IMG/VR virus record: IMGVR_UViG_3300025751_000013
Span: 45,901 to 109,900 of that record
Reading direction: 5' to 3' (one strand)
From: a virus
Lineage: Duplodnaviria; Caudoviricetes
Length of the DNA stretch: 64,000 nucleotides
Shown: positions 1 through 64,000 of the stretch, one piece after another
How positions within the stretch are numbered: the stretch's first letter is position 1
Layout: each line of letters opens with the position of its first letter
Notes under the pieces: generated by a model
The model's database searches: none
Seen by the model: only the letters and a program-made list of their open reading frames with translations
What the model was told of the DNA's origin: nothing
Position numbers and translations under genes: made by a program

Positions 1-2928
1 ATTAGAGAAAATCCATTTAAGGTCGGAGATAAAATTAAACTAAAACCAAATAGTTTGACATTTACATGTGCATATGATACTACTACTCCGTTATCATATC
101 CAGATTATAACGGCGGAACTGGTGCAGCTCCAGCATGGCAAGCAGATTTAGAAATCACAGCAGCAGATGATGTTAGTATTACTGTTAACGTTGGAGATGC
201 CGCAGGCGCAGCAGCAACTAGTGTTCATACATTTGTAAGTGCAGATATTGATACTATTAGTTTAGTTCCAGGATATGTAACACCAAGCCCAACTGGTTAT
301 GATGCAGGAACTTACCTAAGTACATATAAACAAGCTAGAGATAATATCGAAGCTAACAGAGAGTTTATAATTGCAGACGTAATCGGATTCATTGAAACTG
401 ATGATACATTACTAGGATTTGACAGAGATACTTGTGCAAGAGATACTGGACTAATAATTGATGCAATATCATGGGATTTAGTATTTGATTCAAACCAACA
501 AAGTATTACAGCAGGTAGAGGATATCTAAGACAAGATGTAGGAGTTCTTCCAGCAACTCAAACAGCAGCTACAACAGCAGGATTTGATAGACTAAGAGAC
601 TTACTTTTGGCTCTAGTAATTCAAACTGGTGCAGATGCAGAAAGAGCAAAAGAAAGTATTTCGGCTAACATTGGTCTAATAAATGATATCATTACTAATG
701 GTGATAGTCAAACAATTCCATCTAGAAAACTTCCAGCACCAACAACAGGCGCAGCAATTGTTCCAACTGCTATTACATATACTCCAGCTGATGGTTTAAT
801 GGTTATTACATCAGAAGCGCATGGTTTAAATGTAGGCGATTATGTAATGATTGCAGACGAGAGTTTAACATTTACTTGTGAAAGTTCTCTAGGAAGTGGT
901 ATACTAGAAAAAATTAGTCATCCAAGATCAAACGAGTATGCAAGCCGTAGAGCAATTATTGTTTCAGCAGTAGCTGATGCCAATACATACACTATTAACA
1001 TTGATCCAAATCTTGAAAACAGTGGCGACGGTAATGTTGCTCATACATTTGTAAGTGCAAGCGCAAATGCAATTAAGAAAGCAGAAGATGCTAATGGTAA
1101 ATTAGATGTATTCTTTAACATTAGCGCACAGCGTACATGGATTATCGATGCAGTAGAAGACTATATTGAAGATGCTACCGGATTAAATCAACCAGCTGGT
1201 AGTTGGAATACCAAGTGTAAAGAAGACATAGGTCTAATAATTGACGCAGCATTGTATGACTTAATGTACGGTACCAATCTTGAAACACGCACAGCAGCAC
1301 AAGCATATACAACCGATGCAGGTGTATTACTACTAGGTGCAGACCCAACTGAAAGATCTAACACTATTGCAGCATATGTATATCTAGCAGACTTGCTTGA
1401 GCAAGTTGGTAATGATGTAGTTACAGAAACTTTATATGGCGATACAGCAACAGCTGGATTTACAGCAACTGGTACAGTACCAGGCGGCAACGGATCTCCT
1501 GCACTAGCAGCTCATGATAGTGTTGAAGTTGTTAGAGCTTACCTAGATGCATATGTTACAAGTGCAACTGATAATGCAACTGACAAAGCAGCAGCAGAAG
1601 CTACACTTCCTGCAGTTGCTTATGGTTCGAGAACTTGGTCTTCAACTACACAACAAGCTATATTCAACCAATTCCAAAGTGAACGTCAAGAATTGCAAGA
1701 TGCAGTTACAGCGTTTATTGAAGAGAACTTTGCTTATGTGCAAGAAAAATGTAAGAGAGATGTAGGCTATATTCTAGATGCAGTTTATTACGATATGACA
1801 TATGGTGGTAATAGCGAAACGTTTACAGTTGGTAAGAGTTACTTCTCCGACGAAGGTGTAAATCAATTAAGAACACTAAGAGAAGTAAATGCAACTCAAG
1901 CAGCATACGGACACTTAAGAGACTTAGTAGAAGCAGTTGCCATTGGTGATGACACCGTGGCGTTGATTGCAACTCCTAAACAGACAGATATTGCTTATAA
2001 TTCAACAGCAGTTGATCAGGGAGGCAGCAATGCTGGTAGTACCCAGGCTAAATTACTAATAAGCAATGTGTTAAGTTTCTTAGATGATACTATTAATAGA
2101 ACAAATGTAATACCAACTGTAGCTGAAACTACTCCATCTACATCATGGGTAGCAGCTGATCTAGTAACAGCCGCAACTGCACTAACTGATGCAAAGCGTA
2201 CAGTACAAGATGAAACAACTGTATTCATTGAAGAAAATTATGCTTACATTAAATCTAAGTGTGAAAGAGATATTAGATACATTGTAGATGCAGTTGCATA
2301 CGACATATTCTATGGTGGTAACTCACAAGCACATCTAGCAGCAGAGCAATATTTTGACGGAGGTAATTATCAAATACCAGTTCCAACAAAGAATGCTACA
2401 GTACAGACATTTAAATATCTACTAGAAATAATGTCAGATGCTGTACGTAACATTACTGTGTCTGCATTACAAAATAGAGTAATCCAAACTACAACTGGCG
2501 CATCTGCAACAACGTTTGAAGCAGATCGTATTAAGGACTTGTTAACAATTATTGTTAATCTAGTACAGCATGGTTACTCAAGTCAAGTTACATTTGATGT
2601 TAATATCACAACAATACCGAGAATTAACGAAAGTGTAACATTCCACCAAACAAGTTTGATTACAGCAAGTGGACAAACATTTGAGTGGGTTGGATCCGGA
2701 ACTAATATTCAATCAGCGGTTCCATACAAAGGCGGACAACCAGTTGAAGCACAACAGGTAGTGGAAAGTAACGAAGGTAAAGTTTACTTTACAAGTACTG
2801 ACCAAAAAGGTGACTTCAAAATTGGTAACAGCTTAACTATTGAACGTGCGTCTGGTACGATTACTGGACAGACTTTTGATAGATCACTATTCGCGGTGTT
2901 AACACCATACATCTTGTCACTACAGTAA
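1..2928 (+). CDS. Large virion structural protein (baseplate/fibre-associated), 5'-truncated; SLTFTC...HTFVSA beta modules plus four CxxDxxxI(I/L/V)DA helical repeats
   Basis: The frame is open from base 1, so the true start is upstream. Repeated modules; C-terminal SGQTFEWVGSG...GKVYFTSTDQKGDF region and hydrophobic end LTPYILSLQ, as I recall from T4-like phage structural proteins. Confidence 0.65.
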   Translation: MRENPFKVGDKIKLKPNSLTFTCAYDTTTPLSYPDYNGGTGAAPAWQADLEITAADDVSITVNVGDAAGAAATSVHTFVSADIDTISLVPGYVTPSPTGYDAGTYLSTYKQARDNIEANREFIIADVIGFIETDDTLLGFDRDTCARDTGLIIDAISWDLVFDSNQQSITAGRGYLRQDVGVLPATQTAATTAGFDRLRDLLLALVIQTGADAERAKESISANIGLINDIITNGDSQTIPSRKLPAPTTGAAIVPTAITYTPADGLMVITSEAHGLNVGDYVMIADESLTFTCESSLGSGILEKISHPRSNEYASRRAIIVSAVADANTYTINIDPNLENSGDGNVAHTFVSASANAIKKAEDANGKLDVFFNISAQRTWIIDAVEDYIEDATGLNQPAGSWNTKCKEDIGLIIDAALYDLMYGTNLETRTAAQAYTTDAGVLLLGADPTERSNTIAAYVYLADLLEQVGNDVVTETLYGDTATAGFTATGTVPGGNGSPALAAHDSVEVVRAYLDAYVTSATDNATDKAAAEATLPAVAYGSRTWSSTTQQAIFNQFQSERQELQDAVTAFIEENFAYVQEKCKRDVGYILDAVYYDMTYGGNSETFTVGKSYFSDEGVNQLRTLREVNATQAAYGHLRDLVEAVAIGDDTVALIATPKQTDIAYNSTAVDQGGSNAGSTQAKLLISNVLSFLDDTINRTNVIPTVAETTPSTSWVAADLVTAATALTDAKRTVQDETTVFIEENYAYIKSKCERDIRYIVDAVAYDIFYGGNSQAHLAAEQYFDGGNYQIPVPTKNATVQTFKYLLEIMSDAVRNITVSALQNRVIQTTTGASATTFEADRIKDLLTIIVNLVQHGYSSQVTFDVNITTIPRINESVTFHQTSLITASGQTFEWVGSGTNIQSAVPYKGGQPVEAQQVVESNEGKVYFTSTDQKGDFKIGNSLTIERASGTITGQTFDRSLFAVLTPYILSLQ

Positions 2929-2941
2929 GAGGAAATAAATC

Positions 2942-3280
2942 ATGGCCGAACCATTAAACGTATTTAAGACAATAACAGCAGACTTAACAACTGGGAACGA
3001 AATTGTATATACTGCCCCAGACGGAAAAACTGCAATCATATTGATGGCACAAATATCAAATGTAACAACTACAGCAGCAGCTACTAGTTTTTTACACTTT
3101 GATGCTTTCACTGCTGATCAAACAGAACTACTATCTAATTTTGTAGTTCCAGGTAACGATGCTACAAGTCCTATCACAGGTAAACTTGTGGTAGAAGAAA
3201 ATAACTCGTTACGGGCACAAGCATCAGTAAACGATGCACTAGTGTTAACATTAAGCTTATTGGAGTCACTAAATGCATAA
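2942..3280 (+). CDS. Small beta-rich virion adaptor-like protein (paralog of 3931..4263)
   Basis: SD GAGG upstream. FKT...NEIVYTAP...AQISN...GKLVVEE..SL...LSLLE pattern is shared with 3931..4263. Confidence 0.6.
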   Translation: MAEPLNVFKTITADLTTGNEIVYTAPDGKTAIILMAQISNVTTTAAATSFLHFDAFTADQTELLSNFVVPGNDATSPITGKLVVEENNSLRAQASVNDALVLTLSLLESLNA

Positions 3281-3854
3281 TATAGGATTATTAAGTAACA
3301 GAGTCAAAAAGACTCCAGCGTTAAACGCTGAGAGTTACAGATATACATATCTTGACTTGGAAAATGCTGAACCGGATTGGGGTGTACCTGATACCGCTAA
3401 AGCAGATAACAAAGGTATTAACATTAATCGAGGCCTTGCTGCTTCGGATACACAAGGTACTAGAAACTGGGTTGTAATTGGTCCAGGTCTTAGAATTAAT
3501 GGTGATGATGTTTTACTCGTTGACGAGGAAGCATTTGTTAGTTTGACAGGGGACCAAGAATTTAGCGGTACAAAGACATTCCTTGATCAAATAGTTATTG
3601 GGTCAACTGACTCTACTGACTTAGGTGAAAGATTACGTGTAGACGGTACTATATCGGTCAATAATATCACTACACAGAATCCTGCTTTTAATTTAGTAGA
3701 TACAGTTGCTGAAATTATTAACTTTGGCGGACAGGGTACTGACATTAATATCGGTTCTAGCTTTGGTACAACTACAATTAATAATGATTTAATTATTAAA
3801 GGTAACGTAACAATCGAAGGTACCGAACAAAATATGGACGGTGGTTATTATTAA
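3273..3854 (+). CDS. Short fibre/linker protein (GLLSxRVxKTP...AExDxGVP N-terminus; C-terminal DGGYY)
   Basis: Overlaps the upstream gene. N-terminus is paralogous to 4256..4903; fibre-like motifs (GDQEFSGTKTF). Confidence 0.55.
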   Translation: MHNIGLLSNRVKKTPALNAESYRYTYLDLENAEPDWGVPDTAKADNKGININRGLAASDTQGTRNWVVIGPGLRINGDDVLLVDEEAFVSLTGDQEFSGTKTFLDQIVIGSTDSTDLGERLRVDGTISVNNITTQNPAFNLVDTVAEIINFGGQGTDINIGSSFGTTTINNDLIIKGNVTIEGTEQNMDGGYY

Positions 3855-3858
3855 TAAT

Positions 3859-3894
3859 TTAGCAAGGTTCACATATAGAAACCTTGCTAATTTT
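3859..3894 (+). terminator. Intrinsic terminator
   Basis: TTAGCAAGGTT / AACCTTGCTAA 11-bp stem, 10-nt loop, then TTTT, just after the stop at 3854. Confidence 0.75.
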
Positions 3895-3899
3895 ATTAA

Positions 3900-3906
3900 C
3901 TAAATA
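3900..3906 (+). promoter_or_regulatory. T4-like late promoter box (CTAAATA)
   Basis: TAAATA after a terminator and before SD AAGGA and the ATG at 3931; the same box precedes many genes here. Confidence 0.6.
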
Positions 3907-3930
3907 TCATAGTGATAAAAGGACGCACAG

Positions 3931-4263
3931 ATGCCAAATAATAGTTTTAAATCTGTTAACACAGTAATAACTACAGTTAATGAAGTAATCTATACAGCCC
4001 CTCCGGGATTTACAACAATTGTGATTAACGCACAATTAGCAAACACAGCAGAAACAGACGTCAATTGTACATTTAGTTATGTTGAAAGTTCTTCAGGAAG
4101 TGAAACAAATCTTATAAGAGATTTTCGTGTTAGAGGTAACCAATCGCAGTCTGCGATTATGGGACGTCTAGTTATTAACGAAAACGACTCAATTAAGTGT
4201 CGATCAAATATCGATGCACCAATAAGATTAAGTTTAAGCTTGCTGGAGACTGAGGATGTCTAG
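3931..4263 (+). CDS. Small beta-rich virion adaptor-like protein (paralog of 2942..3280)
   Basis: FKS...NEVIYTAP...AQLAN...GRLVINE.DS...LSLLE pattern. Confidence 0.6.
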   Translation: MPNNSFKSVNTVITTVNEVIYTAPPGFTTIVINAQLANTAETDVNCTFSYVESSSGSETNLIRDFRVRGNQSQSAIMGRLVINENDSIKCRSNIDAPIRLSLSLLETEDV

Positions 4264-4903
4264 AGGAATAGGGTTACTCAGTGGTAGAGTAACTAAGACA
4301 CCGCCAACAGAAGTTGAATCTGTTGCGCCGGATAGATTTACGTTTATTGATGTTTCAACTGCTGAGGCAGACCTAGGCGTACCTCCTGGCAACGACTACT
4401 TTCTTACCTCTGATACAGTCGGTAACAGATCATGGTTACCTCCGGGGTCACTAGGATTAAACGGTGAAGAAAACGAACTTGTTTTTATTAAAAACGGCGT
4501 AAGTGCATCAACTACTAATATAGAATACGACGAAGTTACTGATAGTATAAAATTTCATAATTCTTATCAGCAACGAGGTACTGCTAAAGTAATATCAGAT
4601 GACAGTTCTTTTACTGACGGAGTAATTGCAACGTTTGATAAAAACTCTTTTGGCAGTGCAAAATATATTGTGCAGGCTGACACACCTTCACGTAAAAGAC
4701 AAATAAGTGAACTACTTTTAGTTCATGACGGTACCAATGCTTCGGCAACAGAATTCGGTGTTATACACACTACAGACCTTCCTATTGCTGAATTTGATGT
4801 AGATATTGAAGGTGATTTAGTAAGATTATTAGCAACAAATGCTATAGATGATTCTACCGAAAATGTAAGTTTTCGTATAGTAGAAATGCTGATGCTAATC
4901 TAA
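4256..4903 (+). CDS. Fibre linker protein: GLLSGRV...DLGVP N-terminus, C-terminal SAKYIVQ...ELLLVHDG...TEFG beta domain
   Basis: N-terminus paralogous to 3273..3854; C-terminal domain of a type I recall from phage fibre proteins. Confidence 0.55.
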   Translation: MSRGIGLLSGRVTKTPPTEVESVAPDRFTFIDVSTAEADLGVPPGNDYFLTSDTVGNRSWLPPGSLGLNGEENELVFIKNGVSASTTNIEYDEVTDSIKFHNSYQQRGTAKVISDDSSFTDGVIATFDKNSFGSAKYIVQADTPSRKRQISELLLVHDGTNASATEFGVIHTTDLPIAEFDVDIEGDLVRLLATNAIDDSTENVSFRIVEMLMLI

Positions 4904-4935
4904 TAAAACAGTACATTATTATCCGCTTAAGCTTC

Positions 4936-4967
4936 AATTGGCATAAATACCTTACAGCATGCCAATT
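4936..4967 (+). promoter_or_regulatory. Late promoter box (TAAATA 4944-4949) bracketed by a perfect 9-bp inverted repeat
   Basis: AATTGGCAT (4936-4944) and ATGCCAATT (4959-4967), followed by SD GGGGAG. Confidence 0.55.
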
Positions 4968-4984
4968 AGGGGAGAGTGAACCGG

Positions 4985-5428
4985 ATGGCTAATAATAAAA
5001 AGTTCGTAGTCAAAAATGGACTACGCACCCATAACATTGACTTTACAACAACAGATTTGACAAAAACCATTCTTATGGATATTGACAATCTAGGTGATCT
5101 AAATGTTATCGGTGAGGGCAAAATCGTAGTAGGCGATTATGATGACAGTAGTAGTGTCATCGATCCTACAACTAAAATTGAGGTAATAGGTAATATTACA
5201 GCTTTTAAAGTAAAAGCTGATTTCCAGGGGGATGTGTTTGGGCAAGACTCTTCTCGACTTGTGGACTCTAATAACGGAGAGTTTAACGGATTTTTAAATG
5301 GGCAAGTAAGTAGTTTAGATAATCATACAACTGATGATCTAGATGAGGGCACACAAAATCTTTACTTTACGAAACAGAGAGCAAGACGTGAAGCAAGAAT
5401 AATGGCACTGATCTTTGGGAGTAACTAA
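4985..5428 (+). CDS. Short fibre linker protein (KFVVKNGL N-terminus; TTDDLxEGxxNLYFT motif; hydrophobic C-terminal MALIFG)
   Basis: ATG at 4985 fits the SD better than the GTG at 4976; shares motifs with the giant ORF. Confidence 0.6.
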   Translation: MANNKKFVVKNGLRTHNIDFTTTDLTKTILMDIDNLGDLNVIGEGKIVVGDYDDSSSVIDPTTKIEVIGNITAFKVKADFQGDVFGQDSSRLVDSNNGEFNGFLNGQVSSLDNHTTDDLDEGTQNLYFTKQRARREARIMALIFGSN

Positions 5429-5431
5429 TAT

Positions 5432-8400
5432 ATGTCTTTTATAAGCACGACAAGAGTAATAGAGAACAATCAAGAGGTTTTATTCGAAGGCCCATTAGAT
5501 AAAGAAAGTAATGTACACACAGTTGCCGTACTGAATGAAGGTGTTTCGCCTAATTCTACAACCGATCCAATTAAAGTTACATTAAGTCTTTATGATGCAT
5601 CTGAGCCCGCGACAAGACCTTTTGCGATACTAGAAGTTGCTCCAGGTACTGATGCACAGTATACTAAAGTTATAAACATACGTCCTGGAGATCAACTAAG
5701 AGCCGAAACTGATGGTGGTGAAGTCACTATTATGATCGGCGCTTTCGTTGATGAAGATACTCTAGTAACAAGTATTTTTAATATAACAGGGCAGTATGAT
5801 CATACAGTTACATATCAACCATATGATGTTGCATATTATCTTGGGTCAACATATGTTAATACAACAGTAGACCAAACTGCTGTATATCCTACACAAGTTA
5901 ATGGCGGTTGGACACCTTTAGGTTCTGGATTTAACGCATATGGTGAATTTGATCCACTTGTATTATATCCGCCGTTGTCTGTTGTTAAGTGGGCTAACAA
6001 TGTTTATGTTACAGTTACAGGATCTCCTGTTGGAGTTTATCCGAATGATTATAACAGTACGTGGATTTCTTTTACATCATTAACAAGTGACGAAATTCCA
6101 GATACGTCTGGTGTAAGTGCAAACGTTGCCGCAAGTATTACAATACTTAATAACAGATTAAACACACTTACTACAACTGAAGTCCCAGAAGCATCTGATG
6201 CCGATTTAGAAGCAGCATCAGGATTTGAAAATGCTTACTTTACTAGAGCTAGAGCTCGTGAATCTATTAGTGTAACAGGTGACTTAATTTATGATGTTAA
6301 CACTGGTGTATTATCGGCTCAAACATTAACACAAGATGATGTTAATATATTCATTGACAATAGAGTGTCAAAATCATTTGTTGATGCATTAGGAGTTGAT
6401 GCAGATACAGTTGATGGAATTGAAGGCACAGTATTAGCACGAACTGATATATCTCCAACATTTAGTCAAAACATTATAGTTTCAGGAGAAATGCGTGGCG
6501 ACCTACGTGGTAATGTATTAGCTGACGATAGTAGTATTATAATCAATCATGCTACAAAAGAAATTAACGGACGTTTCGAAGGTACACTAATTGCAGCAAA
6601 TAGTGATGTTATTTTAAATACAGGTATAGATGGTTTTGACGCTACGTTCACTGGTACTACATTTGGTGAACATAGAGGTGATGTTTTATCAGACGATTCG
6701 AATGTAATCATTGATGCTAGTTCAGGATTAATAAGCGGTGACTTAGAAGGTAACGTCACTGCAACCTTTGGTGTGTCACGATTTAATGATATTATTACTG
6801 ATAACATTATTGTTCAAGAAGAATTACAAGTTGCTAACATTTTAGGTAACATTACGTCAACAGGTGTTAGTACATTTAATAACGTTGATATTAATGGCGG
6901 TTATATTGATAACGCTGTTATAAACACAACTAATATTACAGGTACAACTATTGTAGGTACCTATATAGAAGCACAAACTGGTGGATTTAGAGGTGATATT
7001 CTATCCACAGGTACATCACGTTTCAACGACTTGATCGTTACAGGTGATCTAACATTTAACACATTAGAGGTACAAGCACTTGCTGACTTTAAATCTCTTG
7101 TAAATATCGACGGCGGACTTACAGTTGGCGGAACACTTAACGTTACTGGTGGAACTACATTTGGTAATATTAATGTTACTGGTGGACAAATTAGTGGCGT
7201 TACTTTGGGTAGTGGATCTTATCCAGTTGATATCGTTGCAGATGATGTAACAATTTTAAATTCATTTACTGCTACAGATGTTACTGCTGAATTTTCGACA
7301 TTAATAGTTACAGACGAAATGACAGGTGATGTCAGCGGTAACTTGAGAGGAAATGTATTATCACAAGATGGTACAACTGTTATAATAGATGCATTTGCTG
7401 GAATTATCAGAGGCGACTTAGTCGGCGACACAGTAGGACAACATACTGGTAATGTTGACGGTAATGTTGTAGGTAATGTAACAGGTAATGTTACTGCTGC
7501 TGCTGGACTATCGTCATTCTCTAGTATGAATGCACAAATTGGTGACATTGCTGCTCTTGAAGCAGGCTCATTAACAGTTACTGGTGCAGCAAGTTTTACA
7601 GGTGATCTAACATTTGACACACTACAAATTGCTTCATTAGCAGTTAATAACACATTGACAGTTTCTGGTATTTCAACCCTTGGATCAGTAGACATCGGCG
7701 GCGGCACAATGGATGCTGTAACAATCGGTGGCAATGTGCCTGCAAGTGTTACTGGTACAATTTTTACCGGTGACAAAATGTTTGCTGATTTATTTACAGG
7801 TAGCCTAAAGGGTGTCGTAGAAGGATCAGTTGAAGGTGACTTATACGGTAATGTCCTAGGATTAGATAGTTCAATCGTTCTAAATACAAGTACTGCAAGA
7901 GCTACATTAGATGCTGATGTTACTGGACAGATTGATGCAACAGCAAATGGTGGCGGCGAAAGTAGATTTGATGATATAACCATTACTGGTGTATTTTCGT
8001 TACAAGGCGGCGGCCAACTTACGGGTGATCTAACAGGTAATGTAGTAGGTGACGTTACAGGTGATGTATATGCAAGTAACGGAGATAAGATTTTAGAAAC
8101 AGGCAACGGAACAACTATTCCTGCAAAGTTAACAGGTAATGTAGAAGGCGAAGTATTAGGTACATTTACTGGTACAGCTTCTGGAGACTTCACAGGTGAT
8201 GTATTTGCTTACGATTCAACTAAAATGCTTGATGCGTTTTCTAATATATTGAGGGGTGATTTAGTTGGTAATGTAAGTGGTAATGTTTTAGGCGATTTAA
8301 CAGGTAATGTTAACACTACAGGAACTCAAAGCGATGGTTTCTTTAGAAACTTAACAGTTGAAGATACACTTACATTTCCATCATTGAATATTTCGACAAT

Positions 8401-11400
8401 TGATTCAGATAACATTGATGTTGATAATGCAATATTAGATGTTGTAACAATCGGCGCTGGTATAACTACTGGTACAATTGACAACACTACTATTGGTGCT
8501 ACAACCCCAAGAGGTGGTGTATTTACTACATTACAAGGTGCAATTATTGAAGCATCGAGTGAGTTTAGAGGTAACATTGTATCATCAGGATCTTCTAGAT
8601 TTAACGAGCTTATTGTTACTGGCGATTTTGTAGCAAACTTACGTGGTGATATTATTGCTGAAGATTCAAGTGTAATTGTTAACAATGCAACAAAAACATT
8701 TTATGGAACACTACAAGGTACAACAGTTGGAACACTACAAGGTAATGTTATAGCAACTTCAGGACTAAGCGAATTTAATAGTATAAACGTAGCACAAGAA
8801 ATATCAGGTACATTAAGAGGCGATGTAGTTGCACCTGATAGTACATTGTTAATTGATATATCTAGTCAAAATATAAACGGTAACGTAATAACAGCAACAG
8901 GTGGATTTAGTGGAGAGATTACTGGAACACTAGTAGGAGACATTAAGGCTACTGGTGGCCAGGTTGTTTTAGATTCAGGTACTGATGGCACAGATGCAAC
9001 ATTTGCAGGAAACGTAACAGGTAACGTTTTAAACACACTAGGTGAAACAGTACTAGATGCTAATGCTGAAAGACTTACAGGTACATTAGCAGGTAATGTA
9101 TACGCAATAGACGGAATATCACAAATACTAGACTCAGGCACAGATGGTACTGATGCTGTATTTACTGGACAAGTAATCGGAGATGTTACTGGGAATGTCA
9201 CAGCCTCGTCAGGTGTTTCTAACTTTAATAATATAGTTATTGCTAACGAAGCAGTAGGTAATTTTAAAGGTAATGTTCTTGCAGCAGATAGTTCTGTACT
9301 TGTTAATTATCTTGACTCGTCGATCACTGCTGCTACGATTACAGCAACAGGTAATTTTGTAGGTGACGTAATCGGTAATGTCGATACAAGAACAGTTGAT
9401 GTTAACACAAGAAGTTATTTCCAAAACATCACAGTGTTGGGCGAAATTGACCTTAGTGGCGCATCAGGTAATATTACTGCTGATATTGAAGGTACTTTAA
9501 AAGGTAATGTTGTTTCTACAACAGGTGACCCTAATGCTGCTGATGTATTATTATTAGATGCTGCTGGTAGATCGATTCTTAATATGGCATCAATTAGTTC
9601 TAATGAATTTACTGGTGACGAATTTATTGGTGATTTCCTTGGAGATTTATATTCTGCAGACGGATCATTTAGAGTATTAGATACAGGTGCAACAGGAAAT
9701 CAAGCATATTACATCGGTGATATGAGAGGTAATGTACAAGGTAACTTACTCGGTGATGATTCGTCGGTAATTGTAAATTATGTTTCGGGTGACATTAATG
9801 GTAGAGTAGTTAGTTCTTCTCAAGGATTTCAAGGTAAAATTGAAGATCCAAATAACAATATGTCCTCTTTGTATGACTTAACAATTCGTAATAATTTATT
9901 TGTTGAAGGCACAACTACTACCGTTAATACTGATAACTTAGATATTAAAGATAATACAATTGTTTTAAACAAAGGACAAAGCGACGGAGTTACTGGTGTT
10001 GTACTAGGTACAGCAGGTATCCAAATTGACAGAGGCAACGGCGTAGATGCAAACCTACTTTGGACGGAAGACGGCGGCGCTGGCTATTGGGACTTTACAA
10101 ATACTGCTCAAGTAAGAGGTGCATTTAGAGGTAATGTCACAGGTGATGTTTATAGTCCCTTTAATTCAGGAACTCCTATTCTAGACACAGGTACTGCAAC
10201 TTTACCTGCTACATACATAGGTAATGTTGTAGGTGATATAGAAGGTAACGTAACTGTTGGCGCTGGCTTGTCTAGTTTCTTTAGCGTAAATGTTGAAGAA
10301 GAAATTGCTGGTAATTTACGTGGTAACGTATTAGCAAACGACAGTACTAAGATTATTGATTTTATTAACAGTAATATCTATGGTGCTACAATTTCAGCAA
10401 CTGCTGGATTTAGTGGTGATGTATTTGGTAATATTGATGCTAGAGGAGAAAGTTCTGCAAGTTATAGTTATTTCCAAAACCTTAGTGTATCAGGTGACAT
10501 CCAATTTGATAGTTTAAACATTGCTACACTTGAAGTAGGTACTGATTTAAACGTAGGTAACAATGTAGATGTTACTGGTCAAATTACAGCAGGTAGTGTA
10601 GATATTGCTGGTGGTGAAATAGACGGCACAATTATAGGTTCAAATGTTGCTTCTGCTGCTAGTGTAACTACTCTTACAGTAACCACTGGTGATATTAATG
10701 TTACTCAAGGTACTATTAATATTACACAAGGTAACTTGAGTGCTGATACTATTTTTGCTGTTACTGATTTTAGAGGTAATTTAGTAGGTAATGTTACTGG
10801 TAGTTTATCAGGCGGCACTGTAACAGGTGACGTTTATGGTAACCTTTATCGCCCAGGAGGCACTACTCCTGTTCTTAATACTGGTACAGGCGGAGTTGAA
10901 CCTCGACTTTACGGTAATGTAACAGGTAATGTTACAGGTGACGTATTAGGTGATGTAACAGGTAACGTGCAAGGTGTATTATACGGTAGTGTTATAAGTG
11001 AAGATAGCACAACAACTATTGTTAATGCTTCGTCTGGTTTAATTACAGGTGACATTAATTCATCAGGTACATCTACTTTTAATAATATTGTTGTTGAAGG
11101 CGCATTAGACTTTACAACATTTGCTCTTAACGAAATTACAGTTAACACACTTCTACAGGTTGACGGCACTGCTAACTTAACAGTAGCAAATATATTTGCT
11201 GGTAATATTGATAACACTAGAATAGGCGTTACAACTCCTTCAACTATTAAGGGTACTGTTATTGAAGCAACTACTAAGTTTGTCGGTGACATTGCAGGTG
11301 AAGTAGATGGTAACGTTACTGGAGACTTAAGAGGTAATATAATAGGTGAAGATAGTTCAGTTATTGTAGATAATGATCTTAAAAGATTTACAGGTAATTT

Positions 11401-14400
11401 ACTAGGTGATGTATATACAACCGATGGTGTGACATTATTTAATATTTTAGATTCAGGAACAGACGGCACAGATGCATCTATAATTGCAGATGTTAAAACA
11501 CCTTTAGGTGCAACTATCGTTGATACAAGTGCTGCTACTGTCACAGCAACAGGCGGCTTTACAGGCCAAATAGATGCGTCAGCTCCGGGCACTTCTCAAT
11601 TCCATACAGTAACAGTTTCAAACAATTTAAGTGTTCCGGGAACTGTAAATGTTACTCAAACAGTTGAAGCATCAGGCGGTATCGAAAATACTTCAATAGG
11701 TGCAGGAAATACAGAATCAACTGGTGCGTTTACATCTATTACTACAACTGGAGCCGTTACTGTTGGCGGAGACTTAATAGTACAAGGTAATACAGTTACG
11801 TTAAATACTTCGACATTAGACGTTGAAGATTTAAACATTACTGTTGCAAAAGGTGCTGCAAACGCTGCTGCTGCTGATGGCGCAGGCCTAACAGTTGATA
11901 CAGCAGGAGCATGGATACAATATAAGAATCCAAGTGATCAATGGCGCTTTAATAAAGATATAGATTTAACAACAGAAAACGTAAGACTATTAGGTAACAT
12001 TACTTCAACTGGTGTTTCAAACTTTAGTGGTACAGCAAACTTTAGTGGCACAGTCGATATGGCGGGTGCAACGATCAATAACTCAACTTTCCAAAATATG
12101 GATGTTGCTGCAACATCAGAGTTTAGCGGAAATATGACATTAGATACTGCTGCAAACTTTACAATGATAAATGCCGCTGGTACTCCAGTAACAGTATTTT
12201 CAATCGACGGATCAAATGGTAATACTACGATTTCACAGGGCGGACAGTTTGAGATATTAGATACGTTATCTGCTTCGATGTTTAGTGTAGACGGCGGCAC
12301 AGGAAATACGTTAGTTACAGGTACACTTGGTGTAGACGGCATAGTTAGTATTAATAACACAACAGGATCTACTACTACAACAACGGGTGCGCTAATTGTA
12401 GACGGCGGTGTCGGCATAGCAGAAAACTTATTCATAGGCGGCAACTTAGATGTTGCTGGCAATGCAGTTATTTCAGGTAATTTAACTTTTGGTGATGCTG
12501 CAACTGATACAGTAGCATTTGGCGCTGATATTAATAGTAGTATCATTCCAGATATAAACAACACATACGATTTAGGTAGTTCGGCACAGGCTTGGAGAGA
12601 ACTTTATCTTACACAAAATATTAACTTTAAAGGTGCAACAGGTGATAATGAAATTATTGTTCCAACAAATTTATTTGATGCTCTAAGTATTAAAGATGAT
12701 GCTAATACAAGCATAATTGACGTTGAAACAACTACAGGTGCTCCGGTTGTAAAAATTAACCCGAATACAACCGTTGCTGGCACTCTTGATGTTACAGGTG
12801 AAACTACACTAGCAAGTGCAATTATCAGTGATGTAAATCCAAGTAGAGTTGTACTATCAGGCGGTAGTAAAGAAATAAGTTACAGTGATCAATTTACATA
12901 TTCAGCAGGCGCTGGAGTAATTGATGTAGACATTACTGGTAGTTTAGCAGTTGACAACTTAACATTTGATGGAAATACAATTTCAAGTACAGATTCGAAT
13001 GGCGCTATTATACTTGATCCGCAAGGTTCTGGTGTAGTTACAGTAAATGCTAACACAACAATAAGTGGCACATTTACAAGCACAGGGCTTGCAAGCTTAG
13101 ATAACGGTATTGATGTTAATGGTGCTGTGTTTACAGTTTCTAACACAGGTGCAGTTAATACTACATCAACATTAGATGTTACTGGTCTTGCATCCCTTGA
13201 TGGCGGAATTGACGTCGACGGTGCCTTTACTGTGGCAAATACAACAGGTAATATTACAACCTCAGGCACACTAGACATAACAGGCACAACTACTTTAAGA
13301 AATACGGTCGGCATACAAGGTATTACAACTATAAGTAACGCTAATGATGCGTCTAATGCAACTTCAGGAGCATTAATAGTTTCAGGCGGCGCAGGAATTG
13401 CTAAAAAATTATTTGTTGCCGGCGACTTTGAAGTCGGCACAAATAGATTTAATGTAGCAGCAACTACAGGTGATACAACTGTAGCAGGTGACTTTACTGT
13501 TACTAGCGGAACAGCATTCTTAGACGGTGGCATTAATGTTGATAGTGGTGCATTTATTGTGGCAAATACAACAGGTGATATTACAACCCTCGGTGATATT
13601 AGTATAGCAGATAGTAAGAAGTTACTAATTGGTACAGGAAACGATTTAGAAATCTTCCATGATGGTTCTAATTCTTTTATTAAAGATGTTGGTGCAGGTA
13701 ATTTAACAATAGCAACAGATGTACTAACACTTACAAAGGGTGACGGTACTAAAACAACAGCAGTATTAGATGCAGATGGTGCAACTGAACTTTATTACAA
13801 TAATACAAAAAGATTTGAAACTACACTTGTAGGAGCAGATGTTACCGGAACATTCAACACTTCAGGACTTGCAACTTTAGATTCGGCTGTAATATCAGAT
13901 TTACCTGCTAACAGAATTGTATATACAAGTGGTGCAAATGGTAGACTAATTAGCACAGCAGATTTTGTAATAGACGGCACATCATTAAATGTAGGCTCAA
14001 ATAATTTTGTTGTTACAGCAGCAACAGGTAACACTGCTATAGTTGGTACTTTAGACGTAACTGGCGAAACAACAGTAGGTAACTTAGTTGCTGACGATAT
14101 AAAGTTAGGCGATGGCGAAAAGATACAATTTGGTAATGCACAAGATTTAGAAATTTATCACGACGGATCTAATAGTTATATACATGAATCTGGTACAGGA
14201 GGTTTGATCCTAAGATCTGCCAACTCAATTCTTTTCCAAGACGCTACTAGTACAAAAACAGCCATGTCATTAACTGCTAACGGTAGCCAGATATTATACC
14301 ATAATGATGTTCAAAGATTTCAAACAACTGTCTCTGGCGCAGATATAACAGGTGATGTTGACATCTCTGGCACTTTAGATGTTGACGGCAACTTTCAAGT

Positions 14401-17400
14401 TGGCACAAGCAGATTTAATGTAGAAGCAACTACCGGTAACACACAAATTGATGGAACTCTTACAGCAGACGGATTAACTACACTTAATGGTGGTATTACA
14501 GCAGACGGTGGTGTGTTTACCGTAGCAGATGGTACTGGTAATATTGCTACAAGTGGCACGTTAAATGTAACAGGCGACACAACTTTAAGTACACTAACTG
14601 CAACAAGTGATGTAACAGTTCAAGGTGATTTAACAGTTGAAGGTAACTTAACTACTGTTAATGCTACAGAAATAAATGTATCTGATAAGAATATTACACT
14701 AGGCGGCACAACTACAACATTGAGTGCGCTAAACAATAGTGGAATTACTATAGGTGGAACATTAGGAGCAGGATCAAATCCTGCACTAACTTATACATAC
14801 ACTGGTGTTTCTCCAAATCAGGTAGAAAGATTTAATTTAAATAGAGAATTAATCGTTGATAAGGTACACGGTGATATAAAAGGTAATGTTTATGCATCAG
14901 ATGATACAAGTATTATTTTAAATGCAGGTACTAATGGCAACGATGCAATATTCAAAGGTGACGTTTATAGTACAACTGATACATTAATTATAGACAGTGG
15001 TGCAAGTATAGACGATGCAACATTCTATGGAAATATAGATCTTAGAACAGAAACAAATTACGGAAATACTCCAAGCACAGGTACTACTTCATACTTTAAC
15101 AATTTAGATGTTGCCGGTACACTATCGATGGCAAATGCTTCAATAGGCACACTGTCTGGTAACTTAGTTGGAGATATATATGCATCTAACGGAACAAGTT
15201 TAATATTAGACAATGGTACTAATGGAACAGACGCATCATTCCAGGGTAATATTAAAAATGACAACGGAACAGTAATTATTCAAAATGGTTCGACAGGAGT
15301 TGCAGCAACATTTACTGGTAAATTAGTAGGTGATGTAGATAGTAGCGGCATATCTTATTTTAACAATATGTATGCTAACGTTATTAATGCATTCTTAGAC
15401 GGTGACATTTCGGGTAGTGTACTAGGCGAAGATAGTGTAATGATGCTTGATGCTGGTGCTAGAACACTTAGCGTTACTGATGTACAAACAAGTACAATTA
15501 CTGCATCATCTTATCTATCAGGCGATGTTCGTGGCGATATTTACAACAATAACGGCACCCAAAAAATATTAGAAACAGGAGGCACAGCAACAGATGCTGC
15601 TATCTTTACTGGTAGAGTTGATGCGTCAAATGCAATTAACACAACATCTAATTTTAACAATGTTGACGCAACGGGTATATTTACCGGTGTACTAGGCGCA
15701 GTAGGTAATACGGCTAATGCATTTGTAAATGATTTAACCGTAGACAGCGTAGCAACATTTACTGGCGTTGTTAATGCTCTTACTTCAGCTGTTAATATTA
15801 ATTCTGTAAATATAGATGGCGGAACAATAGACGGAACAGTTATTGGCGCAGCGACTCCAGCAGCAATCACAGGTACAACCGTAACTGCAAACACAGGATT
15901 TGTTGGTAACATTACAGGTAACATCACTGGAGACTTAGACGCAAGAGGTCTAGGCGGTACAACGTTCATTGATGATTTAGTTATGGGTCCAGGCACAAAT
16001 GCTGCTATAGATACTGCAACAATTACTACACTTAATGCTTCTACTCTTGTTCTAACAAACTTAGCACTAAGTGGAGATTTAGACGTACTTACTGGTACAG
16101 GTACATTCCAAAACTTAGAAGTTACTGCTGGCGGTAACATTGTAGGACTTGCTACACTAGGTACAAGTGCATCACCAGTAGCAAGTTCAGTAATTACTAC
16201 AATTGATGTTAGTGCAGGTGATATAGTTGGCTTGTCTACTCTAGGTACAAGTGCATCACCGGTTATAGCAGCAGACATAGACACTGCGGTTATAGATGAT
16301 GTAACTAGTGTTACAGTAAGGGCTGATAACTTTACTATTACTAACACTGGCGATTCTGCTCATAAGTTTACTGGACCATTAGAAGGTAATATTACAAGTG
16401 CAGGAACAAGCACATTTACCGGCACAGTAAGTTTATCAGGTGCAACTGTTGTACTTGCTGATAATCAACTAAGCGGTGACAAAATAGACGGCGGCGTTAT
16501 AGGCAATGCTGATCTGTTAGGTAATGGAACAAGTAACACAATTAGTGGATACGATATTACAGTAACAGGAGCACTTGACTTAACTGGAGCAACTGTAACT
16601 TATGACAACGATTCGATATCAGGTGATAAAGTATCTGGCGGTACTATTGATGCTGCAAATATAACTGGCGGCGCAGGTAAAACACTTGACGGATATGATA
16701 TTACAGTAGGTGCCGGTAGAACATTAACTGTAAATGGATCAACAAGTGTTGCAACATTAGCAGCATCTGCACTTGTAGAATTAGACGGCGGTTTTAATGT
16801 TAATGACGACTTTGTTGTAGATGTAGACGGTAACACACGCCTTAATGCAGCAGCTAATTTTGAAATTTGGAATGCAGCAGGAACACCTGTTAAGGTATTT
16901 GACATTGTTGGTTCAACAGGTGCAACTACTATTGCAAATACCTTAGATGTTGTTGGTCCAGTATCTATAACAACAGGAACAGGAAGTACAAGCACATCTA
17001 CTGGTTCACTTACTGTTACTGGCGGAGTAGGTATAAGTGAAAATGCATTTGTAGGTGGTGATTTGGATGTTGCAGCAAATGCACAACTTAGCGGCACTTT
17101 AGATGTTGACGGCGTAACAAATATTAATAACACATTAACTGTAGATTCACTGGCAAGTTTAGACGGCGGCATTGCAGTATCAGATGGCGCAGCAGGCGAT
17201 GCATTTACAGTTGCAGTTACTACAGGTAATGTAGTAACAACAGGTACATTAGATGTAACAGGTTTGTCGTCATTAGATGGCGGAATCGATGTTAACGGAT
17301 CTAACTATACAGTATCAGCAGCAGGCGCAGTAACACAAGCAAGTACATTAGATGTAAGTGGAGATGTTACATTATTACAATCTGCAAACTTTGAAATCTT

Positions 17401-20400
17401 TGATGCAGGTGTCGGTAGTAATTCTACATTCGCTGTTAATGGTGCAGACGGTAACACACAAATAGCAGGTACATTAGGTGTAGACGGTCTAGCATCGTTA
17501 AATGCAAGTTTGACTGTTACTGGACTTACAACAACTGATACAGCAGTAGTTAACAATACACTCAATGTAACTGGTGCAACAACGCTAGACGGAACATTTG
17601 CTGTACAAAACGCAGGAGCAGACGTATTTACAGTCGCCGATGCAACAGGAAATACAGTAATTTCAGGAACACTTCAAGCAGGTAATACCACTGTAGCAGA
17701 CGTAACTGCAACCGGAACTGGAACTATAACTGGTAACTTTGATGTAAACACTACTGCATTTACTGTTGCAGCAGCAACAGGTAACACTGATATACTTGGC
17801 GATTTAGCAGTTAACACAACGGCTCTTACAGTAGCAGCAGCAACAGGTAATACTACAGTAGGTGGAACACTTGATGTAGCAGGTGATACAAACTTTAACA
17901 GTACTACAGGAAGCACATTAAGTACTAATGGTGCAGTAGTAATTGATGGCGGTCTAGGTGTTGCAGAAAATATTAATTTTGGTGGTGTGTTAAAGACAAC
18001 GACAGCAACAGCAAGTACAGATACAGTAACAGGATCAATTGTTACCGCAGGCGGCGTTGGTATAGCAGGCGCTTTAAATGTCGGTGGTGTAACACATATT
18101 TCTCAAACAGTAGATGCAACTTCAGCATCTGACGGTGCGTTGTTCGTAGACGGTGGCGTTGGTATTGCTAAGAAACTATTTGTTGGCACTGATTTAGATG
18201 TAACTGGCTCAGTACAAATTGATACAGATCTAAATGTTACTGGAAATACTGTAATAACAGGAAACCTAACAGTCAACGGCGCAAGCACAACGATTAACGC
18301 AGCAACACTAGATGTTGAAGATAAAGATATACGTGTTGCAAGTAATGTAGATACACTACTTGGAGCAAATAATGCAGGCTTAATAATTGGTAGTACTAAT
18401 GTTGGTGATGTAGCAAATGGCGGTAATGCAGGCGAAACAAATGTTACATTTACATACAATGCTACAGACGATAGTTTAGACAGTAATGTTGATATACAAG
18501 CCCCAACATTTATTGGTAATTTAACAGGCGATGTAACAGGAAGTGCAACTATAGGTGTTGGCAAAACTCTTGACGTAGACGGAGCATTTAATGTTAATGC
18601 AAGTTCTGGTAATTTAGATAATGTAGTAATTGGTGGAGTTACTAGAGCAGATGCAAGTGTACATACGTTAACCACAAGAAACATTAATGTAGACTCAGGA
18701 TACGATGTTACGCTTACAAGTGGAGATGTTACAATTACTGCTGGTGACTTTGTTGCAACAACAGGTAATATTAGTGCAACTTCAGGAACTATATCTGGTG
18801 ATATATTTGTTGCAGGAACAGAATTTAGAGGCGATTTAACAACTGTCGACGGTGGTACTGGTGTTAACTTATTTGAGTCAACAGGCGTAGCAGTAAGCAC
18901 AGGTAACATCACAACTACAACAGGCGACTTTACGAGTACAAGCGGAGACTTTACTACAGGCACAGGAAATATTTCAACAAGTAGTGGCGATATTACTACT
19001 ACAACCGGTGATATTAATGGACAAATTATTACCGCTAACACTAAGGTTATAGGACAAATAGGTACTGATGCAAGTACAGCATCAGACATGAATGATGCGT
19101 TTGTTTCAACACTTTATTCTAATACAACTATAACATCAAGTGGTAATACAGATGTAGGAGGCAATCTTACAGTAACAGGTACTTCTAACTTTGACGATGC
19201 TGTAACTATTTCAAATAATTTAACAATTACTGGACCAGGAGGCGTTGATGCGCAAGGCGATCCAAATTTATCTACAGCGACATTCCAAAACATTGTTGTT
19301 ACAGGATCATTTACAGTTGATACTCTAACAATTGATGACTTTACGGTTGGTGATGAATTAGCTGTGTTAGGTGATACTACGCTATCAGGTAACTTGACAG
19401 TTAACAGTGGTGTAACAACATTAAGCTCAGTTGATATTGCAGGCGGCGCAATGGATGGTGTTACAATTGGTGGCGACGGTGTAACACCTGCTGCAAATAT
19501 CACAGGCGCTGCGTTAACGGGTACGTCCTTGACTACTACAACAGGTAATGTAACACTAAACAGTGGTAACATAGTTGTTACACAGGGTAATATTACAACT
19601 ACAGCAGGTGAGATAAGATCACCAGTTGGCGGCTTTGTAGGGCAAATTGATGCTACTGCAACAGGTACATCAAGTTTTGACAACGTTTTAGTAAATGATG
19701 ATTTAACTGTAAACGGTAAAGTATTCTCAGTAGCAAGTGCTGCAAGTGGATTTGTTGGAGATTTATATTCTAACAATTCAGGAGGCACACCAATAAAAAT
19801 TCTACAAGCAGGTACTACATTAGGCACTGCAATGTATACTGGTAATGTTACTGGTATTGTAGGTGATTCAGCAAACAGAAATACTGGTCATTTTAGTACA
19901 TTAGATGCAACACAATCTAATTTAGCAACTGTTGATATAGATGGTGGTACAATCGACGGAGTTACATTTACAGCAGGTACACTAGTAGACACACCGATTG
20001 GACAAACAGGAACACCGCAAAACGCTACAGTAAGTAATCTTGTAAGTAATACAATTAGAGTTAACAGCAGCACTGCAAATACTATAGACGGTGTTACAAT
20101 TGGTGATACACAGCGTAGACCAGGTAACTTTACTACTTTAGATGCAAACACTAGTATTACAGTAGGTTCAGTAGTAGGTAGTATAAACTCAACACCGATC
20201 GGTGATAGTATTGCATCAACAATAACAGGAACTACAATTACAGCGTCTACAAGATTTGAAGGTGTACTACAAGGCGATATACAATCAACATCGGGTGGTG
20301 TTGGATTACCTGCAGGTACATTATTAATAGATTCAAGTACTAGAAATATTTCTAATATTGTCGATTTTACTTCGGAAACTGTGGAAGCAACAACCATCAC

Positions 20401-23400
20401 AGCTACCCAAACAACAAACGGTTTCCAAGGTGATTTAACCGGTGATGTAATAGGACAAATTGGTACATCAACACTTGCAGATAGAAACAATGCATTCTTC
20501 ACCAATGTAGACATATTAGGCGATGTTGATATAGATGGCGACATTACACTTGCAGCAACACATTCGATTACTGGTATAATAGACGGATTAGCAGGTTCAG
20601 ATATAACAGGTGCGTTTACACTTGAAACAGGTCAAACAGCAGACTTGTCAGGTGGTACACTAACACTTGCTAATGATCAAATTTCAGGTGATGCAATTGA
20701 AGGCGGCACAATAGGTAACATTACTATAAGTAATCTTACTTCGCCTAATATAACTATTACTGGCGGGACACTCCAAGGTGTTGATGCAACAAGTTTTGAC
20801 ATCGACGGCGGCACCATTATTAACACTTCAATTGGACAATCAGGTTCTGCACAGAACATCAAGGGTGCTACAATCGAGTCTACTACCGGATTTGTAGGAC
20901 AAATTAATTCTACTGGCGGTGGCGGTGGTACATCAAACTTCGATATAATTACTGTTGCAGGTACAAGTACATTTACAGGAAATGCAACATTTGGTAATTT
21001 AAGCGGTGCGCTTACAGGGTCATTTACTGGCGGCGCAACTATTACAAGTGGTACATTTAGTAATATACAAATTGCAAGTTCTACACAAATTAATTCTTCA
21101 GCATTTATTGGCCCATTATCTGGTGATGTTACCGGCGGCGGCACAGGCACGGTTAGTACCTTTAATAGAATAAACGTACAAGGTGGTCCAGCAGAAACTT
21201 CCCAAATATCAAACTTAACTGTAGGTACGTTTGCAACTAACGCTGCAACAATTACTGGTGGTAATATCACAAACACTACTATCGGTGGTGCAACTGGTAC
21301 AGGTAGTTTCCCAGGATACTTTAGTTTGATAGAAGCAACAGGCGCTATTACAGCAGGAACACAGTTTATAGGAGATATGAATAATCCTAATACTGTTAAC
21401 CAAGATGATTCATCGGCTGACTTTACACAAGGTTATTTTACTGATCTACGAGTTAAGAACTTTGAAACTGATACTATTATAATTAACAGTGACCAAGAAT
21501 TTAGTAATGTTTTGATTACTGGTGATTTAACAGTAAACGAAGATGTGCTAATAAAAGGCGATTTAGAGACTGAACAAAACTTTATTACAATTAACAAAAA
21601 CGAAACAGGTAATGCGGGTATTAGTGGCGCTGGTAACGCAGGTATAATATTTGAACGTGGTAACGGTGTTGGCATACAAGATGCAAGTCTTATATTCAGC
21701 GAAAGCGGCGGCAATCCTGAATATGAATTTAGTCAATTTAAAGTTGTAGCATCAGAATTTGAAGCACCTTTATTTTCTGGAAACATTACCGCAGCCTTAG
21801 GTACCTCTACATTTAATAATATTACTGTAAATAACTCTGCTAACTTAGGAAACAGCGTTACTATCGCTGGCGGCAATATAGACAATACTGTAATAGGTAA
21901 TGGAACTCAAGCAAGCATCGACGGTACAACAATTAAAGCACATGTTGAATTCCAAGGAGACTTAGACACTACTAATGGTGTTAATGGAAATATTGATACT
22001 ATCACACTGGATGCAACTGGACTTATTACTGCACGAGCAGGCGTTGATGTAACTGGTGGAACAATTGACGGCGAAGGAAGATTTACTACAGGTACAACTA
22101 TTGACGCTGGTACACATATTAGAAATACACCGATTGGTGTCGATGTAGCCGGTATAAGTGGTAGAGCAGTAGGTTACTTTAATGCTTTAGAAGCTACTAC
22201 AATTATTAGTACACTGGGTATAACTGGCAATATTACTGGAGATGTAACAGGTAGTATTGATGATAGAAATACAATCGGTGAAGTTCCTTTAAATCCGCCT
22301 TCATTGACAGAAAACTTAAATATGAATCTATCGCAATTTGACAGAGTAAGTGTACTAGGTCATCTTACAATGGGTACAGATACATATATTAAAGCTGTTA
22401 ACCTAGATGTTTCTGGTATCTTTAATGTTAACGATTTAGATATCGGTGCTACACTTGATGTTGCTGGTAACTTTACTGTAGGTAGTGGAACACCTAAAAA
22501 ATTAGATGTCAATGCTGCTACAGGTGCAATGACACATAATGGTGCATTTACAACGTCTGGAACTGCAACATTTGATGGTGACATTAATGCAAATGCTAAT
22601 GTAACAATAGGCAGCGATGCAACAGACGAACTTATTATAAATGCTGTAATCGATAGCGACATATTAACTAAAACTGATGGCGCTTATGATATTGGTACAG
22701 TTTCAACACGTTGGGGACATGTATATGCTGATAATGCAACATTTACAGATGATGTTGCTATAGGTGGAAATTTAACAGTTACAGGATCAGTTACCCAGAC
22801 TAACGTTGACCAAATCAACATTGCAGATAACATAATTGTTCTTAATGGACAAGAATCATCAAATGTAATTTCAGCAAGTACTGCTGGTATAGAGATTAGT
22901 AGAGGCACCGGAAGTAATGCATCGTTCTTGTATGATGAAGGTTTAAGTTCCTGGACACTTACAGGTGCAACAAGTAAATTAACTGTTGATGAAGTTAGAG
23001 CTGACATTGAAGCCACTGACGGAACAACTATAGTAGATATTTCATCAAAAACAATTGATATGGTTGGTGTTGATACAGATACGTTAACAGTAAATCTAGG
23101 TGCAACGATAGGTACAACATTAGCAGTTAGCGGACTATCTACACTTGCACAAGCAAAAGTACAAGACTTAGCACAAGATCATATTCCATTAGCAGGACTT
23201 GACGGTAGACTTAACACAAATGCAAACTTTAGATTTGACGGTGTTGATTTTGATATAGGTGCTGCTGGTTCAGAAACATTTAAAGTAGCAGTTGCATCAG
23301 GAAACACTGATATACAAGGTACACTTTTTGTAGATAAGCAAACTACAATAAAAGGCAATAATCTAGGTGCAAGTAGTACAACAACAGGTGCAGTAGTAGT

Positions 23401-26400
23401 TCAAGGTGGTATTGGTATATCTGAAAATATACATGCAGGAGGCACTTTGACGTTAACTGGACTTGCATCACTAGCAACTGGCATAAATGTTAATAATGAT
23501 TTTGTAGTAGATGCAGACGGCAATACTGACTTGTCAAGTGGTGCAACACTAACAGTTGACGGTGAAGTAAACTTTAATGGCGGTCTTGTAATGGACACTG
23601 ACAGGTTTACTGTAGCAAACGGTTCCGGTAATGTCGCAACGGCTGGCACACTTGATGTAAGTGGGAATACTACACTAACATCTGTTACTACATCAGGAAT
23701 GGCTTCATTAAATGCAGGCATTGAAGTAGACACAACGAAGTTTACTGTAGACGGCGGCACAGGTGCTGTTGTTACACAAAGTACTTTAACAGTTGACGGC
23801 ATCACTACGCTTAATTCAGATCTATCTGTAACAGGAAGTAATGATATAAGAATAATTGACGCTCTTACTGCAAATGTATTTGAAGTAAACGGAACAACAG
23901 GCGCAACACTGATTACAGGTAACCTTACAATGGACGGATCTGTAGGCGCAGGTAATCTTGACATAGGTGGCAACTTTACAGTAGCAAATGCAACAGGTAA
24001 TACAGACATAACAGGTACATTAGATGTAACTGGTGATACTACAGTAGATGTGTTTAGTGCAGGTACAAGCACATTAGGTACAACTTCTATTACTGGTACA
24101 TCTCTAACAGTAGGTTCTGACTTTACTGTAACAGGAACAAATGGTGTAACTGAAATAGGTGGTATGTTAAGTGCAGATGGCGGTATCGAAGTAAGAAATA
24201 CTGCTAACACTGCTGAAGCATTTAGTGTTGCACTTGGCACAGGTAATACTAATATAGTAGGTACACTTGATGTAACTGGTACAACTACTGTACATGATTT
24301 AAGTATTACTGGTACACTAGGTGTAACAGAAGGACTAACTGTAACAGACGACTTTAGTGTTAACGGGAACTTTGTAGTAACTGCCGCAACAGGTAATACA
24401 GACATAACAGGTACATTAGATGTAACTGGTGATACTACAGTAGATGTGTTTAGTGCAGGTACAAGCACATTAGGTACAACTTCTATTACTGGCACAACTT
24501 TATCAGTAGGTTCTGATTTTACCGTAACAGGAGCAAGTGGTGTAACTGAAATAGGCGGCATGTTAAGCGCAGACGGAGGCATCCAGGTAAGAAATACTGC
24601 TAATACTGCTGAAGCATTTAGTGTTGCACTTGGTACAGGTAATACTAATATAGTAGGTACATTAGATGTAACTGGTACAACCACTGTACATGACTTAAAT
24701 ATCACCGGCGCATTAGGTGTAACAGAAGGACTAACAGTAACAGACGACTTTAGTGTTAACGGAAATTTTGTAGTAACTGCCGCAACAGGTAATACACAAA
24801 TTGATGGAACTCTTACAGCAGACGGCAACTTTAACATTAACAACCAGTTTACTGTAACAGCATCTACAGGTGCAACAAATATTGCAAGCGGTCCGTTAAC
24901 AGTTGGCGGGTTAACTACACTTAATGGTGGTATTACAGCAGACGGCGGCGTGTTTACTGTAGCAGATGGTACTGGTAGTATTGCTACAAGTGGCACTTTA
25001 TCTGTAACAGGTGCTACAACTTTAAGTAGTACATTAAGTGCAGACGGCGGCATTGAAGTAAGAAATACAGGTAATACAGCAGAAGCATTTAGTGTACAAG
25101 CAGGTACTGGTAATATAGATACCGAAGGTACACTTGATGTAGGTGGTGATGTTACTATAGGAACTAACGTAGTTACTATAGACGCTGGAAACGGAAATAC
25201 AATTATTGCCGGTACATTAAATGTAAATACAAGTGCAACAGTAGCATCGTTACGTGTGTCAGACTTAACTACAGTTAATGCTGTATTGCTCGGCCAATCA
25301 TCAGGTGAAGTTGCTGATAGTTCAAACCTAACATTTAGCGGTAGTTTACTCGATGTAACAGGCAGCATTGATGTATCGGGCAATGTAGATATTGCAGGAA
25401 ATGTATTTGCTGATAATGCTTATATAGAAACTTTAAATGTTAACGAAATACCAGTTACAGGAAGTGCTGGGTTAATTACAGGTTCGAGTGCATTTACATT
25501 TAACCCAACAGGTGGTATATTAAGCGTAACTGGTAGTATAACTACAAACGGCACTGTAACTGGATCAACTTTCTTAGGAAACATTACTGCTCCAGGAACA
25601 AGTACTTTCTCAGGACAAACTAACTTAAATGGTCCGGTTACTTTATCTAATAATTTAACAATAGGTGCAAGTGTAGGTAGTATTAACGCAACCAGTGGTG
25701 CTATTGCAACAAATTCAACAATAACAGCAGGTGGCTTAGCAAGTCTAAATGGTGGCATTAATGTTGATAGTGGTGCATTTACTGTATCAGGAGATGGTTT
25801 TGGTAGTGTCTTTATAGACGGTCAAACAAATATTGATAATAATCTATTAATTACAAGCTCTGGAGATATTACACTAAGTGACGGTGTGTCTACTGTAATC
25901 ACACTAGATGGCGCAACAGGCGGAATTAGTGCAGATGGTAATTTAGACATTGCAGGTGATGCTAATCTTTACGGTAGTATTACAAGAATAGGTAATGCTG
26001 TATCTGATGAATTAGAAATTAACTCTGTACTAACAAAAGGCTTTTACTTAAAAGCAGGTACATTAAATGCAGATATAGGTAGTACAACTACAAGATTTGC
26101 TGATGCGTTTTTAGAAAATTTAAATGTATCAGAGAATGTTACTATTGCAGGTGATTTAACTGTAGAAGGAGAGTTTACAACTGTAAATGCACAAACTGTT
26201 GCTATAGCAGATAATATCATTACATTGAACTCGGGACAAGCAGCAGCGGATGCAGGAATTGAAATAGATTTATCTGGTACTACAAAAGAACTAAAATGGG
26301 CTAATACTGCCGGTGAATGGACAGTTGGCTCGGAAACATTTGTTGCAGGAGCGTTTAGAGGTGACTTACATGCAAGTGATAGTGCTGTATTAATTAACCA

Positions 26401-29400
26401 GACAACTAAAGCAGTAGATGTTGCAAGTGTAACTACAAGCGGAAACACAACAGTAGGCGGAATACTTGCTGTAAATGGTACAAACTTAAATGTTGGTTCA
26501 GGAAACTTTGTTGTAACAGGTGCAAATGGTAACACTGATATTGCAGGTATACTTAATGTAGGTAGTAGTAACTTTACTGTACAACCAGGATCAGGTAACA
26601 CATTAGTTGCTGGTACATTAGGTATAACAGGTCTAACAACTATAGATACATCAACTATTACCGGTGTAATGAATGTTACAAGTTCAATAGACTCGACTGG
26701 AACAACTAACGGCGCTATTAAGATACTAGGTGGGATTGGTCTATCTGGTAATATACATATGGGCGGCAATTTACATGTTGGTGGTACAATTAACGCAACA
26801 AGCGGTACTATTACTGGAACTACTTTAGGCACTACATCAAGCAGAGTTACAATAGAAGCTGATAATATCGGTGTTAGTGGTCTAATTACAGGTGACATTA
26901 GTGGTTCTGTAACAAGTGGTAACGTTGCAATTACTGGCGGTACAATTAATACTACTCCAATAGGCGGCGCAAGTGCTGCTACAGCAGATGTTATTAGAGG
27001 TACAGTAATCACAGCAGAAACTAACTTTGTCGGAAATATTACTGGTAACGTTACATCAACTGGTACATCTACATTTGACGGTATAGATGTAAGCGGCGGC
27101 GAGATAGACGGTACAGTAATAGGTGGTAACGATCCTGCAAACATAACTGGTTTAGTTATTGAAGCAGACACAGAATTTAGAGGAAACATTGTTGCTGCAT
27201 CAGGAACAAGTTCATTTACAAATTTAACTGTAAACGGAAATATTACTAACACAGGTTCAACAAGTACTGCAACGTTTAGAGATTTAAGTGTAGTTGGTAA
27301 CTTTGTTCCTAACGCTCTTAATGTTACTACTGATGCAGACATAGGCGGCAACTTAACTGTTGGCGGCACTGCACAATTTGACACAACTCTATTACAAGTT
27401 AATCAAGCTGCAACAGGTGTACCGGCCAATTCACTAACAGCAGGTATTGAAGTAAGCAGAGGTAGTTCTCCATCTAAAAGACTTAACTGGGACGAAGGCG
27501 GATCAACCTGGACAGTAAGTACTGAGAAATTTACAGCAGGTACATTTGAAGCTACTAGTACAATTACTGCCCCAACTGTAACTGCTGATGTAACTGGTAA
27601 TGTAACTGGTAACATAACATCATCTGGATCATCATCGTTTACTACAGTTGATATTAACGGTGGTACTATTGACGGCACTGTTATAGGTTCTAACTCACCT
27701 GCTGCTATAACTGGTACAACTATTACTTCTAACTCAGGCTTTAGTGGTAACTTAACAGGTAACGTAACAGGCAATGTAACTTCAACTGGTACTTCAACAT
27801 TTACAACTGTTGACATTAACGGTGGTGCCATTGATGGTACTACAGTAGGTGCAACAACAGCCGCAACTGTACGTGGTACTACAATCACAGCAACAACTGG
27901 TTTTGTAGGTGATATTACTGGTGACTTAACTGGTCTAGCAGATAGAGCAGATAAATTAGAAACAACACGAACAATTGCGTTAGCTGGCGATGTTGCTGGT
28001 AGTATCGGATTCGATGGTACTTCAAATGTAACTATTAATACAACAATACAACCTAACAGTGTAGATATTGTTGCAGATACAACAGGCGATTATGCAAGAA
28101 CTGTAACTGTAAGTGGCAATGGTTTGTCGATTACTGGAACACAGGGACACGATATAGCTTATCAAGTAATATCAAATGCAGTTTCAACTAACACAGCAAG
28201 TACAATAGTATTTAGAGATACATTTGGTGCATTTAGTGCAGGCGACATAACAGGTTCGCTTATTACTGCTAACACTAGATTAGACGGCATTACAAGGGGT
28301 AATGTACAATCTACTGCTGACGGTGCATTTGCAGCAGGTGTTACACTTGTAAATGCAGCAGACAGAACATTAGACAATATTAAAGATATTACATCCGAAG
28401 ATGGTACATTTGATACAATTGACATTAATGGTGGTAATATAGACGGTACTGTAATCGGTGGTGCAACACCAGCAGCAGGTACATTTCTTGCATTAGAAGG
28501 TACGACTATCGAAGCAACAACAGGATTTACTGGAGATTTAACAGGTGATGTGCTCGCAAGTGATGCAAGTGTAATACTTAATCATACAGCAAAATCAGTT
28601 AATGCAACAAACTTAGATGGTATATTAGGTGCTAATACAGCAGCGGCTGCAACAGTAACAACACTAGCAGCAAGTGGTGCAGTAACTCTTACAGCAGGCA
28701 CAGCATCTAACTCAACTACAACAGGTACACTTGTTATAACAGGCGGTGCAGGCGTAAGTGGCACAGTAAGTGCAGGACAATTTGTTGGTCCGGTACAAGG
28801 TGCTTTAGTTGGCACAGTTGGCGCAGGCGGAATTGCAAATAGAAACTCAGGTGAATTTACAACTGTAAATACTGATAGTAATGTTGTAGTTGGCGGCTCA
28901 CTTACTGTTAACTCTGCAACATCAACATTTAGTACTGTTGATATTAACGGCGGCGCAATAGACGGAACACGTATAGGTGGTGCTACACCTGATAACGCAG
29001 ACTTCTTAGATGTAGAAGGTACAACAATTACAGCATCTACAGGGTTTGTAGGTAACATTACTGCACCGTCAGGTGGTACAGTAGGAACATCTACACTACA
29101 TGATTTAGATCTACAAGGTGACTTAACTGTAGCAAGCGGAAGTATTATATTTGGTGCCAACACTGTAATTGACAATAGTAGAAATGCTACGTTTAATGAC
29201 TTAACTGTACAAGGTACATTCTTACCAAACACATTGAATGTTACATCAACAGCCGTAATAGGAACAGACTTAACAGTTAATGGCGACCTTACAGTTAATG
29301 GCACAACTACAACACTTGATACTGATAATATTACACTGGCAGATAACACAATTGTACTGAATACAGGATATTCAGGACTGTCAAGTGGCGCATTTACATC

Positions 29401-32400
29401 AGGTATTGAAATTGACCAAAACGGTACATCAACAAGCCTACTATGGAACAACGGCACAAATACTTGGACAGTTGGTAATAAAAACTTTACAGCAACTAGC
29501 TTTATTGCAACAACAGATTTCCAAGGTGCATTAGTTGGTAACGTTACTGGTAAAATTGGTGAAACTTCAAGAGACACAGGTAAGTTTACAACATTAGATA
29601 CAACCGGAACTGTTACAGTTGGTACAAGTTTAACTGTTAATGGAGGCGTTGCAACACTTGGCAATGTTGACATAAATGGTGGTAATATAGACGGTACTGT
29701 GATAGGCAATAATGTTCCGTCAACAGTTACTGGTACAACAATTACAGCCAGCCAATTTGTAGGTCCAGTTGATGGACATGTAACAGGTGACGTAACAGTA
29801 GAAGCAGGCGATACACTAAACGTAGACGGTATTGTAGACATTGATGCAAGTTCAGGTAATATGGACAATGTAGTTATAGGTGCAACAACACCAGTATCTG
29901 GTACATTTACAACTATAACTGGTAACACAAGTATAACTAGCGGAACTACAGGAACAGGACCAATTACTGGTGGTGTTATTACAGCAGCAACAAACTTTGC
30001 AGGTGCATTAACAGGTGATGTAACAAGTTCAGGTACAAGCACATTTGAAATTGTTGAAATAGATACTAGTGCTGATATTCAAACACTTGATGTACAAGCA
30101 GGTACAAGTTTATTAGGAACATTGGATGTTACCGGTGCAGCAACATTTGTAAGTCAAGTTAATGTTGAAGATGATGTTATTACACTTAATTCAGATTATA
30201 CATCTGGTGCTCCGTTAACAAGCGGACAGCAAGGTATACAAGTTCTTAGAGGTGATGAAAATACTGTAAGATTTGTATGGGTAGAAAGTCAAGATAGATG
30301 GGAAACACAAAATACTGATTTACGTGTAGGTGAGGATCTATCTGTTAATGGAACAATTATATCAACCGGCGGAATTCAAAGCACACCAATTGGTAATGTA
30401 ACTCCTAATACAGGTAAATTTACAACTCTTGAAACAACAGGCAATGTAACTATTACAGGCGATATTGACCATACAGGCGACTTTGCAACTACAAGTGCAG
30501 CAATTAAAATTGATAATGCTGAGTCTTCAATGAGCAATTTGCTTGGTTCGGGTATTTATGTAGGAGCAGACAGTCTTTCAGGTAGACCACATATTATAGT
30601 TGGATCAAACAGCAAATGGGAATTTAACAGAGACTTTGTTGCAACTGCCGGCAGTCAATTTATAGGTGATATAACAGGCGATGTAACAGGTAACATTACA
30701 TCGTCAGGTACAAGTACATTTAGTGGTACAGTTGATCTTAATGGTGCTACAGTAAACAACGCAGCATTTAACCTAGTTGGTGATCTTACAGGTACAGCAG
30801 ATGATGCAGATGCATTGTCAAGTGCTGTAACTGTTACATTAGCAGGAGATGTAGCAGGTACTGCAACCTTTACAAATGCAGGCGATACAGCAGCAATTAC
30901 AACAGTTATCCAAAACGGATCAGTTGAAAATGTAATGTTAGCAGGTTCTATTACTAATGATAAACTTGTAAATGATTCAGTAATTATAGGCGCAACTGAA
31001 GTAGATTTAGGCACAACTGTAACAGCATTTACAGGACTAACTAGTTTAACTTCAACAGTATTACTTGGTGAGTTAGGTGCTCCGGCAACTAGAAATGATA
31101 TTTATGCATCAGCTATAAGTGCTACTGGAATCGTTACAGCGCCAACATTTGCTGGTAATCTAAGCGCAACTGGCACAAGTACACTGGGTGCAGCAGTATT
31201 CAGTGGTAATGCAGTATTTAATGCAGGACTTTCTGTTGCATCAGGTCAAACAGCAACGATCAACGGAGACCTAGACGTTAACGGAACTACTACATTTGCA
31301 GATATTACTGTTCCAGGAACATTTACTGCTGAGTCTACTGCTAACTTTAACACTGACTTTATTAAACTAAATGCACTAGGTACAGTACAAAATGCAGGTA
31401 TAACAATTGAGCGTGGAGCTACTGATGTTTCGTTCTTCTGGGATGAATCAAATGACAAATGGTCTATAGCAAGCGAAACACTTGTAGCCGGTATGGTAGA
31501 AAGTGATGTAACAGGACATCACTACGGTGATGTAACAATTGCAGGCGGCGAAACTATCGATGTTAGTGCAGGTACAATAACTTTTGCTAACGATCAAATC
31601 AGTGGTAATGCAATCAACGGTGGTACTATTGATTCTATTACTATTACAACATTAGCGTCATCAACTGTAAACATAGACGGTGGCTCGATTGATGGAGTTT
31701 CGATAGGTAACGCATCTAGAGGCACTGGTAAGTTTAGTACACTTGACGCAACTGGAGCAATTACTACAGACACTAACGTCACAGCAACAGGATCGATAAA
31801 TGGTGCAACAGTTGTTGCAACTACATCAATGACAGCACCTCTATTCACAGGTGACTTAACTGGTGACGCAGATGGCGATCATACTGGTACATTTACAGGT
31901 ACAATGAGCGGCGCGATCGGCGGCGCATCAGACAGAAGCACAGCGCACTTTAGTACAGTTGATGCATCTAATGCTACACTATCAAGTGCAGACATTAACG
32001 GCGGTACAATTGACGGTGTTGTTATTGGCGGCGCATCTCCGAACTTAATTACAGGTACTACTATTAGTGGTACTACTATTAATGCAAGTACATTTAATGG
32101 TAATATCACAGGCGATGTAACAGGCGATGTAACAGGTAATGTAACAATTCCAGTCGGTGATACACTAACAGTTAACGGTACGTTTGCAATTGATAATATG
32201 ACAGTCAATCAAAACTTAACTGTAACAGGAGATATGACTGTAAACGGCACTACTACATCTCTTAATACTGAAGAAATTAAACTTGCTGACAATTATATTC
32301 TACTAAACAGTGGTACTAGCACAGCACAAAATGCTGGTTTAGAAGTTGATTTATCAGGTGGAACAACTAAGTCATTAGAATGGACTACGTCATCCGGCGG

Positions 32401-33967
32401 CAGATGGAGTGTTGGGTCTGAAGACTTTGCAGCAGCAAACTTTATTGGTGATGTAACTGGTGATGTAACTGGTAATGTTACAGGTAACATAACATCAACT
32501 GGCACTTCAACGTTCACAACAATTGATGTGAATGGTGGTAATATTGACGGAACAATTATTGGCGGTACATCTAGAGCTGAAATAACTGGTACAACAATTA
32601 CCGCAGACACAAGATTCTATGGTCCATTAACTGGTGATGTAACTGGTGATATAGTAGGTGATGTTACTGGTACAGTAAGTAGCATTACAAATCACTCAAC
32701 AACTGACTTATCAGAAGGTTCTAATTTATATTATACCGATGCAAGAGCAAGAGCATCTGTTAGTGTTACTGATACAGGCGGCGACGGCGGTCTTACTTAT
32801 AATAGTACAAGTGGTGTGTTTACTTATACAGGCCCAAGTGCATCAGAAGTAAGAGCACATATTACAGGAAGTACTGGTGTAACATTTTCAGGCGGTGCAA
32901 TAAGTATAGGACAACCAGTTGGTACAACAGATAATGTTACGTTTAACGATGTTGATGTTGATGGTGACTTAACTGTTGCAGGTTCGTTGTCGTTTGGTAC
33001 TGTTGAAATTACAAATAGTTTAACAGTTTCAGGCAATATAACTTCACTAGAATCAGAACAGATAGCGTTCTCTGATAACTTTATACTACTTAATGCAGTT
33101 CCGTCAGGAAGTACGCCACACGCAGGCGAAACAGCAGGTATTGAAATTGATAGAGGAACTAACTCTAACAAATTCTTTAGTTGGGATGAAACTGCTGATA
33201 AATGGTCACTAGGCGGTGAAACGCTTGTGGCTGGTACAGTTGAAGCCGACTTTACAGGTACATTAACTGGTAGAGTTAACCACGCAAGTGGTACATCAAA
33301 CTTCCAAAATATTGATGCTACTGGTACAATTGAAGCAGATGGTGTTATAACTGGTAACGCTGGCTTCTCAGGAGACTTGACTGGTAATGTATCTGGTACA
33401 GTAAATGATATTTCTAATCATTCAACAACAGCATTAAGTGAAGGTACAAATTTATACTTCACAACTGCAAGAGTAAACAATCATCTACTATCAAACATTA
33501 TTAATAACGTTATGCCAGCAGCTGGTACAGGTGGTACTTTAGACTTAGGTACTAACGGTCTAAGATGGAGAGATGGTTACTTTACTAGAGATGTTGTAGC
33601 AGACTCACTTACTGCTGTAACTAAAAACTTCGTAATTGATCACCCAACTAAGGAAGATCATAAATTAAGATATGCATCACTCGAGGGTCCAGAAAATGGT
33701 GTATATGTAAGAGGTAAACTAAAAGGTGAAAATGTAATTGAACTACCTGACTATTGGACAGCACTAGTACATGAAGAGTCAATTACAGTTAACTTAACAG
33801 CAAACCTCGGCTTCCAGCAATTATATGTTGAGAAGATAGAAGATGGCAAAGTGTATATTAATATTGCAGGGGCAGATATTGATGCAATTGATTGTTTCTA
33901 TACAGTTTACGGTGAACGTAAAGATGTAGACAGACTTGAGATTGAATTTAAAAAGGACTCAGAATAA
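5432..33967 (+). CDS. Giant (9,511 aa) repetitive tail-fibre/whisker-like protein
   Basis: Uninterrupted 28.5-kb ORF rich in G/T/N/D/V/I. Contains G(N/D)(V/L)T tetrapeptide runs, IDGGTIDG motifs, about 13 DNxIxLN...GIxxxRG...W modules, N-terminal CBM5/12-like repeats, and a C-terminal FVIDHP...LEGPENGVYVRG domain typical of phage fibres. Confidence 0.8.
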   Translation: MSFISTTRVIENNQEVLFEGPLDKESNVHTVAVLNEGVSPNSTTDPIKVTLSLYDASEPATRPFAILEVAPGTDAQYTKVINIRPGDQLRAETDGGEVTIMIGAFVDEDTLVTSIFNITGQYDHTVTYQPYDVAYYLGSTYVNTTVDQTAVYPTQVNGGWTPLGSGFNAYGEFDPLVLYPPLSVVKWANNVYVTVTGSPVGVYPNDYNSTWISFTSLTSDEIPDTSGVSANVAASITILNNRLNTLTTTEVPEASDADLEAASGFENAYFTRARARESISVTGDLIYDVNTGVLSAQTLTQDDVNIFIDNRVSKSFVDALGVDADTVDGIEGTVLARTDISPTFSQNIIVSGEMRGDLRGNVLADDSSIIINHATKEINGRFEGTLIAANSDVILNTGIDGFDATFTGTTFGEHRGDVLSDDSNVIIDASSGLISGDLEGNVTATFGVSRFNDIITDNIIVQEELQVANILGNITSTGVSTFNNVDINGGYIDNAVINTTNITGTTIVGTYIEAQTGGFRGDILSTGTSRFNDLIVTGDLTFNTLEVQALADFKSLVNIDGGLTVGGTLNVTGGTTFGNINVTGGQISGVTLGSGSYPVDIVADDVTILNSFTATDVTAEFSTLIVTDEMTGDVSGNLRGNVLSQDGTTVIIDAFAGIIRGDLVGDTVGQHTGNVDGNVVGNVTGNVTAAAGLSSFSSMNAQIGDIAALEAGSLTVTGAASFTGDLTFDTLQIASLAVNNTLTVSGISTLGSVDIGGGTMDAVTIGGNVPASVTGTIFTGDKMFADLFTGSLKGVVEGSVEGDLYGNVLGLDSSIVLNTSTARATLDADVTGQIDATANGGGESRFDDITITGVFSLQGGGQLTGDLTGNVVGDVTGDVYASNGDKILETGNGTTIPAKLTGNVEGEVLGTFTGTASGDFTGDVFAYDSTKMLDAFSNILRGDLVGNVSGNVLGDLTGNVNTTGTQSDGFFRNLTVEDTLTFPSLNISTIDSDNIDVDNAILDVVTIGAGITTGTIDNTTIGATTPRGGVFTTLQGAIIEASSEFRGNIVSSGSSRFNELIVTGDFVANLRGDIIAEDSSVIVNNATKTFYGTLQGTTVGTLQGNVIATSGLSEFNSINVAQEISGTLRGDVVAPDSTLLIDISSQNINGNVITATGGFSGEITGTLVGDIKATGGQVVLDSGTDGTDATFAGNVTGNVLNTLGETVLDANAERLTGTLAGNVYAIDGISQILDSGTDGTDAVFTGQVIGDVTGNVTASSGVSNFNNIVIANEAVGNFKGNVLAADSSVLVNYLDSSITAATITATGNFVGDVIGNVDTRTVDVNTRSYFQNITVLGEIDLSGASGNITADIEGTLKGNVVSTTGDPNAADVLLLDAAGRSILNMASISSNEFTGDEFIGDFLGDLYSADGSFRVLDTGATGNQAYYIGDMRGNVQGNLLGDDSSVIVNYVSGDINGRVVSSSQGFQGKIEDPNNNMSSLYDLTIRNNLFVEGTTTTVNTDNLDIKDNTIVLNKGQSDGVTGVVLGTAGIQIDRGNGVDANLLWTEDGGAGYWDFTNTAQVRGAFRGNVTGDVYSPFNSGTPILDTGTATLPATYIGNVVGDIEGNVTVGAGLSSFFSVNVEEEIAGNLRGNVLANDSTKIIDFINSNIYGATISATAGFSGDVFGNIDARGESSASYSYFQNLSVSGDIQFDSLNIATLEVGTDLNVGNNVDVTGQITAGSVDIAGGEIDGTIIGSNVASAASVTTLTVTTGDINVTQGTINITQGNLSADTIFAVTDFRGNLVGNVTGSLSGGTVTGDVYGNLYRPGGTTPVLNTGTGGVEPRLYGNVTGNVTGDVLGDVTGNVQGVLYGSVISEDSTTTIVNASSGLITGDINSSGTSTFNNIVVEGALDFTTFALNEITVNTLLQVDGTANLTVANIFAGNIDNTRIGVTTPSTIKGTVIEATTKFVGDIAGEVDGNVTGDLRGNIIGEDSSVIVDNDLKRFTGNLLGDVYTTDGVTLFNILDSGTDGTDASIIADVKTPLGATIVDTSAATVTATGGFTGQIDASAPGTSQFHTVTVSNNLSVPGTVNVTQTVEASGGIENTSIGAGNTESTGAFTSITTTGAVTVGGDLIVQGNTVTLNTSTLDVEDLNITVAKGAANAAAADGAGLTVDTAGAWIQYKNPSDQWRFNKDIDLTTENVRLLGNITSTGVSNFSGTANFSGTVDMAGATINNSTFQNMDVAATSEFSGNMTLDTAANFTMINAAGTPVTVFSIDGSNGNTTISQGGQFEILDTLSASMFSVDGGTGNTLVTGTLGVDGIVSINNTTGSTTTTTGALIVDGGVGIAENLFIGGNLDVAGNAVISGNLTFGDAATDTVAFGADINSSIIPDINNTYDLGSSAQAWRELYLTQNINFKGATGDNEIIVPTNLFDALSIKDDANTSIIDVETTTGAPVVKINPNTTVAGTLDVTGETTLASAIISDVNPSRVVLSGGSKEISYSDQFTYSAGAGVIDVDITGSLAVDNLTFDGNTISSTDSNGAIILDPQGSGVVTVNANTTISGTFTSTGLASLDNGIDVNGAVFTVSNTGAVNTTSTLDVTGLASLDGGIDVDGAFTVANTTGNITTSGTLDITGTTTLRNTVGIQGITTISNANDASNATSGALIVSGGAGIAKKLFVAGDFEVGTNRFNVAATTGDTTVAGDFTVTSGTAFLDGGINVDSGAFIVANTTGDITTLGDISIADSKKLLIGTGNDLEIFHDGSNSFIKDVGAGNLTIATDVLTLTKGDGTKTTAVLDADGATELYYNNTKRFETTLVGADVTGTFNTSGLATLDSAVISDLPANRIVYTSGANGRLISTADFVIDGTSLNVGSNNFVVTAATGNTAIVGTLDVTGETTVGNLVADDIKLGDGEKIQFGNAQDLEIYHDGSNSYIHESGTGGLILRSANSILFQDATSTKTAMSLTANGSQILYHNDVQRFQTTVSGADITGDVDISGTLDVDGNFQVGTSRFNVEATTGNTQIDGTLTADGLTTLNGGITADGGVFTVADGTGNIATSGTLNVTGDTTLSTLTATSDVTVQGDLTVEGNLTTVNATEINVSDKNITLGGTTTTLSALNNSGITIGGTLGAGSNPALTYTYTGVSPNQVERFNLNRELIVDKVHGDIKGNVYASDDTSIILNAGTNGNDAIFKGDVYSTTDTLIIDSGASIDDATFYGNIDLRTETNYGNTPSTGTTSYFNNLDVAGTLSMANASIGTLSGNLVGDIYASNGTSLILDNGTNGTDASFQGNIKNDNGTVIIQNGSTGVAATFTGKLVGDVDSSGISYFNNMYANVINAFLDGDISGSVLGEDSVMMLDAGARTLSVTDVQTSTITASSYLSGDVRGDIYNNNGTQKILETGGTATDAAIFTGRVDASNAINTTSNFNNVDATGIFTGVLGAVGNTANAFVNDLTVDSVATFTGVVNALTSAVNINSVNIDGGTIDGTVIGAATPAAITGTTVTANTGFVGNITGNITGDLDARGLGGTTFIDDLVMGPGTNAAIDTATITTLNASTLVLTNLALSGDLDVLTGTGTFQNLEVTAGGNIVGLATLGTSASPVASSVITTIDVSAGDIVGLSTLGTSASPVIAADIDTAVIDDVTSVTVRADNFTITNTGDSAHKFTGPLEGNITSAGTSTFTGTVSLSGATVVLADNQLSGDKIDGGVIGNADLLGNGTSNTISGYDITVTGALDLTGATVTYDNDSISGDKVSGGTIDAANITGGAGKTLDGYDITVGAGRTLTVNGSTSVATLAASALVELDGGFNVNDDFVVDVDGNTRLNAAANFEIWNAAGTPVKVFDIVGSTGATTIANTLDVVGPVSITTGTGSTSTSTGSLTVTGGVGISENAFVGGDLDVAANAQLSGTLDVDGVTNINNTLTVDSLASLDGGIAVSDGAAGDAFTVAVTTGNVVTTGTLDVTGLSSLDGGIDVNGSNYTVSAAGAVTQASTLDVSGDVTLLQSANFEIFDAGVGSNSTFAVNGADGNTQIAGTLGVDGLASLNASLTVTGLTTTDTAVVNNTLNVTGATTLDGTFAVQNAGADVFTVADATGNTVISGTLQAGNTTVADVTATGTGTITGNFDVNTTAFTVAAATGNTDILGDLAVNTTALTVAAATGNTTVGGTLDVAGDTNFNSTTGSTLSTNGAVVIDGGLGVAENINFGGVLKTTTATASTDTVTGSIVTAGGVGIAGALNVGGVTHISQTVDATSASDGALFVDGGVGIAKKLFVGTDLDVTGSVQIDTDLNVTGNTVITGNLTVNGASTTINAATLDVEDKDIRVASNVDTLLGANNAGLIIGSTNVGDVANGGNAGETNVTFTYNATDDSLDSNVDIQAPTFIGNLTGDVTGSATIGVGKTLDVDGAFNVNASSGNLDNVVIGGVTRADASVHTLTTRNINVDSGYDVTLTSGDVTITAGDFVATTGNISATSGTISGDIFVAGTEFRGDLTTVDGGTGVNLFESTGVAVSTGNITTTTGDFTSTSGDFTTGTGNISTSSGDITTTTGDINGQIITANTKVIGQIGTDASTASDMNDAFVSTLYSNTTITSSGNTDVGGNLTVTGTSNFDDAVTISNNLTITGPGGVDAQGDPNLSTATFQNIVVTGSFTVDTLTIDDFTVGDELAVLGDTTLSGNLTVNSGVTTLSSVDIAGGAMDGVTIGGDGVTPAANITGAALTGTSLTTTTGNVTLNSGNIVVTQGNITTTAGEIRSPVGGFVGQIDATATGTSSFDNVLVNDDLTVNGKVFSVASAASGFVGDLYSNNSGGTPIKILQAGTTLGTAMYTGNVTGIVGDSANRNTGHFSTLDATQSNLATVDIDGGTIDGVTFTAGTLVDTPIGQTGTPQNATVSNLVSNTIRVNSSTANTIDGVTIGDTQRRPGNFTTLDANTSITVGSVVGSINSTPIGDSIASTITGTTITASTRFEGVLQGDIQSTSGGVGLPAGTLLIDSSTRNISNIVDFTSETVEATTITATQTTNGFQGDLTGDVIGQIGTSTLADRNNAFFTNVDILGDVDIDGDITLAATHSITGIIDGLAGSDITGAFTLETGQTADLSGGTLTLANDQISGDAIEGGTIGNITISNLTSPNITITGGTLQGVDATSFDIDGGTIINTSIGQSGSAQNIKGATIESTTGFVGQINSTGGGGGTSNFDIITVAGTSTFTGNATFGNLSGALTGSFTGGATITSGTFSNIQIASSTQINSSAFIGPLSGDVTGGGTGTVSTFNRINVQGGPAETSQISNLTVGTFATNAATITGGNITNTTIGGATGTGSFPGYFSLIEATGAITAGTQFIGDMNNPNTVNQDDSSADFTQGYFTDLRVKNFETDTIIINSDQEFSNVLITGDLTVNEDVLIKGDLETEQNFITINKNETGNAGISGAGNAGIIFERGNGVGIQDASLIFSESGGNPEYEFSQFKVVASEFEAPLFSGNITAALGTSTFNNITVNNSANLGNSVTIAGGNIDNTVIGNGTQASIDGTTIKAHVEFQGDLDTTNGVNGNIDTITLDATGLITARAGVDVTGGTIDGEGRFTTGTTIDAGTHIRNTPIGVDVAGISGRAVGYFNALEATTIISTLGITGNITGDVTGSIDDRNTIGEVPLNPPSLTENLNMNLSQFDRVSVLGHLTMGTDTYIKAVNLDVSGIFNVNDLDIGATLDVAGNFTVGSGTPKKLDVNAATGAMTHNGAFTTSGTATFDGDINANANVTIGSDATDELIINAVIDSDILTKTDGAYDIGTVSTRWGHVYADNATFTDDVAIGGNLTVTGSVTQTNVDQINIADNIIVLNGQESSNVISASTAGIEISRGTGSNASFLYDEGLSSWTLTGATSKLTVDEVRADIEATDGTTIVDISSKTIDMVGVDTDTLTVNLGATIGTTLAVSGLSTLAQAKVQDLAQDHIPLAGLDGRLNTNANFRFDGVDFDIGAAGSETFKVAVASGNTDIQGTLFVDKQTTIKGNNLGASSTTTGAVVVQGGIGISENIHAGGTLTLTGLASLATGINVNNDFVVDADGNTDLSSGATLTVDGEVNFNGGLVMDTDRFTVANGSGNVATAGTLDVSGNTTLTSVTTSGMASLNAGIEVDTTKFTVDGGTGAVVTQSTLTVDGITTLNSDLSVTGSNDIRIIDALTANVFEVNGTTGATLITGNLTMDGSVGAGNLDIGGNFTVANATGNTDITGTLDVTGDTTVDVFSAGTSTLGTTSITGTSLTVGSDFTVTGTNGVTEIGGMLSADGGIEVRNTANTAEAFSVALGTGNTNIVGTLDVTGTTTVHDLSITGTLGVTEGLTVTDDFSVNGNFVVTAATGNTDITGTLDVTGDTTVDVFSAGTSTLGTTSITGTTLSVGSDFTVTGASGVTEIGGMLSADGGIQVRNTANTAEAFSVALGTGNTNIVGTLDVTGTTTVHDLNITGALGVTEGLTVTDDFSVNGNFVVTAATGNTQIDGTLTADGNFNINNQFTVTASTGATNIASGPLTVGGLTTLNGGITADGGVFTVADGTGSIATSGTLSVTGATTLSSTLSADGGIEVRNTGNTAEAFSVQAGTGNIDTEGTLDVGGDVTIGTNVVTIDAGNGNTIIAGTLNVNTSATVASLRVSDLTTVNAVLLGQSSGEVADSSNLTFSGSLLDVTGSIDVSGNVDIAGNVFADNAYIETLNVNEIPVTGSAGLITGSSAFTFNPTGGILSVTGSITTNGTVTGSTFLGNITAPGTSTFSGQTNLNGPVTLSNNLTIGASVGSINATSGAIATNSTITAGGLASLNGGINVDSGAFTVSGDGFGSVFIDGQTNIDNNLLITSSGDITLSDGVSTVITLDGATGGISADGNLDIAGDANLYGSITRIGNAVSDELEINSVLTKGFYLKAGTLNADIGSTTTRFADAFLENLNVSENVTIAGDLTVEGEFTTVNAQTVAIADNIITLNSGQAAADAGIEIDLSGTTKELKWANTAGEWTVGSETFVAGAFRGDLHASDSAVLINQTTKAVDVASVTTSGNTTVGGILAVNGTNLNVGSGNFVVTGANGNTDIAGILNVGSSNFTVQPGSGNTLVAGTLGITGLTTIDTSTITGVMNVTSSIDSTGTTNGAIKILGGIGLSGNIHMGGNLHVGGTINATSGTITGTTLGTTSSRVTIEADNIGVSGLITGDISGSVTSGNVAITGGTINTTPIGGASAATADVIRGTVITAETNFVGNITGNVTSTGTSTFDGIDVSGGEIDGTVIGGNDPANITGLVIEADTEFRGNIVAASGTSSFTNLTVNGNITNTGSTSTATFRDLSVVGNFVPNALNVTTDADIGGNLTVGGTAQFDTTLLQVNQAATGVPANSLTAGIEVSRGSSPSKRLNWDEGGSTWTVSTEKFTAGTFEATSTITAPTVTADVTGNVTGNITSSGSSSFTTVDINGGTIDGTVIGSNSPAAITGTTITSNSGFSGNLTGNVTGNVTSTGTSTFTTVDINGGAIDGTTVGATTAATVRGTTITATTGFVGDITGDLTGLADRADKLETTRTIALAGDVAGSIGFDGTSNVTINTTIQPNSVDIVADTTGDYARTVTVSGNGLSITGTQGHDIAYQVISNAVSTNTASTIVFRDTFGAFSAGDITGSLITANTRLDGITRGNVQSTADGAFAAGVTLVNAADRTLDNIKDITSEDGTFDTIDINGGNIDGTVIGGATPAAGTFLALEGTTIEATTGFTGDLTGDVLASDASVILNHTAKSVNATNLDGILGANTAAAATVTTLAASGAVTLTAGTASNSTTTGTLVITGGAGVSGTVSAGQFVGPVQGALVGTVGAGGIANRNSGEFTTVNTDSNVVVGGSLTVNSATSTFSTVDINGGAIDGTRIGGATPDNADFLDVEGTTITASTGFVGNITAPSGGTVGTSTLHDLDLQGDLTVASGSIIFGANTVIDNSRNATFNDLTVQGTFLPNTLNVTSTAVIGTDLTVNGDLTVNGTTTTLDTDNITLADNTIVLNTGYSGLSSGAFTSGIEIDQNGTSTSLLWNNGTNTWTVGNKNFTATSFIATTDFQGALVGNVTGKIGETSRDTGKFTTLDTTGTVTVGTSLTVNGGVATLGNVDINGGNIDGTVIGNNVPSTVTGTTITASQFVGPVDGHVTGDVTVEAGDTLNVDGIVDIDASSGNMDNVVIGATTPVSGTFTTITGNTSITSGTTGTGPITGGVITAATNFAGALTGDVTSSGTSTFEIVEIDTSADIQTLDVQAGTSLLGTLDVTGAATFVSQVNVEDDVITLNSDYTSGAPLTSGQQGIQVLRGDENTVRFVWVESQDRWETQNTDLRVGEDLSVNGTIISTGGIQSTPIGNVTPNTGKFTTLETTGNVTITGDIDHTGDFATTSAAIKIDNAESSMSNLLGSGIYVGADSLSGRPHIIVGSNSKWEFNRDFVATAGSQFIGDITGDVTGNITSSGTSTFSGTVDLNGATVNNAAFNLVGDLTGTADDADALSSAVTVTLAGDVAGTATFTNAGDTAAITTVIQNGSVENVMLAGSITNDKLVNDSVIIGATEVDLGTTVTAFTGLTSLTSTVLLGELGAPATRNDIYASAISATGIVTAPTFAGNLSATGTSTLGAAVFSGNAVFNAGLSVASGQTATINGDLDVNGTTTFADITVPGTFTAESTANFNTDFIKLNALGTVQNAGITIERGATDVSFFWDESNDKWSIASETLVAGMVESDVTGHHYGDVTIAGGETIDVSAGTITFANDQISGNAINGGTIDSITITTLASSTVNIDGGSIDGVSIGNASRGTGKFSTLDATGAITTDTNVTATGSINGATVVATTSMTAPLFTGDLTGDADGDHTGTFTGTMSGAIGGASDRSTAHFSTVDASNATLSSADINGGTIDGVVIGGASPNLITGTTISGTTINASTFNGNITGDVTGDVTGNVTIPVGDTLTVNGTFAIDNMTVNQNLTVTGDMTVNGTTTSLNTEEIKLADNYILLNSGTSTAQNAGLEVDLSGGTTKSLEWTTSSGGRWSVGSEDFAAANFIGDVTGDVTGNVTGNITSTGTSTFTTIDVNGGNIDGTIIGGTSRAEITGTTITADTRFYGPLTGDVTGDIVGDVTGTVSSITNHSTTDLSEGSNLYYTDARARASVSVTDTGGDGGLTYNSTSGVFTYTGPSASEVRAHITGSTGVTFSGGAISIGQPVGTTDNVTFNDVDVDGDLTVAGSLSFGTVEITNSLTVSGNITSLESEQIAFSDNFILLNAVPSGSTPHAGETAGIEIDRGTNSNKFFSWDETADKWSLGGETLVAGTVEADFTGTLTGRVNHASGTSNFQNIDATGTIEADGVITGNAGFSGDLTGNVSGTVNDISNHSTTALSEGTNLYFTTARVNNHLLSNIINNVMPAAGTGGTLDLGTNGLRWRDGYFTRDVVADSLTAVTKNFVIDHPTKEDHKLRYASLEGPENGVYVRGKLKGENVIELPDYWTALVHEESITVNLTANLGFQQLYVEKIEDGKVYINIAGADIDAIDCFYTVYGERKDVDRLEIEFKKDSE
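14441..14563 (+). repeat. Dispersed near-identical DNA repeat; second copy at 24794-25000 carries an 84-bp insertion
   Basis: 32 identical bp at 14441-14472 and 24794-24825; 35 identical bp at 14474-14508 and 24911-24945; high similarity continues downstream. Confidence 0.85.
23990..24796 (+). repeat. Tandem 396-bp (132-aa) near-identical duplication inside the giant ORF
   Basis: GCAACAGGTAATACA starts at 23990, 24386 and 24782; the two full units differ mostly at synonymous sites. Confidence 0.92.
32108..32146 (+). repeat. 12-bp tandem repeat encoding TGDV/TGNV (one example of many)
   Basis: ACAGGCGATGTA x2 followed by ACAGGTAATGTA. Confidence 0.8.
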
Positions 33968-36019
33968 ATGGCTAATACAGATAAAAACATTACCATACGC
34001 CCACGCACAGGTGATAATTCATTAAATCCTGTTATAGAATTCGACGGCGCAAGCGGCAGCACCGGTGCTCAACAAATTACTTTAACTGTTTTACCAGATG
34101 ACGATGGTACTCTAATTTTAGCAGGAGCCGGCGGCGATATTTTTGAAATTACAGATAATGGTATATACAGCGCAGAAGTAACTGGAGATCTTAGAGTAAG
34201 TGGAACAATAGTTGCAAGCACTGGATTAACTATAGGGTCAGATACTATAGCAGAATATGTATCGGATACTGTAGGTGCAATGATTACTGGCGGCAGTCAA
34301 GCAGGCATTACTGTAGATTATTTAGATGTTGATAACACAATTGATTTTAATGTAGATGATTTTACTATAACACTAACTGGTGATGTAGCAGGATCAGGCA
34401 CCGTTACTAATTTAGGAGATGTAAGTTTTGCTGCTACTATACAAGCAAATAGTGTTGCACTAGGTACAGACACTACTGGTAACTACATGTCAGGTATATC
34501 AGGAACTACTAATGAAGTAGAAGTTACACATACACCAGGCGAGGGATCATCGGCTACAGTTGGATTACCTGATAGTGTCTCAATCACAAGTAATCTTACA
34601 CTAGGAGGATATCTTGCAGGTCCTACAAGTTTTACAATAGACCCGGCAACAGTAGGTAATGATACTGGTACAGTTATTATTGCCGGTAACTTAACAGTCA
34701 ACGGTACAACAACACAAGTTAATTCAACAACTGTTAATATTGCAGACAATAATATACTTCTTAATTCTAATCACACAGGTGCACCTACTGCAAATGCAGG
34801 AATAACAGTCGAAAGAGGATCGTCAACAGATGCACTATTGCAATGGAACGAATCAAGCGATCATTGGGAATTATCTGGACCAGGAACTACTACAGGAAGA
34901 ATACTTACAACAGGTGACGAGGGAGCAGGCAATGGTATCGATGCCGATACACTAGATGGTCAACAAGGTACTTATTACTTAGACCATGATAATTTTACTA
35001 ACGTACCAGATCCTGAGGTAACCGTAACACTTACAGGAGCGGTAACAGGCACTGCAACTGCTACATTAACAAATTTAGGCAATGCGACAGCATCGGTTGC
35101 TACAACTGCTACTAGTGATCCGACACTAACCCTTACCGGTGACGTATCTGGTTCAGCTACTTTTACTAACTTAGGCAATGCTACACTTACCGCTACTGTA
35201 GCAAATGATAGTCACACTCATGCCTTTGATAACCTTACAAGTAAAACAAGCGGCACTGGAGATTATGCTACAACAGGCGATTTACAGTCTGGTAAAGGCA
35301 GCGGCGGCGTAGCAATGACTATCAACGACGGTTATGGTAATGCTAACTTAACATTTAATCATAGAAACGGAACACCAGAGCAAGCTGGTAATGCTGCTAG
35401 AATAGAAGTTAATACTGATTCTACTTCGGGTGCTAGTATGAACTTTGAAGTTAAGTCAAACGTCTCAGCTAATAGTGCTATTCAAACAAGTTCTATTCTT
35501 AATTTAGCAGAAACAAATTCAACTTTTTATACTAATGTGTTGCCTTCTGCAAATAACACTAAAAATTTAGGAGCATCTGGAACAGTATGGAATACAGTTT
35601 ATGCTACGTTGTTTAATGGTACAGCACTTGAGGCATACTATGCTGACCTTGCTGAAAATTATATAGGTGATAAAAAATACGAACCGGGTACAGTAGTTGT
35701 GTTCGGCGGATCAGAAGAGGTTACTACAACAGATCAAAAAGGTAACTTTAGAATTGCCGGAGTTGTGTCAACTGATGCTGCTTACTTAATGAACAGTGGA
35801 CTAGAAGGTGACACAGTAATGCCGATTGCACTTCAAGGTCGAGTACCATGTAAAGTTATAGGAAAAGTTGAAAAAGGCGACATGCTAGTTACTAGTGCAA
35901 TTTCAGGATATGCAATGGTCGACAATAGACCAAGTATCGGTACTGTAATAGGTAAGGCAGTTGGTACTAAGGATACTAGTGATAAAGGCATAGTTGAAGT
36001 TGTAGTAGGTAGAGTTTAA
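33968..36019 (+). CDS. Tail fibre protein with C-terminal peptidase-G2-type intramolecular chaperone domain
   Basis: LTGDVxGS repeats, DADTLDG, and C-terminal ADLAENY...GVVST...AYLMN...ALQGRVPCKV...KGDMLVTS...VIGKA. Confidence 0.75.
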   Translation: MANTDKNITIRPRTGDNSLNPVIEFDGASGSTGAQQITLTVLPDDDGTLILAGAGGDIFEITDNGIYSAEVTGDLRVSGTIVASTGLTIGSDTIAEYVSDTVGAMITGGSQAGITVDYLDVDNTIDFNVDDFTITLTGDVAGSGTVTNLGDVSFAATIQANSVALGTDTTGNYMSGISGTTNEVEVTHTPGEGSSATVGLPDSVSITSNLTLGGYLAGPTSFTIDPATVGNDTGTVIIAGNLTVNGTTTQVNSTTVNIADNNILLNSNHTGAPTANAGITVERGSSTDALLQWNESSDHWELSGPGTTTGRILTTGDEGAGNGIDADTLDGQQGTYYLDHDNFTNVPDPEVTVTLTGAVTGTATATLTNLGNATASVATTATSDPTLTLTGDVSGSATFTNLGNATLTATVANDSHTHAFDNLTSKTSGTGDYATTGDLQSGKGSGGVAMTINDGYGNANLTFNHRNGTPEQAGNAARIEVNTDSTSGASMNFEVKSNVSANSAIQTSSILNLAETNSTFYTNVLPSANNTKNLGASGTVWNTVYATLFNGTALEAYYADLAENYIGDKKYEPGTVVVFGGSEEVTTTDQKGNFRIAGVVSTDAAYLMNSGLEGDTVMPIALQGRVPCKVIGKVEKGDMLVTSAISGYAMVDNRPSIGTVIGKAVGTKDTSDKGIVEVVVGRV

Positions 36020-36450
36020 AAAAGTTCAATCATTTTAAAAATTGTTTCTAATTTAGCTTTATTAATTTTACTATTAAGAGTATTACGTAATCCTTGATGT
36101 AATGGTTTAGGCCAATTATTAAATGTTACCCACGCATATCCAGTATGTTCGCCATTTAATTTAGGAATAAATTCTTCTTCTATTATACAAAGATAAGTAT
36201 GAAATTGAAAGTGTTTATCGTTACTAATAAATGTTTCTAATGGAATTGTTTTTTTAATAGTAGGCAAACTTCCTATTTCTTCTACTATTTCACGCTTTAG
36301 CCCTTCCCACGGTGTTTCTGAGATTTCATTTGTTCCACCGACGATACCCCATTGGTTATTTCTTTTACTGCCATTTCTATATAGCAATAAAAATCTATTT
36401 GTATCTAATGTATAAAATAAAGCACCACTACAGGTAATATCACTCGTCAT
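36016..36450 (-). CDS. NUDIX (MutT-like) hydrolase
   Basis: Nudix box GGTNEISETPWEGLKREIVEEIG. Confidence 0.9.
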   Translation of the reverse strand: MTSDITCSGALFYTLDTNRFLLLYRNGSKRNNQWGIVGGTNEISETPWEGLKREIVEEIGSLPTIKKTIPLETFISNDKHFQFHTYLCIIEEEFIPKLNGEHTGYAWVTFNNWPKPLHQGLRNTLNSKINKAKLETIFKMIELF

Positions 36451-36458
36451 ACAAGTAG

Positions 36459-37871
36459 TTATACTTCTAAATCAATTCTCCATGTTCCTACTGGATATTC
36501 GCCATCAATGCTTAATAACCAAGATCCATTTGCATATCGATACTGTATACTTGTATTTAGATTTGTTGTATAGGTAATTGTAGTTGATTCACTTGCATCA
36601 AACACAATAACCCATTTAGCACCATCCCATTCTATTATATCGTTTGCACTAGCCACAAAGTTAGTATTATCGTTATTCTTCCATGCTACTGCGCCTTCAA
36701 CAGCATCGATATTACCAATGTCACCGAGTAATAGTAAGCGAACTCCGGATGCCTTTGTTGTTGTAGGATCAAATGTACTAGGGTCAATAATAAAATCTAC
36801 ACTTGTTCTGCCACTAATAATAGTATCTTGAGGGAAACTATCTGAATCCCAGGCTATATTTAAAACTGTTTCGTTTAATGGGTTTAAACTTATTGTGCCT
36901 GTTGGTGTTGCAGATGAATCTTTATTGTTTAGATATATTCTTGATATGTCGGCTGTAAACTTACCAGGTTGAGTTTCGAATACATCATTCCAGTTTATCG
37001 TACCTAAACTACCTTTATGTATTATTTTTGCAGTAGTACCTTCAACATAAATTGCATAATTTAAATAATTTACATTAGCCATTTGACTTGATATTTCTGT
37101 AACTGCTTTTCTGCCACTTGCTGTTTCTGTTACTCCGGCTGTAATTCCGTCATCGTATGCATTTACTTGAGGTTGCGTAATTCCAGATTCGATATCACCA
37201 GTAGTTTCATCAAATAGACTTGTAATAATATTTTGTATTACACCGAGACGTTTTACTTTTGCAGGCGGCGAAATATAAATCGGAATAATAAAACTAAGCG
37301 TAGCTATATCTACTTCGCTTTCTAATCCCACCGGTACAGTCCTATTACTCCAGTTAATATTTTCTAATTCTAGTGTAGTAATACTTGTCCAGTCAATAAA
37401 ATTATCCGTAGTCTGTAATTCTAGTGTAGGATTAAACCATACACCTATTTGTTCTATAATTTGTAATTTTTGATCTGTATTACTTGTCCATACATCAACA
37501 TTTGCTTTAAGTGTAAACGGAGTCGGCATTAAGCGTTCAACAGTATAATTTTTGCCTTGGGTATTAAGATATTCGTTTGTATTTTCATCAAACTCTCTTT
37601 CTTTAATATTAATTTTATTTACAAAAGATGGATCTTGTGTTCTTTCTCTATCTTGATCTAACCCTGTTATATAAACACTCATTCGTGGAACACTTGGTAA
37701 TTTATTTTCAGAATTATCTCTAATTAAGTTTGCTACTTGTCTAGTTAAATCGCCGTACATAACCGGTACAGTTGTTATTTTTCCTTTACCGTCCTTGACC
37801 GGAAAGTTGCTCATTATACGCATTAACTGTGTAATATAGCGCCTAATTTGTCCATCATAAAAATGTTGCAT
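36459..37871 (-). CDS. gp15: Tail sheath stabilizer / tail completion protein (T4 gp15-like)
   Basis: N-terminal HFYDGQIRRY, VPVMYG, PRMS, QKLQIIEQI..WFNP motifs; adjacent to the neck genes. Confidence 0.75.
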   Translation of the reverse strand: MQHFYDGQIRRYITQLMRIMSNFPVKDGKGKITTVPVMYGDLTRQVANLIRDNSENKLPSVPRMSVYITGLDQDRERTQDPSFVNKINIKEREFDENTNEYLNTQGKNYTVERLMPTPFTLKANVDVWTSNTDQKLQIIEQIGVWFNPTLELQTTDNFIDWTSITTLELENINWSNRTVPVGLESEVDIATLSFIIPIYISPPAKVKRLGVIQNIITSLFDETTGDIESGITQPQVNAYDDGITAGVTETASGRKAVTEISSQMANVNYLNYAIYVEGTTAKIIHKGSLGTINWNDVFETQPGKFTADISRIYLNNKDSSATPTGTISLNPLNETVLNIAWDSDSFPQDTIISGRTSVDFIIDPSTFDPTTTKASGVRLLLLGDIGNIDAVEGAVAWKNNDNTNFVASANDIIEWDGAKWVIVFDASESTTITYTTNLNTSIQYRYANGSWLLSIDGEYPVGTWRIDLEV

Positions 37872-39022
37872 TAATTATCTGCCTTTGGTTTTAGAGCTTT
37901 ACTAACAGATTGACGCTCGGGTATAGTATCGCCACCTATTGTGTTATTTGCACTATTATTAATAAATCCTGCTTTCAGCGTAGATCTTGTATTTGAATTT
38001 GTAAGTGTTTCACGTAAGTTATCTTCAACCTTAATCCACCTAGTTCCGTCAAATCTAAATAATCTATTAGGCATATAATCTGTTCTTAAAAAATAGTCTC
38101 CAGAATCGTTTGATCCTGGAAATGATATTCCGCTACCAAACGCACTACCGTTAGGTGTTTCACCGTCACCATAATCAACAAGATAACCAGAGTATCCGTC
38201 TTTTTCTGGAGGTCCACTTGTAGTAATGTTTCCGCCGCCGTTAGGATTTTCTATTTGCTGTAAGTCAGCAGTTCCGTCAGCATTACGTGCTATTGTGTAA
38301 AAATGACTAGTTTCATATCCACTTAATGGCGCTTCAACTTCTGCTTGAGCAATTACTGCGTTGTTTATCTGCATTTCTTTTTCGTAAGTAGAAAGCAAGT
38401 CACGTAAAGTATTGCTACCTGGTTCTTCTTCATTAGCAGGTAGATCTAATATCTCACTGTATTCCTGACCGTCGTATATTTGTTTTAGTTTTAATCTATA
38501 TAAATGTGGATACCATGTATGACTAAATCCTTCTGAACCTCTACTTACATCTTCTATTACATAAAACCGTTTTAATGCAATATCATAATCGTTTAGTGCA
38601 TACTCGTCTTTTAAATGTGGTAACTCAATAACATCACCACTTAACGGTTTACGACCTATTGTTTTTACAATACTTCTAATATGCACGGTCATAAACAATG
38701 TATCATTTGACAGGAACAATCCAAATTGACTCAAATCAAAATCAATGTCTTGTACATTATAAATTGCTCTGTGCGTGTATACATCTGGATCATATTTACG
38801 ATCTCTGTTTTCAAGAAATAACAAATCCTGTATGTTAGTTTCCTTTACAGCATCGTATTGAGGCTGTACTGCATCTGCTTCACCCTCAGGTAAATTGTTT
38901 GATCCAAGATATTTATGGATATGAATGTCGGTACCCCCAACAGTAAACATTTCTAGAATTTGTCTGTCAATAAATTCATAATCATTACCGCGTTCGGGTC
39001 TATATAAAGATAACTTTGGCAT
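37871..39022 (-). CDS. gp14: Neck protein (T4 gp14-like); likely start MPKLSLY
   Basis: LSQFGLF..D, GRKP..GDVIELP motifs; lies between gp13 and gp15 homologs. Confidence 0.65.
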   Translation of the reverse strand: MPKLSLYRPERGNDYEFIDRQILEMFTVGGTDIHIHKYLGSNNLPEGEADAVQPQYDAVKETNIQDLLFLENRDRKYDPDVYTHRAIYNVQDIDFDLSQFGLFLSNDTLFMTVHIRSIVKTIGRKPLSGDVIELPHLKDEYALNDYDIALKRFYVIEDVSRGSEGFSHTWYPHLYRLKLKQIYDGQEYSEILDLPANEEEPGSNTLRDLLSTYEKEMQINNAVIAQAEVEAPLSGYETSHFYTIARNADGTADLQQIENPNGGGNITTSGPPEKDGYSGYLVDYGDGETPNGSAFGSGISFPGSNDSGDYFLRTDYMPNRLFRFDGTRWIKVEDNLRETLTNSNTRSTLKAGFINNSANNTIGGDTIPERQSVSKALKPKADN

Positions 39023-39027
39023 ATACA

Positions 39028-39060
39028 TATTTATCGTAACGATAGTAACTACGATAAATA
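39028..39060. promoter_or_regulatory. Back-to-back divergent late promoters forming an 11-bp perfect inverted repeat
   Basis: TATTTATCGTA (39028-39038) and TACGATAAATA (39050-39060); each arm reads GATAAATA toward its gene. Confidence 0.75.
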
Positions 39061-39077
39061 CTATACGGAGATTTCAT

Positions 39078-39836
39078 ATGAGTAGTTTAAAAACAAAAAA
39101 GCAAGAGGTATTTGATTATGTTAACGCATTTTTAGGCGGAGGCATGATTGATGTTGAACTTGACCCAATACATTACGAAACTGCTTTAACAAAGGCATTA
39201 ACACGTTTTAGACAGCGCTCAGACAATTCAGTTGAAGAATCTTATATGTTTATGCCTACAATTGTAGACACTAATGAATATACGCTACCAAGTGAAGTAA
39301 TTGAAGTGCGTAAGTTATTTCGTAGATCAATTGGTTCACGTACTGGCGGCGGAGATGGTGGATCAATATACGAACCGTTTAATTTAGCATATACAAATAC
39401 ATATCTAATGTCTAGTTCAAATTTAGGCGGATTAGCAACATACGATATGTTTAGCCAATACCAAGAACTAGTAGGTAGAATGTTTGGTTCGTTTATTGAG
39501 TTTAAATGGAATACTTCGACTAAAAAATTAACGCTATTACAGCGTCCTAGATCAACCGAAACGTTAATGTTGTATTGCTATAATTATCGTCCAGATGAAC
39601 AGTTACTTGACGATTATCTAGCAAAACAATGGATTAAAGATTATACACTTGCTAGTTGTAAATATATGTTAGGCGAAGCACGTTCAAAGTTTGCTACTAT
39701 TGCTGGGCCTCAAGGTGGAAGTACTCTTAATGGTGACACACTTAAGGCAGAAGCACAAACTGAAATGGATAAGCTAGAACAGGAAGTTATACAACAAGTA
39801 GCAGGCGGCGCAGGTTATAGTTTCCTAATAGGTTAA
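39078..39836 (+). CDS. gp13: Neck protein (T4 gp13-like)
   Basis: LGGGMIDVEL, WIKDYTLA..K..LG..RSKF, GPQGG..LNG motifs. Confidence 0.85.
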   Translation: MSSLKTKKQEVFDYVNAFLGGGMIDVELDPIHYETALTKALTRFRQRSDNSVEESYMFMPTIVDTNEYTLPSEVIEVRKLFRRSIGSRTGGGDGGSIYEPFNLAYTNTYLMSSSNLGGLATYDMFSQYQELVGRMFGSFIEFKWNTSTKKLTLLQRPRSTETLMLYCYNYRPDEQLLDDYLAKQWIKDYTLASCKYMLGEARSKFATIAGPQGGSTLNGDTLKAEAQTEMDKLEQEVIQQVAGGAGYSFLIG

Positions 39837-40162
39837 AGATCGTTATCGTGTACATACAATTGAATTAGAGCATAGTGTAAAATTTTCATTAAATCTTTGC
39901 GAGCATCTGATGCTGTACCTTTTTTACCGTAACGGTTTGAATACTTATCAACATTACCCATACAGAAACCAGTTCCGTTTCCTCTGTCAATGATTACTTC
40001 AGTTGACTGAAATTTATTTGTGCTGTAATGTCCGTTATATGTTTTATCGATATATTCTTGAAACTCTTCAATATACTTTTTTTCGTCAAATTTGTAATCA
40101 ATAGACGCTGATTTTTCATTATCATTTAAATACAAATCTGATGTTACTTTTGTTAGTCCCAT
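39833..40162 (-). CDS. DUF3310 / SaV-like protein (family I recall as including the T7 gp1.7 nucleotide kinase)
   Basis: HY...GFCMGNVDKYSNRYGKKG...DLMKILHY motif. Start moved to the ATG at 40162, which has a GGAG SD. Confidence 0.7.
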   Translation of the reverse strand: MGLTKVTSDLYLNDNEKSASIDYKFDEKKYIEEFQEYIDKTYNGHYSTNKFQSTEVIIDRGNGTGFCMGNVDKYSNRYGKKGTASDARKDLMKILHYALIQLYVHDNDL

Positions 40163-40190
40163 GGGTGCTCCGTTTGTTTTAATAATATTA

Positions 40191-40219
40191 ATTATAACGT
40201 ATTTGTTATTCGATGTCAA
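40191..40219 (-). promoter_or_regulatory. Perfect sigma70 consensus promoter
   Basis: Minus strand TTGACA, 17-nt spacer, TATAAT upstream of the DUF3310 gene. Confidence 0.85.
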
Positions 40220-40220
40220 C

Positions 40221-40556
40221 CTAAAAGTCAGGCTTTAAATCACCTTGTTTCCATTTTACATCTATCTTCTGAACAATACGTTGACAATTAGCACATACGG
40301 TTTTTAGATTACTAGGTCGACAATTTTCCAAATTACCATCCATATGGTAAACGTCAAACTGTTCTTGATAAACACTCTTGTATCCGCATTTTTCGCATAT
40401 GTTCTTTTTTTCATATCCTGCTATCTGCCATCTTGGAATACCGTGTCCGAGTCCGTGTTTTAAACATTGTTCGCATTTGCGTCTATAAAATGTTTTACCA
40501 TTCTTTTTATAATTTATAGCAGCAGGGCGTTGTTTACATATGCATAAAGGTCTCAT
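40221..40556 (-). CDS. Small Zn-binding HNH-type endonuclease
   Basis: Several CxxC pairs; VYHMDGNLENCRPSNLKTVCANCQ resembles an HNH core. Confidence 0.7.
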   Translation of the reverse strand: MRPLCICKQRPAAINYKKNGKTFYRRKCEQCLKHGLGHGIPRWQIAGYEKKNICEKCGYKSVYQEQFDVYHMDGNLENCRPSNLKTVCANCQRIVQKIDVKWKQGDLKPDF

Positions 40557-40560
40557 ATTG

Positions 40561-40631
40561 TATTTATCGTACCTTTACCGCCCCTTTATCACCGAGTATT
40601 ACAAGCATATAAACCTAAAATCTAATAAATA
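40561..40631. promoter_or_regulatory. Divergent late promoters for the HNH gene (- strand) and tail sheath (+ strand)
   Basis: TATTTATC at 40561-40568 (GATAAATA on -) and AATAAATA at 40624-40631. Confidence 0.65.
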
Positions 40632-40659
40632 CTATAGTAATTAAACCTTTAGGAGAAAT

Positions 40660-43600
40660 ATGATGGCATTAGTATCACCAGGTGTTGAGGTTCAGGTAAT
40701 TGATGAGAGTTTTTACACTCCAGCTGCTCCTGGTACCGTACCAATGATATTTGTTGCTTCGGCAGAAGATAAAACAAATTCTGCAGGGACAGCCGTAGCA
40801 GCAGGAACAACAAAAGCAAATGCAGGTAAACCGTACCTGTTAACAAGTCAAAAAGATTTAGGAGATTTATTTGGAGATCCTACATTCTACTCAGACGCAA
40901 ACGGAAATATGATTCACGGTGGTGAATTAAACGAATATGGACTACAAGCAGCATACTCATTACTAGGAATTACAAACCAAGTTTATGTAGCAAGAGCAGA
41001 CTTTGACCTAGGCAAACTAGAAGCAAGTGCAACAGCTCCAGCAGGTAAGCCAACAGATGGTGCAAGTTGGTTTGATACAACAAATACTGTGTTTGGTTTA
41101 CTAGAATGGAATGGCAATGCAGTTAATACTACAGGCGGCCAGAGTTTTAGCTCAGTTACACCTTTAGTAATTACTGAGGCATCTGACACTGCAACAGGAA
41201 CAAATCCTTTAGCACCATCAGCAGCAGTAGGTGCAGTAGGTGATTATGCAGTAGTTACACTTAATACTTCAAACAATGTTTGGTATAAGAAAACAGGCGG
41301 AACTTGGGTTCAGGTTGGTTCAACAGATTGGGAAACAGCATGGCCTACAGTTTCAAGTATTGCACCAGTAGGTTCATTTACTGGCGGTGAGACTCTACTA
41401 ATTAACAGTACTACAATTACAGCATCAGGTAATACTCTTGCAGATTTAGTAAGTGATATTAACGGCGCAACAATTACTGGTGTAACAGCATCGCTAGTAA
41501 GCGGAAAGATATACATATATGCAGATAGAACTGCTAACACATCTGCTGGCACTGTAGTTATTGCAGCAGGTACAATGGATCTAGCAGCAGCTGGACTAGT
41601 AGCAGGTACATATGCAATTCCAGCAGTAGCAACCGCAGCCCACACAAGTGTTCCAGAATGGAAGTCGAGTGATACATCTCCACGTCCAACTGGCTCTGTT
41701 TGGTTAAAAACAACTAATCCAAACGGCGGTGCAAACTTCTCAGTTAAGAAATATAGCACAGATACAGGACTATGGTCAAGTGTATCTGCTCCACTTTATA
41801 CATCTAATGCAACAGCAATATATTGGTTAGATAAAACAGGCGGTGGTGCAAATTTAACTCTAGGTGACGTATATGTAAAAGTTAACATAACTGAAGCAGC
41901 AAGACCTATTGTTGATTACAAAATTTTTGCTAGAGCGGGTAACGGCGCTGCAACTGCAACAAGTCCAGTTATTACAGAAAGTACATTTGTTGCACAAGCA
42001 TATGATTTTACAATTTCTGAAACAGTAAAAAACAGTGCAGCATATAGTACTCCTGCAAGTGTTGCATTTACAGCAACAGGTGCAACAACTGATGCAACTT
42101 TAATGGCAGGTGCTATCAATGCAGCAGGACTTACAAACGTAACAGCAAGTGTTACATCTGACAATAAAATTGTTATTACACATGCATTAGGTGGTGAAAT
42201 CAAACTAGTTGATGGAACAAATACTCCACTTGCAGCAGCAGGTTTTGCAGTTTACGATGCAACTGATGCGACAACAACTACTAACTTTTATGCTGACCCA
42301 GATGGAACATCAAATGGTTATGTTGTTTCATTATGGAAAGTATTATCTTACTCAGCATCAGTAAGTGCTCCTAGCACATTAACAGCAGATGGTGAAATTT
42401 GGTATAGTAGTGTAATTGACGAAATAGACATTATGGTACATGATGGTGCTGATTGGAAAGGTTACGCAAATGAATTTGCAACAACTGATCCAGCAGGTCC
42501 AATTGTAAGTGCTACTGCTCCAACAGAGCAATCAGACGGTACTGCATTAGTAGATAATGATCTTTGGATTTCAACAGCAGATCTAGAAAACTTTCCAACT
42601 GTATATCGTTGGAATGCAACATTAAGCTCTTGGGCGGTTGTTGATAAAACAGATCAAACTACTGAAAACGGAATGCTATTTGCAGACGCACGTTGGTCAA
42701 CAACAGGCGGCACAGCAACAGCACATACAGCAGGCGATATAGTAGATATGCTATCAAGCAATTATCTAGATCCAGATGCTCCGGATCCAGCACTATATCC
42801 AAAAGGTATGCTGCTATGGAACCTACGTAGAAGCGGATTTAACGTTAAGCGTTTTGAGCGTAACTATGTAGACACAGGTGAAACTAACCCACGTCAGTCA
42901 GATGCAAGTATGGCAAACTACTATCCACATCGTTGGGTAACTGACTCATCAAATCAACCAGACGGCTCGGGTACATTTGGACGCCACGCACAGCGTAAGT
43001 CAGTTGTACAAGCACTACAAGCAATGGTTAACGGTAACCAAGATATCAGAGATGACGAAACAAGAGTATTCAATATAATGGCTACTCCAGGTTATCCTGA
43101 ACTAATTGGTGAAATGGTAACTCTAAACTATGACAGAAAGCTAACAGCATTTGTTGTAGGTGATACACCATTTAGACTAACACCAGATGCAACATCACTA
43201 AACAACTGGGCAACAAACGTTGCACTAGCTGTTGAAGATAACGATGACGGTGCAGTATCTAAAGACGAATACTTAGGCATGTATTACCCAAGTGGCTTTA
43301 CAAGTGATAACGCAGGTAATAATGTTGTTGTTCCAGCTTCGCATATGGCGCTAAGAACAATAGTATTAAACGACCAAGTTGCTTATCCTTGGTATGCTCC
43401 AGCAGGCTCAAGACGCGGCGGAGTTAGCAATGCTTCAGCAGCAGGTTATATTAATGCTGAGGGAGAATTTGTTTCAATTGCACTAAATGCAGGACAGCGT
43501 GATGTACTATATTCAAATAGCATCAACCCAATTACACCAGTAGCTGGTGCAGGATTGTTAGTATTTGGACAAAAAACTCGTGCTAGAAGTGCAAGTGCAT

Positions 43601-43923
43601 TAGACAGAGTTAACGTTGCAAGACTAACAGTTTACTTACGTAGACAGTTAGAAATACTTGCAAGACCATATCTATTTGAACCAAACGATGCAGCAACAAG
43701 ATCACAAGTTAAAGCAGCAGCAGATGCGCTACTACTAGAACTTGTAAATCTAAGAGCATTGTATGACTTTGTAACTGTATGTGATACAACAAATAACACT
43801 ACAGCTAGAATAGATAGAAATGAGTTGTATTTAGATATAGCCATTGAGCCAGTTAAGTCAATTGAGTTTATTTACATTCCATTGAGAATTAAGAACACAG
43901 GCGAAATAGCAGCATTAGGTTAA
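40660..43923 (+). CDS. gp18: Contractile tail sheath protein (T4 gp18-like), 1,087 aa with large insertions
   Basis: ALVSPGVEV..IDES, FGDP, PWYAPAG..RG, LY.NSINPI, FGQKT, ALDRVNVARL, FEPND, NNT..RIDRNEL..DIAIEPVK.IEFIYI. The start may be the ATG at 40663. Confidence 0.95.
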   Translation: MMALVSPGVEVQVIDESFYTPAAPGTVPMIFVASAEDKTNSAGTAVAAGTTKANAGKPYLLTSQKDLGDLFGDPTFYSDANGNMIHGGELNEYGLQAAYSLLGITNQVYVARADFDLGKLEASATAPAGKPTDGASWFDTTNTVFGLLEWNGNAVNTTGGQSFSSVTPLVITEASDTATGTNPLAPSAAVGAVGDYAVVTLNTSNNVWYKKTGGTWVQVGSTDWETAWPTVSSIAPVGSFTGGETLLINSTTITASGNTLADLVSDINGATITGVTASLVSGKIYIYADRTANTSAGTVVIAAGTMDLAAAGLVAGTYAIPAVATAAHTSVPEWKSSDTSPRPTGSVWLKTTNPNGGANFSVKKYSTDTGLWSSVSAPLYTSNATAIYWLDKTGGGANLTLGDVYVKVNITEAARPIVDYKIFARAGNGAATATSPVITESTFVAQAYDFTISETVKNSAAYSTPASVAFTATGATTDATLMAGAINAAGLTNVTASVTSDNKIVITHALGGEIKLVDGTNTPLAAAGFAVYDATDATTTTNFYADPDGTSNGYVVSLWKVLSYSASVSAPSTLTADGEIWYSSVIDEIDIMVHDGADWKGYANEFATTDPAGPIVSATAPTEQSDGTALVDNDLWISTADLENFPTVYRWNATLSSWAVVDKTDQTTENGMLFADARWSTTGGTATAHTAGDIVDMLSSNYLDPDAPDPALYPKGMLLWNLRRSGFNVKRFERNYVDTGETNPRQSDASMANYYPHRWVTDSSNQPDGSGTFGRHAQRKSVVQALQAMVNGNQDIRDDETRVFNIMATPGYPELIGEMVTLNYDRKLTAFVVGDTPFRLTPDATSLNNWATNVALAVEDNDDGAVSKDEYLGMYYPSGFTSDNAGNNVVVPASHMALRTIVLNDQVAYPWYAPAGSRRGGVSNASAAGYINAEGEFVSIALNAGQRDVLYSNSINPITPVAGAGLLVFGQKTRARSASALDRVNVARLTVYLRRQLEILARPYLFEPNDAATRSQVKAAADALLLELVNLRALYDFVTVCDTTNNTTARIDRNELYLDIAIEPVKSIEFIYIPLRIKNTGEIAALG

Positions 43924-43931
43924 TGCTAAAA

Positions 43932-43957
43932 TAAGGGCTCTTTAATTAGAGCCCTTA
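43932..43957 (+). terminator. Stem-loop after the sheath gene, followed by late box GATAAATA (43962-43969)
   Basis: TAAGGGCTCT / AGAGCCCTTA 10-bp stem; weak U tract. Confidence 0.6.
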
Positions 43958-43990
43958 ATATGATAAATACTACTGTATTAGGAGAATAGA

Positions 43991-44614
43991 ATGCCAGTAA
44001 CAACATTACAAAATTTATCAGTTCCGTTCGAGGGTGAACAGAACTCATCGCTATTGATGCCAAAGCTTCAATATCGTTTTAGAGTATCATTTACAAGCTT
44101 TGGTGCAACTGTAGACGACAACGTAAAAGTCATGCAAGCACAAGTTGTAGATGTAACTCGTCCAAATTTAACATTTGAACAAATCACATTAGATGCTTAT
44201 AACTCAAGAACATATCTTGCAGGTAAGCACACTTGGGACCCTATCTCGCTTACGTTGCGTGAAGATTCAAGTAACAATGTACAAAGAGCAGTTGGCAGCC
44301 AGCTACAGAAACAGTTCGACTTCTTTGAACAAGCTAGTGCAGCATCAGGCGGCAACTACAAATTCCAAACTGTTATTGAAATGCTAGACGGCGGCAATGC
44401 AGGTGTAGGACCACAAGTTTTAGATAGATTCGAACTTAAAGGCTGCTACATTGAATCAGCAAACTATAACACATTAGCATACGGCACAAGTGATGCAGTC
44501 ACAGTTTCATTAAGTATCCGTTATGATAATGCTATACAAAAAGGTACTGACGGAGGCGCTGTAACTGGCGTTGGCGAAGTAACGCCTAGAGGGCTTGGTG
44601 CCGGCGTAGTATAA
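43991..44614 (+). CDS. gp19: Tail tube protein (gp19-like)
   Basis: Follows the sheath; PKLQYRFRV, RPN..F, YLAGKHTWDPI, L.GC, I.YDNA motifs. Confidence 0.85.
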   Translation: MPVTTLQNLSVPFEGEQNSSLLMPKLQYRFRVSFTSFGATVDDNVKVMQAQVVDVTRPNLTFEQITLDAYNSRTYLAGKHTWDPISLTLREDSSNNVQRAVGSQLQKQFDFFEQASAASGGNYKFQTVIEMLDGGNAGVGPQVLDRFELKGCYIESANYNTLAYGTSDAVTVSLSIRYDNAIQKGTDGGAVTGVGEVTPRGLGAGVV

Positions 44615-44637
44615 AATACTTAGATTGGATTCTATTC

Positions 44638-44669
44638 AAAACGGAGGCTTTACGTCTCCGTTTTTTTTT
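44638..44669 (+). terminator. Intrinsic terminator
   Basis: AAAACGGAGGC-TTTAC-GTCTCCGTTTT stem with a T9 tract. Confidence 0.85.
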
Positions 44670-44682
44670 AGATAAATACATT

Positions 44683-45900
44683 ATGGCATATCAATATAGT
44701 AATAACAATAATATACATTTAAAAGATGCACAACATGCACAAAACTTTTATACACAAAGTTCTTTGAGGTTTGCGCCAAATGTAAAGTATCTTTACCATG
44801 TTGTCTTTAATTTAAAAAAAGCAGTAGGTGTAGGTGCTACACCAAACGACGAAGTTGCAAGATTTGCGCCAAACACGTCGAGGCTTTTAAAAGAAATTGC
44901 AGTGATGGTTAAAACAGCAGATTTACCTCAATATACTGCAAGTGTTGATACTAAAAATCAATATAATAGAAAAAAGAATATTCAAACTAGGATCGATTAT
45001 TCTCCCGTTACTATAACACTTCATGATGATAACAGTAGTGTAACATCTACTATGATGAAAGAATACTATAATTATTATTATACAGACGGCGTGAATTCAC
45101 CGACAGCATATTCTACACGTAACAAATATAATTCAAATAATAGATCTAGATACGGTTTAGATAACGATAAAACTGATACATTTTTTGATAATATTAAAAT
45201 ATTCCAATTAGGTAGACAGCGATGGTATAGTTATACATTAGTAAACCCTCTTGTTACTTCTTGGGGGCACGATTCATTAGATTATTCCGATGGTGCAGGA
45301 ACACTTGAAAATACTATGACAATAAATTATGAATCAGTATTTTACGACAACGGTAAGGTAGGCGAAAATAGTGAACCTATTAACTTTGAAGATCCTAGCT
45401 TTTATGATACAACTCCTAGCCCGTTAGAAGCAACTGGATCATCCGGATGGGTGAATCCTGATATTTCAAATGTGATACCTTCACCCGTTAGCGGATTAGT
45501 AAATACTCTTAACACAATTACTAATATAGCAAACACGGCATCTACAGTGGCAAATGTATTTAATCAGTTCGAAGGTTTATCTAGAGGAGCACAAATAGGC
45601 TCTGCTGCAATACTTGCAAGTAGATTGATTCCTCAACAACCAACTGTTTTATCAGGAGCACAAATAGCATCTGAAATTAATGCTTCACCTCAATTTGGAG
45701 CAGTGTTAACTAAACAGGCTGTACTAAAAGGATATGTTCCTGGTTTTGATTCAACTAATGCATGGCAATACGACGAATTAAGTACAACGGAAAAGAATGA
45801 TATAATGAATGATGTGTTTGCAAAGTCGACACAGGTTGAAGAAACAGCAGAGTCATTACCAATTAAGAGACTTGCAACAAATATAATTCAAGGTGGATAA
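44683..45900 (+). CDS. Tail-tube-fold baseplate/tube initiator protein (gp54/gp48-like)
   Basis: VKTADLP...NQYNRK...Y.P.TITLHDD...I.YE tube-family motifs; follows gp19. Confidence 0.6.
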   Translation: MAYQYSNNNNIHLKDAQHAQNFYTQSSLRFAPNVKYLYHVVFNLKKAVGVGATPNDEVARFAPNTSRLLKEIAVMVKTADLPQYTASVDTKNQYNRKKNIQTRIDYSPVTITLHDDNSSVTSTMMKEYYNYYYTDGVNSPTAYSTRNKYNSNNRSRYGLDNDKTDTFFDNIKIFQLGRQRWYSYTLVNPLVTSWGHDSLDYSDGAGTLENTMTINYESVFYDNGKVGENSEPINFEDPSFYDTTPSPLEATGSSGWVNPDISNVIPSPVSGLVNTLNTITNIANTASTVANVFNQFEGLSRGAQIGSAAILASRLIPQQPTVLSGAQIASEINASPQFGAVLTKQAVLKGYVPGFDSTNAWQYDELSTTEKNDIMNDVFAKSTQVEETAESLPIKRLATNIIQGG

Positions 45901-46237
45901 TATGGAATATTTTGATCAAGATAATTTTTTTGATAGGCAGGATAATGAAAGAGTGCCTGTTACATCTAATGAATATAATGCATTAAATGGATATTTTGAA
46001 AAAAGAGGATTTAGTAAATCAAGTTCTAGAAAAATATCTGTAATGCTATTAGAACAAGCAAATAATAATAACATTCCAGTATTTCAATTAATAGATACAC
46101 TTAATGGGTTATCACCTGTAGAACTTAACACTACGATATCTCAAATTTTAAATTTTAATAGAACTAAATCTAGCACAATAGGTTTTTCTCAAAATTTAGA
46201 ATCTGCTAATTTTAGTCAAAGAAATATTATAATTTAA
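45893..46237 (+). CDS. Hypothetical protein in the tail module
   Basis: 114-aa ORF overlapping the upstream gene. Confidence 0.5.
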   Translation: MDNMEYFDQDNFFDRQDNERVPVTSNEYNALNGYFEKRGFSKSSSRKISVMLLEQANNNNIPVFQLIDTLNGLSPVELNTTISQILNFNRTKSSTIGFSQNLESANFSQRNIII

Positions 46238-46238
46238 A

Positions 46239-46679
46239 ATGGCTAGGTATGCACAAGGTAAGTATACGATTAAAAATCCTGAAAAGTATGCTGGTAACAA
46301 AGCTCCCACATATCGAAGTGGATGGGAATTTCACTTTATGAAATTTTGTGATGAGCATCCTTCTATTACACAATGGGCAAGTGAAGCAATACGTATTCCT
46401 TACAGAAATCCATTAACTGGCAAACACACCATTTATGTTCCAGATTTTTTTATAGCATATAATGATGCAAAAGGCAGAAGCCATGCCGAACTTATTGAAG
46501 TAAAACCTAGTAATCAAGCTGTAAAAGAAAATCTAGGAAAGTCAAAACATAATCAAGTTCATTATGTTATTAATCAAGCAAAGTGGGAAGCAGCACGAAC
46601 TTGGTCAAAACAAAATAAAATTACATTCCGTATCATAACTGAAAAAGATTTATACCACCAAGGCCGCACACGTAAATAG
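46239..46679 (+). CDS. gp4: Head completion nuclease (T4 gp4-like, TnsA-type)
   Basis: GKY...NP.KY, YRSGWE..FM..CD, WASE...IPY, YVPDF, EVKP, N.AKW.AA, ITE motifs. Confidence 0.9.
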   Translation: MARYAQGKYTIKNPEKYAGNKAPTYRSGWEFHFMKFCDEHPSITQWASEAIRIPYRNPLTGKHTIYVPDFFIAYNDAKGRSHAELIEVKPSNQAVKENLGKSKHNQVHYVINQAKWEAARTWSKQNKITFRIITEKDLYHQGRTRK

Positions 46680-46727
46680 GCTAAATACTTATGGAGAGGG
46701 CAAACTCCATAAATTGAGGGTAAGATT

Positions 46728-47213
46728 ATGATAGATCCAATTACAGCGATCACCGCCGCTACGGCTGCATTTAATGGTGTGAAAAAACTAGTTCATGCTG
46801 GTAGAGAAATTGAAGACGTTATGGGGCAACTGGGTAAGTGGTACGGTGCTGCTGCTGATTTAAACAGAGCAGAAGCACAACGTAAAAACCCTCCAATCTT
46901 TACAAAATTATTTAATAGCGGCTCTGTAGAAGAAGAAGCATTAGCCATTATCGTACAGAAGAAAAAACTGGCAGAACAAGAACAACAACTCCAAGACATG
47001 CTGAACATAAGATTTGGTTATGGTACTTGGAAAGAAATGATCGAATTGCGTAGAAAAATACGTAAGGAACGCGAAGAAACTTTGTACAAGCAGCAAGAAC
47101 GTAAGGCAGCATTTATGGAAGGTTTCCTTGTTATAATCCTACTTGTAGGCTTAGCTGGGTTGATAGGACTTTCTGTATGGCTAACAGGACTTGGTGCCGG
47201 CTGGTGGGGCTAA
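46728..47213 (+). CDS. Hypothetical protein with coiled coil and C-terminal transmembrane helix
   Basis: C-terminal hydrophobic stretch FLVIILLVGLAGLIGLSVWL. Confidence 0.6.
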   Translation: MIDPITAITAATAAFNGVKKLVHAGREIEDVMGQLGKWYGAAADLNRAEAQRKNPPIFTKLFNSGSVEEEALAIIVQKKKLAEQEQQLQDMLNIRFGYGTWKEMIELRRKIRKEREETLYKQQERKAAFMEGFLVIILLVGLAGLIGLSVWLTGLGAGWWG

Positions 47214-47783
47214 ATGGCAACACTTGTAGATAATAAATTACTCTTTATTCATATTCAAAAAAACGCTGGCACTAGTATATCTTTTTGGTTACATAAGTAT
47301 GCAGATGGCAGAAAAGTCGGCGGAAAGCATATACACTTAAATCGCTTACTAAGAGAACAGCGTTTTAATTTTTCTCGAGATATGTATAATTTTAGTTTTG
47401 CAGTTGTAAGAAATCCATTTTCTAAAACTGTAAGTGCATATAAGTATCTAAAAAAAAAAACTTATAAAAGAAATTGTAAAGCAAATATTACAATGCCGTT
47501 TCCTAGTTTTGAAGAGTGGATTACTACTATCGACGAAACTGGACATAAATGGGTATGGATGTCTCAAAAAAAATATCTCGAACAATGTAATTTAGTATTG
47601 AGATTTGAAAATCTCAACGAAGAGTTTAAACAAATTCAAGAGTATCTAAATTGTTATATACCATTAAGTAATGAAAATACATCCGGTACTACTACATATC
47701 AATCTTGGTATAATAAAAAAACTAAAAACATAGTATCAAATAGATTAAAAGAAGATATTAAATTTTACGGCTACGAATTTTAA
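47214..47783 (+). CDS. Sulfotransferase (Sulfotransfer_2-like)
   Basis: FIHIQKNAGTS (5'-PAPS loop), VRNPF...SAY (3'-phosphate motif), RFENL, D...YGY. Confidence 0.8.
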   Translation: MATLVDNKLLFIHIQKNAGTSISFWLHKYADGRKVGGKHIHLNRLLREQRFNFSRDMYNFSFAVVRNPFSKTVSAYKYLKKKTYKRNCKANITMPFPSFEEWITTIDETGHKWVWMSQKKYLEQCNLVLRFENLNEEFKQIQEYLNCYIPLSNENTSGTTTYQSWYNKKTKNIVSNRLKEDIKFYGYEF

Positions 47784-47815
47784 CTAAATACTTCAAATAA
47801 TATAGGTGTAATACT

Positions 47816-48319
47816 ATGACTAAAAAACTTGAAGACTTGCTTAATTTACCTGATTCGAGGGAAATTATTAAAAATGCTGAGAAGCAAGAAAAACAGCAAG
47901 CAAAATACGAAATCAAAGAACAAAATAAAACAATTCGTGATATAGAAGAGTTTGATAAAATAACTTCAGCACTACCTGCAGTTAAAGGCTTAGGAGATAT
48001 GGCTGATAAAGAACTTAACGAAGTTGCACAAAAAGCCATGGATGCATATGACGATTTAATGGACTTAGGTATGAATGTTGAGTCGCGTTATGCAAGCAGA
48101 GTATTTGAAGTTGCTGGCGGCATGCTTAAGACTTCTCTAGATGCTAAAACAGCAAAACTAGATAAAAAACTTAAAATGATAGAACTACAACTTAAAAAAG
48201 AAAAGCAAGATAGAGATTCAAATCCAAATAACAACGATATTGTTAATGGCGACGGATATGTTGTAACAGACCGTAATAGTTTATTAGCACAGCTAAAAGG
48301 CATGAATAAAGATAAATAG
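47816..48319 (+). CDS. Probable terminase small subunit
   Basis: Helical protein with C-terminal TDRNSLL upstream of the large terminase; late box CTAAATA at 47784-47790. Confidence 0.5.
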   Translation: MTKKLEDLLNLPDSREIIKNAEKQEKQQAKYEIKEQNKTIRDIEEFDKITSALPAVKGLGDMADKELNEVAQKAMDAYDDLMDLGMNVESRYASRVFEVAGGMLKTSLDAKTAKLDKKLKMIELQLKKEKQDRDSNPNNNDIVNGDGYVVTDRNSLLAQLKGMNKDK

Positions 48320-48335
48320 TATATAAGGAATTACA

Positions 48336-48845
48336 ATGAGATCATTTACTGAAATACTAACAGAGTCTAAAAAGACTTATGAATTTAAAATGGGCGTTGC
48401 TGGCGAATTACCGAAAGAATTTGAAGATACTTTAGAAACTTCTCTAAAGAAATTTGACATCCAAAGTATCGGCGCAGGAAAAAAGACACCGATACAAGAA
48501 CGTCCATTAGATTTTCCACAACTTCAAAATATGGAAGTTACTTACTACGATATTGAACTTGGCTATCCTACTACTCCGCAAGTAATGCAAGAGTATGTTG
48601 GACGTTGCTGCGGCATAGATCAAGCATATGTTATAGTAAGAGGGGCTAATGATCCTAGAGAAGATTACCAAGAAAAAGCTGACGAAGGTCCATATGAAAC
48701 TTTGTTAACAACTGAAGAATTAAAATCAGAAAGTGCGCAAGAATCAGCAGGCGAAAGTCGTGTAATGGAATTATTAAAAGAGCTTGAAACAGCAAGAAAA
48801 GAGCGTGAGCACGATCCTGCCGCGGCAGCACCAACGGAGAAATAA
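48336..48845 (+). CDS. Hypothetical protein, possibly prohead core/internal
   Basis: N-terminus MRSFTEILTE resembles the T4 capsid-targeting sequence MKTYQEFIAE; late box GATAAATA at 48311-48318. Confidence 0.5.
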   Translation: MRSFTEILTESKKTYEFKMGVAGELPKEFEDTLETSLKKFDIQSIGAGKKTPIQERPLDFPQLQNMEVTYYDIELGYPTTPQVMQEYVGRCCGIDQAYVIVRGANDPREDYQEKADEGPYETLLTTEELKSESAQESAGESRVMELLKELETARKEREHDPAAAAPTEK

Positions 48846-48846
48846 A

Positions 48847-49587
48847 ATGAATATGAAAAAATTATTAGAGTCAATGGACAACATCGAAGAGTGTGGCATG
48901 AATGCTAGTGCTGATCCAATGATGGCGCCAAAGCCAGCAGACGAAGGTATGCCAGTATCTATGAACATTAGTTTAAATGCTAGTGGTGAAAAAAATGTAT
49001 CAGACTTAATTAACATGATGAAAAATGCAGGCTTGGGAGGCGCTGCTCAAGTTACTCCGGATATGATGCCACCGCGTCAAGATATGGAACGACTACGTGA
49101 TATTGTAGACGAGCCAGCAGATGGATTAGCACCTGATGCAGATCAACTGCCAACAGAGCCGGAAATGGAACCTTCATTAGGTAAAGAAGAGATTGCTACA
49201 GACGACGAAGCTGATGTTGAAGGATATGCTAACGAACCAGAACCAGCATACGGTGACATGTCAGATGTGATACCAGACGGTAATGATTTAAACCGTAAGA
49301 AGAAATCACACCCACCAGTAGCAGGTGGTGATAATCCTATGGCACTTGCTGACGAAGATGAAACTACATATGCTATTAGAGGTAAAAGTCCTGAAGCACA
49401 AGAAGAATTATCACGTAAAGCAAATGCAAGTAATACAATGGAATCAAATATTAAATCAAAGTTAATGGCTGCACTATCTGAAAAGAAAAAACAACCAGAT
49501 TTAAATGACGACGGCAAGAATGACTTCAAGGATGTTCAGATTGCACGTAAGAACGCAGCAGCAAAAGCAGCAGCTAAAAGGAAATAA
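48847..49587 (+). CDS. Acidic low-complexity protein, possibly a head internal/scaffold component
   Basis: ATG at 48847 follows SD GGAG; MKKLLES start; D/E/P/M-rich. Confidence 0.5.
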   Translation: MNMKKLLESMDNIEECGMNASADPMMAPKPADEGMPVSMNISLNASGEKNVSDLINMMKNAGLGGAAQVTPDMMPPRQDMERLRDIVDEPADGLAPDADQLPTEPEMEPSLGKEEIATDDEADVEGYANEPEPAYGDMSDVIPDGNDLNRKKKSHPPVAGGDNPMALADEDETTYAIRGKSPEAQEELSRKANASNTMESNIKSKLMAALSEKKKQPDLNDDGKNDFKDVQIARKNAAAKAAAKRK

Positions 49588-49616
49588 GAACGTTCTACCG
49601 ACAGAGCGAACAGCCC

Positions 49617-49644
49617 AAATAGCACCTTAGGGTGCTATTTTTTT
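49617..49644 (+). terminator. Intrinsic terminator
   Basis: AAATAGCACC-TTAG-GGTGCTATTT followed by TTTT. Confidence 0.85.
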
Positions 49645-49658
49645 GACTAAATATTACT

Positions 49659-51239
49659 ATGGCAGCATCATTAGACGGCGTCTTAATTAAAAAGGCGAAT
49701 AAACAAGAAACATTTACTGAAGAGCAATTAGCAGATCTAATGGCATGTATGGATCCTGAAACAGGATACTTACATTTTGCAAAGAATTTTGCATATATTC
49801 AGCATCCAGTAAAAGGTAAGTTACTATACAACCCTTTTAAATATCAACTCGGACTAATGGATAGTTACCATAATTTTAGATTTAACATAAACATGATGCC
49901 TAGGCAGACAGGTAAAACTACATGTGCTAGTATATACCTTACATGGTATGCAATGTTTGTACCTGATCAAACTATACTTATTGCTGCACACAAGTATACA
50001 GGTGCTCAAGAGATTATGTCTCGTATACGCTTTGTTTACGAGAGTTGTCCTGATCATATTAGAGCAGGTGTAACATCATATAACAAAGGTAGTATTGAAT
50101 TTGAAAACGGTAGTAGAATAGTTTCGCAAACAACAACAGGCAACACAGGACGTGGTATGTCAATTTCGTTATTATACTGTGACGAGTTTGCGTTTGTGCA
50201 GCCAAACATTGCAGAAGAGTTTTGGACTTCGATATCACCTACACTAGCAACAGGTGGTCGTGCTATTATTACAAGCACACCAAACTCAGATGAAGATACG
50301 TTTGCTACTATTTGGAAACAAGCAGAAGACAAGTTTGATGCACACGGCAATGAAAACGATGTTGGCACAAACGGATTTCATAGTTTTAGATCAGAGTGGC
50401 ACGAACATCCTGATCGTGACGAGAAATGGAAAGAGGAAGAAATTGGACGTATCGGTGAAGAGAAGTTTCGCCGTGAATACGGCTGTGAATTCTTAGTATT
50501 TGACGAAACTTTAATTAACTCAATTAAACTAGCATCTATGGGAGGCAAAAGTCCGTTAGTAAATATGGGACAAACACGTTGGTATAAAAAACCAACAGAT
50601 GATTGCACATATGCAGTTGCATTAGATCCGTCAATGGGAACTGGTGGCGATAATGCTGCTATACAAGTATTTGAATTACCCAGTTATGAACAAGTTGCAG
50701 AATGGCAACATAACACAACGGCTATACCTGGACAGATCAGAGTGTTGGCGGACATCTGTAATTATCTTGTTTCTGAGACTGGTAATCCAAACGGAATTTA
50801 CTGGAGCGTGGAGAACAATGGCATAGGCGAGGCTGCGCTTATCGTTATAAACGACTTCGGTGAAGAGAACATTCCAGGTTTGTTTGTCAGTGAGCCTATC
50901 CGCAAAGGACACGTTCGTAAATTCCGTAAGGGTTTTAATACTACGCATAGTACAAAAATTACAGCGTGTAGTAGATTAAAAACAATGATCGAAAATGACA
51001 AAATGATTATACACAGTAAGCCGTTCTTATCTGAACTTAAAAATTATATTGCTACCGGATCTAGTTATCAAGCTAAACTAGGACAAACCGATGATTTAAT
51101 TAGTGCAACTCTTCTTGCGATCAGGATGATGGCAGTACTTAAAGATTGGGATCCTAGAATCTATAACACATTTACTCAAGCTGAAAATATGGACGACTAT
51201 GAACCTCCAATGCCGATCTTCATAAGTACCAATTATTGA
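49659..51239 (+). CDS. gp17: Terminase large subunit (T4 gp17-like)
   Basis: Walker A PRQTGKTT, Walker B LLYCDEFAF, ITSTPN, REYGCEF, nuclease motifs ALDPS and DDL. Confidence 0.96.
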   Translation: MAASLDGVLIKKANKQETFTEEQLADLMACMDPETGYLHFAKNFAYIQHPVKGKLLYNPFKYQLGLMDSYHNFRFNINMMPRQTGKTTCASIYLTWYAMFVPDQTILIAAHKYTGAQEIMSRIRFVYESCPDHIRAGVTSYNKGSIEFENGSRIVSQTTTGNTGRGMSISLLYCDEFAFVQPNIAEEFWTSISPTLATGGRAIITSTPNSDEDTFATIWKQAEDKFDAHGNENDVGTNGFHSFRSEWHEHPDRDEKWKEEEIGRIGEEKFRREYGCEFLVFDETLINSIKLASMGGKSPLVNMGQTRWYKKPTDDCTYAVALDPSMGTGGDNAAIQVFELPSYEQVAEWQHNTTAIPGQIRVLADICNYLVSETGNPNGIYWSVENNGIGEAALIVINDFGEENIPGLFVSEPIRKGHVRKFRKGFNTTHSTKITACSRLKTMIENDKMIIHSKPFLSELKNYIATGSSYQAKLGQTDDLISATLLAIRMMAVLKDWDPRIYNTFTQAENMDDYEPPMPIFISTNY

Positions 51240-51249
51240 TAAATACATT

Positions 51250-53235
51250 ATGAAAGATTTAGATACAATAGGTAAAGATTTATTTGACAAAATCCGTGGC
51301 CGTTTCACTAGTGTAACTATTGGCGGCGAGGACGGTAAAGTTACTAATGAACCATCTAAAGCAAGATTCTTTGATTTTGAATATTCAGAATCTAGCAGAG
51401 CATTAGGTAATGTAAGTATTCAAATAAGCGAAGACGACGGACTTACAATAATTTATTCTAAAGACATTGTTGCAAATGAAGATAGTGTAACAAAGGATAA
51501 CTGGTTTAACTTTTTAAAAGATATGAGGCAATTCAGTAAGAAACGCCTATTAGACTTTGATGTAAGAGACATCACTAAATCAAATTTAACAAAAAGAGAT
51601 TACAAGTTTTTATCAAAAAAACGTTTCGGAGACGATAATATGAACGAATCAAAACTATATGGCACAGCACGTACTAGCTATCAAAAGGTTGGCGAAGCAC
51701 GTATAATGATTAAGCACACAGAAAATGTAAACTTAGAAGCATCCAATCCACGTACAAAAAAGATTGGTACTATCTACATTGAAAGTGCAGGCGGTGAAAG
51801 ATTTAAGTATCCATTTAAGCACCTAAGTGGCGCAAGAGCAATGGCTCGTCACGTATCAGAAGGTGGCAACTTATACGATGATTTTGGTTCACACATTATT
51901 GGCTTATCAGAAGAGATGGCAAAACTACGCAAGTTTAAATCATATATGGGTCGTTCAGCAGTAATGGCTGAAAGCCTAAGCGAGTATGTTGATGTTGTTA
52001 AAGATCGTATTAATACAGTGAGAAAAACAATTACATCACTACAAAAACCAAAGTTTTATGCCGAAGCATTTGCTACATATGAAGCACCTATTTTAGAAGA
52101 TGTGCCAGCAGACGTTGCAGAGAACTGGACTGATCAACTTACTATTAAACAGTTCAACGAAGAATTAGCAGATGTATTCCCATACATTTATAAACTAGTA
52201 AGCGAAGCAACAAAAGCACAAGAATTAGGACCAGATGATTTAGTAAGAGAAGCAAAAGCAGATCCTAAAGTTGTAGCAAAGGAAGAAAAAAATAAAAAAA
52301 CTAAAGAAGAAATTGCTGTAGAGCATGGCTTTGAAGAAATGATGGGCCAGTTTAGCGAGGATAGAGAAATCAGTGCAGAAAATTTCCGTGGTGCAAAAGC
52401 AGCAGAAGCAGCAATGATTTCACATATTGCAGCAATGCATGATGCAGATGGTTATGAAGAAGTACATGATCAACTAGCAAAGATGTATCAGCAAGCAGCA
52501 GACATGTTTTATGACGAAGACCCTCAAGCAATGGAAATTTATAAAAAAGCAAATAAAATTGAAAAAGAAAATGGCTTGGACGAAATGATGGGACAGTTTA
52601 GTGAAGGCGGCATGTCTGACATTGATATACAAGCACAGGAATTTGCACAAGATGCAGTTGAAATGGCCAAAGACATTCAAAAAGATGATTATTACTTTAG
52701 TGATAGTACATACTTTGAATTTACTGATGGGCTAGACATGGACAATGACGCACTGATAGATCATGATTTGGTACAAGCAGTGTTAAGAGCACTTCCAAAC
52801 GTTGATATGGAACCTGAAGAAATCAAGCAAGCAGTTGATGCACTAGCAAACATGAACATCGGAGAAGACAACGAAAAACCAAAAGGTTCATTTGAACCAC
52901 ACCCTGGTGCTTTTGACTGGGATGCTAACATGGACGATGATGACGAAGACAGCGAAGTAGACAAAATAACACCTAAAAAAGACAAAAAGACACCACTAGG
53001 TGAGTTTATTCTAAGTTACTTTGATAGAGAAAACGGTGTATTTCCAAAAGGCGAAACTGCTGTATTAACTATGGTAGAAAAAGATTACGGCGAAGAGTTT
53101 ATTAATCCTGCTAAGTCATTCATTGAGCAAGTGTCAGCAAAGTTCGAAGAATATGAAATGCGTAATCAACCACAGCAAATGGAAACAGATAACGAAGAGT
53201 ACGATAGAATACGCGAGTTAGCTGGACTAAGATAA
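51250..53235 (+). CDS. Hypothetical structural protein with an acidic variable middle region
   Basis: 661 aa; internal direct repeat EMMGQFSE; C-terminal RIRELAGL; preceded by a late box. Confidence 0.55.
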   Translation: MKDLDTIGKDLFDKIRGRFTSVTIGGEDGKVTNEPSKARFFDFEYSESSRALGNVSIQISEDDGLTIIYSKDIVANEDSVTKDNWFNFLKDMRQFSKKRLLDFDVRDITKSNLTKRDYKFLSKKRFGDDNMNESKLYGTARTSYQKVGEARIMIKHTENVNLEASNPRTKKIGTIYIESAGGERFKYPFKHLSGARAMARHVSEGGNLYDDFGSHIIGLSEEMAKLRKFKSYMGRSAVMAESLSEYVDVVKDRINTVRKTITSLQKPKFYAEAFATYEAPILEDVPADVAENWTDQLTIKQFNEELADVFPYIYKLVSEATKAQELGPDDLVREAKADPKVVAKEEKNKKTKEEIAVEHGFEEMMGQFSEDREISAENFRGAKAAEAAMISHIAAMHDADGYEEVHDQLAKMYQQAADMFYDEDPQAMEIYKKANKIEKENGLDEMMGQFSEGGMSDIDIQAQEFAQDAVEMAKDIQKDDYYFSDSTYFEFTDGLDMDNDALIDHDLVQAVLRALPNVDMEPEEIKQAVDALANMNIGEDNEKPKGSFEPHPGAFDWDANMDDDDEDSEVDKITPKKDKKTPLGEFILSYFDRENGVFPKGETAVLTMVEKDYGEEFINPAKSFIEQVSAKFEEYEMRNQPQQMETDNEEYDRIRELAGLR

Positions 53236-53259
53236 ATCCAATAATAAAGCATTTTATGC

Positions 53260-53288
53260 TTGACAAGATAAATAATATCGTGTAGTAT
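53260..53288 (+). promoter_or_regulatory. Composite promoter: sigma70 TTGACA-17-TAGTAT with late box GATAAATA nested in the spacer
   Basis: TTGACA 53260-53265, GATAAATA 53267-53274, TAGTAT 53283-53288, upstream of gp32. Confidence 0.7.
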
Positions 53289-53357
53289 GTAATAGTGCTA
53301 CACATTTAGGCACACGACTTAAACAAAGACATAGGCAACATTATAGGAGGCACAACT

Positions 53358-54371
53358 ATGGCATCATTAGCAGAAATTAGAGCAAAGCTCAAAGAACAAG
53401 AATCACGCACAGGCGGTAATATAGCAAGCAGCGGCGGTGATAACAGCGTTTACCCATTTTGGAATATTAAAGAAGGCGAAAGTTGTACTTTCCGTTTCCT
53501 TCCTGATGGCGATGCTGACAACACTTTCTTTTGGAAAGAACGTTTAGTAATTAAACTTCCGTTCCAAGGTATTAAAGGAGAGACAGATTCACGTCCGGTA
53601 CAAGTACAAGTTCCGTGTATGGAAATGTACGGCGATTCCTGTCCAATTCTACAGGAAGTACGTGGTTGGTTTAAAGATCCATCATTAGAAGATATGGGTC
53701 GTAAATATTGGAAGAAACGTTCTTATATCTTCCAAGGATTTGTAACTGATAATCCACTAACAGAGGACACTACTCCTGAGAATCCAATTAGACGTTTTAT
53801 TATCGGTCCTCAAATTTTTCAAATTATTAAACAAGCTCTTATGGATCCTGACATGGAAGAACTACCAACAGATTATACTGCTGGTGTAGACTTCCGCCTT
53901 AACAAAACATCAAAAGGTGGTTATGCAGACTACGGCACAAGCACATGGGCACGTAGAGAGCGTCCATTAGGCGATGCTGAAATGCAGGCTGTTAATACAC
54001 ATGGACTGTTTAATCTTAACGATTTTCTTCCTAAAAAACCAGATGCAAATGCATTAAAAGTAATGCAAGAAATGTTTGAGGCGTCCGTAGACGGTGAAGC
54101 ATATGATGCAGATCGTTGGAGTAACTTCTTCCGTCCTGCAGGTATGCAAGCACGTACAGGTGATCCAATGAAAGCAGCATCACCACAAGCAACTGCTACA
54201 AGTCAAAGTGCGCCAGCCCCTGCTCCAGCAGCAGATCCACGCATGGATGACATTCCTTTTAAGTCAACTGAAGAAGCAGCATCAGAAGCAGCACCAGCAG
54301 CAGCCGCTGAACCTGCAGGCGGAGCACAAGACATTCTTGCAATGATTCGTGCAAGACAATCTCAATCATAA
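53358..54371 (+). CDS. gp32: Single-stranded DNA-binding protein (T4 gp32-like)
   Basis: FRFLP, C..MYGDSCPI, YWKKRSY, G.DF.L.K...GGYADY..S motifs; Ala/Pro-rich tail; upstream of uvsX. Confidence 0.85.
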   Translation: MASLAEIRAKLKEQESRTGGNIASSGGDNSVYPFWNIKEGESCTFRFLPDGDADNTFFWKERLVIKLPFQGIKGETDSRPVQVQVPCMEMYGDSCPILQEVRGWFKDPSLEDMGRKYWKKRSYIFQGFVTDNPLTEDTTPENPIRRFIIGPQIFQIIKQALMDPDMEELPTDYTAGVDFRLNKTSKGGYADYGTSTWARRERPLGDAEMQAVNTHGLFNLNDFLPKKPDANALKVMQEMFEASVDGEAYDADRWSNFFRPAGMQARTGDPMKAASPQATATSQSAPAPAPAADPRMDDIPFKSTEEAASEAAPAAAAEPAGGAQDILAMIRARQSQS

Positions 54372-54376
54372 AATCA

Positions 54377-54402
54377 TGTGGGGGAGAAATCCCCTACACT
54401 TT
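54377..54402 (+). terminator. GNRA-capped hairpin between gp32 and uvsX (terminator or stability element)
   Basis: TGTGGGGGA-GAAA-TCCCCTACA followed by CTTT. Confidence 0.6.
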
Positions 54403-54421
54403 GGCTTAATAAGGAGTAACT

Positions 54422-55501
54422 ATGGCTAAATCATTTGATGTTAGTAAGTTCCGTAAGGACTTAACAAAAAGCATATCAGGCATGAGTACAGGCTTTAATG
54501 ATCCAACTGATTGGATTAGCACAGGCTCATATGCACTGAACTATCTTATTAGCGGCGACTTTCACAAGGGTGTTCCGCTCGGTAAGGTAACTGTATTTGC
54601 AGGCGAATCAGGCGCAGGTAAATCTTACTTTTGTGCAGGTAATATTGTAAAACATGCACAAGAACAAGGCATCTTTGTAGTACTAATTGACTCAGAGAAC
54701 GCACTTGACGAATCGTGGCTACACGCACTAGATGTAGATACATCAGAAGAAAAACTACTTAAACTAAACATGAGTATGATTGATGACGTTGCTAAAACTA
54801 TTAGTACGTTTATGTCAGACTATAAATCTATGGCAGAAGAAGATCGTCCAAAGGTACTATTTGTAGTTGACTCATTAGGTATGTTACTAACACCTACTGA
54901 TATTGATCAGTTTAACAAAGGTGATATGAAAGGCGATATGGGGCGTAAGCCAAAGCAATTGACCGCACTTGTTCGTAACACTGTTAACATGATCGGTAGT
55001 TGTAATGTAGGCTTAGTATGTACTAATCACACTTATGCATCACAGGATATGTTTGATCCAGATGACAAGATTAGTGGCGGACAAGGCTTTATCTATGCAT
55101 CTTCAATTGTTGTAGCAATGAAAAAGATGAAACTAAAAGAAGACGAGGCTGGTAACAAGATTTCAGAAGTGCGTGGTATACGTGCAGGCTGTAAAGTTAT
55201 GAAGACTCGTTATGCAAAACCATTCGAAGGCGTGCAAGTAAAGATTCCATACGAAACAGGTATGAATCCTTATAGCGGACTAGTTGAATTGTTTGAAAAG
55301 AAAGGCTTACTAGAAAAACAAGGCAATCGCTTAAAATATATTGACGTAAATGGTGAAGAACATCTTGATTATAGAAAGGCATGGACAGGCGCCAAGCTTG
55401 ATATGATTATGAACCAATACGAAGAAAAACTTGCTCCTGTGCTAAATAACGACACAGCAGACGCAGACCTTATTGATGGAAGTGAGGAGGAGTCTGTATA
55501 A
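54422..55501 (+). CDS. uvsX: RecA-like recombinase
   Basis: STGSYALNYLISG, Walker A GESGAGKS, DSENA, VVDSLG, TNHTY, SGGQGFIYASS. Confidence 0.93.
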   Translation: MAKSFDVSKFRKDLTKSISGMSTGFNDPTDWISTGSYALNYLISGDFHKGVPLGKVTVFAGESGAGKSYFCAGNIVKHAQEQGIFVVLIDSENALDESWLHALDVDTSEEKLLKLNMSMIDDVAKTISTFMSDYKSMAEEDRPKVLFVVDSLGMLLTPTDIDQFNKGDMKGDMGRKPKQLTALVRNTVNMIGSCNVGLVCTNHTYASQDMFDPDDKISGGQGFIYASSIVVAMKKMKLKEDEAGNKISEVRGIRAGCKVMKTRYAKPFEGVQVKIPYETGMNPYSGLVELFEKKGLLEKQGNRLKYIDVNGEEHLDYRKAWTGAKLDMIMNQYEEKLAPVLNNDTADADLIDGSEEESV

Positions 55502-55519
55502 ATGAGGAGCAACTCGAAA

Positions 55520-55750
55520 ATGAATGAAGAACAAATAGCAGATATTTGGTCTTTGTTTAAAGAATATTTAGACAAGAAACAAATCGAACTAGCCGCCGAA
55601 AAGTACGTAGATCTTCTTGCTGACTATGGAGTAGATGATATAACACTTAAAGATTGTTTAGGTGTTGAGTCAAGTCTTGATGCAGCAATTCAATACTACT
55701 TAGCAGATGAAGACGATGAAGATGACGACCTAAACGAATGGGAAGACTAG
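55520..55750 (+). CDS. Small acidic hypothetical protein
   Basis: ATG at 55520 after SD GAGGAG; lies between uvsX and uvsY. Confidence 0.6.
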   Translation: MNEEQIADIWSLFKEYLDKKQIELAAEKYVDLLADYGVDDITLKDCLGVESSLDAAIQYYLADEDDEDDDLNEWED

Positions 55751-56206
55751 ATGGGCTGGTATAGTGCAGTTAGCAGGGATATTAACCAGATCCCTGCTGC
55801 TATACAATATTTTGAAACAGAACTTGTAGACGCAAAATTAGAAGTAAAACTAAAAGGTAATGTAGAACGTGCAGCGTCTGAAATGCCTGGTATAGTTGAA
55901 CATCGTTTTAATCAGTTACAAGAACTAGAAGCAATTCTAAACTACTTAAATATTGAACTACGTAGACTACGCAGTTCTTTCTTTAAGAAATATCTAGAAA
56001 ACTATCAACGGGCACTGTCTAGCCGTGACGTAGAAAAATACGTTGACGGCGAGGCAGATGTCGTTGATTATGAAAAGATTATCAACGAGTTTGCTCTTAT
56101 GCGTAACAAATGGTTAGGTGTGCTAAAAGCACTTGATCAAAAGCAATGGCAGATTACAAACGTAGTTAAACTACGAGTAGCAGGTATGGAAGATGCCTCA
56201 CTCTAA
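55751..56206 (+). CDS. uvsY: Recombination mediator (UvsY-like)
   Basis: Helical 151-aa protein with YVDGE.D and K.W.I.N.VKLR.AG motifs; downstream of uvsX. Confidence 0.8.
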   Translation: MGWYSAVSRDINQIPAAIQYFETELVDAKLEVKLKGNVERAASEMPGIVEHRFNQLQELEAILNYLNIELRRLRSSFFKKYLENYQRALSSRDVEKYVDGEADVVDYEKIINEFALMRNKWLGVLKALDQKQWQITNVVKLRVAGMEDASL

Positions 56207-56849
56207 CTATCTTTACACATCTGGAGATACAAAATACTTTCAAGAACACATAATACCTCTTATTAAAAGTGCAAAGTATCATGCTCCGTTTCTAAATTAT
56301 CATGTACATGTGTACGATATGCAGAGTGCAGACTTTAGTTGGTGCCTTAAAAATAATGTAAAGATTACTTATAGCGAAACACCGTTAGAATATAAAGGTA
56401 AAGAAAAGGATTATTGGAGTAATCATAGATTTATTATTCTTGCTGGCGTATTACCATTAGATGCTAATGTACTATCGTTAGACGCTGATAGTATCTTTGT
56501 AAGATCAATTACAGAAACTCAATTTGAAAATGACTTTAGTAACTGCTGGATTACACATCGAAAGAATATGAAAAAAGGTCCCTTAGCAAGTGCAGTAGGA
56601 TTCAAAGCAAATAAGCATAGTAGACATATGTTAAGACAACTATTATCAGGTAAAAGATTACAATGGTTTGATGATCAACGTGCATTAGACGAATTATTTA
56701 AACAAGGCATTTTTGATAAAATGGATTTAAAATATTCTGATTATGATATGATTTTACCTAAATCAATTGTTTGGACAGGCAAAGGCCCAAGAAAAGAATT
56801 AATAAAATTTAAAAATAAACAAGATTATTGGAACAATCAGATTAATTAA
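56193..56849 (+). CDS. GT-A fold glycosyltransferase
   Basis: LSLDADSIF (DxD), WFDDQRAL, WTGKGPRK. Confidence 0.65.
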   Translation: MPHSNYLYTSGDTKYFQEHIIPLIKSAKYHAPFLNYHVHVYDMQSADFSWCLKNNVKITYSETPLEYKGKEKDYWSNHRFIILAGVLPLDANVLSLDADSIFVRSITETQFENDFSNCWITHRKNMKKGPLASAVGFKANKHSRHMLRQLLSGKRLQWFDDQRALDELFKQGIFDKMDLKYSDYDMILPKSIVWTGKGPRKELIKFKNKQDYWNNQIN

Positions 56850-56879
56850 TAAACTATAACATTACTGATAATTATTAGT

Positions 56880-57653
56880 ATGGACATAGTAATTGTTACA
56901 GGGGGGTTCGATCCTCTTCACTCAGGTCATATAGCATATTTTGAAGCAGCAGCTCGACACGGAAAAGAACTATGGGTAGGTGTTAATTCAGATGAATGGC
57001 TAACCCGTAAAAAAGGCAGACCGTTTATGCCATGGTCTGAACGCAGTAGTATTATAAAAGCATTGTCTTGTGTAGATAATGTATTTGCATTTGATGACAG
57101 TGACAATCATGCTGTAAATGCTATACGCTACGTTTTCGAAGCAAAGCCAAAAGCAAATGTAATATTTGCCAACGGCGGAGATCGACAAAAAGGTACCACA
57201 CCAGAAGTAGAGTTTGCAAAGGAACTTATCGAAGAAGGTAAGATAGCATTTCTATTTGGTATAGGCGGAAACGATAAAAAGAATTCAAGCAGTTGGATAC
57301 TAAGCGATTGGAAGTCTCCTAAGACAGAACGTCCTTGGGGATTTTACAGAGTGTTAGACACAGGACCAGGGTGGGCAGTAAAAGAACTTACGATAATGCC
57401 AGGAAAGAGTTTGTCAGATCAACGACATTATCATAGATCAGAACATTGGCATGTGGTACAAGGCACTGTTACAATTGACACTGACTGGAATAACATAAAA
57501 CAAACTAGTGACGTACATCCACAGCAAAGTTATGATATAGGCAAGTTAGTATGGCATCGTCCATATAATAACACAGACAAGCCTGTTAAGATTATCGAAA
57601 CATGGTTTGGAGATATACTAGAAGAATCAGATATAGAACGGAGAGAAGAATGA
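56880..57653 (+). CDS. Cytidylyltransferase fused to a mannose-6-phosphate-isomerase-type cupin
   Basis: TGGFDPLHSGH (HxGH), NSDEWL.RKKG, FANGGDR, KKNSSS; then ERPWG...SDQRH.HRSEHW cupin. Confidence 0.9.
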   Translation: MDIVIVTGGFDPLHSGHIAYFEAAARHGKELWVGVNSDEWLTRKKGRPFMPWSERSSIIKALSCVDNVFAFDDSDNHAVNAIRYVFEAKPKANVIFANGGDRQKGTTPEVEFAKELIEEGKIAFLFGIGGNDKKNSSSWILSDWKSPKTERPWGFYRVLDTGPGWAVKELTIMPGKSLSDQRHYHRSEHWHVVQGTVTIDTDWNNIKQTSDVHPQQSYDIGKLVWHRPYNNTDKPVKIIETWFGDILEESDIERREE

Positions 57654-58342
57654 AAGTATTTGTAGGATACGATTCGAGAGAAGATATTGCATATCAAGTA
57701 TGCAAGCATAGCATTTTAAACAAACAGCCTAATGCAACTGTTACTCCGTTGATTCAAAAAGAATTAAGAGAACAAGGTCGTTATACTCGTCCAGTAGATA
57801 AACTTGCTTCAACTGAATTTACATTCACACGTTTCTTAATACCAGAATTATGTAACTTCGATGGCTGGGCATTATTTATGGATTGTGACATGATACTGCT
57901 TACAGATATCAAAGAACTATTTGACCAAGCAGATGATAAGTATGCAGTAATGTGTGCTCATCACGATTACACACCTAAAGAAGGCACAAAGATGGATGGA
58001 CAAACACAAACAGTTTATCCACGCAAAAACTGGTCAAGTGTAATGTTACTAAATTGCGGACATCCTAGCAACAAAAAACTTACACAAGACTTAGTTAATG
58101 ACGAAAGTATTACAGGTGCATACTTGCATAGATATAGTTGGCTAGATGATTCTGAAGTAGGTGAAATATCACACGAATGGAACTGGTTAGTAGGTTGGTA
58201 CAAACAACCAGAAGACGGCAAGCCCAAACTGTTACACTACACTGAAGGCGGCCCGTGGTTTGAAAATTATCGTAATTGTGAATATCATTACGAATGGAAA
58301 ACTGAGCTCCATGAGATGATGAATGAAAATATTATTAATTAA
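57650..58342 (+). CDS. Glycosyltransferase (GT8-like, GT-A)
   Basis: MKVFVGYDSRE start via ATGA overlap; STEFTFTRF, FMDCDM, YPRKNWSS, WNWLVG, HYTEGGPW. Confidence 0.8.
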   Translation: MKVFVGYDSREDIAYQVCKHSILNKQPNATVTPLIQKELREQGRYTRPVDKLASTEFTFTRFLIPELCNFDGWALFMDCDMILLTDIKELFDQADDKYAVMCAHHDYTPKEGTKMDGQTQTVYPRKNWSSVMLLNCGHPSNKKLTQDLVNDESITGAYLHRYSWLDDSEVGEISHEWNWLVGWYKQPEDGKPKLLHYTEGGPWFENYRNCEYHYEWKTELHEMMNENIIN

Positions 58343-59141
58343 TAATACTGAGCGTTATCATAGCGGATGTAAAGCAGTAATAGATTATTATAGATCAAAA
58401 ATACCTAACCTACACGTTGCAGATAATCTAGATATTGATGTTTCAACGTATGATGTTGTAATAGCAAATGGAGAAGGCACTATGCATCACGATGCAGATC
58501 GTGCTTATCAAATTATAGATTTATTATGTAGTGCAAAATACAGTATGTTAGTTAACACAGTTTGGCAAGAAAATAGTTTAGAACTTACTAAACGCCTTCT
58601 TAATATAAATTATGTTAGTGTTCGTGAAGTTAAATCTCAATATGAAATATACAATCAGATTGGCATAAAGGTTGATAGACATTTAGATTTAAGTTATTTT
58701 ACACCAATAGAATATACAGACAAACCCAGGTATGATATTGTTGCAGGCAACAAAATGAATGTGCCAAAAACTAAACCAAAAAAACCAAAAATAAAAGGAG
58801 TAGGTGAAGACGGCTACGTTGACATTTTTACTCAAACGTGGAGTGATATTGTTTCTCAGATAAAAAACAGTAGATTATTAGTGACAGGTAGACATCACGA
58901 AATGTATGCCGCATGTGTGGCCGAAACACCTTTTGTTGTTATAGAAGGTAACACACATAAAAACCAAGGTTTGTTTGCGACAGCAATGGCAAATATTCCA
59001 GTATTGCCTTTTGGTTGTAGTAATACAGAAATAATTGATGCTATCAATAATATAAAAAACTATACAGACGAATATAAAAAGTTATTTGCATTTATGAAAC
59101 AACAAAAGCCGTTAGAGTTTGAATATGCAGGATTGGTTTGA
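58323..59141 (+). CDS. Polysaccharide pyruvyl transferase-like protein
   Basis: HSGC, NGEGTMHHD, VRE..S, DLS, VTGRHH, NTHK motifs. Confidence 0.7.
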   Translation: MKILLINNTERYHSGCKAVIDYYRSKIPNLHVADNLDIDVSTYDVVIANGEGTMHHDADRAYQIIDLLCSAKYSMLVNTVWQENSLELTKRLLNINYVSVREVKSQYEIYNQIGIKVDRHLDLSYFTPIEYTDKPRYDIVAGNKMNVPKTKPKKPKIKGVGEDGYVDIFTQTWSDIVSQIKNSRLLVTGRHHEMYAACVAETPFVVIEGNTHKNQGLFATAMANIPVLPFGCSNTEIIDAINNIKNYTDEYKKLFAFMKQQKPLEFEYAGLV

Positions 59142-59637
59142 AAATAAAGATGTTGCACTTGTAGGAAGTTCAGGTGCATTAATGCAAGGTACACAAGGTA
59201 ATAATATTGATAGTCACGAAGTTGTTTGCAGAATAAACAGAGGAGTAATAATACAAAATCCAACAGCACAAGGAACACGTACAGACGTTTGGGCAATAGG
59301 TACAATTAAAACAGTAGAAGATTTATTTGAAAAATATAATGTTAATAACTTCTATATGAGCCACAAAGGTAGAAGAATAATAGATAATAGAATTAATTAT
59401 TATATGAGTATGGAAGTATTGGATCGTTTACGTGAAGATTTATCACATCAAAAACCTAGCAGTGGTTTAATGGCATTATACTATATACAACACTGCAAAC
59501 CAAAACAGATAACTATATATGGATTTGATTGGAAACGTACAGGTACTTGGTACTATGAAGAAACAAACTATCAGCCTCATGACTGGCAACTAGAAGAGAA
59601 ATATGTTCGTGAAATGAATTTAAGGATCGTAGAATGA
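59125..59637 (+). CDS. GT29 (sialyltransferase-like) protein
   Basis: Sialylmotif-L-like VALVGSS..L...G..IDSH..VCRIN; S-like PSSG...YGFD; VS-like H.W..E. Confidence 0.7.
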   Translation: MQDWFENKDVALVGSSGALMQGTQGNNIDSHEVVCRINRGVIIQNPTAQGTRTDVWAIGTIKTVEDLFEKYNVNNFYMSHKGRRIIDNRINYYMSMEVLDRLREDLSHQKPSSGLMALYYIQHCKPKQITIYGFDWKRTGTWYYEETNYQPHDWQLEEKYVREMNLRIVE

Positions 59638-59675
59638 AAATACTACTGATTATCACTATTGGGAGACATGTATGA
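59634..59675 (+). CDS. 13-codon mini-ORF (MKILLIITIGRHV) bridging two genes
   Basis: ATGA overlap with the upstream stop and with the downstream start; AAGGA 7 nt upstream. Confidence 0.4.
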   Translation: MKILLIITIGRHV

Positions 59676-60208
59676 TTATACCGAAACATTTAGGAGGACA
59701 TCAAGGTCATACTTGTAGAGACTATCCTGTATTAAAACATCTAAAACAACAGTTAAAAATTAAAAGTATGGTAGATATAGGCTGCGGCCCTGGAGCTGTA
59801 GCAGAAGATGCTGCAGAATTAAAAATAGATTGGTTTGGAATAGACGGAGATCCAAGGGTATGCCAAACTACAGATACATCCCTCTTGCATGATTTTACTA
59901 TAGGACCTCCAGAAATAGACAAGACTTTTGATCTTGCTTGGAGCGTAGAATTTTTAGAACATGTTTATGAAGAATATATGGATAACTATATGCAAGTTTT
60001 TGCAAAGGCTAACTATGTTTGTTGTACAGCAGCACCGCCTGGAACTGGAGGTCATCATCACGTAAACGAGCAAGACAAAGAGTATTGGATTGATGCATTT
60101 AAACAATACGGGTTTACGTACAACGAAGACAGGACTATGTTACTACATAGAATAAGTAAAATGCGTAAAAAGTTTTTTAAACGTTCAGGAATGTTTTTTT
60201 ATAAATGA
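59672..60208 (+). CDS. Class I SAM-dependent methyltransferase
   Basis: VDIGCGPG, GIDG, FDLAWSVEFLEHV motifs. Confidence 0.85.
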   Translation: MIIPKHLGGHQGHTCRDYPVLKHLKQQLKIKSMVDIGCGPGAVAEDAAELKIDWFGIDGDPRVCQTTDTSLLHDFTIGPPEIDKTFDLAWSVEFLEHVYEEYMDNYMQVFAKANYVCCTAAPPGTGGHHHVNEQDKEYWIDAFKQYGFTYNEDRTMLLHRISKMRKKFFKRSGMFFYK

Positions 60209-60963
60209 TATGTTTGAGCAAAAATCTAAATGACGAATATGTCAACATGTTTGCAAAAGGATCTAATTTACCATTAATGGAATATGCTGATGATCCTGGT
60301 GATATACCTATATTAATAAGAAGTATAATGAAGCGTGATTTAATATTTAAATGTTGGAAAGAGGGCAGAACTTTTTATTATATGGATAGCGGATACTTGG
60401 GAAATTATGTACAAAGTACTAAAAAGTATTGGCATAGAATAGTAAAAAATAATTTACAACATAGTGACGTAATTGACAGACCAGATGATAGATGGCAAAA
60501 ATTAAACTATAATATATATAGTAAGAAAAAAGGAACACATATATTACTAGTTCCACCGAGTGAAAAACCTTGTAAATTTTACGGAATAGGGTTACAATCT
60601 TGGATCAAAGATACAATAAAAGAAATAAAACGACACACAGACAGACCTATTATAGTAAGAGAAAAATCAAAACGTCCTGAAAGATTAAAAAATCCTATCT
60701 GGGCTGCACTTGATAATTGTCATGCTTTGGTTACTTATCAAAGCGTAGCAGCAATAGAAAGTGTTCTATACGGAGTTCCTGCCATTACTCTTGCTCCTAC
60801 TGCGGCTGATCCTGTTTGCGATAAAGACATAAGTTTAATAGAAAATTTAACTTACCAGCCAAAAGAAAAAATTGAGAAGTTTGCTCACCATCTAGCATAC
60901 TGCCAATATAATACTGATGAATTTCGAGATGGTACAGCGTGGAGAATGTTAAATGCAAGTTAA
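60205..60963 (+). CDS. Capsule-synthesis (KpsC/KpsS-like) GT-B-type protein, paralog 1
   Basis: TDRPIIVR, ALVTYQS.AA.E..L.GVP, LAYCQY...E...G.AW. Confidence 0.55.
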   Translation: MICLSKNLNDEYVNMFAKGSNLPLMEYADDPGDIPILIRSIMKRDLIFKCWKEGRTFYYMDSGYLGNYVQSTKKYWHRIVKNNLQHSDVIDRPDDRWQKLNYNIYSKKKGTHILLVPPSEKPCKFYGIGLQSWIKDTIKEIKRHTDRPIIVREKSKRPERLKNPIWAALDNCHALVTYQSVAAIESVLYGVPAITLAPTAADPVCDKDISLIENLTYQPKEKIEKFAHHLAYCQYNTDEFRDGTAWRMLNAS

Positions 60964-61966
60964 AATTGCTATGATGAGTGCAGGAAAGAATAGAGAACGT
61001 GAGGTACTTAGATGTATGCAAACTGGTGTAGAATCTAAACTACTCCCAGACGACAGAGACTTATGGAAAGGTCAAAAACAGGCTTGCGCAAGTAAAGGTG
61101 AAGGGTTCGGTGTTGTATGCAATTACGATGAAAGAGTAAAAACAACAGATGTTGGCATTTTTATTGGTAGTTGGAAAGCAAGAGATAACATTCATCATAA
61201 TTGTAGAAATAGTTATGTACAAAATTGTAAGGTATATGTTTGCATCGAAACTTCGTTGTTAACACGAGTAATGTTTAGAGAAGACTTGTATCATAGAGTA
61301 GGTGTAGATGGTTTTTTAAATGGACATGGTTGGTTTAGAGATCATACAGTTCAATATCCACAAGATCGTTGGGATAAACTAGGAATGGCATACGAAGGTT
61401 GGAAAAAAAATAGAGGACCTAACATTGTAGTAGCACTACAACTACCAGGAGATGCAAGTCTACGAAATAATGATATAAATGAATGGTGTATAGATACGGT
61501 TAATAAAATTAGACAGTATAGTGATAGACCAATACAAGTAAGATTACATCCGGGTATTAGCGGTAAAGGGTTAACTAGTCATGATCCGTTATTTAGATAC
61601 TTTGCTCTTAATCCTGTGCCAAATTTAACTTATGTAGACGGAAAAATTATAAGTTGGAAAGACCAATTAGAATCTGCGCATTGTGTAGTATCGTATACAA
61701 GTGGATTATCTATCGATTCAACAATTTATGGCGTTCCTGTAATAGCATGTGATGCTGGTAACTTTGCCTGGGGACTTGTTCCAGGCGGCATTGAAAGTAT
61801 AGAAGATATACGACTACCTCGTGAAGCTCAAATCCAAAACTGGCTTTATAATTTAGCATATTCGCAATGGTCACCTGATGAAATGTTGTCAGGTGAATGT
61901 TGGGAGCACCTATATCCAGAAATACAACGCAGACTAGATAAAGTGAATAGTACCGAAGAAGGATGA
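60953..61966 (+). CDS. Capsule-synthesis (KpsC/KpsS-like) GT-B-type protein, paralog 2
   Basis: LQLPGDASL, SDRPIQVRLHP, VVSYTS.....GVP, LAYSQW...E...G.CW. Confidence 0.6.
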   Translation: MQVKIAMMSAGKNREREVLRCMQTGVESKLLPDDRDLWKGQKQACASKGEGFGVVCNYDERVKTTDVGIFIGSWKARDNIHHNCRNSYVQNCKVYVCIETSLLTRVMFREDLYHRVGVDGFLNGHGWFRDHTVQYPQDRWDKLGMAYEGWKKNRGPNIVVALQLPGDASLRNNDINEWCIDTVNKIRQYSDRPIQVRLHPGISGKGLTSHDPLFRYFALNPVPNLTYVDGKIISWKDQLESAHCVVSYTSGLSIDSTIYGVPVIACDAGNFAWGLVPGGIESIEDIRLPREAQIQNWLYNLAYSQWSPDEMLSGECWEHLYPEIQRRLDKVNSTEEG

Positions 61967-62871
61967 CAAAGGTAGTATCATATCTACGAGGTATACCAAA
62001 CCTTAAAAATCCTGACAAACCAGAAATGCTAAAAAGATTTGTTGAAGGGGTTAATTCTGTCGGTGACACTGGTATTGTTCATAACAGTTTAGATGTTATA
62101 GATGCTGATGTTGCAGTCCTTCAAGGTTGGGTACATGATGGTAGTCCTACTACTCCTCATTTAAGACTTCGCAAAAAAGTAGCAGAAACACAACAACGCC
62201 GTAACAAGAATACAATAATTATTGATAGTAATTTATTTAACTATATCGGAAATCAAACACCGACATATTTACGGTATAGTATGAACGGAGTATTTCCTAC
62301 TACTGGTAATTATTTTAACAAACATTTTGATCCTGCAAGATGGGAACAAATAAAACGTGATTATAACATCGATTTAAAACCGTGGCGCAAAAAAGGAAGA
62401 CATATACTAATATGTACACAGCGTAATGGCGGTTGGAGTATGCAAGGTAACAGTGTTATAAAATGGTTAAACGAAACTGTAGCAGAATTAAAAAAACATA
62501 CTGATAGGCCTATTGTTGTAAGGGGGCATCCAGGTGATCGTAGAGCTAAACAGTATCTAAAACCTCATCCTCATTATGTTGTTTCACAAAACAAAAGTAT
62601 ATTACAAGACTTTCAAAAAGCATGGGCAGTGGTTACTTATAATAGTACGCCTAGCGTTGCAGCTAGTATAGAAGGTATACCTGCCTTTGTAACCGATCCT
62701 ATTCCTCAGACAAGCCAAGCATACGATGTATCGACACACAGTCTTAGTTTAATCGAAACTCCACAAATAAAAGATAGAGAAGTTTGGATTAAAAAAATTT
62801 GTATGTGCCATTGGAATTTCGATGAATTGTCAAATGGCGATGCATGGCGTCATATGCGTAAGTATATATAA
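61963..62871 (+). CDS. Capsule-synthesis (KpsC/KpsS-like) GT-B-type protein, paralog 3
   Basis: TDRPIVVRGHP, VVTYNS.....IEGIP, HW...E...G.AW. Confidence 0.55.
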   Translation: MTKVVSYLRGIPNLKNPDKPEMLKRFVEGVNSVGDTGIVHNSLDVIDADVAVLQGWVHDGSPTTPHLRLRKKVAETQQRRNKNTIIIDSNLFNYIGNQTPTYLRYSMNGVFPTTGNYFNKHFDPARWEQIKRDYNIDLKPWRKKGRHILICTQRNGGWSMQGNSVIKWLNETVAELKKHTDRPIVVRGHPGDRRAKQYLKPHPHYVVSQNKSILQDFQKAWAVVTYNSTPSVAASIEGIPAFVTDPIPQTSQAYDVSTHSLSLIETPQIKDREVWIKKICMCHWNFDELSNGDAWRHMRKYI

Positions 62872-62879
62872 ATATATGT

Positions 62880-63356
62880 ATGAATATAGAATTTGGCTGC
62901 GGTGATACTCCGTTAAGAAAAGATTATAAAACTTCGGATATAAGAGATATACCTGGTGTAGACTTTGCATGTCCTGCTTGGGATATAGATAATTATGTAG
63001 AATTAAATTCTGTTGATATTATCTTTTCTAGACATATGTTTGAACATTTAACATTTGCACAAGGCAAAAAAACTTTAGAAACCTGGTATAAGATATTAAA
63101 GCCAGGTGGAATGGTAGAAATGTCTTTACCTAATATGGACTTTCATGTAAATCAATGGATTAAAGGAAAAGACATGGAACATGCTTTAGCAGGATTTTGG
63201 GGATGGCAACGAGAAGGCGAGACAGAAGTTTGGGATGTACATAAAAGTGGTTATAACGAAAAAACCTTAAAGACACTTGTTGAGCAGCATAATTTTAAAA
63301 AATATAAACGTTTGCCTAAAAAACCTAAACATTTATGGGTTACATTTATAAAATAA
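62880..63356 (+). CDS. SAM-dependent methyltransferase (type 11-like)
   Basis: EFGCG, HMFEHL, ILKPGG motifs; TATAAATA at 62867-62874. Confidence 0.8.
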   Translation: MNIEFGCGDTPLRKDYKTSDIRDIPGVDFACPAWDIDNYVELNSVDIIFSRHMFEHLTFAQGKKTLETWYKILKPGGMVEMSLPNMDFHVNQWIKGKDMEHALAGFWGWQREGETEVWDVHKSGYNEKTLKTLVEQHNFKKYKRLPKKPKHLWVTFIK

Positions 63357-63365
63357 GGAAATCAA

Positions 63366-64000
63366 ATGGGATTTAAAAAAGGTATAGTTGTGCATCCCGA
63401 AAGTGCAAAACTAAGCGCAGGAAACTTTAGTACTAAACAAAAATGGCATTCAGAAAATTTAAATTATTTTCCTAGTAAAAAAGAGCAGTTCGAAGATTTA
63501 GATGCAATGTCTAAAGAATTTATTTGGAAAGGCGCAGGTCCTTCTAGTCCTATCTTTGAACCAGGAGAAACATTAGTAACAATGGGTAGTTGTTTTGCAG
63601 ATAGGTTAAGAAAGTGGTTAAATAGAAACGGTAAGAATGCAACATACATTGCAGTTCCTGAAGGTTTAAATAATTCTTTTGCAGTAAGACAATACTTAGA
63701 ATGGGCATTAACAGGTGATCGTAGTACAGATGCTTACTGGTATGATAATGATCCTGAACTTGGCGCATATAAGTATGAGCCAGAACAGGAACACGCTGCC
63801 TTATTAAAACATTTTAAAAACGTTAATGGTGTTGTTGTCACTTTTGGGTTAGGCGAAGTTTGGAAAGATATTGAAACAGATAACGTTTTTTGGCGAGGCG
63901 TACCTGCAGATTCTTACGATGAACAAAAACATAAATGTGTTACTACTACTGTACAAGAAAATGTAGATAATATGGTCCGCATTGCAGAATTAATAAAACA
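63366..64000 (+). CDS. GSCFA-family (SGNH-like) protein, 3'-truncated; missing from the ORF track
   Basis: Own translation from ATG 63366 (SD AAGGA): MGFKKG...LVTMGSCFADRL...TFGLGEVW; the frame runs off the window end. Confidence 0.8.
   Translation, partial: MGFKKGIVVHPESAKLSAGNFSTKQKWHSENLNYFPSKKEQFEDLDAMSKEFIWKGAGPSSPIFEPGETLVTMGSCFADRLRKWLNRNGKNATYIAVPEGLNNSFAVRQYLEWALTGDRSTDAYWYDNDPELGAYKYEPEQEHAALLKHFKNVNGVVVTFGLGEVWKDIETDNVFWRGVPADSYDEQKHKCVTTTVQENVDNMVRIAELIK

Follow-up and report, generated by a model that had tools for sequence, protein, structure and literature searches.

Phycobiliprotein-like repeats with a candidate bilin-attachment site in a giant tail-fibre-like protein of a T4-like jumbo phage

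The giant open reading frame and its repeat family

The DNA analysed here (the window) is a stretch of 64,000 nucleotides from IMG/VR record IMGVR_UViG_3300025751_000013 (positions 45,901 to 109,900) and belongs to an uncultivated T4-like jumbo phage. A walk through the full record placed the window start inside a giant open reading frame (ORF); the full gene (G000:C1:33952-48828) begins 11.9 kb upstream of the window and encodes a product of 4,958 aa. Most of this protein consists of an all-helical repeat domain of 150-180 aa in about 22 tandem copies, the last four of which lie in the window (Table 1). Six beta-rich inserts, located by a Cys census of the whole protein, are placed between the helical repeats. 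No Pfam family was found for them, and one alignment member reaching into such an insert gave a weak E1_FCCH match (Pfam, E 4.9e-5). The C-terminal domain is common to 19 of 19 related loci, with many invariant alignment columns, and hits to PHROG 3442 and 17885 ('tail fiber protein') cover residues 840-975 of the 975-aa fragment encoded in the window. Pfam searches with this fragment, the C-terminal domain and five small downstream ORFs returned nothing useful.

Table 1. Features of the 3' end of the giant ORF (window positions; repeats are numbered within the whole protein, with the number used in the earlier note in brackets).
Feature	Position	Strand	Basis
3' end (975 codons and stop) of giant tail-fibre-like ORF	1-2928	+	ORF list, genome walk
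Phycobiliprotein-like repeat 19 of 22 (1)	313-750	+	hmmsearch, repeat profile, 135.7 bits
Repeat 19 motif TCARD, Cys codon	433-435	+	motif scan
Beta-rich insert domain, motif SLTFTC...HPR	751-1086	+	Cys census of whole protein
Phycobiliprotein-like repeat 20 of 22 (2)	1087-1617	+	hmmsearch, 99.8 bits
Repeat 20 motif KCKED (Glu replacing Arg), Cys codon	1216-1218	+	motif scan
Phycobiliprotein-like repeat 21 of 22 (3)	1627-2157	+	AF2 model, structure searches, hhalign
Repeat 21 motif KCKRD, Cys codon	1750-1752	+	motif scan
Phycobiliprotein-like repeat 22 of 22 (4)	2134-2622	+	hmmsearch, 156.7 bits
Repeat 22 motif KCERD, Cys codon	2260-2262	+	motif scan
Conserved C-terminal domain, ~100 aa, predicted beta-rich (GQTFEWVG...DQKGDFKIG...LTPYIL)	2623-2925	+	PHROG, alignment

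The 975-aa fragment matches PHROG families labelled 'tail fiber protein' and 'virion structural protein', cyanophage homologues carry RefSeq labels of 'tail fiber' or 'structural' proteins, and the giant ORF belongs to a T4-like structural module that also contains the sheath, tube, neck and terminase genes. From these labels and the gene position, we infer that the giant repeat protein is a tail-fibre-like virion protein. The phage does not belong to the cyanomyoviruses. For its tail sheath, the closest counterparts (47-48% identity) are those of Agrobacterium phage Atu_ph07, Sinorhizobium phage Phosso and Pseudomonas phage PA5oct, none of which was among the matches of the repeat search. Megablast with the region as query matched none of 50,697 phage records. 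Neither psbA nor psbD was found in the phage's own record or in four relatives.

At 50% identity the repeat family falls into at least 1,199 clusters, with 2 to 37 tandem copies of the domain in phage fibre-like proteins of 750 to 6,700 aa. It includes true homologues in T4-like cyanophages (S-PM2p091, S-RSM4_214, Syn1_101 and P-HM2 ORFs), which have the same repeat with KC[RK]RD and none of which is annotated as phycobiliprotein-like. Stand-alone forms of 81-338 aa were absent from the single-sequence search, and a profile search of 5.8 billion proteins yielded only two, probably fragments. Two small ORFs with a single domain each were found in the relative G002, and one copy lies within a nitroreductase-family enzyme. 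The tblastn tally for the repeat includes one 'Pelagibacter' record, though no repeat is present in pelagiphage Mosig or in HTVC008M. No published description of phage-borne phycobiliprotein-like repeats was found in the literature searched.

Predicted fold and relationship to phycobiliproteins

Tandem globin/phycobiliprotein-fold domains had been proposed in the earlier note from the sequence of the four window repeats, with structure prediction and Foldseek of a single repeat as the check. An AF2 model of repeat 21 (m04b276b3597c; pLDDT 80.3, pTM 0.78) was searched against the PDB with Foldseek, and all of the roughly 50 best listed matches were phycobiliproteins (TM 0.38-0.60, mostly above 0.5). 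With VIA-align, run against 48,161 chains, the top eight matches were likewise all phycobiliproteins (Z 11.4-14.2), led by the bilin domain of ApcE, which superposed over 119 residues at rmsd 2.2 A (Z 14.2), and including far-red allophycocyanin at Z 14.0. Lower ranks went to photocobilins, at Z 11.2, and to heme sensor globins, at about 10. The globin-type phycobiliprotein core (helices A, B, E, F', F, G and H) is present in the predicted structure, and BFVD models of cyanophage homologues, built independently, agree with it at TM 0.57-0.72. A second AF2 model, of two repeats and the C-terminal domain, was built from a 14-sequence alignment and reached pLDDT 53 and pTM 0.47, with pLDDT below 40 in the C-terminal domain; repeat 22 has a helix pattern like that of repeat 21 in this low-confidence model, which was dropped as a guide to repeat packing and the C-terminal fold.

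Sequence searches were performed with single repeats and with profiles. Repeat 21 matched alpha-phycocyanin in the PDB with phmmer at E 0.03; a 58-sequence repeat profile reached E 0.017, with 29 of its 32 matches to phycobiliproteins, and recovered the phycobiliproteins that a 16-sequence profile did not match. Taken alone, these searches are marginal evidence of homology. The Pfam family PF00502 ('Phycobilisome') had no match in the phage's own record at E <= 10 and one match against 16 repeats (E 0.12), below its gathering score. Matches of repeat 21 to 'designed TIM barrel' entries (E 1e-7) were rejected as an artefact, since a single weak match of 46 residues to a design with internal repeats is summed there over four copies. 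An ESM Atlas search gave no usable match.

Profile-profile comparison of the 58 repeats with 31 cyanobacterial phycobiliproteins (hhalign) returned a probability of 91-93% across 97-99 columns, at E 4e-7 to 1e-6, with C43, R45 and D46 of the repeat in register with C84, R86 and D87; the HMMER alignment places the motif likewise. The score of 46.3 compares with 11.6 for the reversed profile, 10.9 +/- 2 for column-shuffled profiles and 19.2 +/- 3.1 (maximum 31.4) for block shuffles, which leave the motif intact; the match is thus beyond chance and reaches outside the motif. These controls bear on the reading that the motif likeness is fortuitous, the AlphaFold fold an artefact triggered by it and the repeat unrelated to phycobiliproteins. 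The fold from AF2 could be biased by the motif, and the HMMER E values of only 0.017-0.03, the empty 16-sequence profile and the silence of PF00502 are what such a reading would lead one to expect. Against it stand the extent (97-121 columns) and score of the hhalign match relative to the motif-keeping shuffles, the agreement of two different structure aligners and the shared fold of the BFVD models, and we regard it as very improbable. The repeat is, with high confidence, a globin-type domain whose nearest relatives in both sequence and predicted fold are phycobiliproteins, so that the fold proposal of the earlier note is borne out by Foldseek, VIA-align and hhalign together.

In the models, the globin-type core is collinear with that of phycobiliproteins from helix A to helix H (Z 13-14, TM 0.5-0.6). 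Lys-Cys-x-Arg-Asp opens helix E and aligns in register with Lys83/Cys84/Arg86/Asp87, and equivalents of Tyr97 and Gly102 are retained. The N-terminal X-Y hairpin of phycobiliproteins is absent from the phage repeats, and the model aligns from residue ~25-48 onward. Asp13 and Arg93, invariant in the 31 phycobiliproteins, form a pair used in alpha-beta monomer assembly, whereas the phage repeats have a conserved Asp at the Arg93 position; without the hairpin and the pair, assembly of the alpha-beta type is not expected. The B-E loop, which covers the bilin in phycobiliproteins, is far shorter in the phage repeats. The latter also differ in being tandem, phage-encoded (including in phages without psbA) and below the PF00502 threshold. 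A phycobiliprotein domain inside a very large multi-domain protein has a precedent in ApcE, to which bilin attachment is lyase-independent. The description in the earlier note that fits best is 'a non-photosynthetic relative of that fold', given the missing X-Y helices and the silence of PF00502; on the same grounds, the phage domain would constitute a new branch of bilin-binding globins.

The conserved Cys site and candidate ligands

The motif C-x-[RKE]-D...D[AS] was scanned for in the window and occurs at only four sites, which all fall in + strand frame 1; these are the Cys codons and peptides quoted in the earlier note. Cys and Asp are indeed kept in all four window repeats, and CxRD in three, Arg being absent from repeat 20 (CxED). 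The 11 of 21 ungapped identities claimed for repeat 21 against alpha-phycocyanin were reproduced with a real sequence, the cpcA product of a cyanobacterial locus, to which repeats 19 to 22 have 7, 8, 11 and 10 identities over the 21 positions. In the 4,958-aa protein, 22 of 35 Cys residues fall in C-x-R/E-D sites. Among about 1,590 repeats taken from 150 diverse representative proteins, the motif Cys is conserved in 95%, Arg in 95%, Asp in 99% and the preceding Lys in 53%. Retention of CxRD at 95-99% despite an overall identity of ~20-30% fits a retained ligand site.

Bilins are attached at CXRD in phycobiliproteins and in BBAG-1 and BBAG-3, two groups of bacterial non-photosynthetic phycobiliprotein paralogues (BBAGs) that attach bilin by themselves and are encoded next to heme oxygenase (HO) and bilin reductase (FDBR) genes (Rockwell, Martin and Lagarias 2023, PMC10151467). 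BBAGs, compared here by description, are small, single-domain and bacterial, and lie beside the bilin genes; the phage repeats are multiplied in fibre-like proteins tens of kilobases from HO and FDBR genes and may resemble BBAGs in a genome-level association with these genes. In the four complete jumbo relatives, which include G001 and G002 (each with repeats), HO and a PcyX-like FDBR are encoded without exception, at sites not adjacent to the repeat genes, and both are present in several partial records, G004 and G015 among them. When contigs were selected by FDBR alone, repeats were found in 4 of 4 with at least 59% completeness. The co-occurrence is drawn from one phage clade. No HO or FDBR was found in the 110 kb of the phage's own record, which is 30%-complete and encodes HemC, and no CpeT lyase in that record or the four relatives. 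A three-gene cassette considered in G002 was dropped because the ORF adjoining FDBR is not recognisably a 5-aminolevulinate synthase. Strict coupling of bilin genes and repeats was rejected, as pelagiphage Mosig has hemO and pcyX and no repeat.

Together, the motif conservation and the HO and FDBR genes of complete relatives support bilin binding circumstantially, and suggest that some phage particles carry pigment. Each repeat domain would carry a linear tetrapyrrole (bilin), thioether-linked to the motif Cys and attached lyase-independently, on the model of ApcE and the bacterial BBAGs. The bilin would be made by the phage HO and PcyX-like reductase, or by the host in the case of cyanophages, and the resulting fibre would be a string of pigmented beads. 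Judged from sequence, occupancy of the conserved Cys by bilin is a tentative proposal, and for the whole statement, of phycobiliprotein-like fibre domains loaded with bilin, we estimate a probability of roughly 0.45.

The same site can be read structurally, the phycobiliprotein/BBAG-type fold having been recruited as a rigid helical bead for long fibres, free of pigment, with CxRD and the other invariant polar residues forming a buried hydrogen-bond and salt-bridge network or an inter-repeat contact. Several residues are near-invariant in the family and have no phycobiliprotein counterpart (Asp 99%, Tyr 98%, Thr 86% and Asn 80%); they could point to another ligand or to a structural network, and the conserved Asp at the Arg93 position could pair with the motif Arg. 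The short B-E loop, the ~5% of repeats without the motif Cys and a second P-HM2 protein with C-x-D-D at the motif also favour an apo domain, as do Mosig and P-SSM2 (pebS and ho1 in the latter), which have bilin genes and no repeats. We know of no report of coloured virions. A purely structural role sits less easily with the retention of three motif residues at 95-99% under such low overall identity, since Arg86 and Asp87 touch the chromophore in phycobiliproteins and are dispensable for the fold. It also has to accommodate the copy inside the nitroreductase-family enzyme, outside any fibre context, and the finding that the other globin-fold relatives are heme or sensor globins, not bilin-binding families. 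A pigment-free domain is accordingly a substantial possibility, at odds short of even.

Some other ligand could occupy the conserved site, for example heme, a metal ion bound through the invariant Asp/Asp/Asn or a host surface molecule, but this is improbable. Photoglobins/photocobilins, globin-coupled sensors, the RsbR N-domain and pXO2-61 share the same broad globin-like fold (Z 8-11); photoglobins carry CXQD (PMC10151467), unlike the CXRD of the phage repeats. The presence of heme sensor globins and RsbR-type domains among the structural neighbours (Z 8-10), of several invariant acidic residues along helix E and of HemC, an enzyme supplying heme and bilin synthesis alike, would be in keeping with such a ligand. 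Heme-binding globins, however, need a proximal His in helix F, and the repeat profile has no conserved His (at most 11% at any well-conserved position, this maximum being reached at one position). Phycobiliproteins also score 3-4 Z units above heme globins, and the motif is that of bilin attachment and no known heme or metal motif.

Light-dependent adsorption and significance

For a bilin-loaded fibre, the most attractive role would be that of a light-responsive structure gating adsorption; more modestly, the bilin could be a purely stabilising cofactor. Cyanophages S-PM2, P-HM1 and P-HM2 are reported to need light for adsorption, and P-SSM2 and P-SSP7 to adsorb in darkness (PMC6628666). Repeats were found in the first three phages and in neither of the other two. 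This correlation comes from five phages and the bilin-gene co-occurrence from one clade, which leaves both without phylogenetic independence. That some tailed phages carry on the virion a photoreceptor making adsorption light-dependent, with the chromophore at the conserved Cys supplied by phage HO and PcyX, PcyA or PebS, or by a cyanobacterial host, is on this evidence an unlikely but consequential reading.

Phycobiliprotein-type globins outside cyanobacterial antennae have been known since 2023 as small bacterial BBAGs (PMC10151467). To these the repeats add a large phage-borne branch, undescribed in the literature searched, with the bilin motif inside virion fibre-like proteins, at up to 37 domains per protein. 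The role of phage bilin genes in non-cyanobacterial phages is 'still enigmatic' (PMC11480375); the photoreceptor reading, if true, would explain the presence of bilin-synthesis genes in phages of non-photosynthetic hosts, and the light-only adsorption of S-PM2, P-HM1 and P-HM2 independently of host photosynthesis. The finding bears on what senses light in light-dependent cyanophage adsorption. Even without pigment, it bears on the origin of phycobiliproteins and supplies a predicted fold for the 'missing' tail-fibre proteins of cyanomyoviruses.

Repeat array of the giant fibre-like protein

The source, a 109.9 kb IMG/VR virus record, has a CheckV completeness of 30%, which puts the genome size near 360 kb. 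The window covers bases 45,901-109,900 of this record and holds just the tail of the fibre ORF. Scanning the whole window for C-x-[RKE]-D...D[AS] returned exactly four sites. These recovered all four Cys codons and the peptides of the earlier note, which had aligned four helical repeats with the phycobiliprotein Cys84 motif, and the ungapped count of 11 in 21 for repeat 3 was reproduced with a genuine alpha-phycocyanin segment from a cyanobacterial locus. The full-length protein carries 22 repeat copies, with Cys in every copy, and 22 of its 35 Cys fall in the C-x-R/E-D type motif. No further carrier was found when the repeat profile was run against the remaining ORFs of the record, including the neighbouring 9,511-aa ORF.

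Coordinates of the features (window positions unless stated)
Feature	Coordinates	Details
Open frame 1	first window base to 2928	
Full fibre ORF	record 33,952-48,828	4,958 aa
Repeat 1	313-750	Cys codon 433; 7 of 21 identical to alpha-phycocyanin segment, ungapped
Repeat 2	1087-1617	Cys codon 1216; 8 of 21; Glu where motif Arg expected
Repeat 3	1627-2157	Cys codon 1750; 11 of 21
Repeat 4	2134-2622	Cys codon 2260; 10 of 21
Beta-rich insert domain	1-120 and 751-1086	SLTFTC..D......YP[RD]; six copies in full protein, between helical repeats, each with one Cys of its own
C-terminal ~100 aa	2623-2925	GQTFEWVG, DQKGDFKIG, LTPYIL; best-conserved part across all 19 related loci
Rejected TIM barrel match	1846-1983	query residues 103-148; phmmer E 1.8e-7
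9,511-aa ORF	5432-33967 (+)	downstream of fibre gene past five small ORFs; no phycobiliprotein-like repeat
HemC	G000:C1:10171-10770 (phage's full record)	35 kb upstream of window; PF01379, E 1.6e-67
G002 (complete relative, 383 kb), first ORF	L176:538-1680 (-)	381 aa; one phycobiliprotein-like domain, HKCYRD, residues 88-233
G002, second ORF	L175:526-1413	296 aa; single phycobiliprotein-like domain, AKCHRD; no additional Pfam match
Second giant P-HM2 ORF	L258, 82.9-84.0 kb	3,682 aa; diverged repeats, C-x-D-D replacing C-x-R-D
Mosig hemO-pcyX pair	L155, MT647606 39650-43977	directly upstream of neck-protein genes

The beta-rich insert matched no Pfam family; one alignment member extending into it gave a weak E1_FCCH match (E 4.9e-5). 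The C-terminal domain corresponds to the C-terminal ends of a tail-fibre PHROG family and of a second PHROG family of unknown function. In an AlphaFold2 prediction for two repeats plus this domain, which at pLDDT 53 was too uncertain for use, the domain itself stayed at pLDDT <40 and gave no fold.

Relation of the repeat to phycobiliproteins

Repeat 3 matched alpha-phycocyanins at E 0.03-0.7 among all PDB sequences, and phycobiliproteins were no longer found with a profile built from the phage's own 16 best repeats. With a 58-repeat profile, made from the non-redundant repeats of the phage and 19 related IMG/VR loci, 29 of 32 matches were phycobiliproteins (best E 0.017, profile positions 6-65 on phycocyanin residues 33-103). 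By themselves, these single-sequence and profile searches would suggest a marginal resemblance, and the Pfam Phycobilisome model (PF00502) run on the repeats gave no detection. The matches of repeat 3 to de novo designed TIM barrels were rejected as spurious, their E-value being one weak match summed across four identical design repeats.

The cyanobacterial set for profile-profile comparison consisted of 31 phycobiliproteins (alpha, beta and other types), taken from loci that a cpcA pattern had retrieved. Probabilities were 91.3-92.7% (E 4e-7 to 1e-6) across 97-99 collinear columns, with Cys43/Arg45/Asp46 placed on Cys84/Arg86/Asp87 and the highest similarity to alpha-type subunits. The native score of 46.3 lay far above those of the reversed alignment (11.6), column shuffles (10.9 ± 2) and 10-column block shuffles that often left the motif intact (19.2 ± 3.1, maximum 31.4), and the similarity therefore reaches past the motif.

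The AlphaFold2 model of repeat 3, predicted with the 58-row alignment (pLDDT 80.3, pTM 0.78), has helices at 8-35, 40-60 (Cys43 near the start), 64-72, 85-106, 111-116 and 136-157. Foldseek against the PDB returned phycobiliproteins only among the approximately 50 best matches listed (E 0.03-0.2; TM 0.38-0.60, mostly >0.5). VIA-align against 48,161 representative chains placed phycobiliproteins at all of ranks 1-8, including the ApcE bilin-binding domain (Z 14.2, rmsd 2.2 Å, 119 residues), far-red allophycocyanin (Z 14.0) and phycoerythrin (Z 13.3); helical models frequently attain Z 14 here, and the result carries weight because the leading ranks are all held by a single family and the sequence register agrees. 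Lower ranks held photocobilins (11.2), sensor-globin-like pXO2-61 (11.0), globin-coupled sensors (~10) and RsbR (8-10). Cyanophage 'tail' or 'structural' proteins, modelled independently in BFVD, gave TM 0.57-0.72 to the model. The globin/phycobiliprotein fold proposed in the earlier note is thus well supported by model, structure searches and profile-profile comparison, and we consider it very likely (about 0.9) that the repeat is, by homology, a globin domain of the phycobiliprotein type.

The model could be aligned only from about phycobiliprotein residue 25-48 on, which indicates that the X-Y hairpin is missing. Arg93, whose pairing partner is Asp13 on the other subunit, is invariant in phycobiliproteins, whereas the phage repeats have a conserved Asp at that position.

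Conserved site and bilin genes

A search of 1.84 billion representatives with the repeat profile gave 1,578 clusters at 50% identity (1,199 at E <= 1e-10), the largest proteins reaching 6,382 aa and 37 repeats. In ~1,590 repeats from the best 150 proteins, the motif Cys, Arg and Asp were kept in 95%, 95% and 99%, and Lys preceded the Cys in 53%; family-specific Asp (99%), Tyr (98%), Thr (86%) and Asn (80%) were also found. A conserved His was looked for in these repeats and none was found, which counts against heme ligation. CXRD is the phycobiliprotein chromophore-binding motif, Cys forming the thioether and Arg and Asp hydrogen bonding the bilin (Rockwell et al., PMC10151467). It is shared by the bilin biosynthesis-associated globins BBAG-1/3, which self-attach bilins with no lyase and whose genes accompany those for heme oxygenase and ferredoxin-dependent bilin reductase (FDBR) (PMC10151467).

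Both complete jumbo relatives found via the repeat (364 and 383 kb) encode heme oxygenase and FDBR, as do two partial records; neither psbA/psbD nor CpeT was found in the complete pair. Their FDBR shares 50% identity with the PcyX-like enzyme from pelagiphage Mosig. Among contigs picked by FDBR alone, the repeat was present in 4/4 with completeness of at least 59%, two further complete genomes among them, and in 3/12 smaller fragments. All positives come from one clade, so the association stands at lineage level and is not independent replication. Mosig has hemO and pcyX and lacks the repeat, which speaks against strict coupling; its gene pair adjoins a putative ferrochelatase and four 2OG-Fe(II) oxygenase genes. 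Neither heme oxygenase nor FDBR was present in the phage's own 109.9-kb record (~30% of the genome), which encodes HemC (porphobilinogen deaminase). HemC, an enzyme of tetrapyrrole synthesis, is missing from four relatives, including the complete G001 and G002. The role of bilin genes in such phages has been called 'still enigmatic', with BBAG-like acceptors raised as a possibility (Wegner et al., PMC11480375).

From the motif conservation, the BBAG and ApcE precedents and the genomic association, we reason tentatively that a bilin could be attached at the repeat Cys. The leading alternative is a structural bead in apo form. In G002, the 381-aa ORF has the domain within a protein of the nitroreductase family (PF00881, residues 258-346, E 4e-6, above cut-off), a non-fibre setting that hints at a ligand-binding module.

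Phage hosts of the repeat and light-dependent adsorption

The fibre gene lies within a T4-like structural module (sheath, tube, neck, terminase, gp32, UvsX), and its product matches PHROG families annotated as tail fibre or as virion structural protein. The tail sheath is nearest to those of Agrobacterium phage Atu_ph07, Sinorhizobium phage Phosso and Pseudomonas phage PA5oct (47-48% identity), and the phage is therefore not a cyanomyovirus. Of 50,697 isolate records, 196 matched the repeat region, and 184 of these came from Synechococcus or Prochlorococcus phages. Among the matches are S-PM2p091, S-RSM4_214 and Syn1_101, giant 'tail fiber' proteins whose repeats read KC[RK]RD. One giant P-HM2 ORF has KCARD and KCIRD repeats.

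Liu et al. (PMC6628666) report adsorption in the dark for P-SSM2 and podovirus P-SSP7, and none for P-HM1 or P-HM2. In that paper's account of Jia et al. 2010, light-dependent adsorption of S-PM2 does not depend on host photosynthesis and could be a property of host receptors and/or tail fibres. Matches to the repeat profile numbered 4 in P-HM1, 4 in P-HM2 and 9 in S-PM2, against zero in P-SSM2 and P-SSP7, so that 5/5 phages followed the predicted direction in a small, phylogenetically confounded sample. A photoreceptor fibre would be a speculative and rather unlikely reading. A literature search for a link between phycobiliprotein folds and phage fibres returned no paper. The repeat is a new branch of the phycobiliprotein-type globin superfamily, lacking the X-Y helices, lying below detection by PF00502 and arranged in tandem within fibre-like phage proteins.

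What the first reader, a model, noticed from the sequence alone, without database searches (positions are those of the whole stretch)
2860..5800. Plug-and-socket chain of fibre genes leading into the giant protein
Seen: a two-gene cassette occurs twice, a ~110-aa 'YTAP' beta protein followed by a protein starting GLLSxRVxKTP...AExDxGVP (2942/3273 and 3931/4256). A diverged third copy of the ~110-aa domain appears fused to the N-terminus of the 9,511-aa ORF (NQEVLFEGP...VAVLN...INIRPGDQLRA). Two of these three domains directly follow a gene ending in a short hydrophobic helix (LTPYILSLQ, RIMALIFGSN). Other junctions show short terminal motifs too (C-terminal DGGYY; a SAKY domain followed by an N-terminal KFVVKNGL). 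Inference: each gene's end docks onto the next gene's product, so gene order spells out a swappable assembly chain for branched or very long appendages.
Basis: partly seen in the sequence, partly recalled or inferred. Interest (0 to 1): 0.8.

Follow-up and report, generated by a model that had tools for sequence, protein, structure and literature searches.

The report
Jelly-roll joints between phage fibre genes
This uncultured T4-like aquatic phage carries small jelly-roll "connector" proteins, one of them fused to the front of a 9,511-residue fibre, and most sit directly after a fibre gene ending in a short greasy tail peptide; the same undescribed pairing recurs in hundreds of other phages and probably joins fibre pieces end to end, but binding has not been shown.

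Summary
B1 (2942-3280) and B2 (3931-4263) are paralogues (38% identity, E 5e-28). C1 and C2 share an N-terminal 83-residue head (41%). The first ~110 residues of the 9,511-aa ORF are a distant third copy (profile-profile 94%, E 1.5e-7; same predicted 8-strand jelly-roll).

Across 169 sources holding sequence (mostly IMG/VR contigs), 87 of 113 non-redundant genes directly upstream of such a jelly-roll end in one of two hydrophobic tail motifs, against 4 of 1,059 other ORFs. Three of those four were misfiled: two led to an unrecognised jelly-roll gene, one of them a fourth pair in this genome, and one was an A-type gene one short ORF away from a B gene.

Best reading: a three-part fibre joint made of a C-terminal tail tag, a jelly-roll and the next fibre's head, which is either a separate protein with its own N-terminal tag or fused. 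It is a positional analogue of T4 gp34-35-36-37.

Not supported: the DGGYY-to-B2 and C2-to-D junctions. A terminator-like hairpin separates C1 from B2, which leaves B2 as an orphan socket.

Binding is untested; the one complex prediction gave no answer. The scan reached the same reading at least six times on other genomes. The fused form on a giant protein is what this window shows in addition.

The parts
2518..2928 (+). Conserved C-terminal domain of fibre protein A (4,958 aa in the whole genome). It ends in the PYIL-type hydrophobic tail (2899-2925) and the stop codon.
   Evidence: 38-sequence alignment A3, 52% mean column identity, tail nearly invariant; PHROG tail-fibre C-terminal hits.
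2942..3280 (+). B1, a 112-aa jelly-roll connector (phrog_1276, no Pfam family).
   Evidence: (pLDDT 89.7)
3273..3854 (+). C1, a 193-aa fibre piece with the conserved N-terminal head tag (LLSxRVKKTP type). It overlaps B1 by 8 nt and ends in DGGYY.
3859..3890 (+). Terminator-like hairpin followed by a U-rich run, between C1 and B2.
   Evidence: -16.1 kcal/mol, z -5.7; consensus scan.
3931..4263 (+). B2, a 110-aa diverged paralogue of B1. It is an orphan socket: no tail-bearing gene lies directly upstream.
4256..4903 (+). C2, a 215-aa fibre piece with the same N-terminal head tag and a different C-terminal domain. It overlaps B2 by 8 nt.
4985..5428 (+). D, a 147-aa protein (ATG 4985) that ends in the IF-type hydrophobic tail (5396-5425).
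   Evidence: (L168 has the same arrangement)
5432..5760 (+). Jelly-roll domain fused to the N-terminus of the 9,511-aa fibre (ORF 5432-33967). A low-confidence linker follows at residues 112-119.

Best explanation
The ~110-aa proteins B1 and B2, the first ~110 residues of the giant ORF, and a fourth 119-aa protein 18.7 kb upstream of the window are members of one superfamily of small single jelly-roll virion proteins. They most likely act as joints in modular fibres. Shown: homology, predicted fold, and a strong conserved gene-order rule. Inferred: the short hydrophobic peptide at the extreme C-terminus of the upstream fibre piece, often tethered by a Gly/Ser linker, docks onto the jelly-roll. 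The jelly-roll in turn holds the next fibre piece, either non-covalently through that piece's conserved N-terminal tag (B1-C1, B2-C2, translationally coupled) or covalently (the giant). Each jelly-roll subfamily pairs with its own tail class and its own head tag, so gene order would encode assembly order, as in the T4 long tail fibre. In this phage the predicted joints are X to B4, A to B1-C1, and D to the giant. B2-C2 is a second socket-plus-fibre cassette without its own plug; it may compete for or share A's tails, but that is speculation. The alternation of large and small hydrophobic residues in the tails would suit strand addition to the beta-sandwich. That too is only a sequence-based guess.
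For: Homology among the four subfamilies: hhalign 94%, 95.3% and 77.5%, 97.2% and 96.1%. Fold. Synteny: the A-tail, B, C-head triad occurs in nearly all 80 IMG/VR loci and in P-SSM2, S-SRM01 and S-SKS1. IF-type tails precede jelly-rolls in a pelagiphage podovirus, phage DSL-LC04, Synechococcus phages Bellamy and S-SKS1, and S-TIM5, and in 42 of 61 non-redundant lectin-type loci. Enrichment is 87/113 vs 4/1,059. Prospective test: orphan tails in G000 and L021 led to unrecognised jelly-roll genes. Within the C family, 3 of 3 proteins with a tail are followed by a jelly-roll and 47 of 51 without a tail are not. Tails sit on unrelated proteins of 54 to 1,727 aa, after Gly/Ser-rich linkers. Head tags are subfamily-specific: 42/58 and 39/71, against 6 and 4 of 1,092. 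The jelly-roll overlaps its downstream gene by -8 nt in 70/91 loci and by -1 nt in 43/79. The fused forms always carry the domain at the N-terminus, and P0048 has both a socket and an IF-type tail. Structural neighbours in BFVD are named virion structural proteins, and the S-TIM5 upstream partner is annotated as a virion protein.
Against: No direct evidence of binding exists. About a quarter of jelly-roll genes follow genes with other C-termini (aromatic or acidic ends). S-CBWM1 has the protein in a non-structural context. L159 has a tail with no jelly-roll after it. B2 has no plug. The enrichment statistic counts related loci and is not phylogenetically corrected. The model of B1 is a complete jelly-roll with no obvious missing strand.
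Confidence: 0.55

Rival explanations
1. The jelly-roll is a terminal cap or adhesin (lectin-like tip) that sits on the C-terminal end of the upstream fibre, like T2/S16 gp38 on gp37. It does not connect to the downstream gene product.
For: Some members are annotated 'putative lectin'. TNF/C1q-like and tail-needle-knob jelly-rolls are among the fold neighbours. In S-TIM5 the pair is not followed by a fibre gene.
Against: The domain is fused to the N-terminus, not the C-terminus, of long fibres. Downstream genes have subfamily-specific N-terminal tags and overlap the jelly-roll gene.
Confidence: 0.15
2. The jelly-roll is a fibre assembly chaperone encoded downstream of its client, like Tfa or T4 gp38/gp57A. 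It recognises the C-terminal tail during folding and is not a structural link.
For: A small gene directly downstream of a fibre gene is the classic chaperone position (established knowledge of lambda, Mu and T4 fibres).
Against: There is no Pfam hit to tail-assembly families. Relatives are named virion structural proteins. Permanent N-terminal fusion to a 9,511-aa structural protein does not fit a chaperone.
Confidence: 0.1
3. The adjacency reflects inheritance and recombination only. The tail, the jelly-roll gene and the head tag form a conserved junction that moves as one block or serves as a recombination linker, and the tail does not bind the jelly-roll. The jelly-roll might be a decoration or cement protein elsewhere on the particle.
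For: The top fold neighbours include a trimeric capsid cement protein (7dou). The fourth pair lies just after the capsid genes. The statistics are not phylogeny-corrected.
Against: Conservation is at protein level across myo- and podoviruses with no DNA similarity. The tail is appended to unrelated proteins, whereas the jelly-roll subfamily tracks the tail class. Presence or absence covaries within one protein family.
Confidence: 0.12

Closest known systems
T4 long tail fibre gp34-gp35-gp36-gp37 (with gp38 in T2-type phages)
   Same: Separate gene products are joined end to end. Gene order equals physical order. A small protein sits at the joint between large fibre pieces. (Established knowledge.)
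   Different: No sequence or family match was found here. The joint is a ~110-aa jelly-roll flanked by short terminal peptide tags, occurs in several classes within one genome, and can be fused to the next fibre.
Branched receptor-binding complexes built on T4 gp10-like adaptor domains (CBA120 tailspikes, G7C gp66/gp63.1, Klebsiella phage RaK2/phiK64-1; PMC10253068 for the last)
   Same: Modular docking domains and conserved terminal peptides let several exchangeable fibres or spikes attach to one another.
   Different: The docking domain is a different fold and sits inside the first spike. There, the N-terminal peptides of the second spike dock; no stand-alone jelly-roll or C-terminal hydrophobic tag is involved.
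Chain-like fibres of podophages A1002, GP4 and VP1 (PMC13730344)
   Same: Small beta-rich subunits attach to a fibre 'rope' by beta-sheet augmentation, a possible mode for tail-to-jelly-roll docking.
   Different: Those are dimers strung along one rope protein, not single joints between successive gene products. No homology was shown here.
Bacillus Ena endospore appendage subunits (7a02, 8pdz)
   Same: They are the best structural neighbours of B1 (VIA Z 9.9, rmsd 3.3 over 99 residues): small jelly-rolls linked by a terminal connector peptide.
   Different: Ena connectors are N-terminal parts of the same subunit and are fixed by disulfides. B1 has no cysteine. There is no sequence relationship, and a Z of about 9-10 is little above the background for small jelly-rolls.
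PHROG phrog_1276 (unknown function)
   Same: B1 and B2 match its first ~110 positions (E 5.6e-10 and 1.5e-8).
   Different: The profile is 325 positions long and carries no function. The giant's N-terminus does not reach it.

Membership tests
phrog_1276 | Significant match to the family HMM | tested here: met
   B1 E 5.6e-10 and B2 E 1.5e-8 over profile positions 4-111. The giant N-terminus did not match at E<0.01.
Single jelly-roll fold (viral / nucleoplasmin / TNF-like) | Eight-stranded beta-sandwich with jelly-roll strand order | tested here: met
   AF2 models have pLDDT 89.7 and 77.8. Foldseek and VIA neighbours are 7a02, 7dou, 4ind and nucleoplasmin cores, Z 8-10. These are predicted, not solved, structures.
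Three-part jelly-roll fibre joint (class proposed by this scan, not in the literature searched) | Upstream gene ends in a class-specific hydrophobic tail directly before the jelly-roll | tested here: met
   Met for A to B1, D to the giant, and X to B4. Not met for B2.
Three-part jelly-roll fibre joint (class proposed by this scan, not in the literature searched) | Downstream partner has a class-specific N-terminal tag or is fused | tested here: met
   C1 and C2 carry the tag. The giant is the fused form.
Three-part jelly-roll fibre joint (class proposed by this scan, not in the literature searched) | Tail and head physically bind the jelly-roll | not testable with these tools
   This needs biochemistry or a structure.
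T4 gp35/gp36-type fibre joint proteins | Sequence or fold homology to gp35/gp36 | tested here: inconclusive
   No Pfam, PHROG or PDB sequence hit points to them. No direct comparison with gp35/gp36 was made.
Tail fibre assembly proteins (Tfa / Caudo_TAP) | Match to the Pfam tail-assembly families | tested here: not met
   No Pfam family at E<0.1 for B1, B2 or the lectin-type relatives.
Ena (DUF3992) pilus subunits | Cys-bearing N-terminal connector and sequence family membership | tested here: not met
   No Pfam hit and no cysteine in B1. The similarity is in fold only.

The most novel reading that the evidence does not exclude
The tail tag, jelly-roll and head tag form a general, class-coded connector system used by thousands of aquatic phages, both myoviruses and podoviruses, to specify which fibre piece joins which. 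In this phage it would string a 4,958-aa and a 9,511-aa protein and several small pieces into composite or branched appendages. The orphan B2-C2 cassette would be an alternative branch on the same plug, and the fused giant would be a hard-wired joint.
Probability: 0.3. Interest if true: 0.8.

Novelty: new variant of a known kind. Interest (0 to 1): 0.62.

Why it matters
If the joint is real, it gives a simple sequence rule (tail class, jelly-roll class, head tag) for reading fibre architecture and host-range modules from metagenomic phage genomes. It would also explain how marine phages chain and swap very large receptor-binding proteins, and it would offer a small portable connector for engineering phage fibres. 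The family has no Pfam entry, and its PHROG has no assigned function. I found no description of it in the literature I searched. The fused form seen here is Rosetta-stone-type evidence that the jelly-roll belongs to the proximal end of the downstream fibre.

Tried and rejected
(1) Complex prediction with three copies of A's C-terminal 136 residues plus three copies of B1, each with a 38-row alignment, returned 'no answer' (score 0.01). It is evidence neither for nor against binding, and the 3:3 design lay outside the tool's calibration.

(2) BLASTP of the giant's N-terminus against B1 and B2 was not significant; profiles were needed.

(3) A search for longer, fused relatives of B1 found none, which is weak evidence.

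(4) blastn of the region, and tblastn of the giant N-terminus and of B4, against isolate phages found no match.

(5) PDB sequence searches with the B profile, A and a tail-bearing protein found nothing useful.

A profile scan for them gave only one locus, L168.

(7) Bellamy gp37 and gp43 looked like further jelly-rolls, but profiles did not confirm them.

(8) Multi-stretch hits of the giant N-terminus in 1,400-2,100-aa proteins (P0045, P0047, P0050) were not confirmed by the HMMs and are treated as spurious.

(9) The supplements of PMC3037559 did not list the P-SSM2 homologues, so virion proteomics for B could not be checked.

(10) A tree did not place B2 as sister of B1 (long branch), so tandem duplication versus acquisition stays open.

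Full report
**Anatomy.** The + strand of the region carries these genes, in order.
- The end of A (1-2928). In the whole 109.9-kb contig A is a 4,958-aa protein.
- B1: 2942-3280, 112 aa.
- C1: 3273-3854, 193 aa.
- B2: 3931-4263, 110 aa.
- C2: 4256-4903, 215 aa.
- D: 147 aa if started at ATG 4985, which has a purine-rich stretch just upstream; the GTG at 4976 is less likely.
- The 9,511-aa ORF: 5432-33967.

Both B-C pairs overlap by 8 nt. A to B1 and D to the giant are separated by 13 and 3 nt. C1 to B2 is separated by 76 nt that hold a strong hairpin followed by a U-rich run (-16.1 kcal/mol, z -5.7). C2 to D is separated by 81 nt with a weak hairpin (z -1.75).

**Checking the observation.**
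- B1 and B2 are clear paralogues: 38% identity over 106 residues, E 5e-28.
- C1 and C2 share only their first ~83 residues: 41% identity, E 3e-12.
- The claimed third copy on the giant is not detectable by BLASTP. A full scan of 1.84 billion representative proteins with the giant's first 120 residues found relatives in which this domain always heads proteins of ~300-400 aa or more.
- An 8-sequence profile of that domain aligns end to end with the B-family profile: hhalign 94%, E 1.5e-7, 97 columns. B2 itself hits the giant-N HMM at 1.4e-4.
- AlphaFold2 models of B1 (pLDDT 89.7) and of giant residues 1-133 (pLDDT 77.8, with a disordered linker at 112-119) have the same order of eight to nine strands.
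- Both models find the same neighbours: small jelly-rolls such as Ena subunits, the KHP40 cement protein, nucleoplasmin cores and TNF/C1q domains (best VIA Z 9.9, little above what small jelly-rolls usually reach).
- In BFVD the B1 model matches many ~105-130-aa phage proteins at TM 0.8-0.94. Several of them are named virion structural proteins.
- There is no Pfam family. PHROG phrog_1276 matches but has no function.

**Is the plug-before-socket pattern real?** Yes, and it is general.

*The A-B-C triad.* tblastn finds B in 77 cyanomyovirus records. In P-SSM2, S-SRM01 and S-SKS1 the order is as follows:
1. a large 'tail fibre / baseplate wedge' protein ending in the same PYIL-type tail;
2. the B homologue;
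3. a fibre protein with an N-terminal LSG(K/R) motif.

Eighty IMG/VR loci show the same triad almost without exception. A-type proteins there range from 427 to 4,958 aa and C-type proteins from 81 to 2,517 aa, while A's last ~100 residues and C's first ~80 stay conserved.

*A second tail class.* The IF type ends like ..AIAMAIVFG or ..DPVIAGMIF. It precedes a ~120-aa 'putative lectin' family that is homologous to B (hhalign 95.3%, E 2e-8). This pairing occurs in:
- S-SKS1, phage DSL-LC04, Pelagibacter podophage HTVC033P and Synechococcus phage Bellamy;
- 42 of 61 non-redundant IMG/VR contexts;
- S-TIM5, where a 96-aa protein annotated as a virion protein carries the tail.

D's tail belongs to this class. 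The one distant relative of the giant-N type that could be fetched (L168) is likewise preceded by a 124-aa protein with such a tail.

*Counts.* Overall, 87 of 113 non-redundant upstream genes carry one of the two tails, against 4 of 1,059 other ORFs in the same sequences (Fisher 4e-102). The loci are related, so this p-value overstates independence.

*Two tests that depend less on shared ancestry.*
- The four 'background' tails were followed up. Two led to jelly-roll genes that I had missed. One is a fourth pair in this phage: G000 25821-26837 followed by 26852-27211, whose profile matches B at 97.2% and giant-N at 96.1%. A third was an A-type gene separated from B by one inserted 87-aa ORF. 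Only L159 is a true exception.
- Within the single C-type family, all 3 non-redundant proteins that end in an IF tail are followed by a jelly-roll, and 47 of 51 that lack a tail are not. The 4 exceptions are the C1-to-B2 junction of this lineage.

*Where the tails sit.* They are appended, often after Gly/Ser-rich linkers, to otherwise unrelated C-terminal contexts in proteins of 54 to 1,727 aa. That is how a tethered docking peptide would look.

**The downstream side.** Each jelly-roll subfamily has its own downstream N-terminal motif:
- SGKVKK type after B in 42/58 loci, against 6 of 1,092 background ORFs;
- NGGxIG type after the lectin type in 39/71, against 4 of 1,092.

The jelly-roll gene overlaps its downstream gene by 8 nt in 70/91 B loci and by 1 nt in 43/79 lectin-type loci, which fits stoichiometric partners. 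In the giant and its relatives the downstream partner is simply fused, and one relative (P0048) carries both the N-terminal jelly-roll and an IF-type tail. In L010, L014 and L021 the units are contiguous: X (tail), jelly-roll, A (tail), B, C. In S-SKS1 and L065/L066 the series continues with C (tail), lectin-type jelly-roll and a further protein.

**Interpretation.** The best-supported reading is a three-part fibre joint: tail tag, jelly-roll, and the head of the next fibre. It is a positional analogue of the T4 long-tail-fibre joints, where gene order also equals physical order (established knowledge). I put this at about 0.55.

Homology, predicted fold and the gene-order rule are shown. The docking itself, its geometry (strand addition versus insertion in an oligomer's axis), the oligomeric state, and where on the particle the chain is anchored are all inferred.

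**What is not supported.** DGGYY and the SAKY-domain/KFVVKNGL pair are not shown to be joints.
- C1 to B2 is interrupted by the hairpin and is lineage-specific (L004-L009 only).
- B2 sits on a long branch that is not sister to B1.
- B2 keeps 11 of the 14 family-invariant residues; of the other three, T10 is Ser, L34 is Ile and the invariant Asp73 is Gln (by inspection).
- No second PYIL-type tail exists in the genome, so B2-C2 is an orphan socket cassette. Whether it shares A's tails is speculation.

**Rivals.** The alternatives are a terminal adhesin cap, an assembly chaperone, and mere block inheritance or a decoration protein. They are listed with their evidence in the rival explanations. 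The N-terminal fusion to a structural giant and the subfamily-specific head tags argue against the first two.

**Limits.**
- The only complex prediction gave no answer.
- Virion presence rests on database names, not on data I could read.

**Earlier notes of this scan.** I looked these up after reaching this reading. They describe the same joint in at least six other genomes and name the same closest analogue. They agree with this report but are not independent evidence. What this window shows in addition is the fused form on a 9,511-aa protein, an orphan socket cassette set off by a terminator-like hairpin, and four jelly-rolls of four subfamilies in one genome.

Noticed in passing
L169:922-2312 (G000:C1:25821-27211, about 18.7 kb upstream of the window start): A fourth tail-to-jelly-roll pair lies in the same genome: a 338-aa protein ending in an IF-type tail, then a 119-aa jelly-roll of a fourth subfamily, just after the capsid genes. 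In relatives L010, L014 and L021 this jelly-roll is followed directly by the A-type fibre.
   Followed up: yes
window 3859-3890: A strong terminator-like hairpin (-16.1 kcal/mol, z -5.7) with a U-rich tail lies between C1 and B2. A weaker inverted repeat lies at 4937-4968, after C2. The B2-C2 cassette is therefore bracketed by hairpins.
   Followed up: partly
L065:6594-7997 and L066:6594-7997; window 4985-5023: The N-terminal KKFVVKNGL motif of D also heads a 467-aa A-type protein in other phages, so it looks like a portable N-terminal module rather than a partner of C2's end.
   Followed up: partly
window 3837-3851; L059:3-185; L063:207-434; L065:3803-5955; L038, L043, L058 C-type genes: Many fibre-region proteins end in a ..GG/AG-x-(F/Y) motif (DGGYY, GGSF, GGTF, AGTF). 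They are often followed by proteins that start with an IQ(I/L)K(R/Y)S-type fibre N-terminus. This may be another junction code; it was not tested statistically.
   Followed up: no
window 33190-33964 (last ~260 aa of the giant): The giant's C-terminal ~240 residues match the C-termini of 971-1,030-aa fibre proteins in L038 and L058 (E about 1e-33), so the distal tip is a shared exchangeable module.
   Followed up: partly
window 1-2928 (protein A): Protein A contains repeated helical units with a conserved Cys-x-Arg-Asp motif. Earlier notes of this scan read them as phycobiliprotein-like domains. I did not examine this.
   Followed up: no
L087:4001-4396 (Synechococcus phage S-CBWM1): A lectin-type jelly-roll gene sits among metabolic and tRNA genes with no tail-bearing gene upstream. 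It is an exception to the rule.
   Followed up: no

What the first reader, a model, noticed from the sequence alone, without database searches (positions are those of the whole stretch)
5432..33967. A single 9,511-aa phage ORF, possibly a fibre about half a micron long
Seen: a 28.5-kb uninterrupted ORF (45% of the window), Gly/Thr/Asn/Asp-rich and acidic. I spotted only one Cys, in the C-terminal domain, and no signal peptide. Known: the T4 gp34 trimer (about 1,290 aa) spans roughly 70 nm. Inference: similar packing gives roughly 500 nm, an exceptionally large phage protein that could act as a long search fibre or whisker.
Basis: partly seen in the sequence, partly recalled or inferred. Interest (0 to 1): 0.8.

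Follow-up and report, generated by a model that had tools for sequence, protein, structure and literature searches.

The report
Giant 9,511-residue phage fibre gene
An uncultured aquatic jumbo phage carries a real, conserved 28.5-kb gene for a 954-kDa protein built like a very long receptor-binding fibre; it is longer than the largest phage protein I found reported (7,694 residues), but it is an extreme form of a familiar kind of phage part, not a new kind of system.

Summary
Window 5432-33967 (+) is one ORF of 9,511 aa: 954 kDa, pI 4.05, Thr/Gly/Val/Ala/Ser/Asn/Asp-rich, one Cys, no signal peptide or membrane segment.

It is not a misassembly. Three other IMG/VR contigs, representing two further genotypes, hold a collinear, uninterrupted 9,270-aa orthologue (95.5-97.5% identity). 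dN/dS is 0.12-0.15 overall and 0.06-0.20 in every 1,000-codon block.

The gene sits in a fibre cluster between the head and neck genes of a T4-like-core jumbo myovirus. Its parts are:
- an N-terminal jelly-roll plus chitin-binding-like hairpins, a head shared with shorter phage fibre proteins;
- a roughly 9,000-aa all-beta shaft of two alternating repeat zones, punctuated by about 14 copies of a ~95-aa module;
- a C-terminal beta-sandwich knob found at the C-terminus of at least 2,904 phage proteins, with a fold like tailspike and tail-fibre tips.

Best reading: a virion fibre for long-range host capture. The half-micron length follows only if it is a trimer packed like T4 gp34. Trimer state, attachment site and presence in virions are untested. 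The scan has noted giant fibre genes on other DNA, including longer ones in giant viruses.

The parts
5432..33967 (+). Whole gene, 9,511 codons plus stop
   Evidence: orthologues
5432..5749 (+). N-terminal jelly-roll beta-sandwich (aa 1-106), the proposed virion-docking and oligomerising head
   Evidence: AF2 pLDDT about 75-90. VIA Z 9.9-10.3 to nucleoplasmin core, the HFTV1 turret and the KHP40 trimeric cement protein. BFVD matches to free-standing ~110-aa 'virion structural proteins' with TM 0.75-0.85.
5780..6076 (+). Two CBM5/12-like (chitin-binding-type) beta-hairpin units (aa 117-215)
   Evidence: VIA Z 7.1, rmsd 1.7 A over 46 aa to the Serratia ChiB chitin-binding domain. BFVD hits named CBM5/12 or ChiC_BD. 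PHROG 9851 'tail fiber protein', E 1.8e-8, at the same distance from the N-terminus.
6164..6331 (+). First 'NxYFT...RAR' connector motif (aa 245-300); further copies at 32684-32821 and 33410-33565
   Evidence: (many short fibre proteins match aa 245-300)
6269..11731 (+). Shaft zone I-a (aa 280-2100): ~54-aa 'GGxIDGTxIG' units, ~26-aa 'GNVxxxDSxxxxD' units and GNVxGDVxG tetrapeptide runs
   Evidence: iterative HMMs on the protein itself. The boundaries are approximate.
11732..14605 (+). Shaft zone II-a (aa 2101-3058): ~33-aa 'FxVxxxTGNTxIxGTLDVTG' units and the 'GALxVxGGxGI' motif
14729..16531 (+). Shaft zone I-b (aa 3100-3700)
16643..18310 (+). Shaft zone II-b (aa 3738-4293)
18404..22531 (+). 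Shaft zone I-c (aa 4325-5700)
23009..26662 (+). Shaft zone II-c (aa 5860-7077), which includes the 132-aa tandem units
26669..33541 (+). Shaft zone I-d (aa 7080-9370), where the W-modules are densest
9863..10162 (+). W-module 1, a ~95-aa node with consensus ...DLTVxGxxTTxN...DNxIxLN...AGIxIDRG...LxWxE...W. Thirteen further copies lie at 11741-12025, 14597-14899, 18233-18547, 21494-21811, 22739-23032, 26123-26389, 27320-27616, 29255-29545, 30089-30370, 30431-30697, 31238-31534, 32201-32479 and 32987-33277.
   Evidence: The same module occurs once in the next gene (33968-36019), once in a 338-aa ORF of the contig, and 10-12 times in the 5.3-kaa relatives. A profile search found no solved relative.
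24074..24469 (+). In-frame 132-aa unit present in the window but absent from the three orthologues (aa 6215-6346); an extra copy of a 396-nt tandem repeat
27593..27916 (+). In-frame 108-aa block (two IDGT units, aa 7388-7495) present only in the window
   Evidence: Its nearest internal DNA match is 75% identical, at aa ~9007-9072.
27920..28045 (+). 'KLxTxRTIxLAGDVxGSxxFDG' repeat (aa 7497-7538), with a second copy near aa 8469
   Evidence: weak match to the C-terminal region of the phage L Dec protein, 6e3c, E 2.2e-5
33614..33964 (+). C-terminal beta-sandwich knob (aa ~9395-9511), the proposed receptor-binding tip; holds the only Cys
   Evidence: PHROG 17490 and 28536. At least 2,904 proteins carry it, at the C-terminus in every example I inspected. 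It occurs in 219 cultured phage records. AF2 pLDDT about 90. VIA Z 8.1, rmsd 2.1 A over 68 aa to the C-terminal domain of the cyanophage Pam1 tailspike, followed by other fibre and spike tips and H-type lectins.

Best explanation
The ORF is a genuine late structural gene of an uncultured aquatic jumbo myovirus. It encodes one very long, acidic, all-beta fibre subunit.

Proposed working (inferred, not shown):
- The N-terminal jelly-roll plus chitin-binding-like hairpins oligomerise, most likely as a trimer, and dock the fibre on the particle.
- The ~9,000-residue shaft is a chain of short beta-repeat segments interrupted by about 14 globular ~95-aa nodes that act as registers or hinges.
- The C-terminal beta-sandwich knob binds a host-surface glycan reversibly.

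Such a fibre would be a few hundred nanometres long: about 0.5 micrometre if packed like T4 gp34, about 0.24 if it is a monomeric solenoid. That would enlarge the capture radius of a big, slowly diffusing particle in dilute water, and would hand the cell over to the shorter fibres and the baseplate.

The shaft evolves by in-frame gain and loss of whole modules. Where on the particle it attaches (tail or baseplate, collar, or capsid) is open.
For: Shown:
- The gene is real and under purifying selection along its whole length, and it is reproduced in three other contigs.
- It lies in a cluster of fibre genes: a 4,958-aa gene upstream that hits PHROG tail-fibre families, and a 683-aa fibre downstream. 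The cluster sits between the major head and portal genes and the gp13/14/15-like neck, sheath and tube genes.
- Shaft segments match 'putative tail fiber protein' genes of Roseobacter CRP phages, E 4e-30.
- The W-module is shared with the neighbouring 683-aa fibre.
- The C-terminal domain is the terminal domain of at least 2,904 phage proteins of 30-3,794 aa. Examples are the Flavobacterium phage immuto 'tail fiber-like protein' and a gene beside gp5 in S-SSM7.
- The model of that domain resembles the tips of Pam1, AP22 gp53, a K64-1 depolymerase and R-pyocin fibres.
- The N-terminal architecture recurs on shorter phage proteins. In BFVD these include ones with collagen triple-helix or intramolecular-chaperone domains, which are obligate trimers in known cases.
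- There is no membrane segment and no helix-compatible run longer than 10 aa.
- Module-level in-frame indels separate genotypes that are 95-97% identical.

Inferred: trimer state, length, glycan binding and the capture function.
Against: - There is no direct evidence that the protein is made or sits in virions.
- No Pfam family matches, and no shaft module has a solved relative by sequence. The shaft fold and oligomeric state are therefore unknown.
- The tip match (Z 8.1) and the jelly-roll match (Z ~10) are in the range where only a common fold may be shared (notes).
- No recognised baseplate gene lies nearby. The best N-terminal matches include capsid cement and turret proteins, so a head or collar fibre is as open as a tail fibre.
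- A 2.9-MDa trimer is costly, so copy number must be low.
Confidence: 0.7

Rival explanations
1. It is a fibre, but anchored on the capsid or collar (a head fibre or decoration-anchored filament) rather than on the baseplate. It would then act as a first-contact tether, like the head fibres or filaments of some other phages.
For: - The cluster lies between the head genes (portal, major head protein) and the neck genes, with no baseplate gene recognised nearby.
- The N-terminal jelly-roll's matches with the highest identity (18%) are the trimeric capsid cement protein of phage KHP40 (Z 9.9, 103 aa) and the HFTV1 capsid turret (Z 10.0).
- There is a weak match to the phage L decoration protein Dec.
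- Jumbo phages with capsid fibres exist (PTm1 and PTm5, cited in PMC13282480).
Against: - The jelly-roll is a generic fold; nucleoplasmin scores equally.
- The CBM-like part matches a PHROG annotated as tail fibre.
- The tip domain occurs on proteins annotated as tail fibres and beside gp5.
- Gene order is a weak guide.
Confidence: 0.3
2. It is a monomeric beta-solenoid or bead-chain adhesin rather than an intertwined trimer. It would then be roughly 0.2-0.25 micrometre long and more flexible.
For: - No trimer evidence was obtainable here.
- The short Gly/Asn/Asp-punctuated repeats (Gly autocorrelation peaks at lags 4, 6 and 12) are also compatible with solenoid turns.
Against: - Proteins with the same N-terminal head include collagen-like and intramolecular-chaperone fibres, which are trimeric in known cases.
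- The tip resembles domains that function as trimers.
- T4 gp34 shows the same grammar of beta-helix stretches punctuated by globular domains (PMC5537660).
Confidence: 0.2
3. It is not a virion appendage. It could be, for example, an internal or ejected protein, or a protein that acts on the infected cell or its surroundings.
For: - Extreme acidity (net charge about -720).
- No virion data.
- No Pfam assignment.
Against: - It sits inside the structural fibre cluster.
- Its modules and tip domain are shared with annotated fibres.
- It has no signal peptide or membrane segment.
- No enzymatic domain was found.
Confidence: 0.07
4. It is an assembly artefact or a decaying pseudogene that happens to stay open.
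For: - The source is a short-read metagenome contig.
- The sequence has many internal repeats, including one 396-nt tandem unit with exact stretches of at least 80 nt. The extra 132-aa copy in the window could therefore be an assembly miscount.
Against: - Four contigs from different samples are collinear over the whole gene. Three of them span the whole gene; the fourth is cut by its contig end.
- All other internal DNA repeats are 225 nt or shorter and at most 79% identical, or 64 nt or shorter.
- dN/dS is 0.06-0.20 in every block.
Confidence: 0.02

Closest known systems
T4 long tail fibre proteins gp34 and gp37 (trimeric beta-helical fibres)
   Same: Both are all-beta, Gly/Thr/Asn-rich shafts built from repeats and punctuated by small globular domains, with an N-terminal attachment end and a C-terminal distal end. 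Gp34's scale of 0.055 nm per residue (PMC5537660) gives the 0.5-micrometre estimate.
   Different: No sequence relation was found. T4 builds 145 nm from four proteins, whereas here one chain is more than seven times as long as gp34. The trimer state is untested, and no chaperone gene was identified.
Giant structural proteins of huge and T4-like aquatic phages (PHROG 701/5342/4527 families; 'up to 7,694 aa', Al-Shayeb et al. 2020, PMC7162821)
   Same: These are multi-thousand-residue predicted structural proteins in jumbo phage genomes. One such gene (4,958 aa) is the upstream neighbour.
   Different: The 9,511-aa protein does not hit those PHROG families; it matches only PHROG 697 weakly plus the tip families. 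It is longer than the published maximum I could find.
5,341- and 5,349-aa metagenomic proteins P0272 and P0273
   Same: They have the same composition class (Thr 16-17%, Gly ~13%, no Cys). They share W-modules (10-12 copies) and NLYFT connectors, with local identity of 26-66%.
   Different: Their N-terminus and C-terminus differ. They are about 56% of the length and are not collinear with the giant, so the resemblance is module shuffling rather than orthology.
C-terminal tip domains of phage receptor-binding proteins (cyanophage Pam1 tailspike 7eea, AP22 gp53 4mtm, R-pyocin fibres 6cl6/6cu2, K64-1 depolymerase 9k4a)
   Same: Each is a small beta-sandwich at the extreme C-terminus of a fibre or spike. 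The best match has Z 8.1, rmsd 2.1 A over 68 aa.
   Different: Identity is only 7-14%, and the Z values are in the grey zone. The ligand is unknown.
Free-standing ~110-aa jelly-roll 'virion structural proteins' (e.g. Microcystis phage MaMV-DC, Synechococcus phage S-SCSM1), and the KHP40 cement and HFTV1 turret proteins
   Same: The fold of aa 1-106 matches (TM 0.75-0.85 in BFVD; Z about 10 in PDB). Two ~110-aa paralogues lie just upstream (2942-3280 and 3931-4263).
   Different: Here the domain is fused to a fibre. Sequence homology to the upstream small genes is only suggestive (hhalign probability 55%, E 1e-4; BLASTP E 0.04-0.09).
Giant bacterial fibrillar adhesins
   Same: They work alike in principle: a megadalton, acidic, repeat-built stalk that holds a binding domain far from the surface.
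   Different: The giant has no Ig-like, cadherin or RTX domains, no secretion signal, and is phage-encoded. It is not a member.

Membership tests
Phage receptor-binding fibre (generic trimeric tail-fibre class, e.g. T4 gp34/gp37) | Encoded in the virion structural module among other fibre genes | tested here: met
   Neighbours hit PHROG tail-fibre families. Neck, sheath, tube, portal and major head genes are on the same contig.
Phage receptor-binding fibre (generic trimeric tail-fibre class, e.g. T4 gp34/gp37) | N-terminal domain that docks on the particle | tested here: inconclusive
   The N-terminal jelly-roll plus CBM-like head is shared with shorter fibre proteins and with the fold of 'virion structural proteins'. 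No docking partner was identified.
Phage receptor-binding fibre (generic trimeric tail-fibre class, e.g. T4 gp34/gp37) | Homotrimeric intertwined beta shaft | not testable with these tools
Indirect hints only.
Phage receptor-binding fibre (generic trimeric tail-fibre class, e.g. T4 gp34/gp37) | C-terminal receptor-binding tip | tested here: inconclusive
   A widespread, always C-terminal domain whose fold resembles fibre and spike tips, Z 8.1. Binding was not tested.
Phage receptor-binding fibre (generic trimeric tail-fibre class, e.g. T4 gp34/gp37) | Present in purified virions | not testable with these tools
   The phage is uncultured and no proteome exists.
Fibres with a C-terminal intramolecular chaperone (Peptidase_S74, e.g. 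T5 pb1, K1F endosialidase) | S74 or G2 autoproteolytic chaperone domain at the C-terminus | tested here: not met
   No Pfam hit at E 0.01 or below. The C-terminal model is a beta-sandwich knob.
T4 fibritin (Wac) whiskers | Long trimeric alpha-helical coiled coil with a C-terminal foldon | tested here: not met
   The longest run without G/N/D/S/T/P is 10 residues. The highest share of helix-forming residues in any 28-aa window is 0.57, at one site.
Giant phage structural proteins of PHROG 701/5342/4527 (the upstream neighbour's families) | Profile match to those families | tested here: not met
   One search lists only PHROG 17490, 28536 and 697 for the giant. One search shows strong hits for the 4,958-aa neighbour.
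Capsid decoration or cement proteins (KHP40 cement, HFTV1 turret, Dec) | Jelly-roll or OB domain that binds capsid symmetry axes as an oligomer | tested here: inconclusive
   Fold match with Z 9.9-10.0 and 18% identity, but nucleoplasmin and Ena pilins score the same. The Dec match is 41 residues, E 2e-5.
Bacterial fibrillar adhesins | Ig-like, cadherin or RTX stalk repeats plus a secretion signal or anchor | tested here: not met
   No Pfam domains; no signal or membrane segment.

The most novel reading that the evidence does not exclude
A single polypeptide forms a roughly half-micrometre trimeric 'fishing line' on a jumbo phage. It would be the longest bacteriophage protein and appendage subunit on record, built from shaft modules with no described relatives. 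It may be sugar-coated by the phage's own glycosyltransferase cluster 23 kb downstream. Its length would be tuned between populations by gain and loss of whole modules.
Probability: 0.3. Interest if true: 0.75.

Novelty: new variant of a known kind. Interest (0 to 1): 0.6.

Why it matters
If the protein is on the virion, it sets a new upper bound for phage proteins and appendages, at about 2.9 MDa per trimer. This one gene is about 8% of an estimated 370-kb genome. It would also be a concrete case for testing whether large, slowly diffusing phages in dilute waters compensate with long capture fibres.

The work defines three unnamed but widespread modules that annotation pipelines currently miss: the ~95-aa W-module, the fibre head of jelly-roll plus CBM5/12-like hairpins, and a C-terminal knob on at least 2,904 proteins. 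The knob is a practical handle for predicting receptor-binding proteins in cyanophage, flavobacterial and roseobacter phage genomes.

Tried and rejected
- **Pfam** on both halves found nothing.
- **PDB sequence searches** of both halves and the last 611 aa found only a 41-residue Dec match and a chance proteasome hit.
- **PDB profile searches** with alignments of the W-module, the GGxGI unit and the IDGT unit found nothing meaningful; LptA and uS17 appeared at E above 0.1.
- **Megablast** of the gene and of the sheath-tube region against 50,697 phage records found no match.
- **Word-based search for relatives of 5,231-16,645 aa** with residues 1-5000 found none. A second search with residues 5001-9511 timed out. 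Residues 9000-9511 found two 5.3-kaa proteins.
- **Synteny with the nearest cultured sheath relative**, Atu_ph07: there are no fibre genes beside its sheath gene, so this was uninformative.
- **Sigma-70 promoter and terminator scans** around the gene ends found no more sites than shuffled sequence gives.
I could therefore not see the context of P0123, a 45%-identical fragment truncated at both ends that is probably part of a diverged orthologue.
- **Foldseek of the tip model against PDB** gave no hit at E 0.001 or below. Only the VIA wide search gave usable rows.
- **Misassembly, a pseudogene and a fibritin-like whisker** were considered and rejected. The evidence against each is given under rival explanations and the membership tests.
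- **N-x-S/T sequons** are mildly enriched, 231 against 185 +/- 11 in shuffles. I do not build on this.
Full report
**Observation.** The ORF listing and translate confirm a single ATG-started ORF at 5432..33967 (+) of 9,511 codons, 44.6% of the window.
- The product is 953.9 kDa with pI 4.05 and 982 acidic against 262 basic residues.
- Composition is Thr 16.1, Gly 13.8, Val 9.0, Ala 8.5, Ser 8.1, Asn 8.1 and Asp 7.8 %.
- The one Cys, at residue 9488, lies in the C-terminal domain. That position is nearly invariant across the domain family.
- No 19-residue window reaches the usual membrane threshold. The longest stretch free of Gly/Asn/Asp/Ser/Thr/Pro is 10 residues, so there is no signal peptide, membrane anchor or coiled coil.
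- A GGGAG motif lies upstream of the start. The stop codon overlaps the next gene's ATG (TAAATG).

**Is it real?** The window is bases 45901-109900 of a 109.9-kb IMG/VR viral contig that CheckV rates about 30% complete. That implies a genome of roughly 370 kb.
- DNA self-comparison of the gene finds only one long repeat, a 396-nt tandem unit at 91% identity. Everything else is either 225 nt or shorter at 79% identity or less, or 64 nt or shorter. Paralogue-driven misjoins therefore have little substrate.
- The N- and C-terminal ends pulled out four other IMG/VR contigs from different samples. These are collinear with the gene at 94-97% DNA identity.
- In the three contigs that span the gene, I fetched it and found an uninterrupted 9,270-codon ORF starting with the same residues. 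Two of the three are 99.97% identical, so with the window there are three genotypes. The fourth contig is cut by its end.
- Protein identity to the window is 95.5-97.5%. The only length differences are one single-residue indel and two whole-module blocks present in the window alone: aa 6215-6346, an extra tandem unit, and aa 7388-7495, two 54-aa units.
- Nei-Gojobori dN/dS is 0.12-0.15 between genotypes and 0.06-0.20 in each 1,000-codon block.
The one soft spot is the extra 396-nt copy, which a short-read assembler could miscount.

**Context.** PHROG scans place the gene in a T4-like-core structural region.
- On the same contig are the portal, major head protein, gp15-, gp14- and gp13-like neck proteins, a 1,087-aa sheath, tube proteins and the large terminase.
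- The sheath is 44-48% identical to those of the jumbo phages Atu_ph07 and PA5oct.
- Immediately upstream is a 4,958-aa gene that hits the tail-fibre and virion-structural families PHROG 5342, 4527 and 701.
- Between that gene and the giant lies a duplicated two-gene cassette: 110-aa proteins 38% identical to each other, E 5e-28, and partners sharing an N-terminal ~80 aa, E 3e-12. A 150-aa gene ending in an NLYFT motif follows.
- Immediately downstream is a 683-aa fibre protein that itself carries one W-module and Stf-like repeats.
- No recognised baseplate gene is adjacent.

**Anatomy.**
- *N-terminal head.* AlphaFold2 with 11 homologues gives a confident jelly-roll for aa 1-106, followed by small hairpin units over aa 117-215.
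  - The jelly-roll aligns at Z about 10 with nucleoplasmin cores, the HFTV1 capsid turret, the KHP40 trimeric cement protein and Ena pilins.
  - In BFVD it superposes at TM 0.75-0.85 on many free-standing ~110-aa phage proteins, several named virion structural protein.
  - The hairpins match the chitin-binding domain of Serratia ChiB (Z 7.1, rmsd 1.7 A) and PHROG 9851 'tail fiber protein'.
  - The same head precedes short shafts in other metagenomic proteins. In BFVD it precedes collagen-like and intramolecular-chaperone fibres.
  - An earlier scan note suggested this domain is a fused copy of the two upstream 110-aa genes. hhalign gives a collinear 87-column match at probability 55%, E 1e-4. 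BLASTP is marginal. I treat that reading as plausible but not shown.
- *Shaft.* Iterated HMMs on the protein show two alternating zone types.
  - Zone I covers aa 280-2100, 3100-3700, 4325-5700 and 7080-9370. It has 54-aa GGxIDGT units, 26-aa units and GNVxGDVxG runs.
  - Zone II covers aa 2101-3058, 3738-4293 and 5860-7077. It has ~33-aa FxV...GTLDVTG units and a GALxVxGGxGI motif.
- *Nodes.* About 14 copies of a ~95-aa Trp-containing module are spread along the shaft and are densest near the C-terminus.
- *Solved relatives.* None of these modules has a Pfam family or a solved relative by sequence.
- *C-terminal knob.* The last ~120 aa match PHROG 17490 and 28536.
  - At least 2,904 proteins of 30-3,794 aa carry this domain, and at least 268 IMG/VR loci encode it. 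It is C-terminal in every example I inspected.
  - It occurs in 219 cultured phage records, mostly Synechococcus and Prochlorococcus myoviruses, with a few Flavobacterium and Roseobacter phages.
  - The model is a beta-sandwich with pLDDT about 90.
  - Its best structural neighbours are the C-terminal domain of the cyanophage Pam1 tailspike (Z 8.1, rmsd 2.1 A over 68 aa) and the tips of AP22 gp53, a K64-1 depolymerase, R-pyocin fibres and H-type lectins.
  - The scores are in the grey zone, but the list is dominated by fibre and spike tips.

**Relatives and size.**
- The first 1,200 residues, scored by HMMER against 1.84 billion representative proteins, find only 219 relatives, none longer than 2,054 aa. 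One is a 45%-identical 1,188-aa fragment cut at both ends, probably from a diverged orthologue.
- Searches restricted to proteins of 5,231-16,645 aa find nothing for residues 1-5000. For residues 9000-9511 they find two proteins, of 5,341 and 5,349 aa.
- Those two have the same composition and 10-12 W-modules but different ends, and they are not collinear with the giant.
- The largest phage protein I could find in print is 7,694 aa (PMC7162821). The 9,270-9,511-aa protein exceeds it.
- Earlier notes of this scan report still longer ORFs in giant viruses of eukaryotes (not checked here).

**Mechanism and length.** The grammar matches that described for T4 gp34: beta stretches punctuated by small globular domains, an N-terminal head shared with other fibres, and a terminal knob (PMC5537660).
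- Gp34 residues 744-1289 span just over 30 nm, or 0.055 nm per residue. The same packing gives about 520 nm for 9,511 aa and 510 nm for 9,270 aa.
- A monomeric solenoid at about 0.025 nm per residue (my own assumed figure) gives about 240 nm.
- I could not test oligomeric state or shaft fold. Only monomer prediction was on offer, and both jobs went to the terminal domains.
- The capture-fibre function is inferred from the anatomy and from the physics of diffusion-limited encounter.
- The attachment site is open. I would put tail or baseplate and capsid or collar at comparable odds.

**Verdict.** This is a real, conserved, record-length fibre-type gene made of undescribed modules. It is an extreme variant of a known kind of phage part. 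The half-micron reading is reasonable arithmetic on an untested assumption.

Noticed in passing
window 1-2928 (whole gene = contig G000:C1:33952-48828): A second giant fibre gene of 4,958 aa lies directly upstream, with strong PHROG tail-fibre and virion-structural hits (5342, 4527, 701). Earlier scan notes say it is made of phycobiliprotein-like repeats; I did not test that. The two genes together take 43 kb.
   Followed up: partly
window 2942-4903: A two-gene cassette occurs twice. Each copy has a ~110-aa protein (2942-3280 and 3931-4263; 38% identical, E 5e-28; PHROG 1276) followed by a ~200-aa protein (3273-3854 and 4256-4903) whose first ~80 aa are shared between the two copies (E 3e-12). 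The 110-aa proteins may share the jelly-roll fold of the giant's N-terminus (hhalign probability 55%).
   Followed up: partly
window 4976-5428: A 150-aa gene ends 3 nt before the giant's ATG. Its C-terminus carries the same 'TTDDLxEGxxNLYFT..RAR' motif that occurs three times in the giant. It may be an adaptor or a fibre stub.
   Followed up: no
window 33968-36019: A 683-aa fibre gene whose start overlaps the giant's stop. It contains one W-module, 'TLTGDVxGSxTFTNLGN' repeats and a distinct C-terminal domain (PHROG 6427, 22593 and 19602 'tail fiber').
   Followed up: partly
window 56880-60963: A glycan-synthesis cluster: a nucleotidyltransferase fused to a mannose-6-phosphate-isomerase-type cupin, a GT8 glycosyltransferase, a polysaccharide pyruvyl transferase, a GT29 (sialyltransferase-family) fragment, a methyltransferase and a DUF6716 putative glycosyltransferase. 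It could decorate Thr/Ser-rich virion fibres or alter the host surface. This is untested.
   Followed up: partly
window 24074-24469 and 27593-27916: Whole-module, in-frame copy-number differences (132 aa and 108 aa) separate the window from three orthologues that are 95-97% identical. The fibre's length varies between populations.
   Followed up: yes
proteins P0272 and P0273 (metagenomic, 5,341 and 5,349 aa): Further Cys-free, Thr/Gly-rich giant proteins with 10-12 W-modules but a different N-terminus (MAISDIQKIDWLWKK...) and C-terminus. They point to a wider class of module-shuffled giant fibres in aquatic phages.
   Followed up: partly
contig G000:C1:25818-26834: A 338-aa ORF between the major head gene and the fibre cluster carries one W-module (E 1.4e-15).
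   Followed up: no
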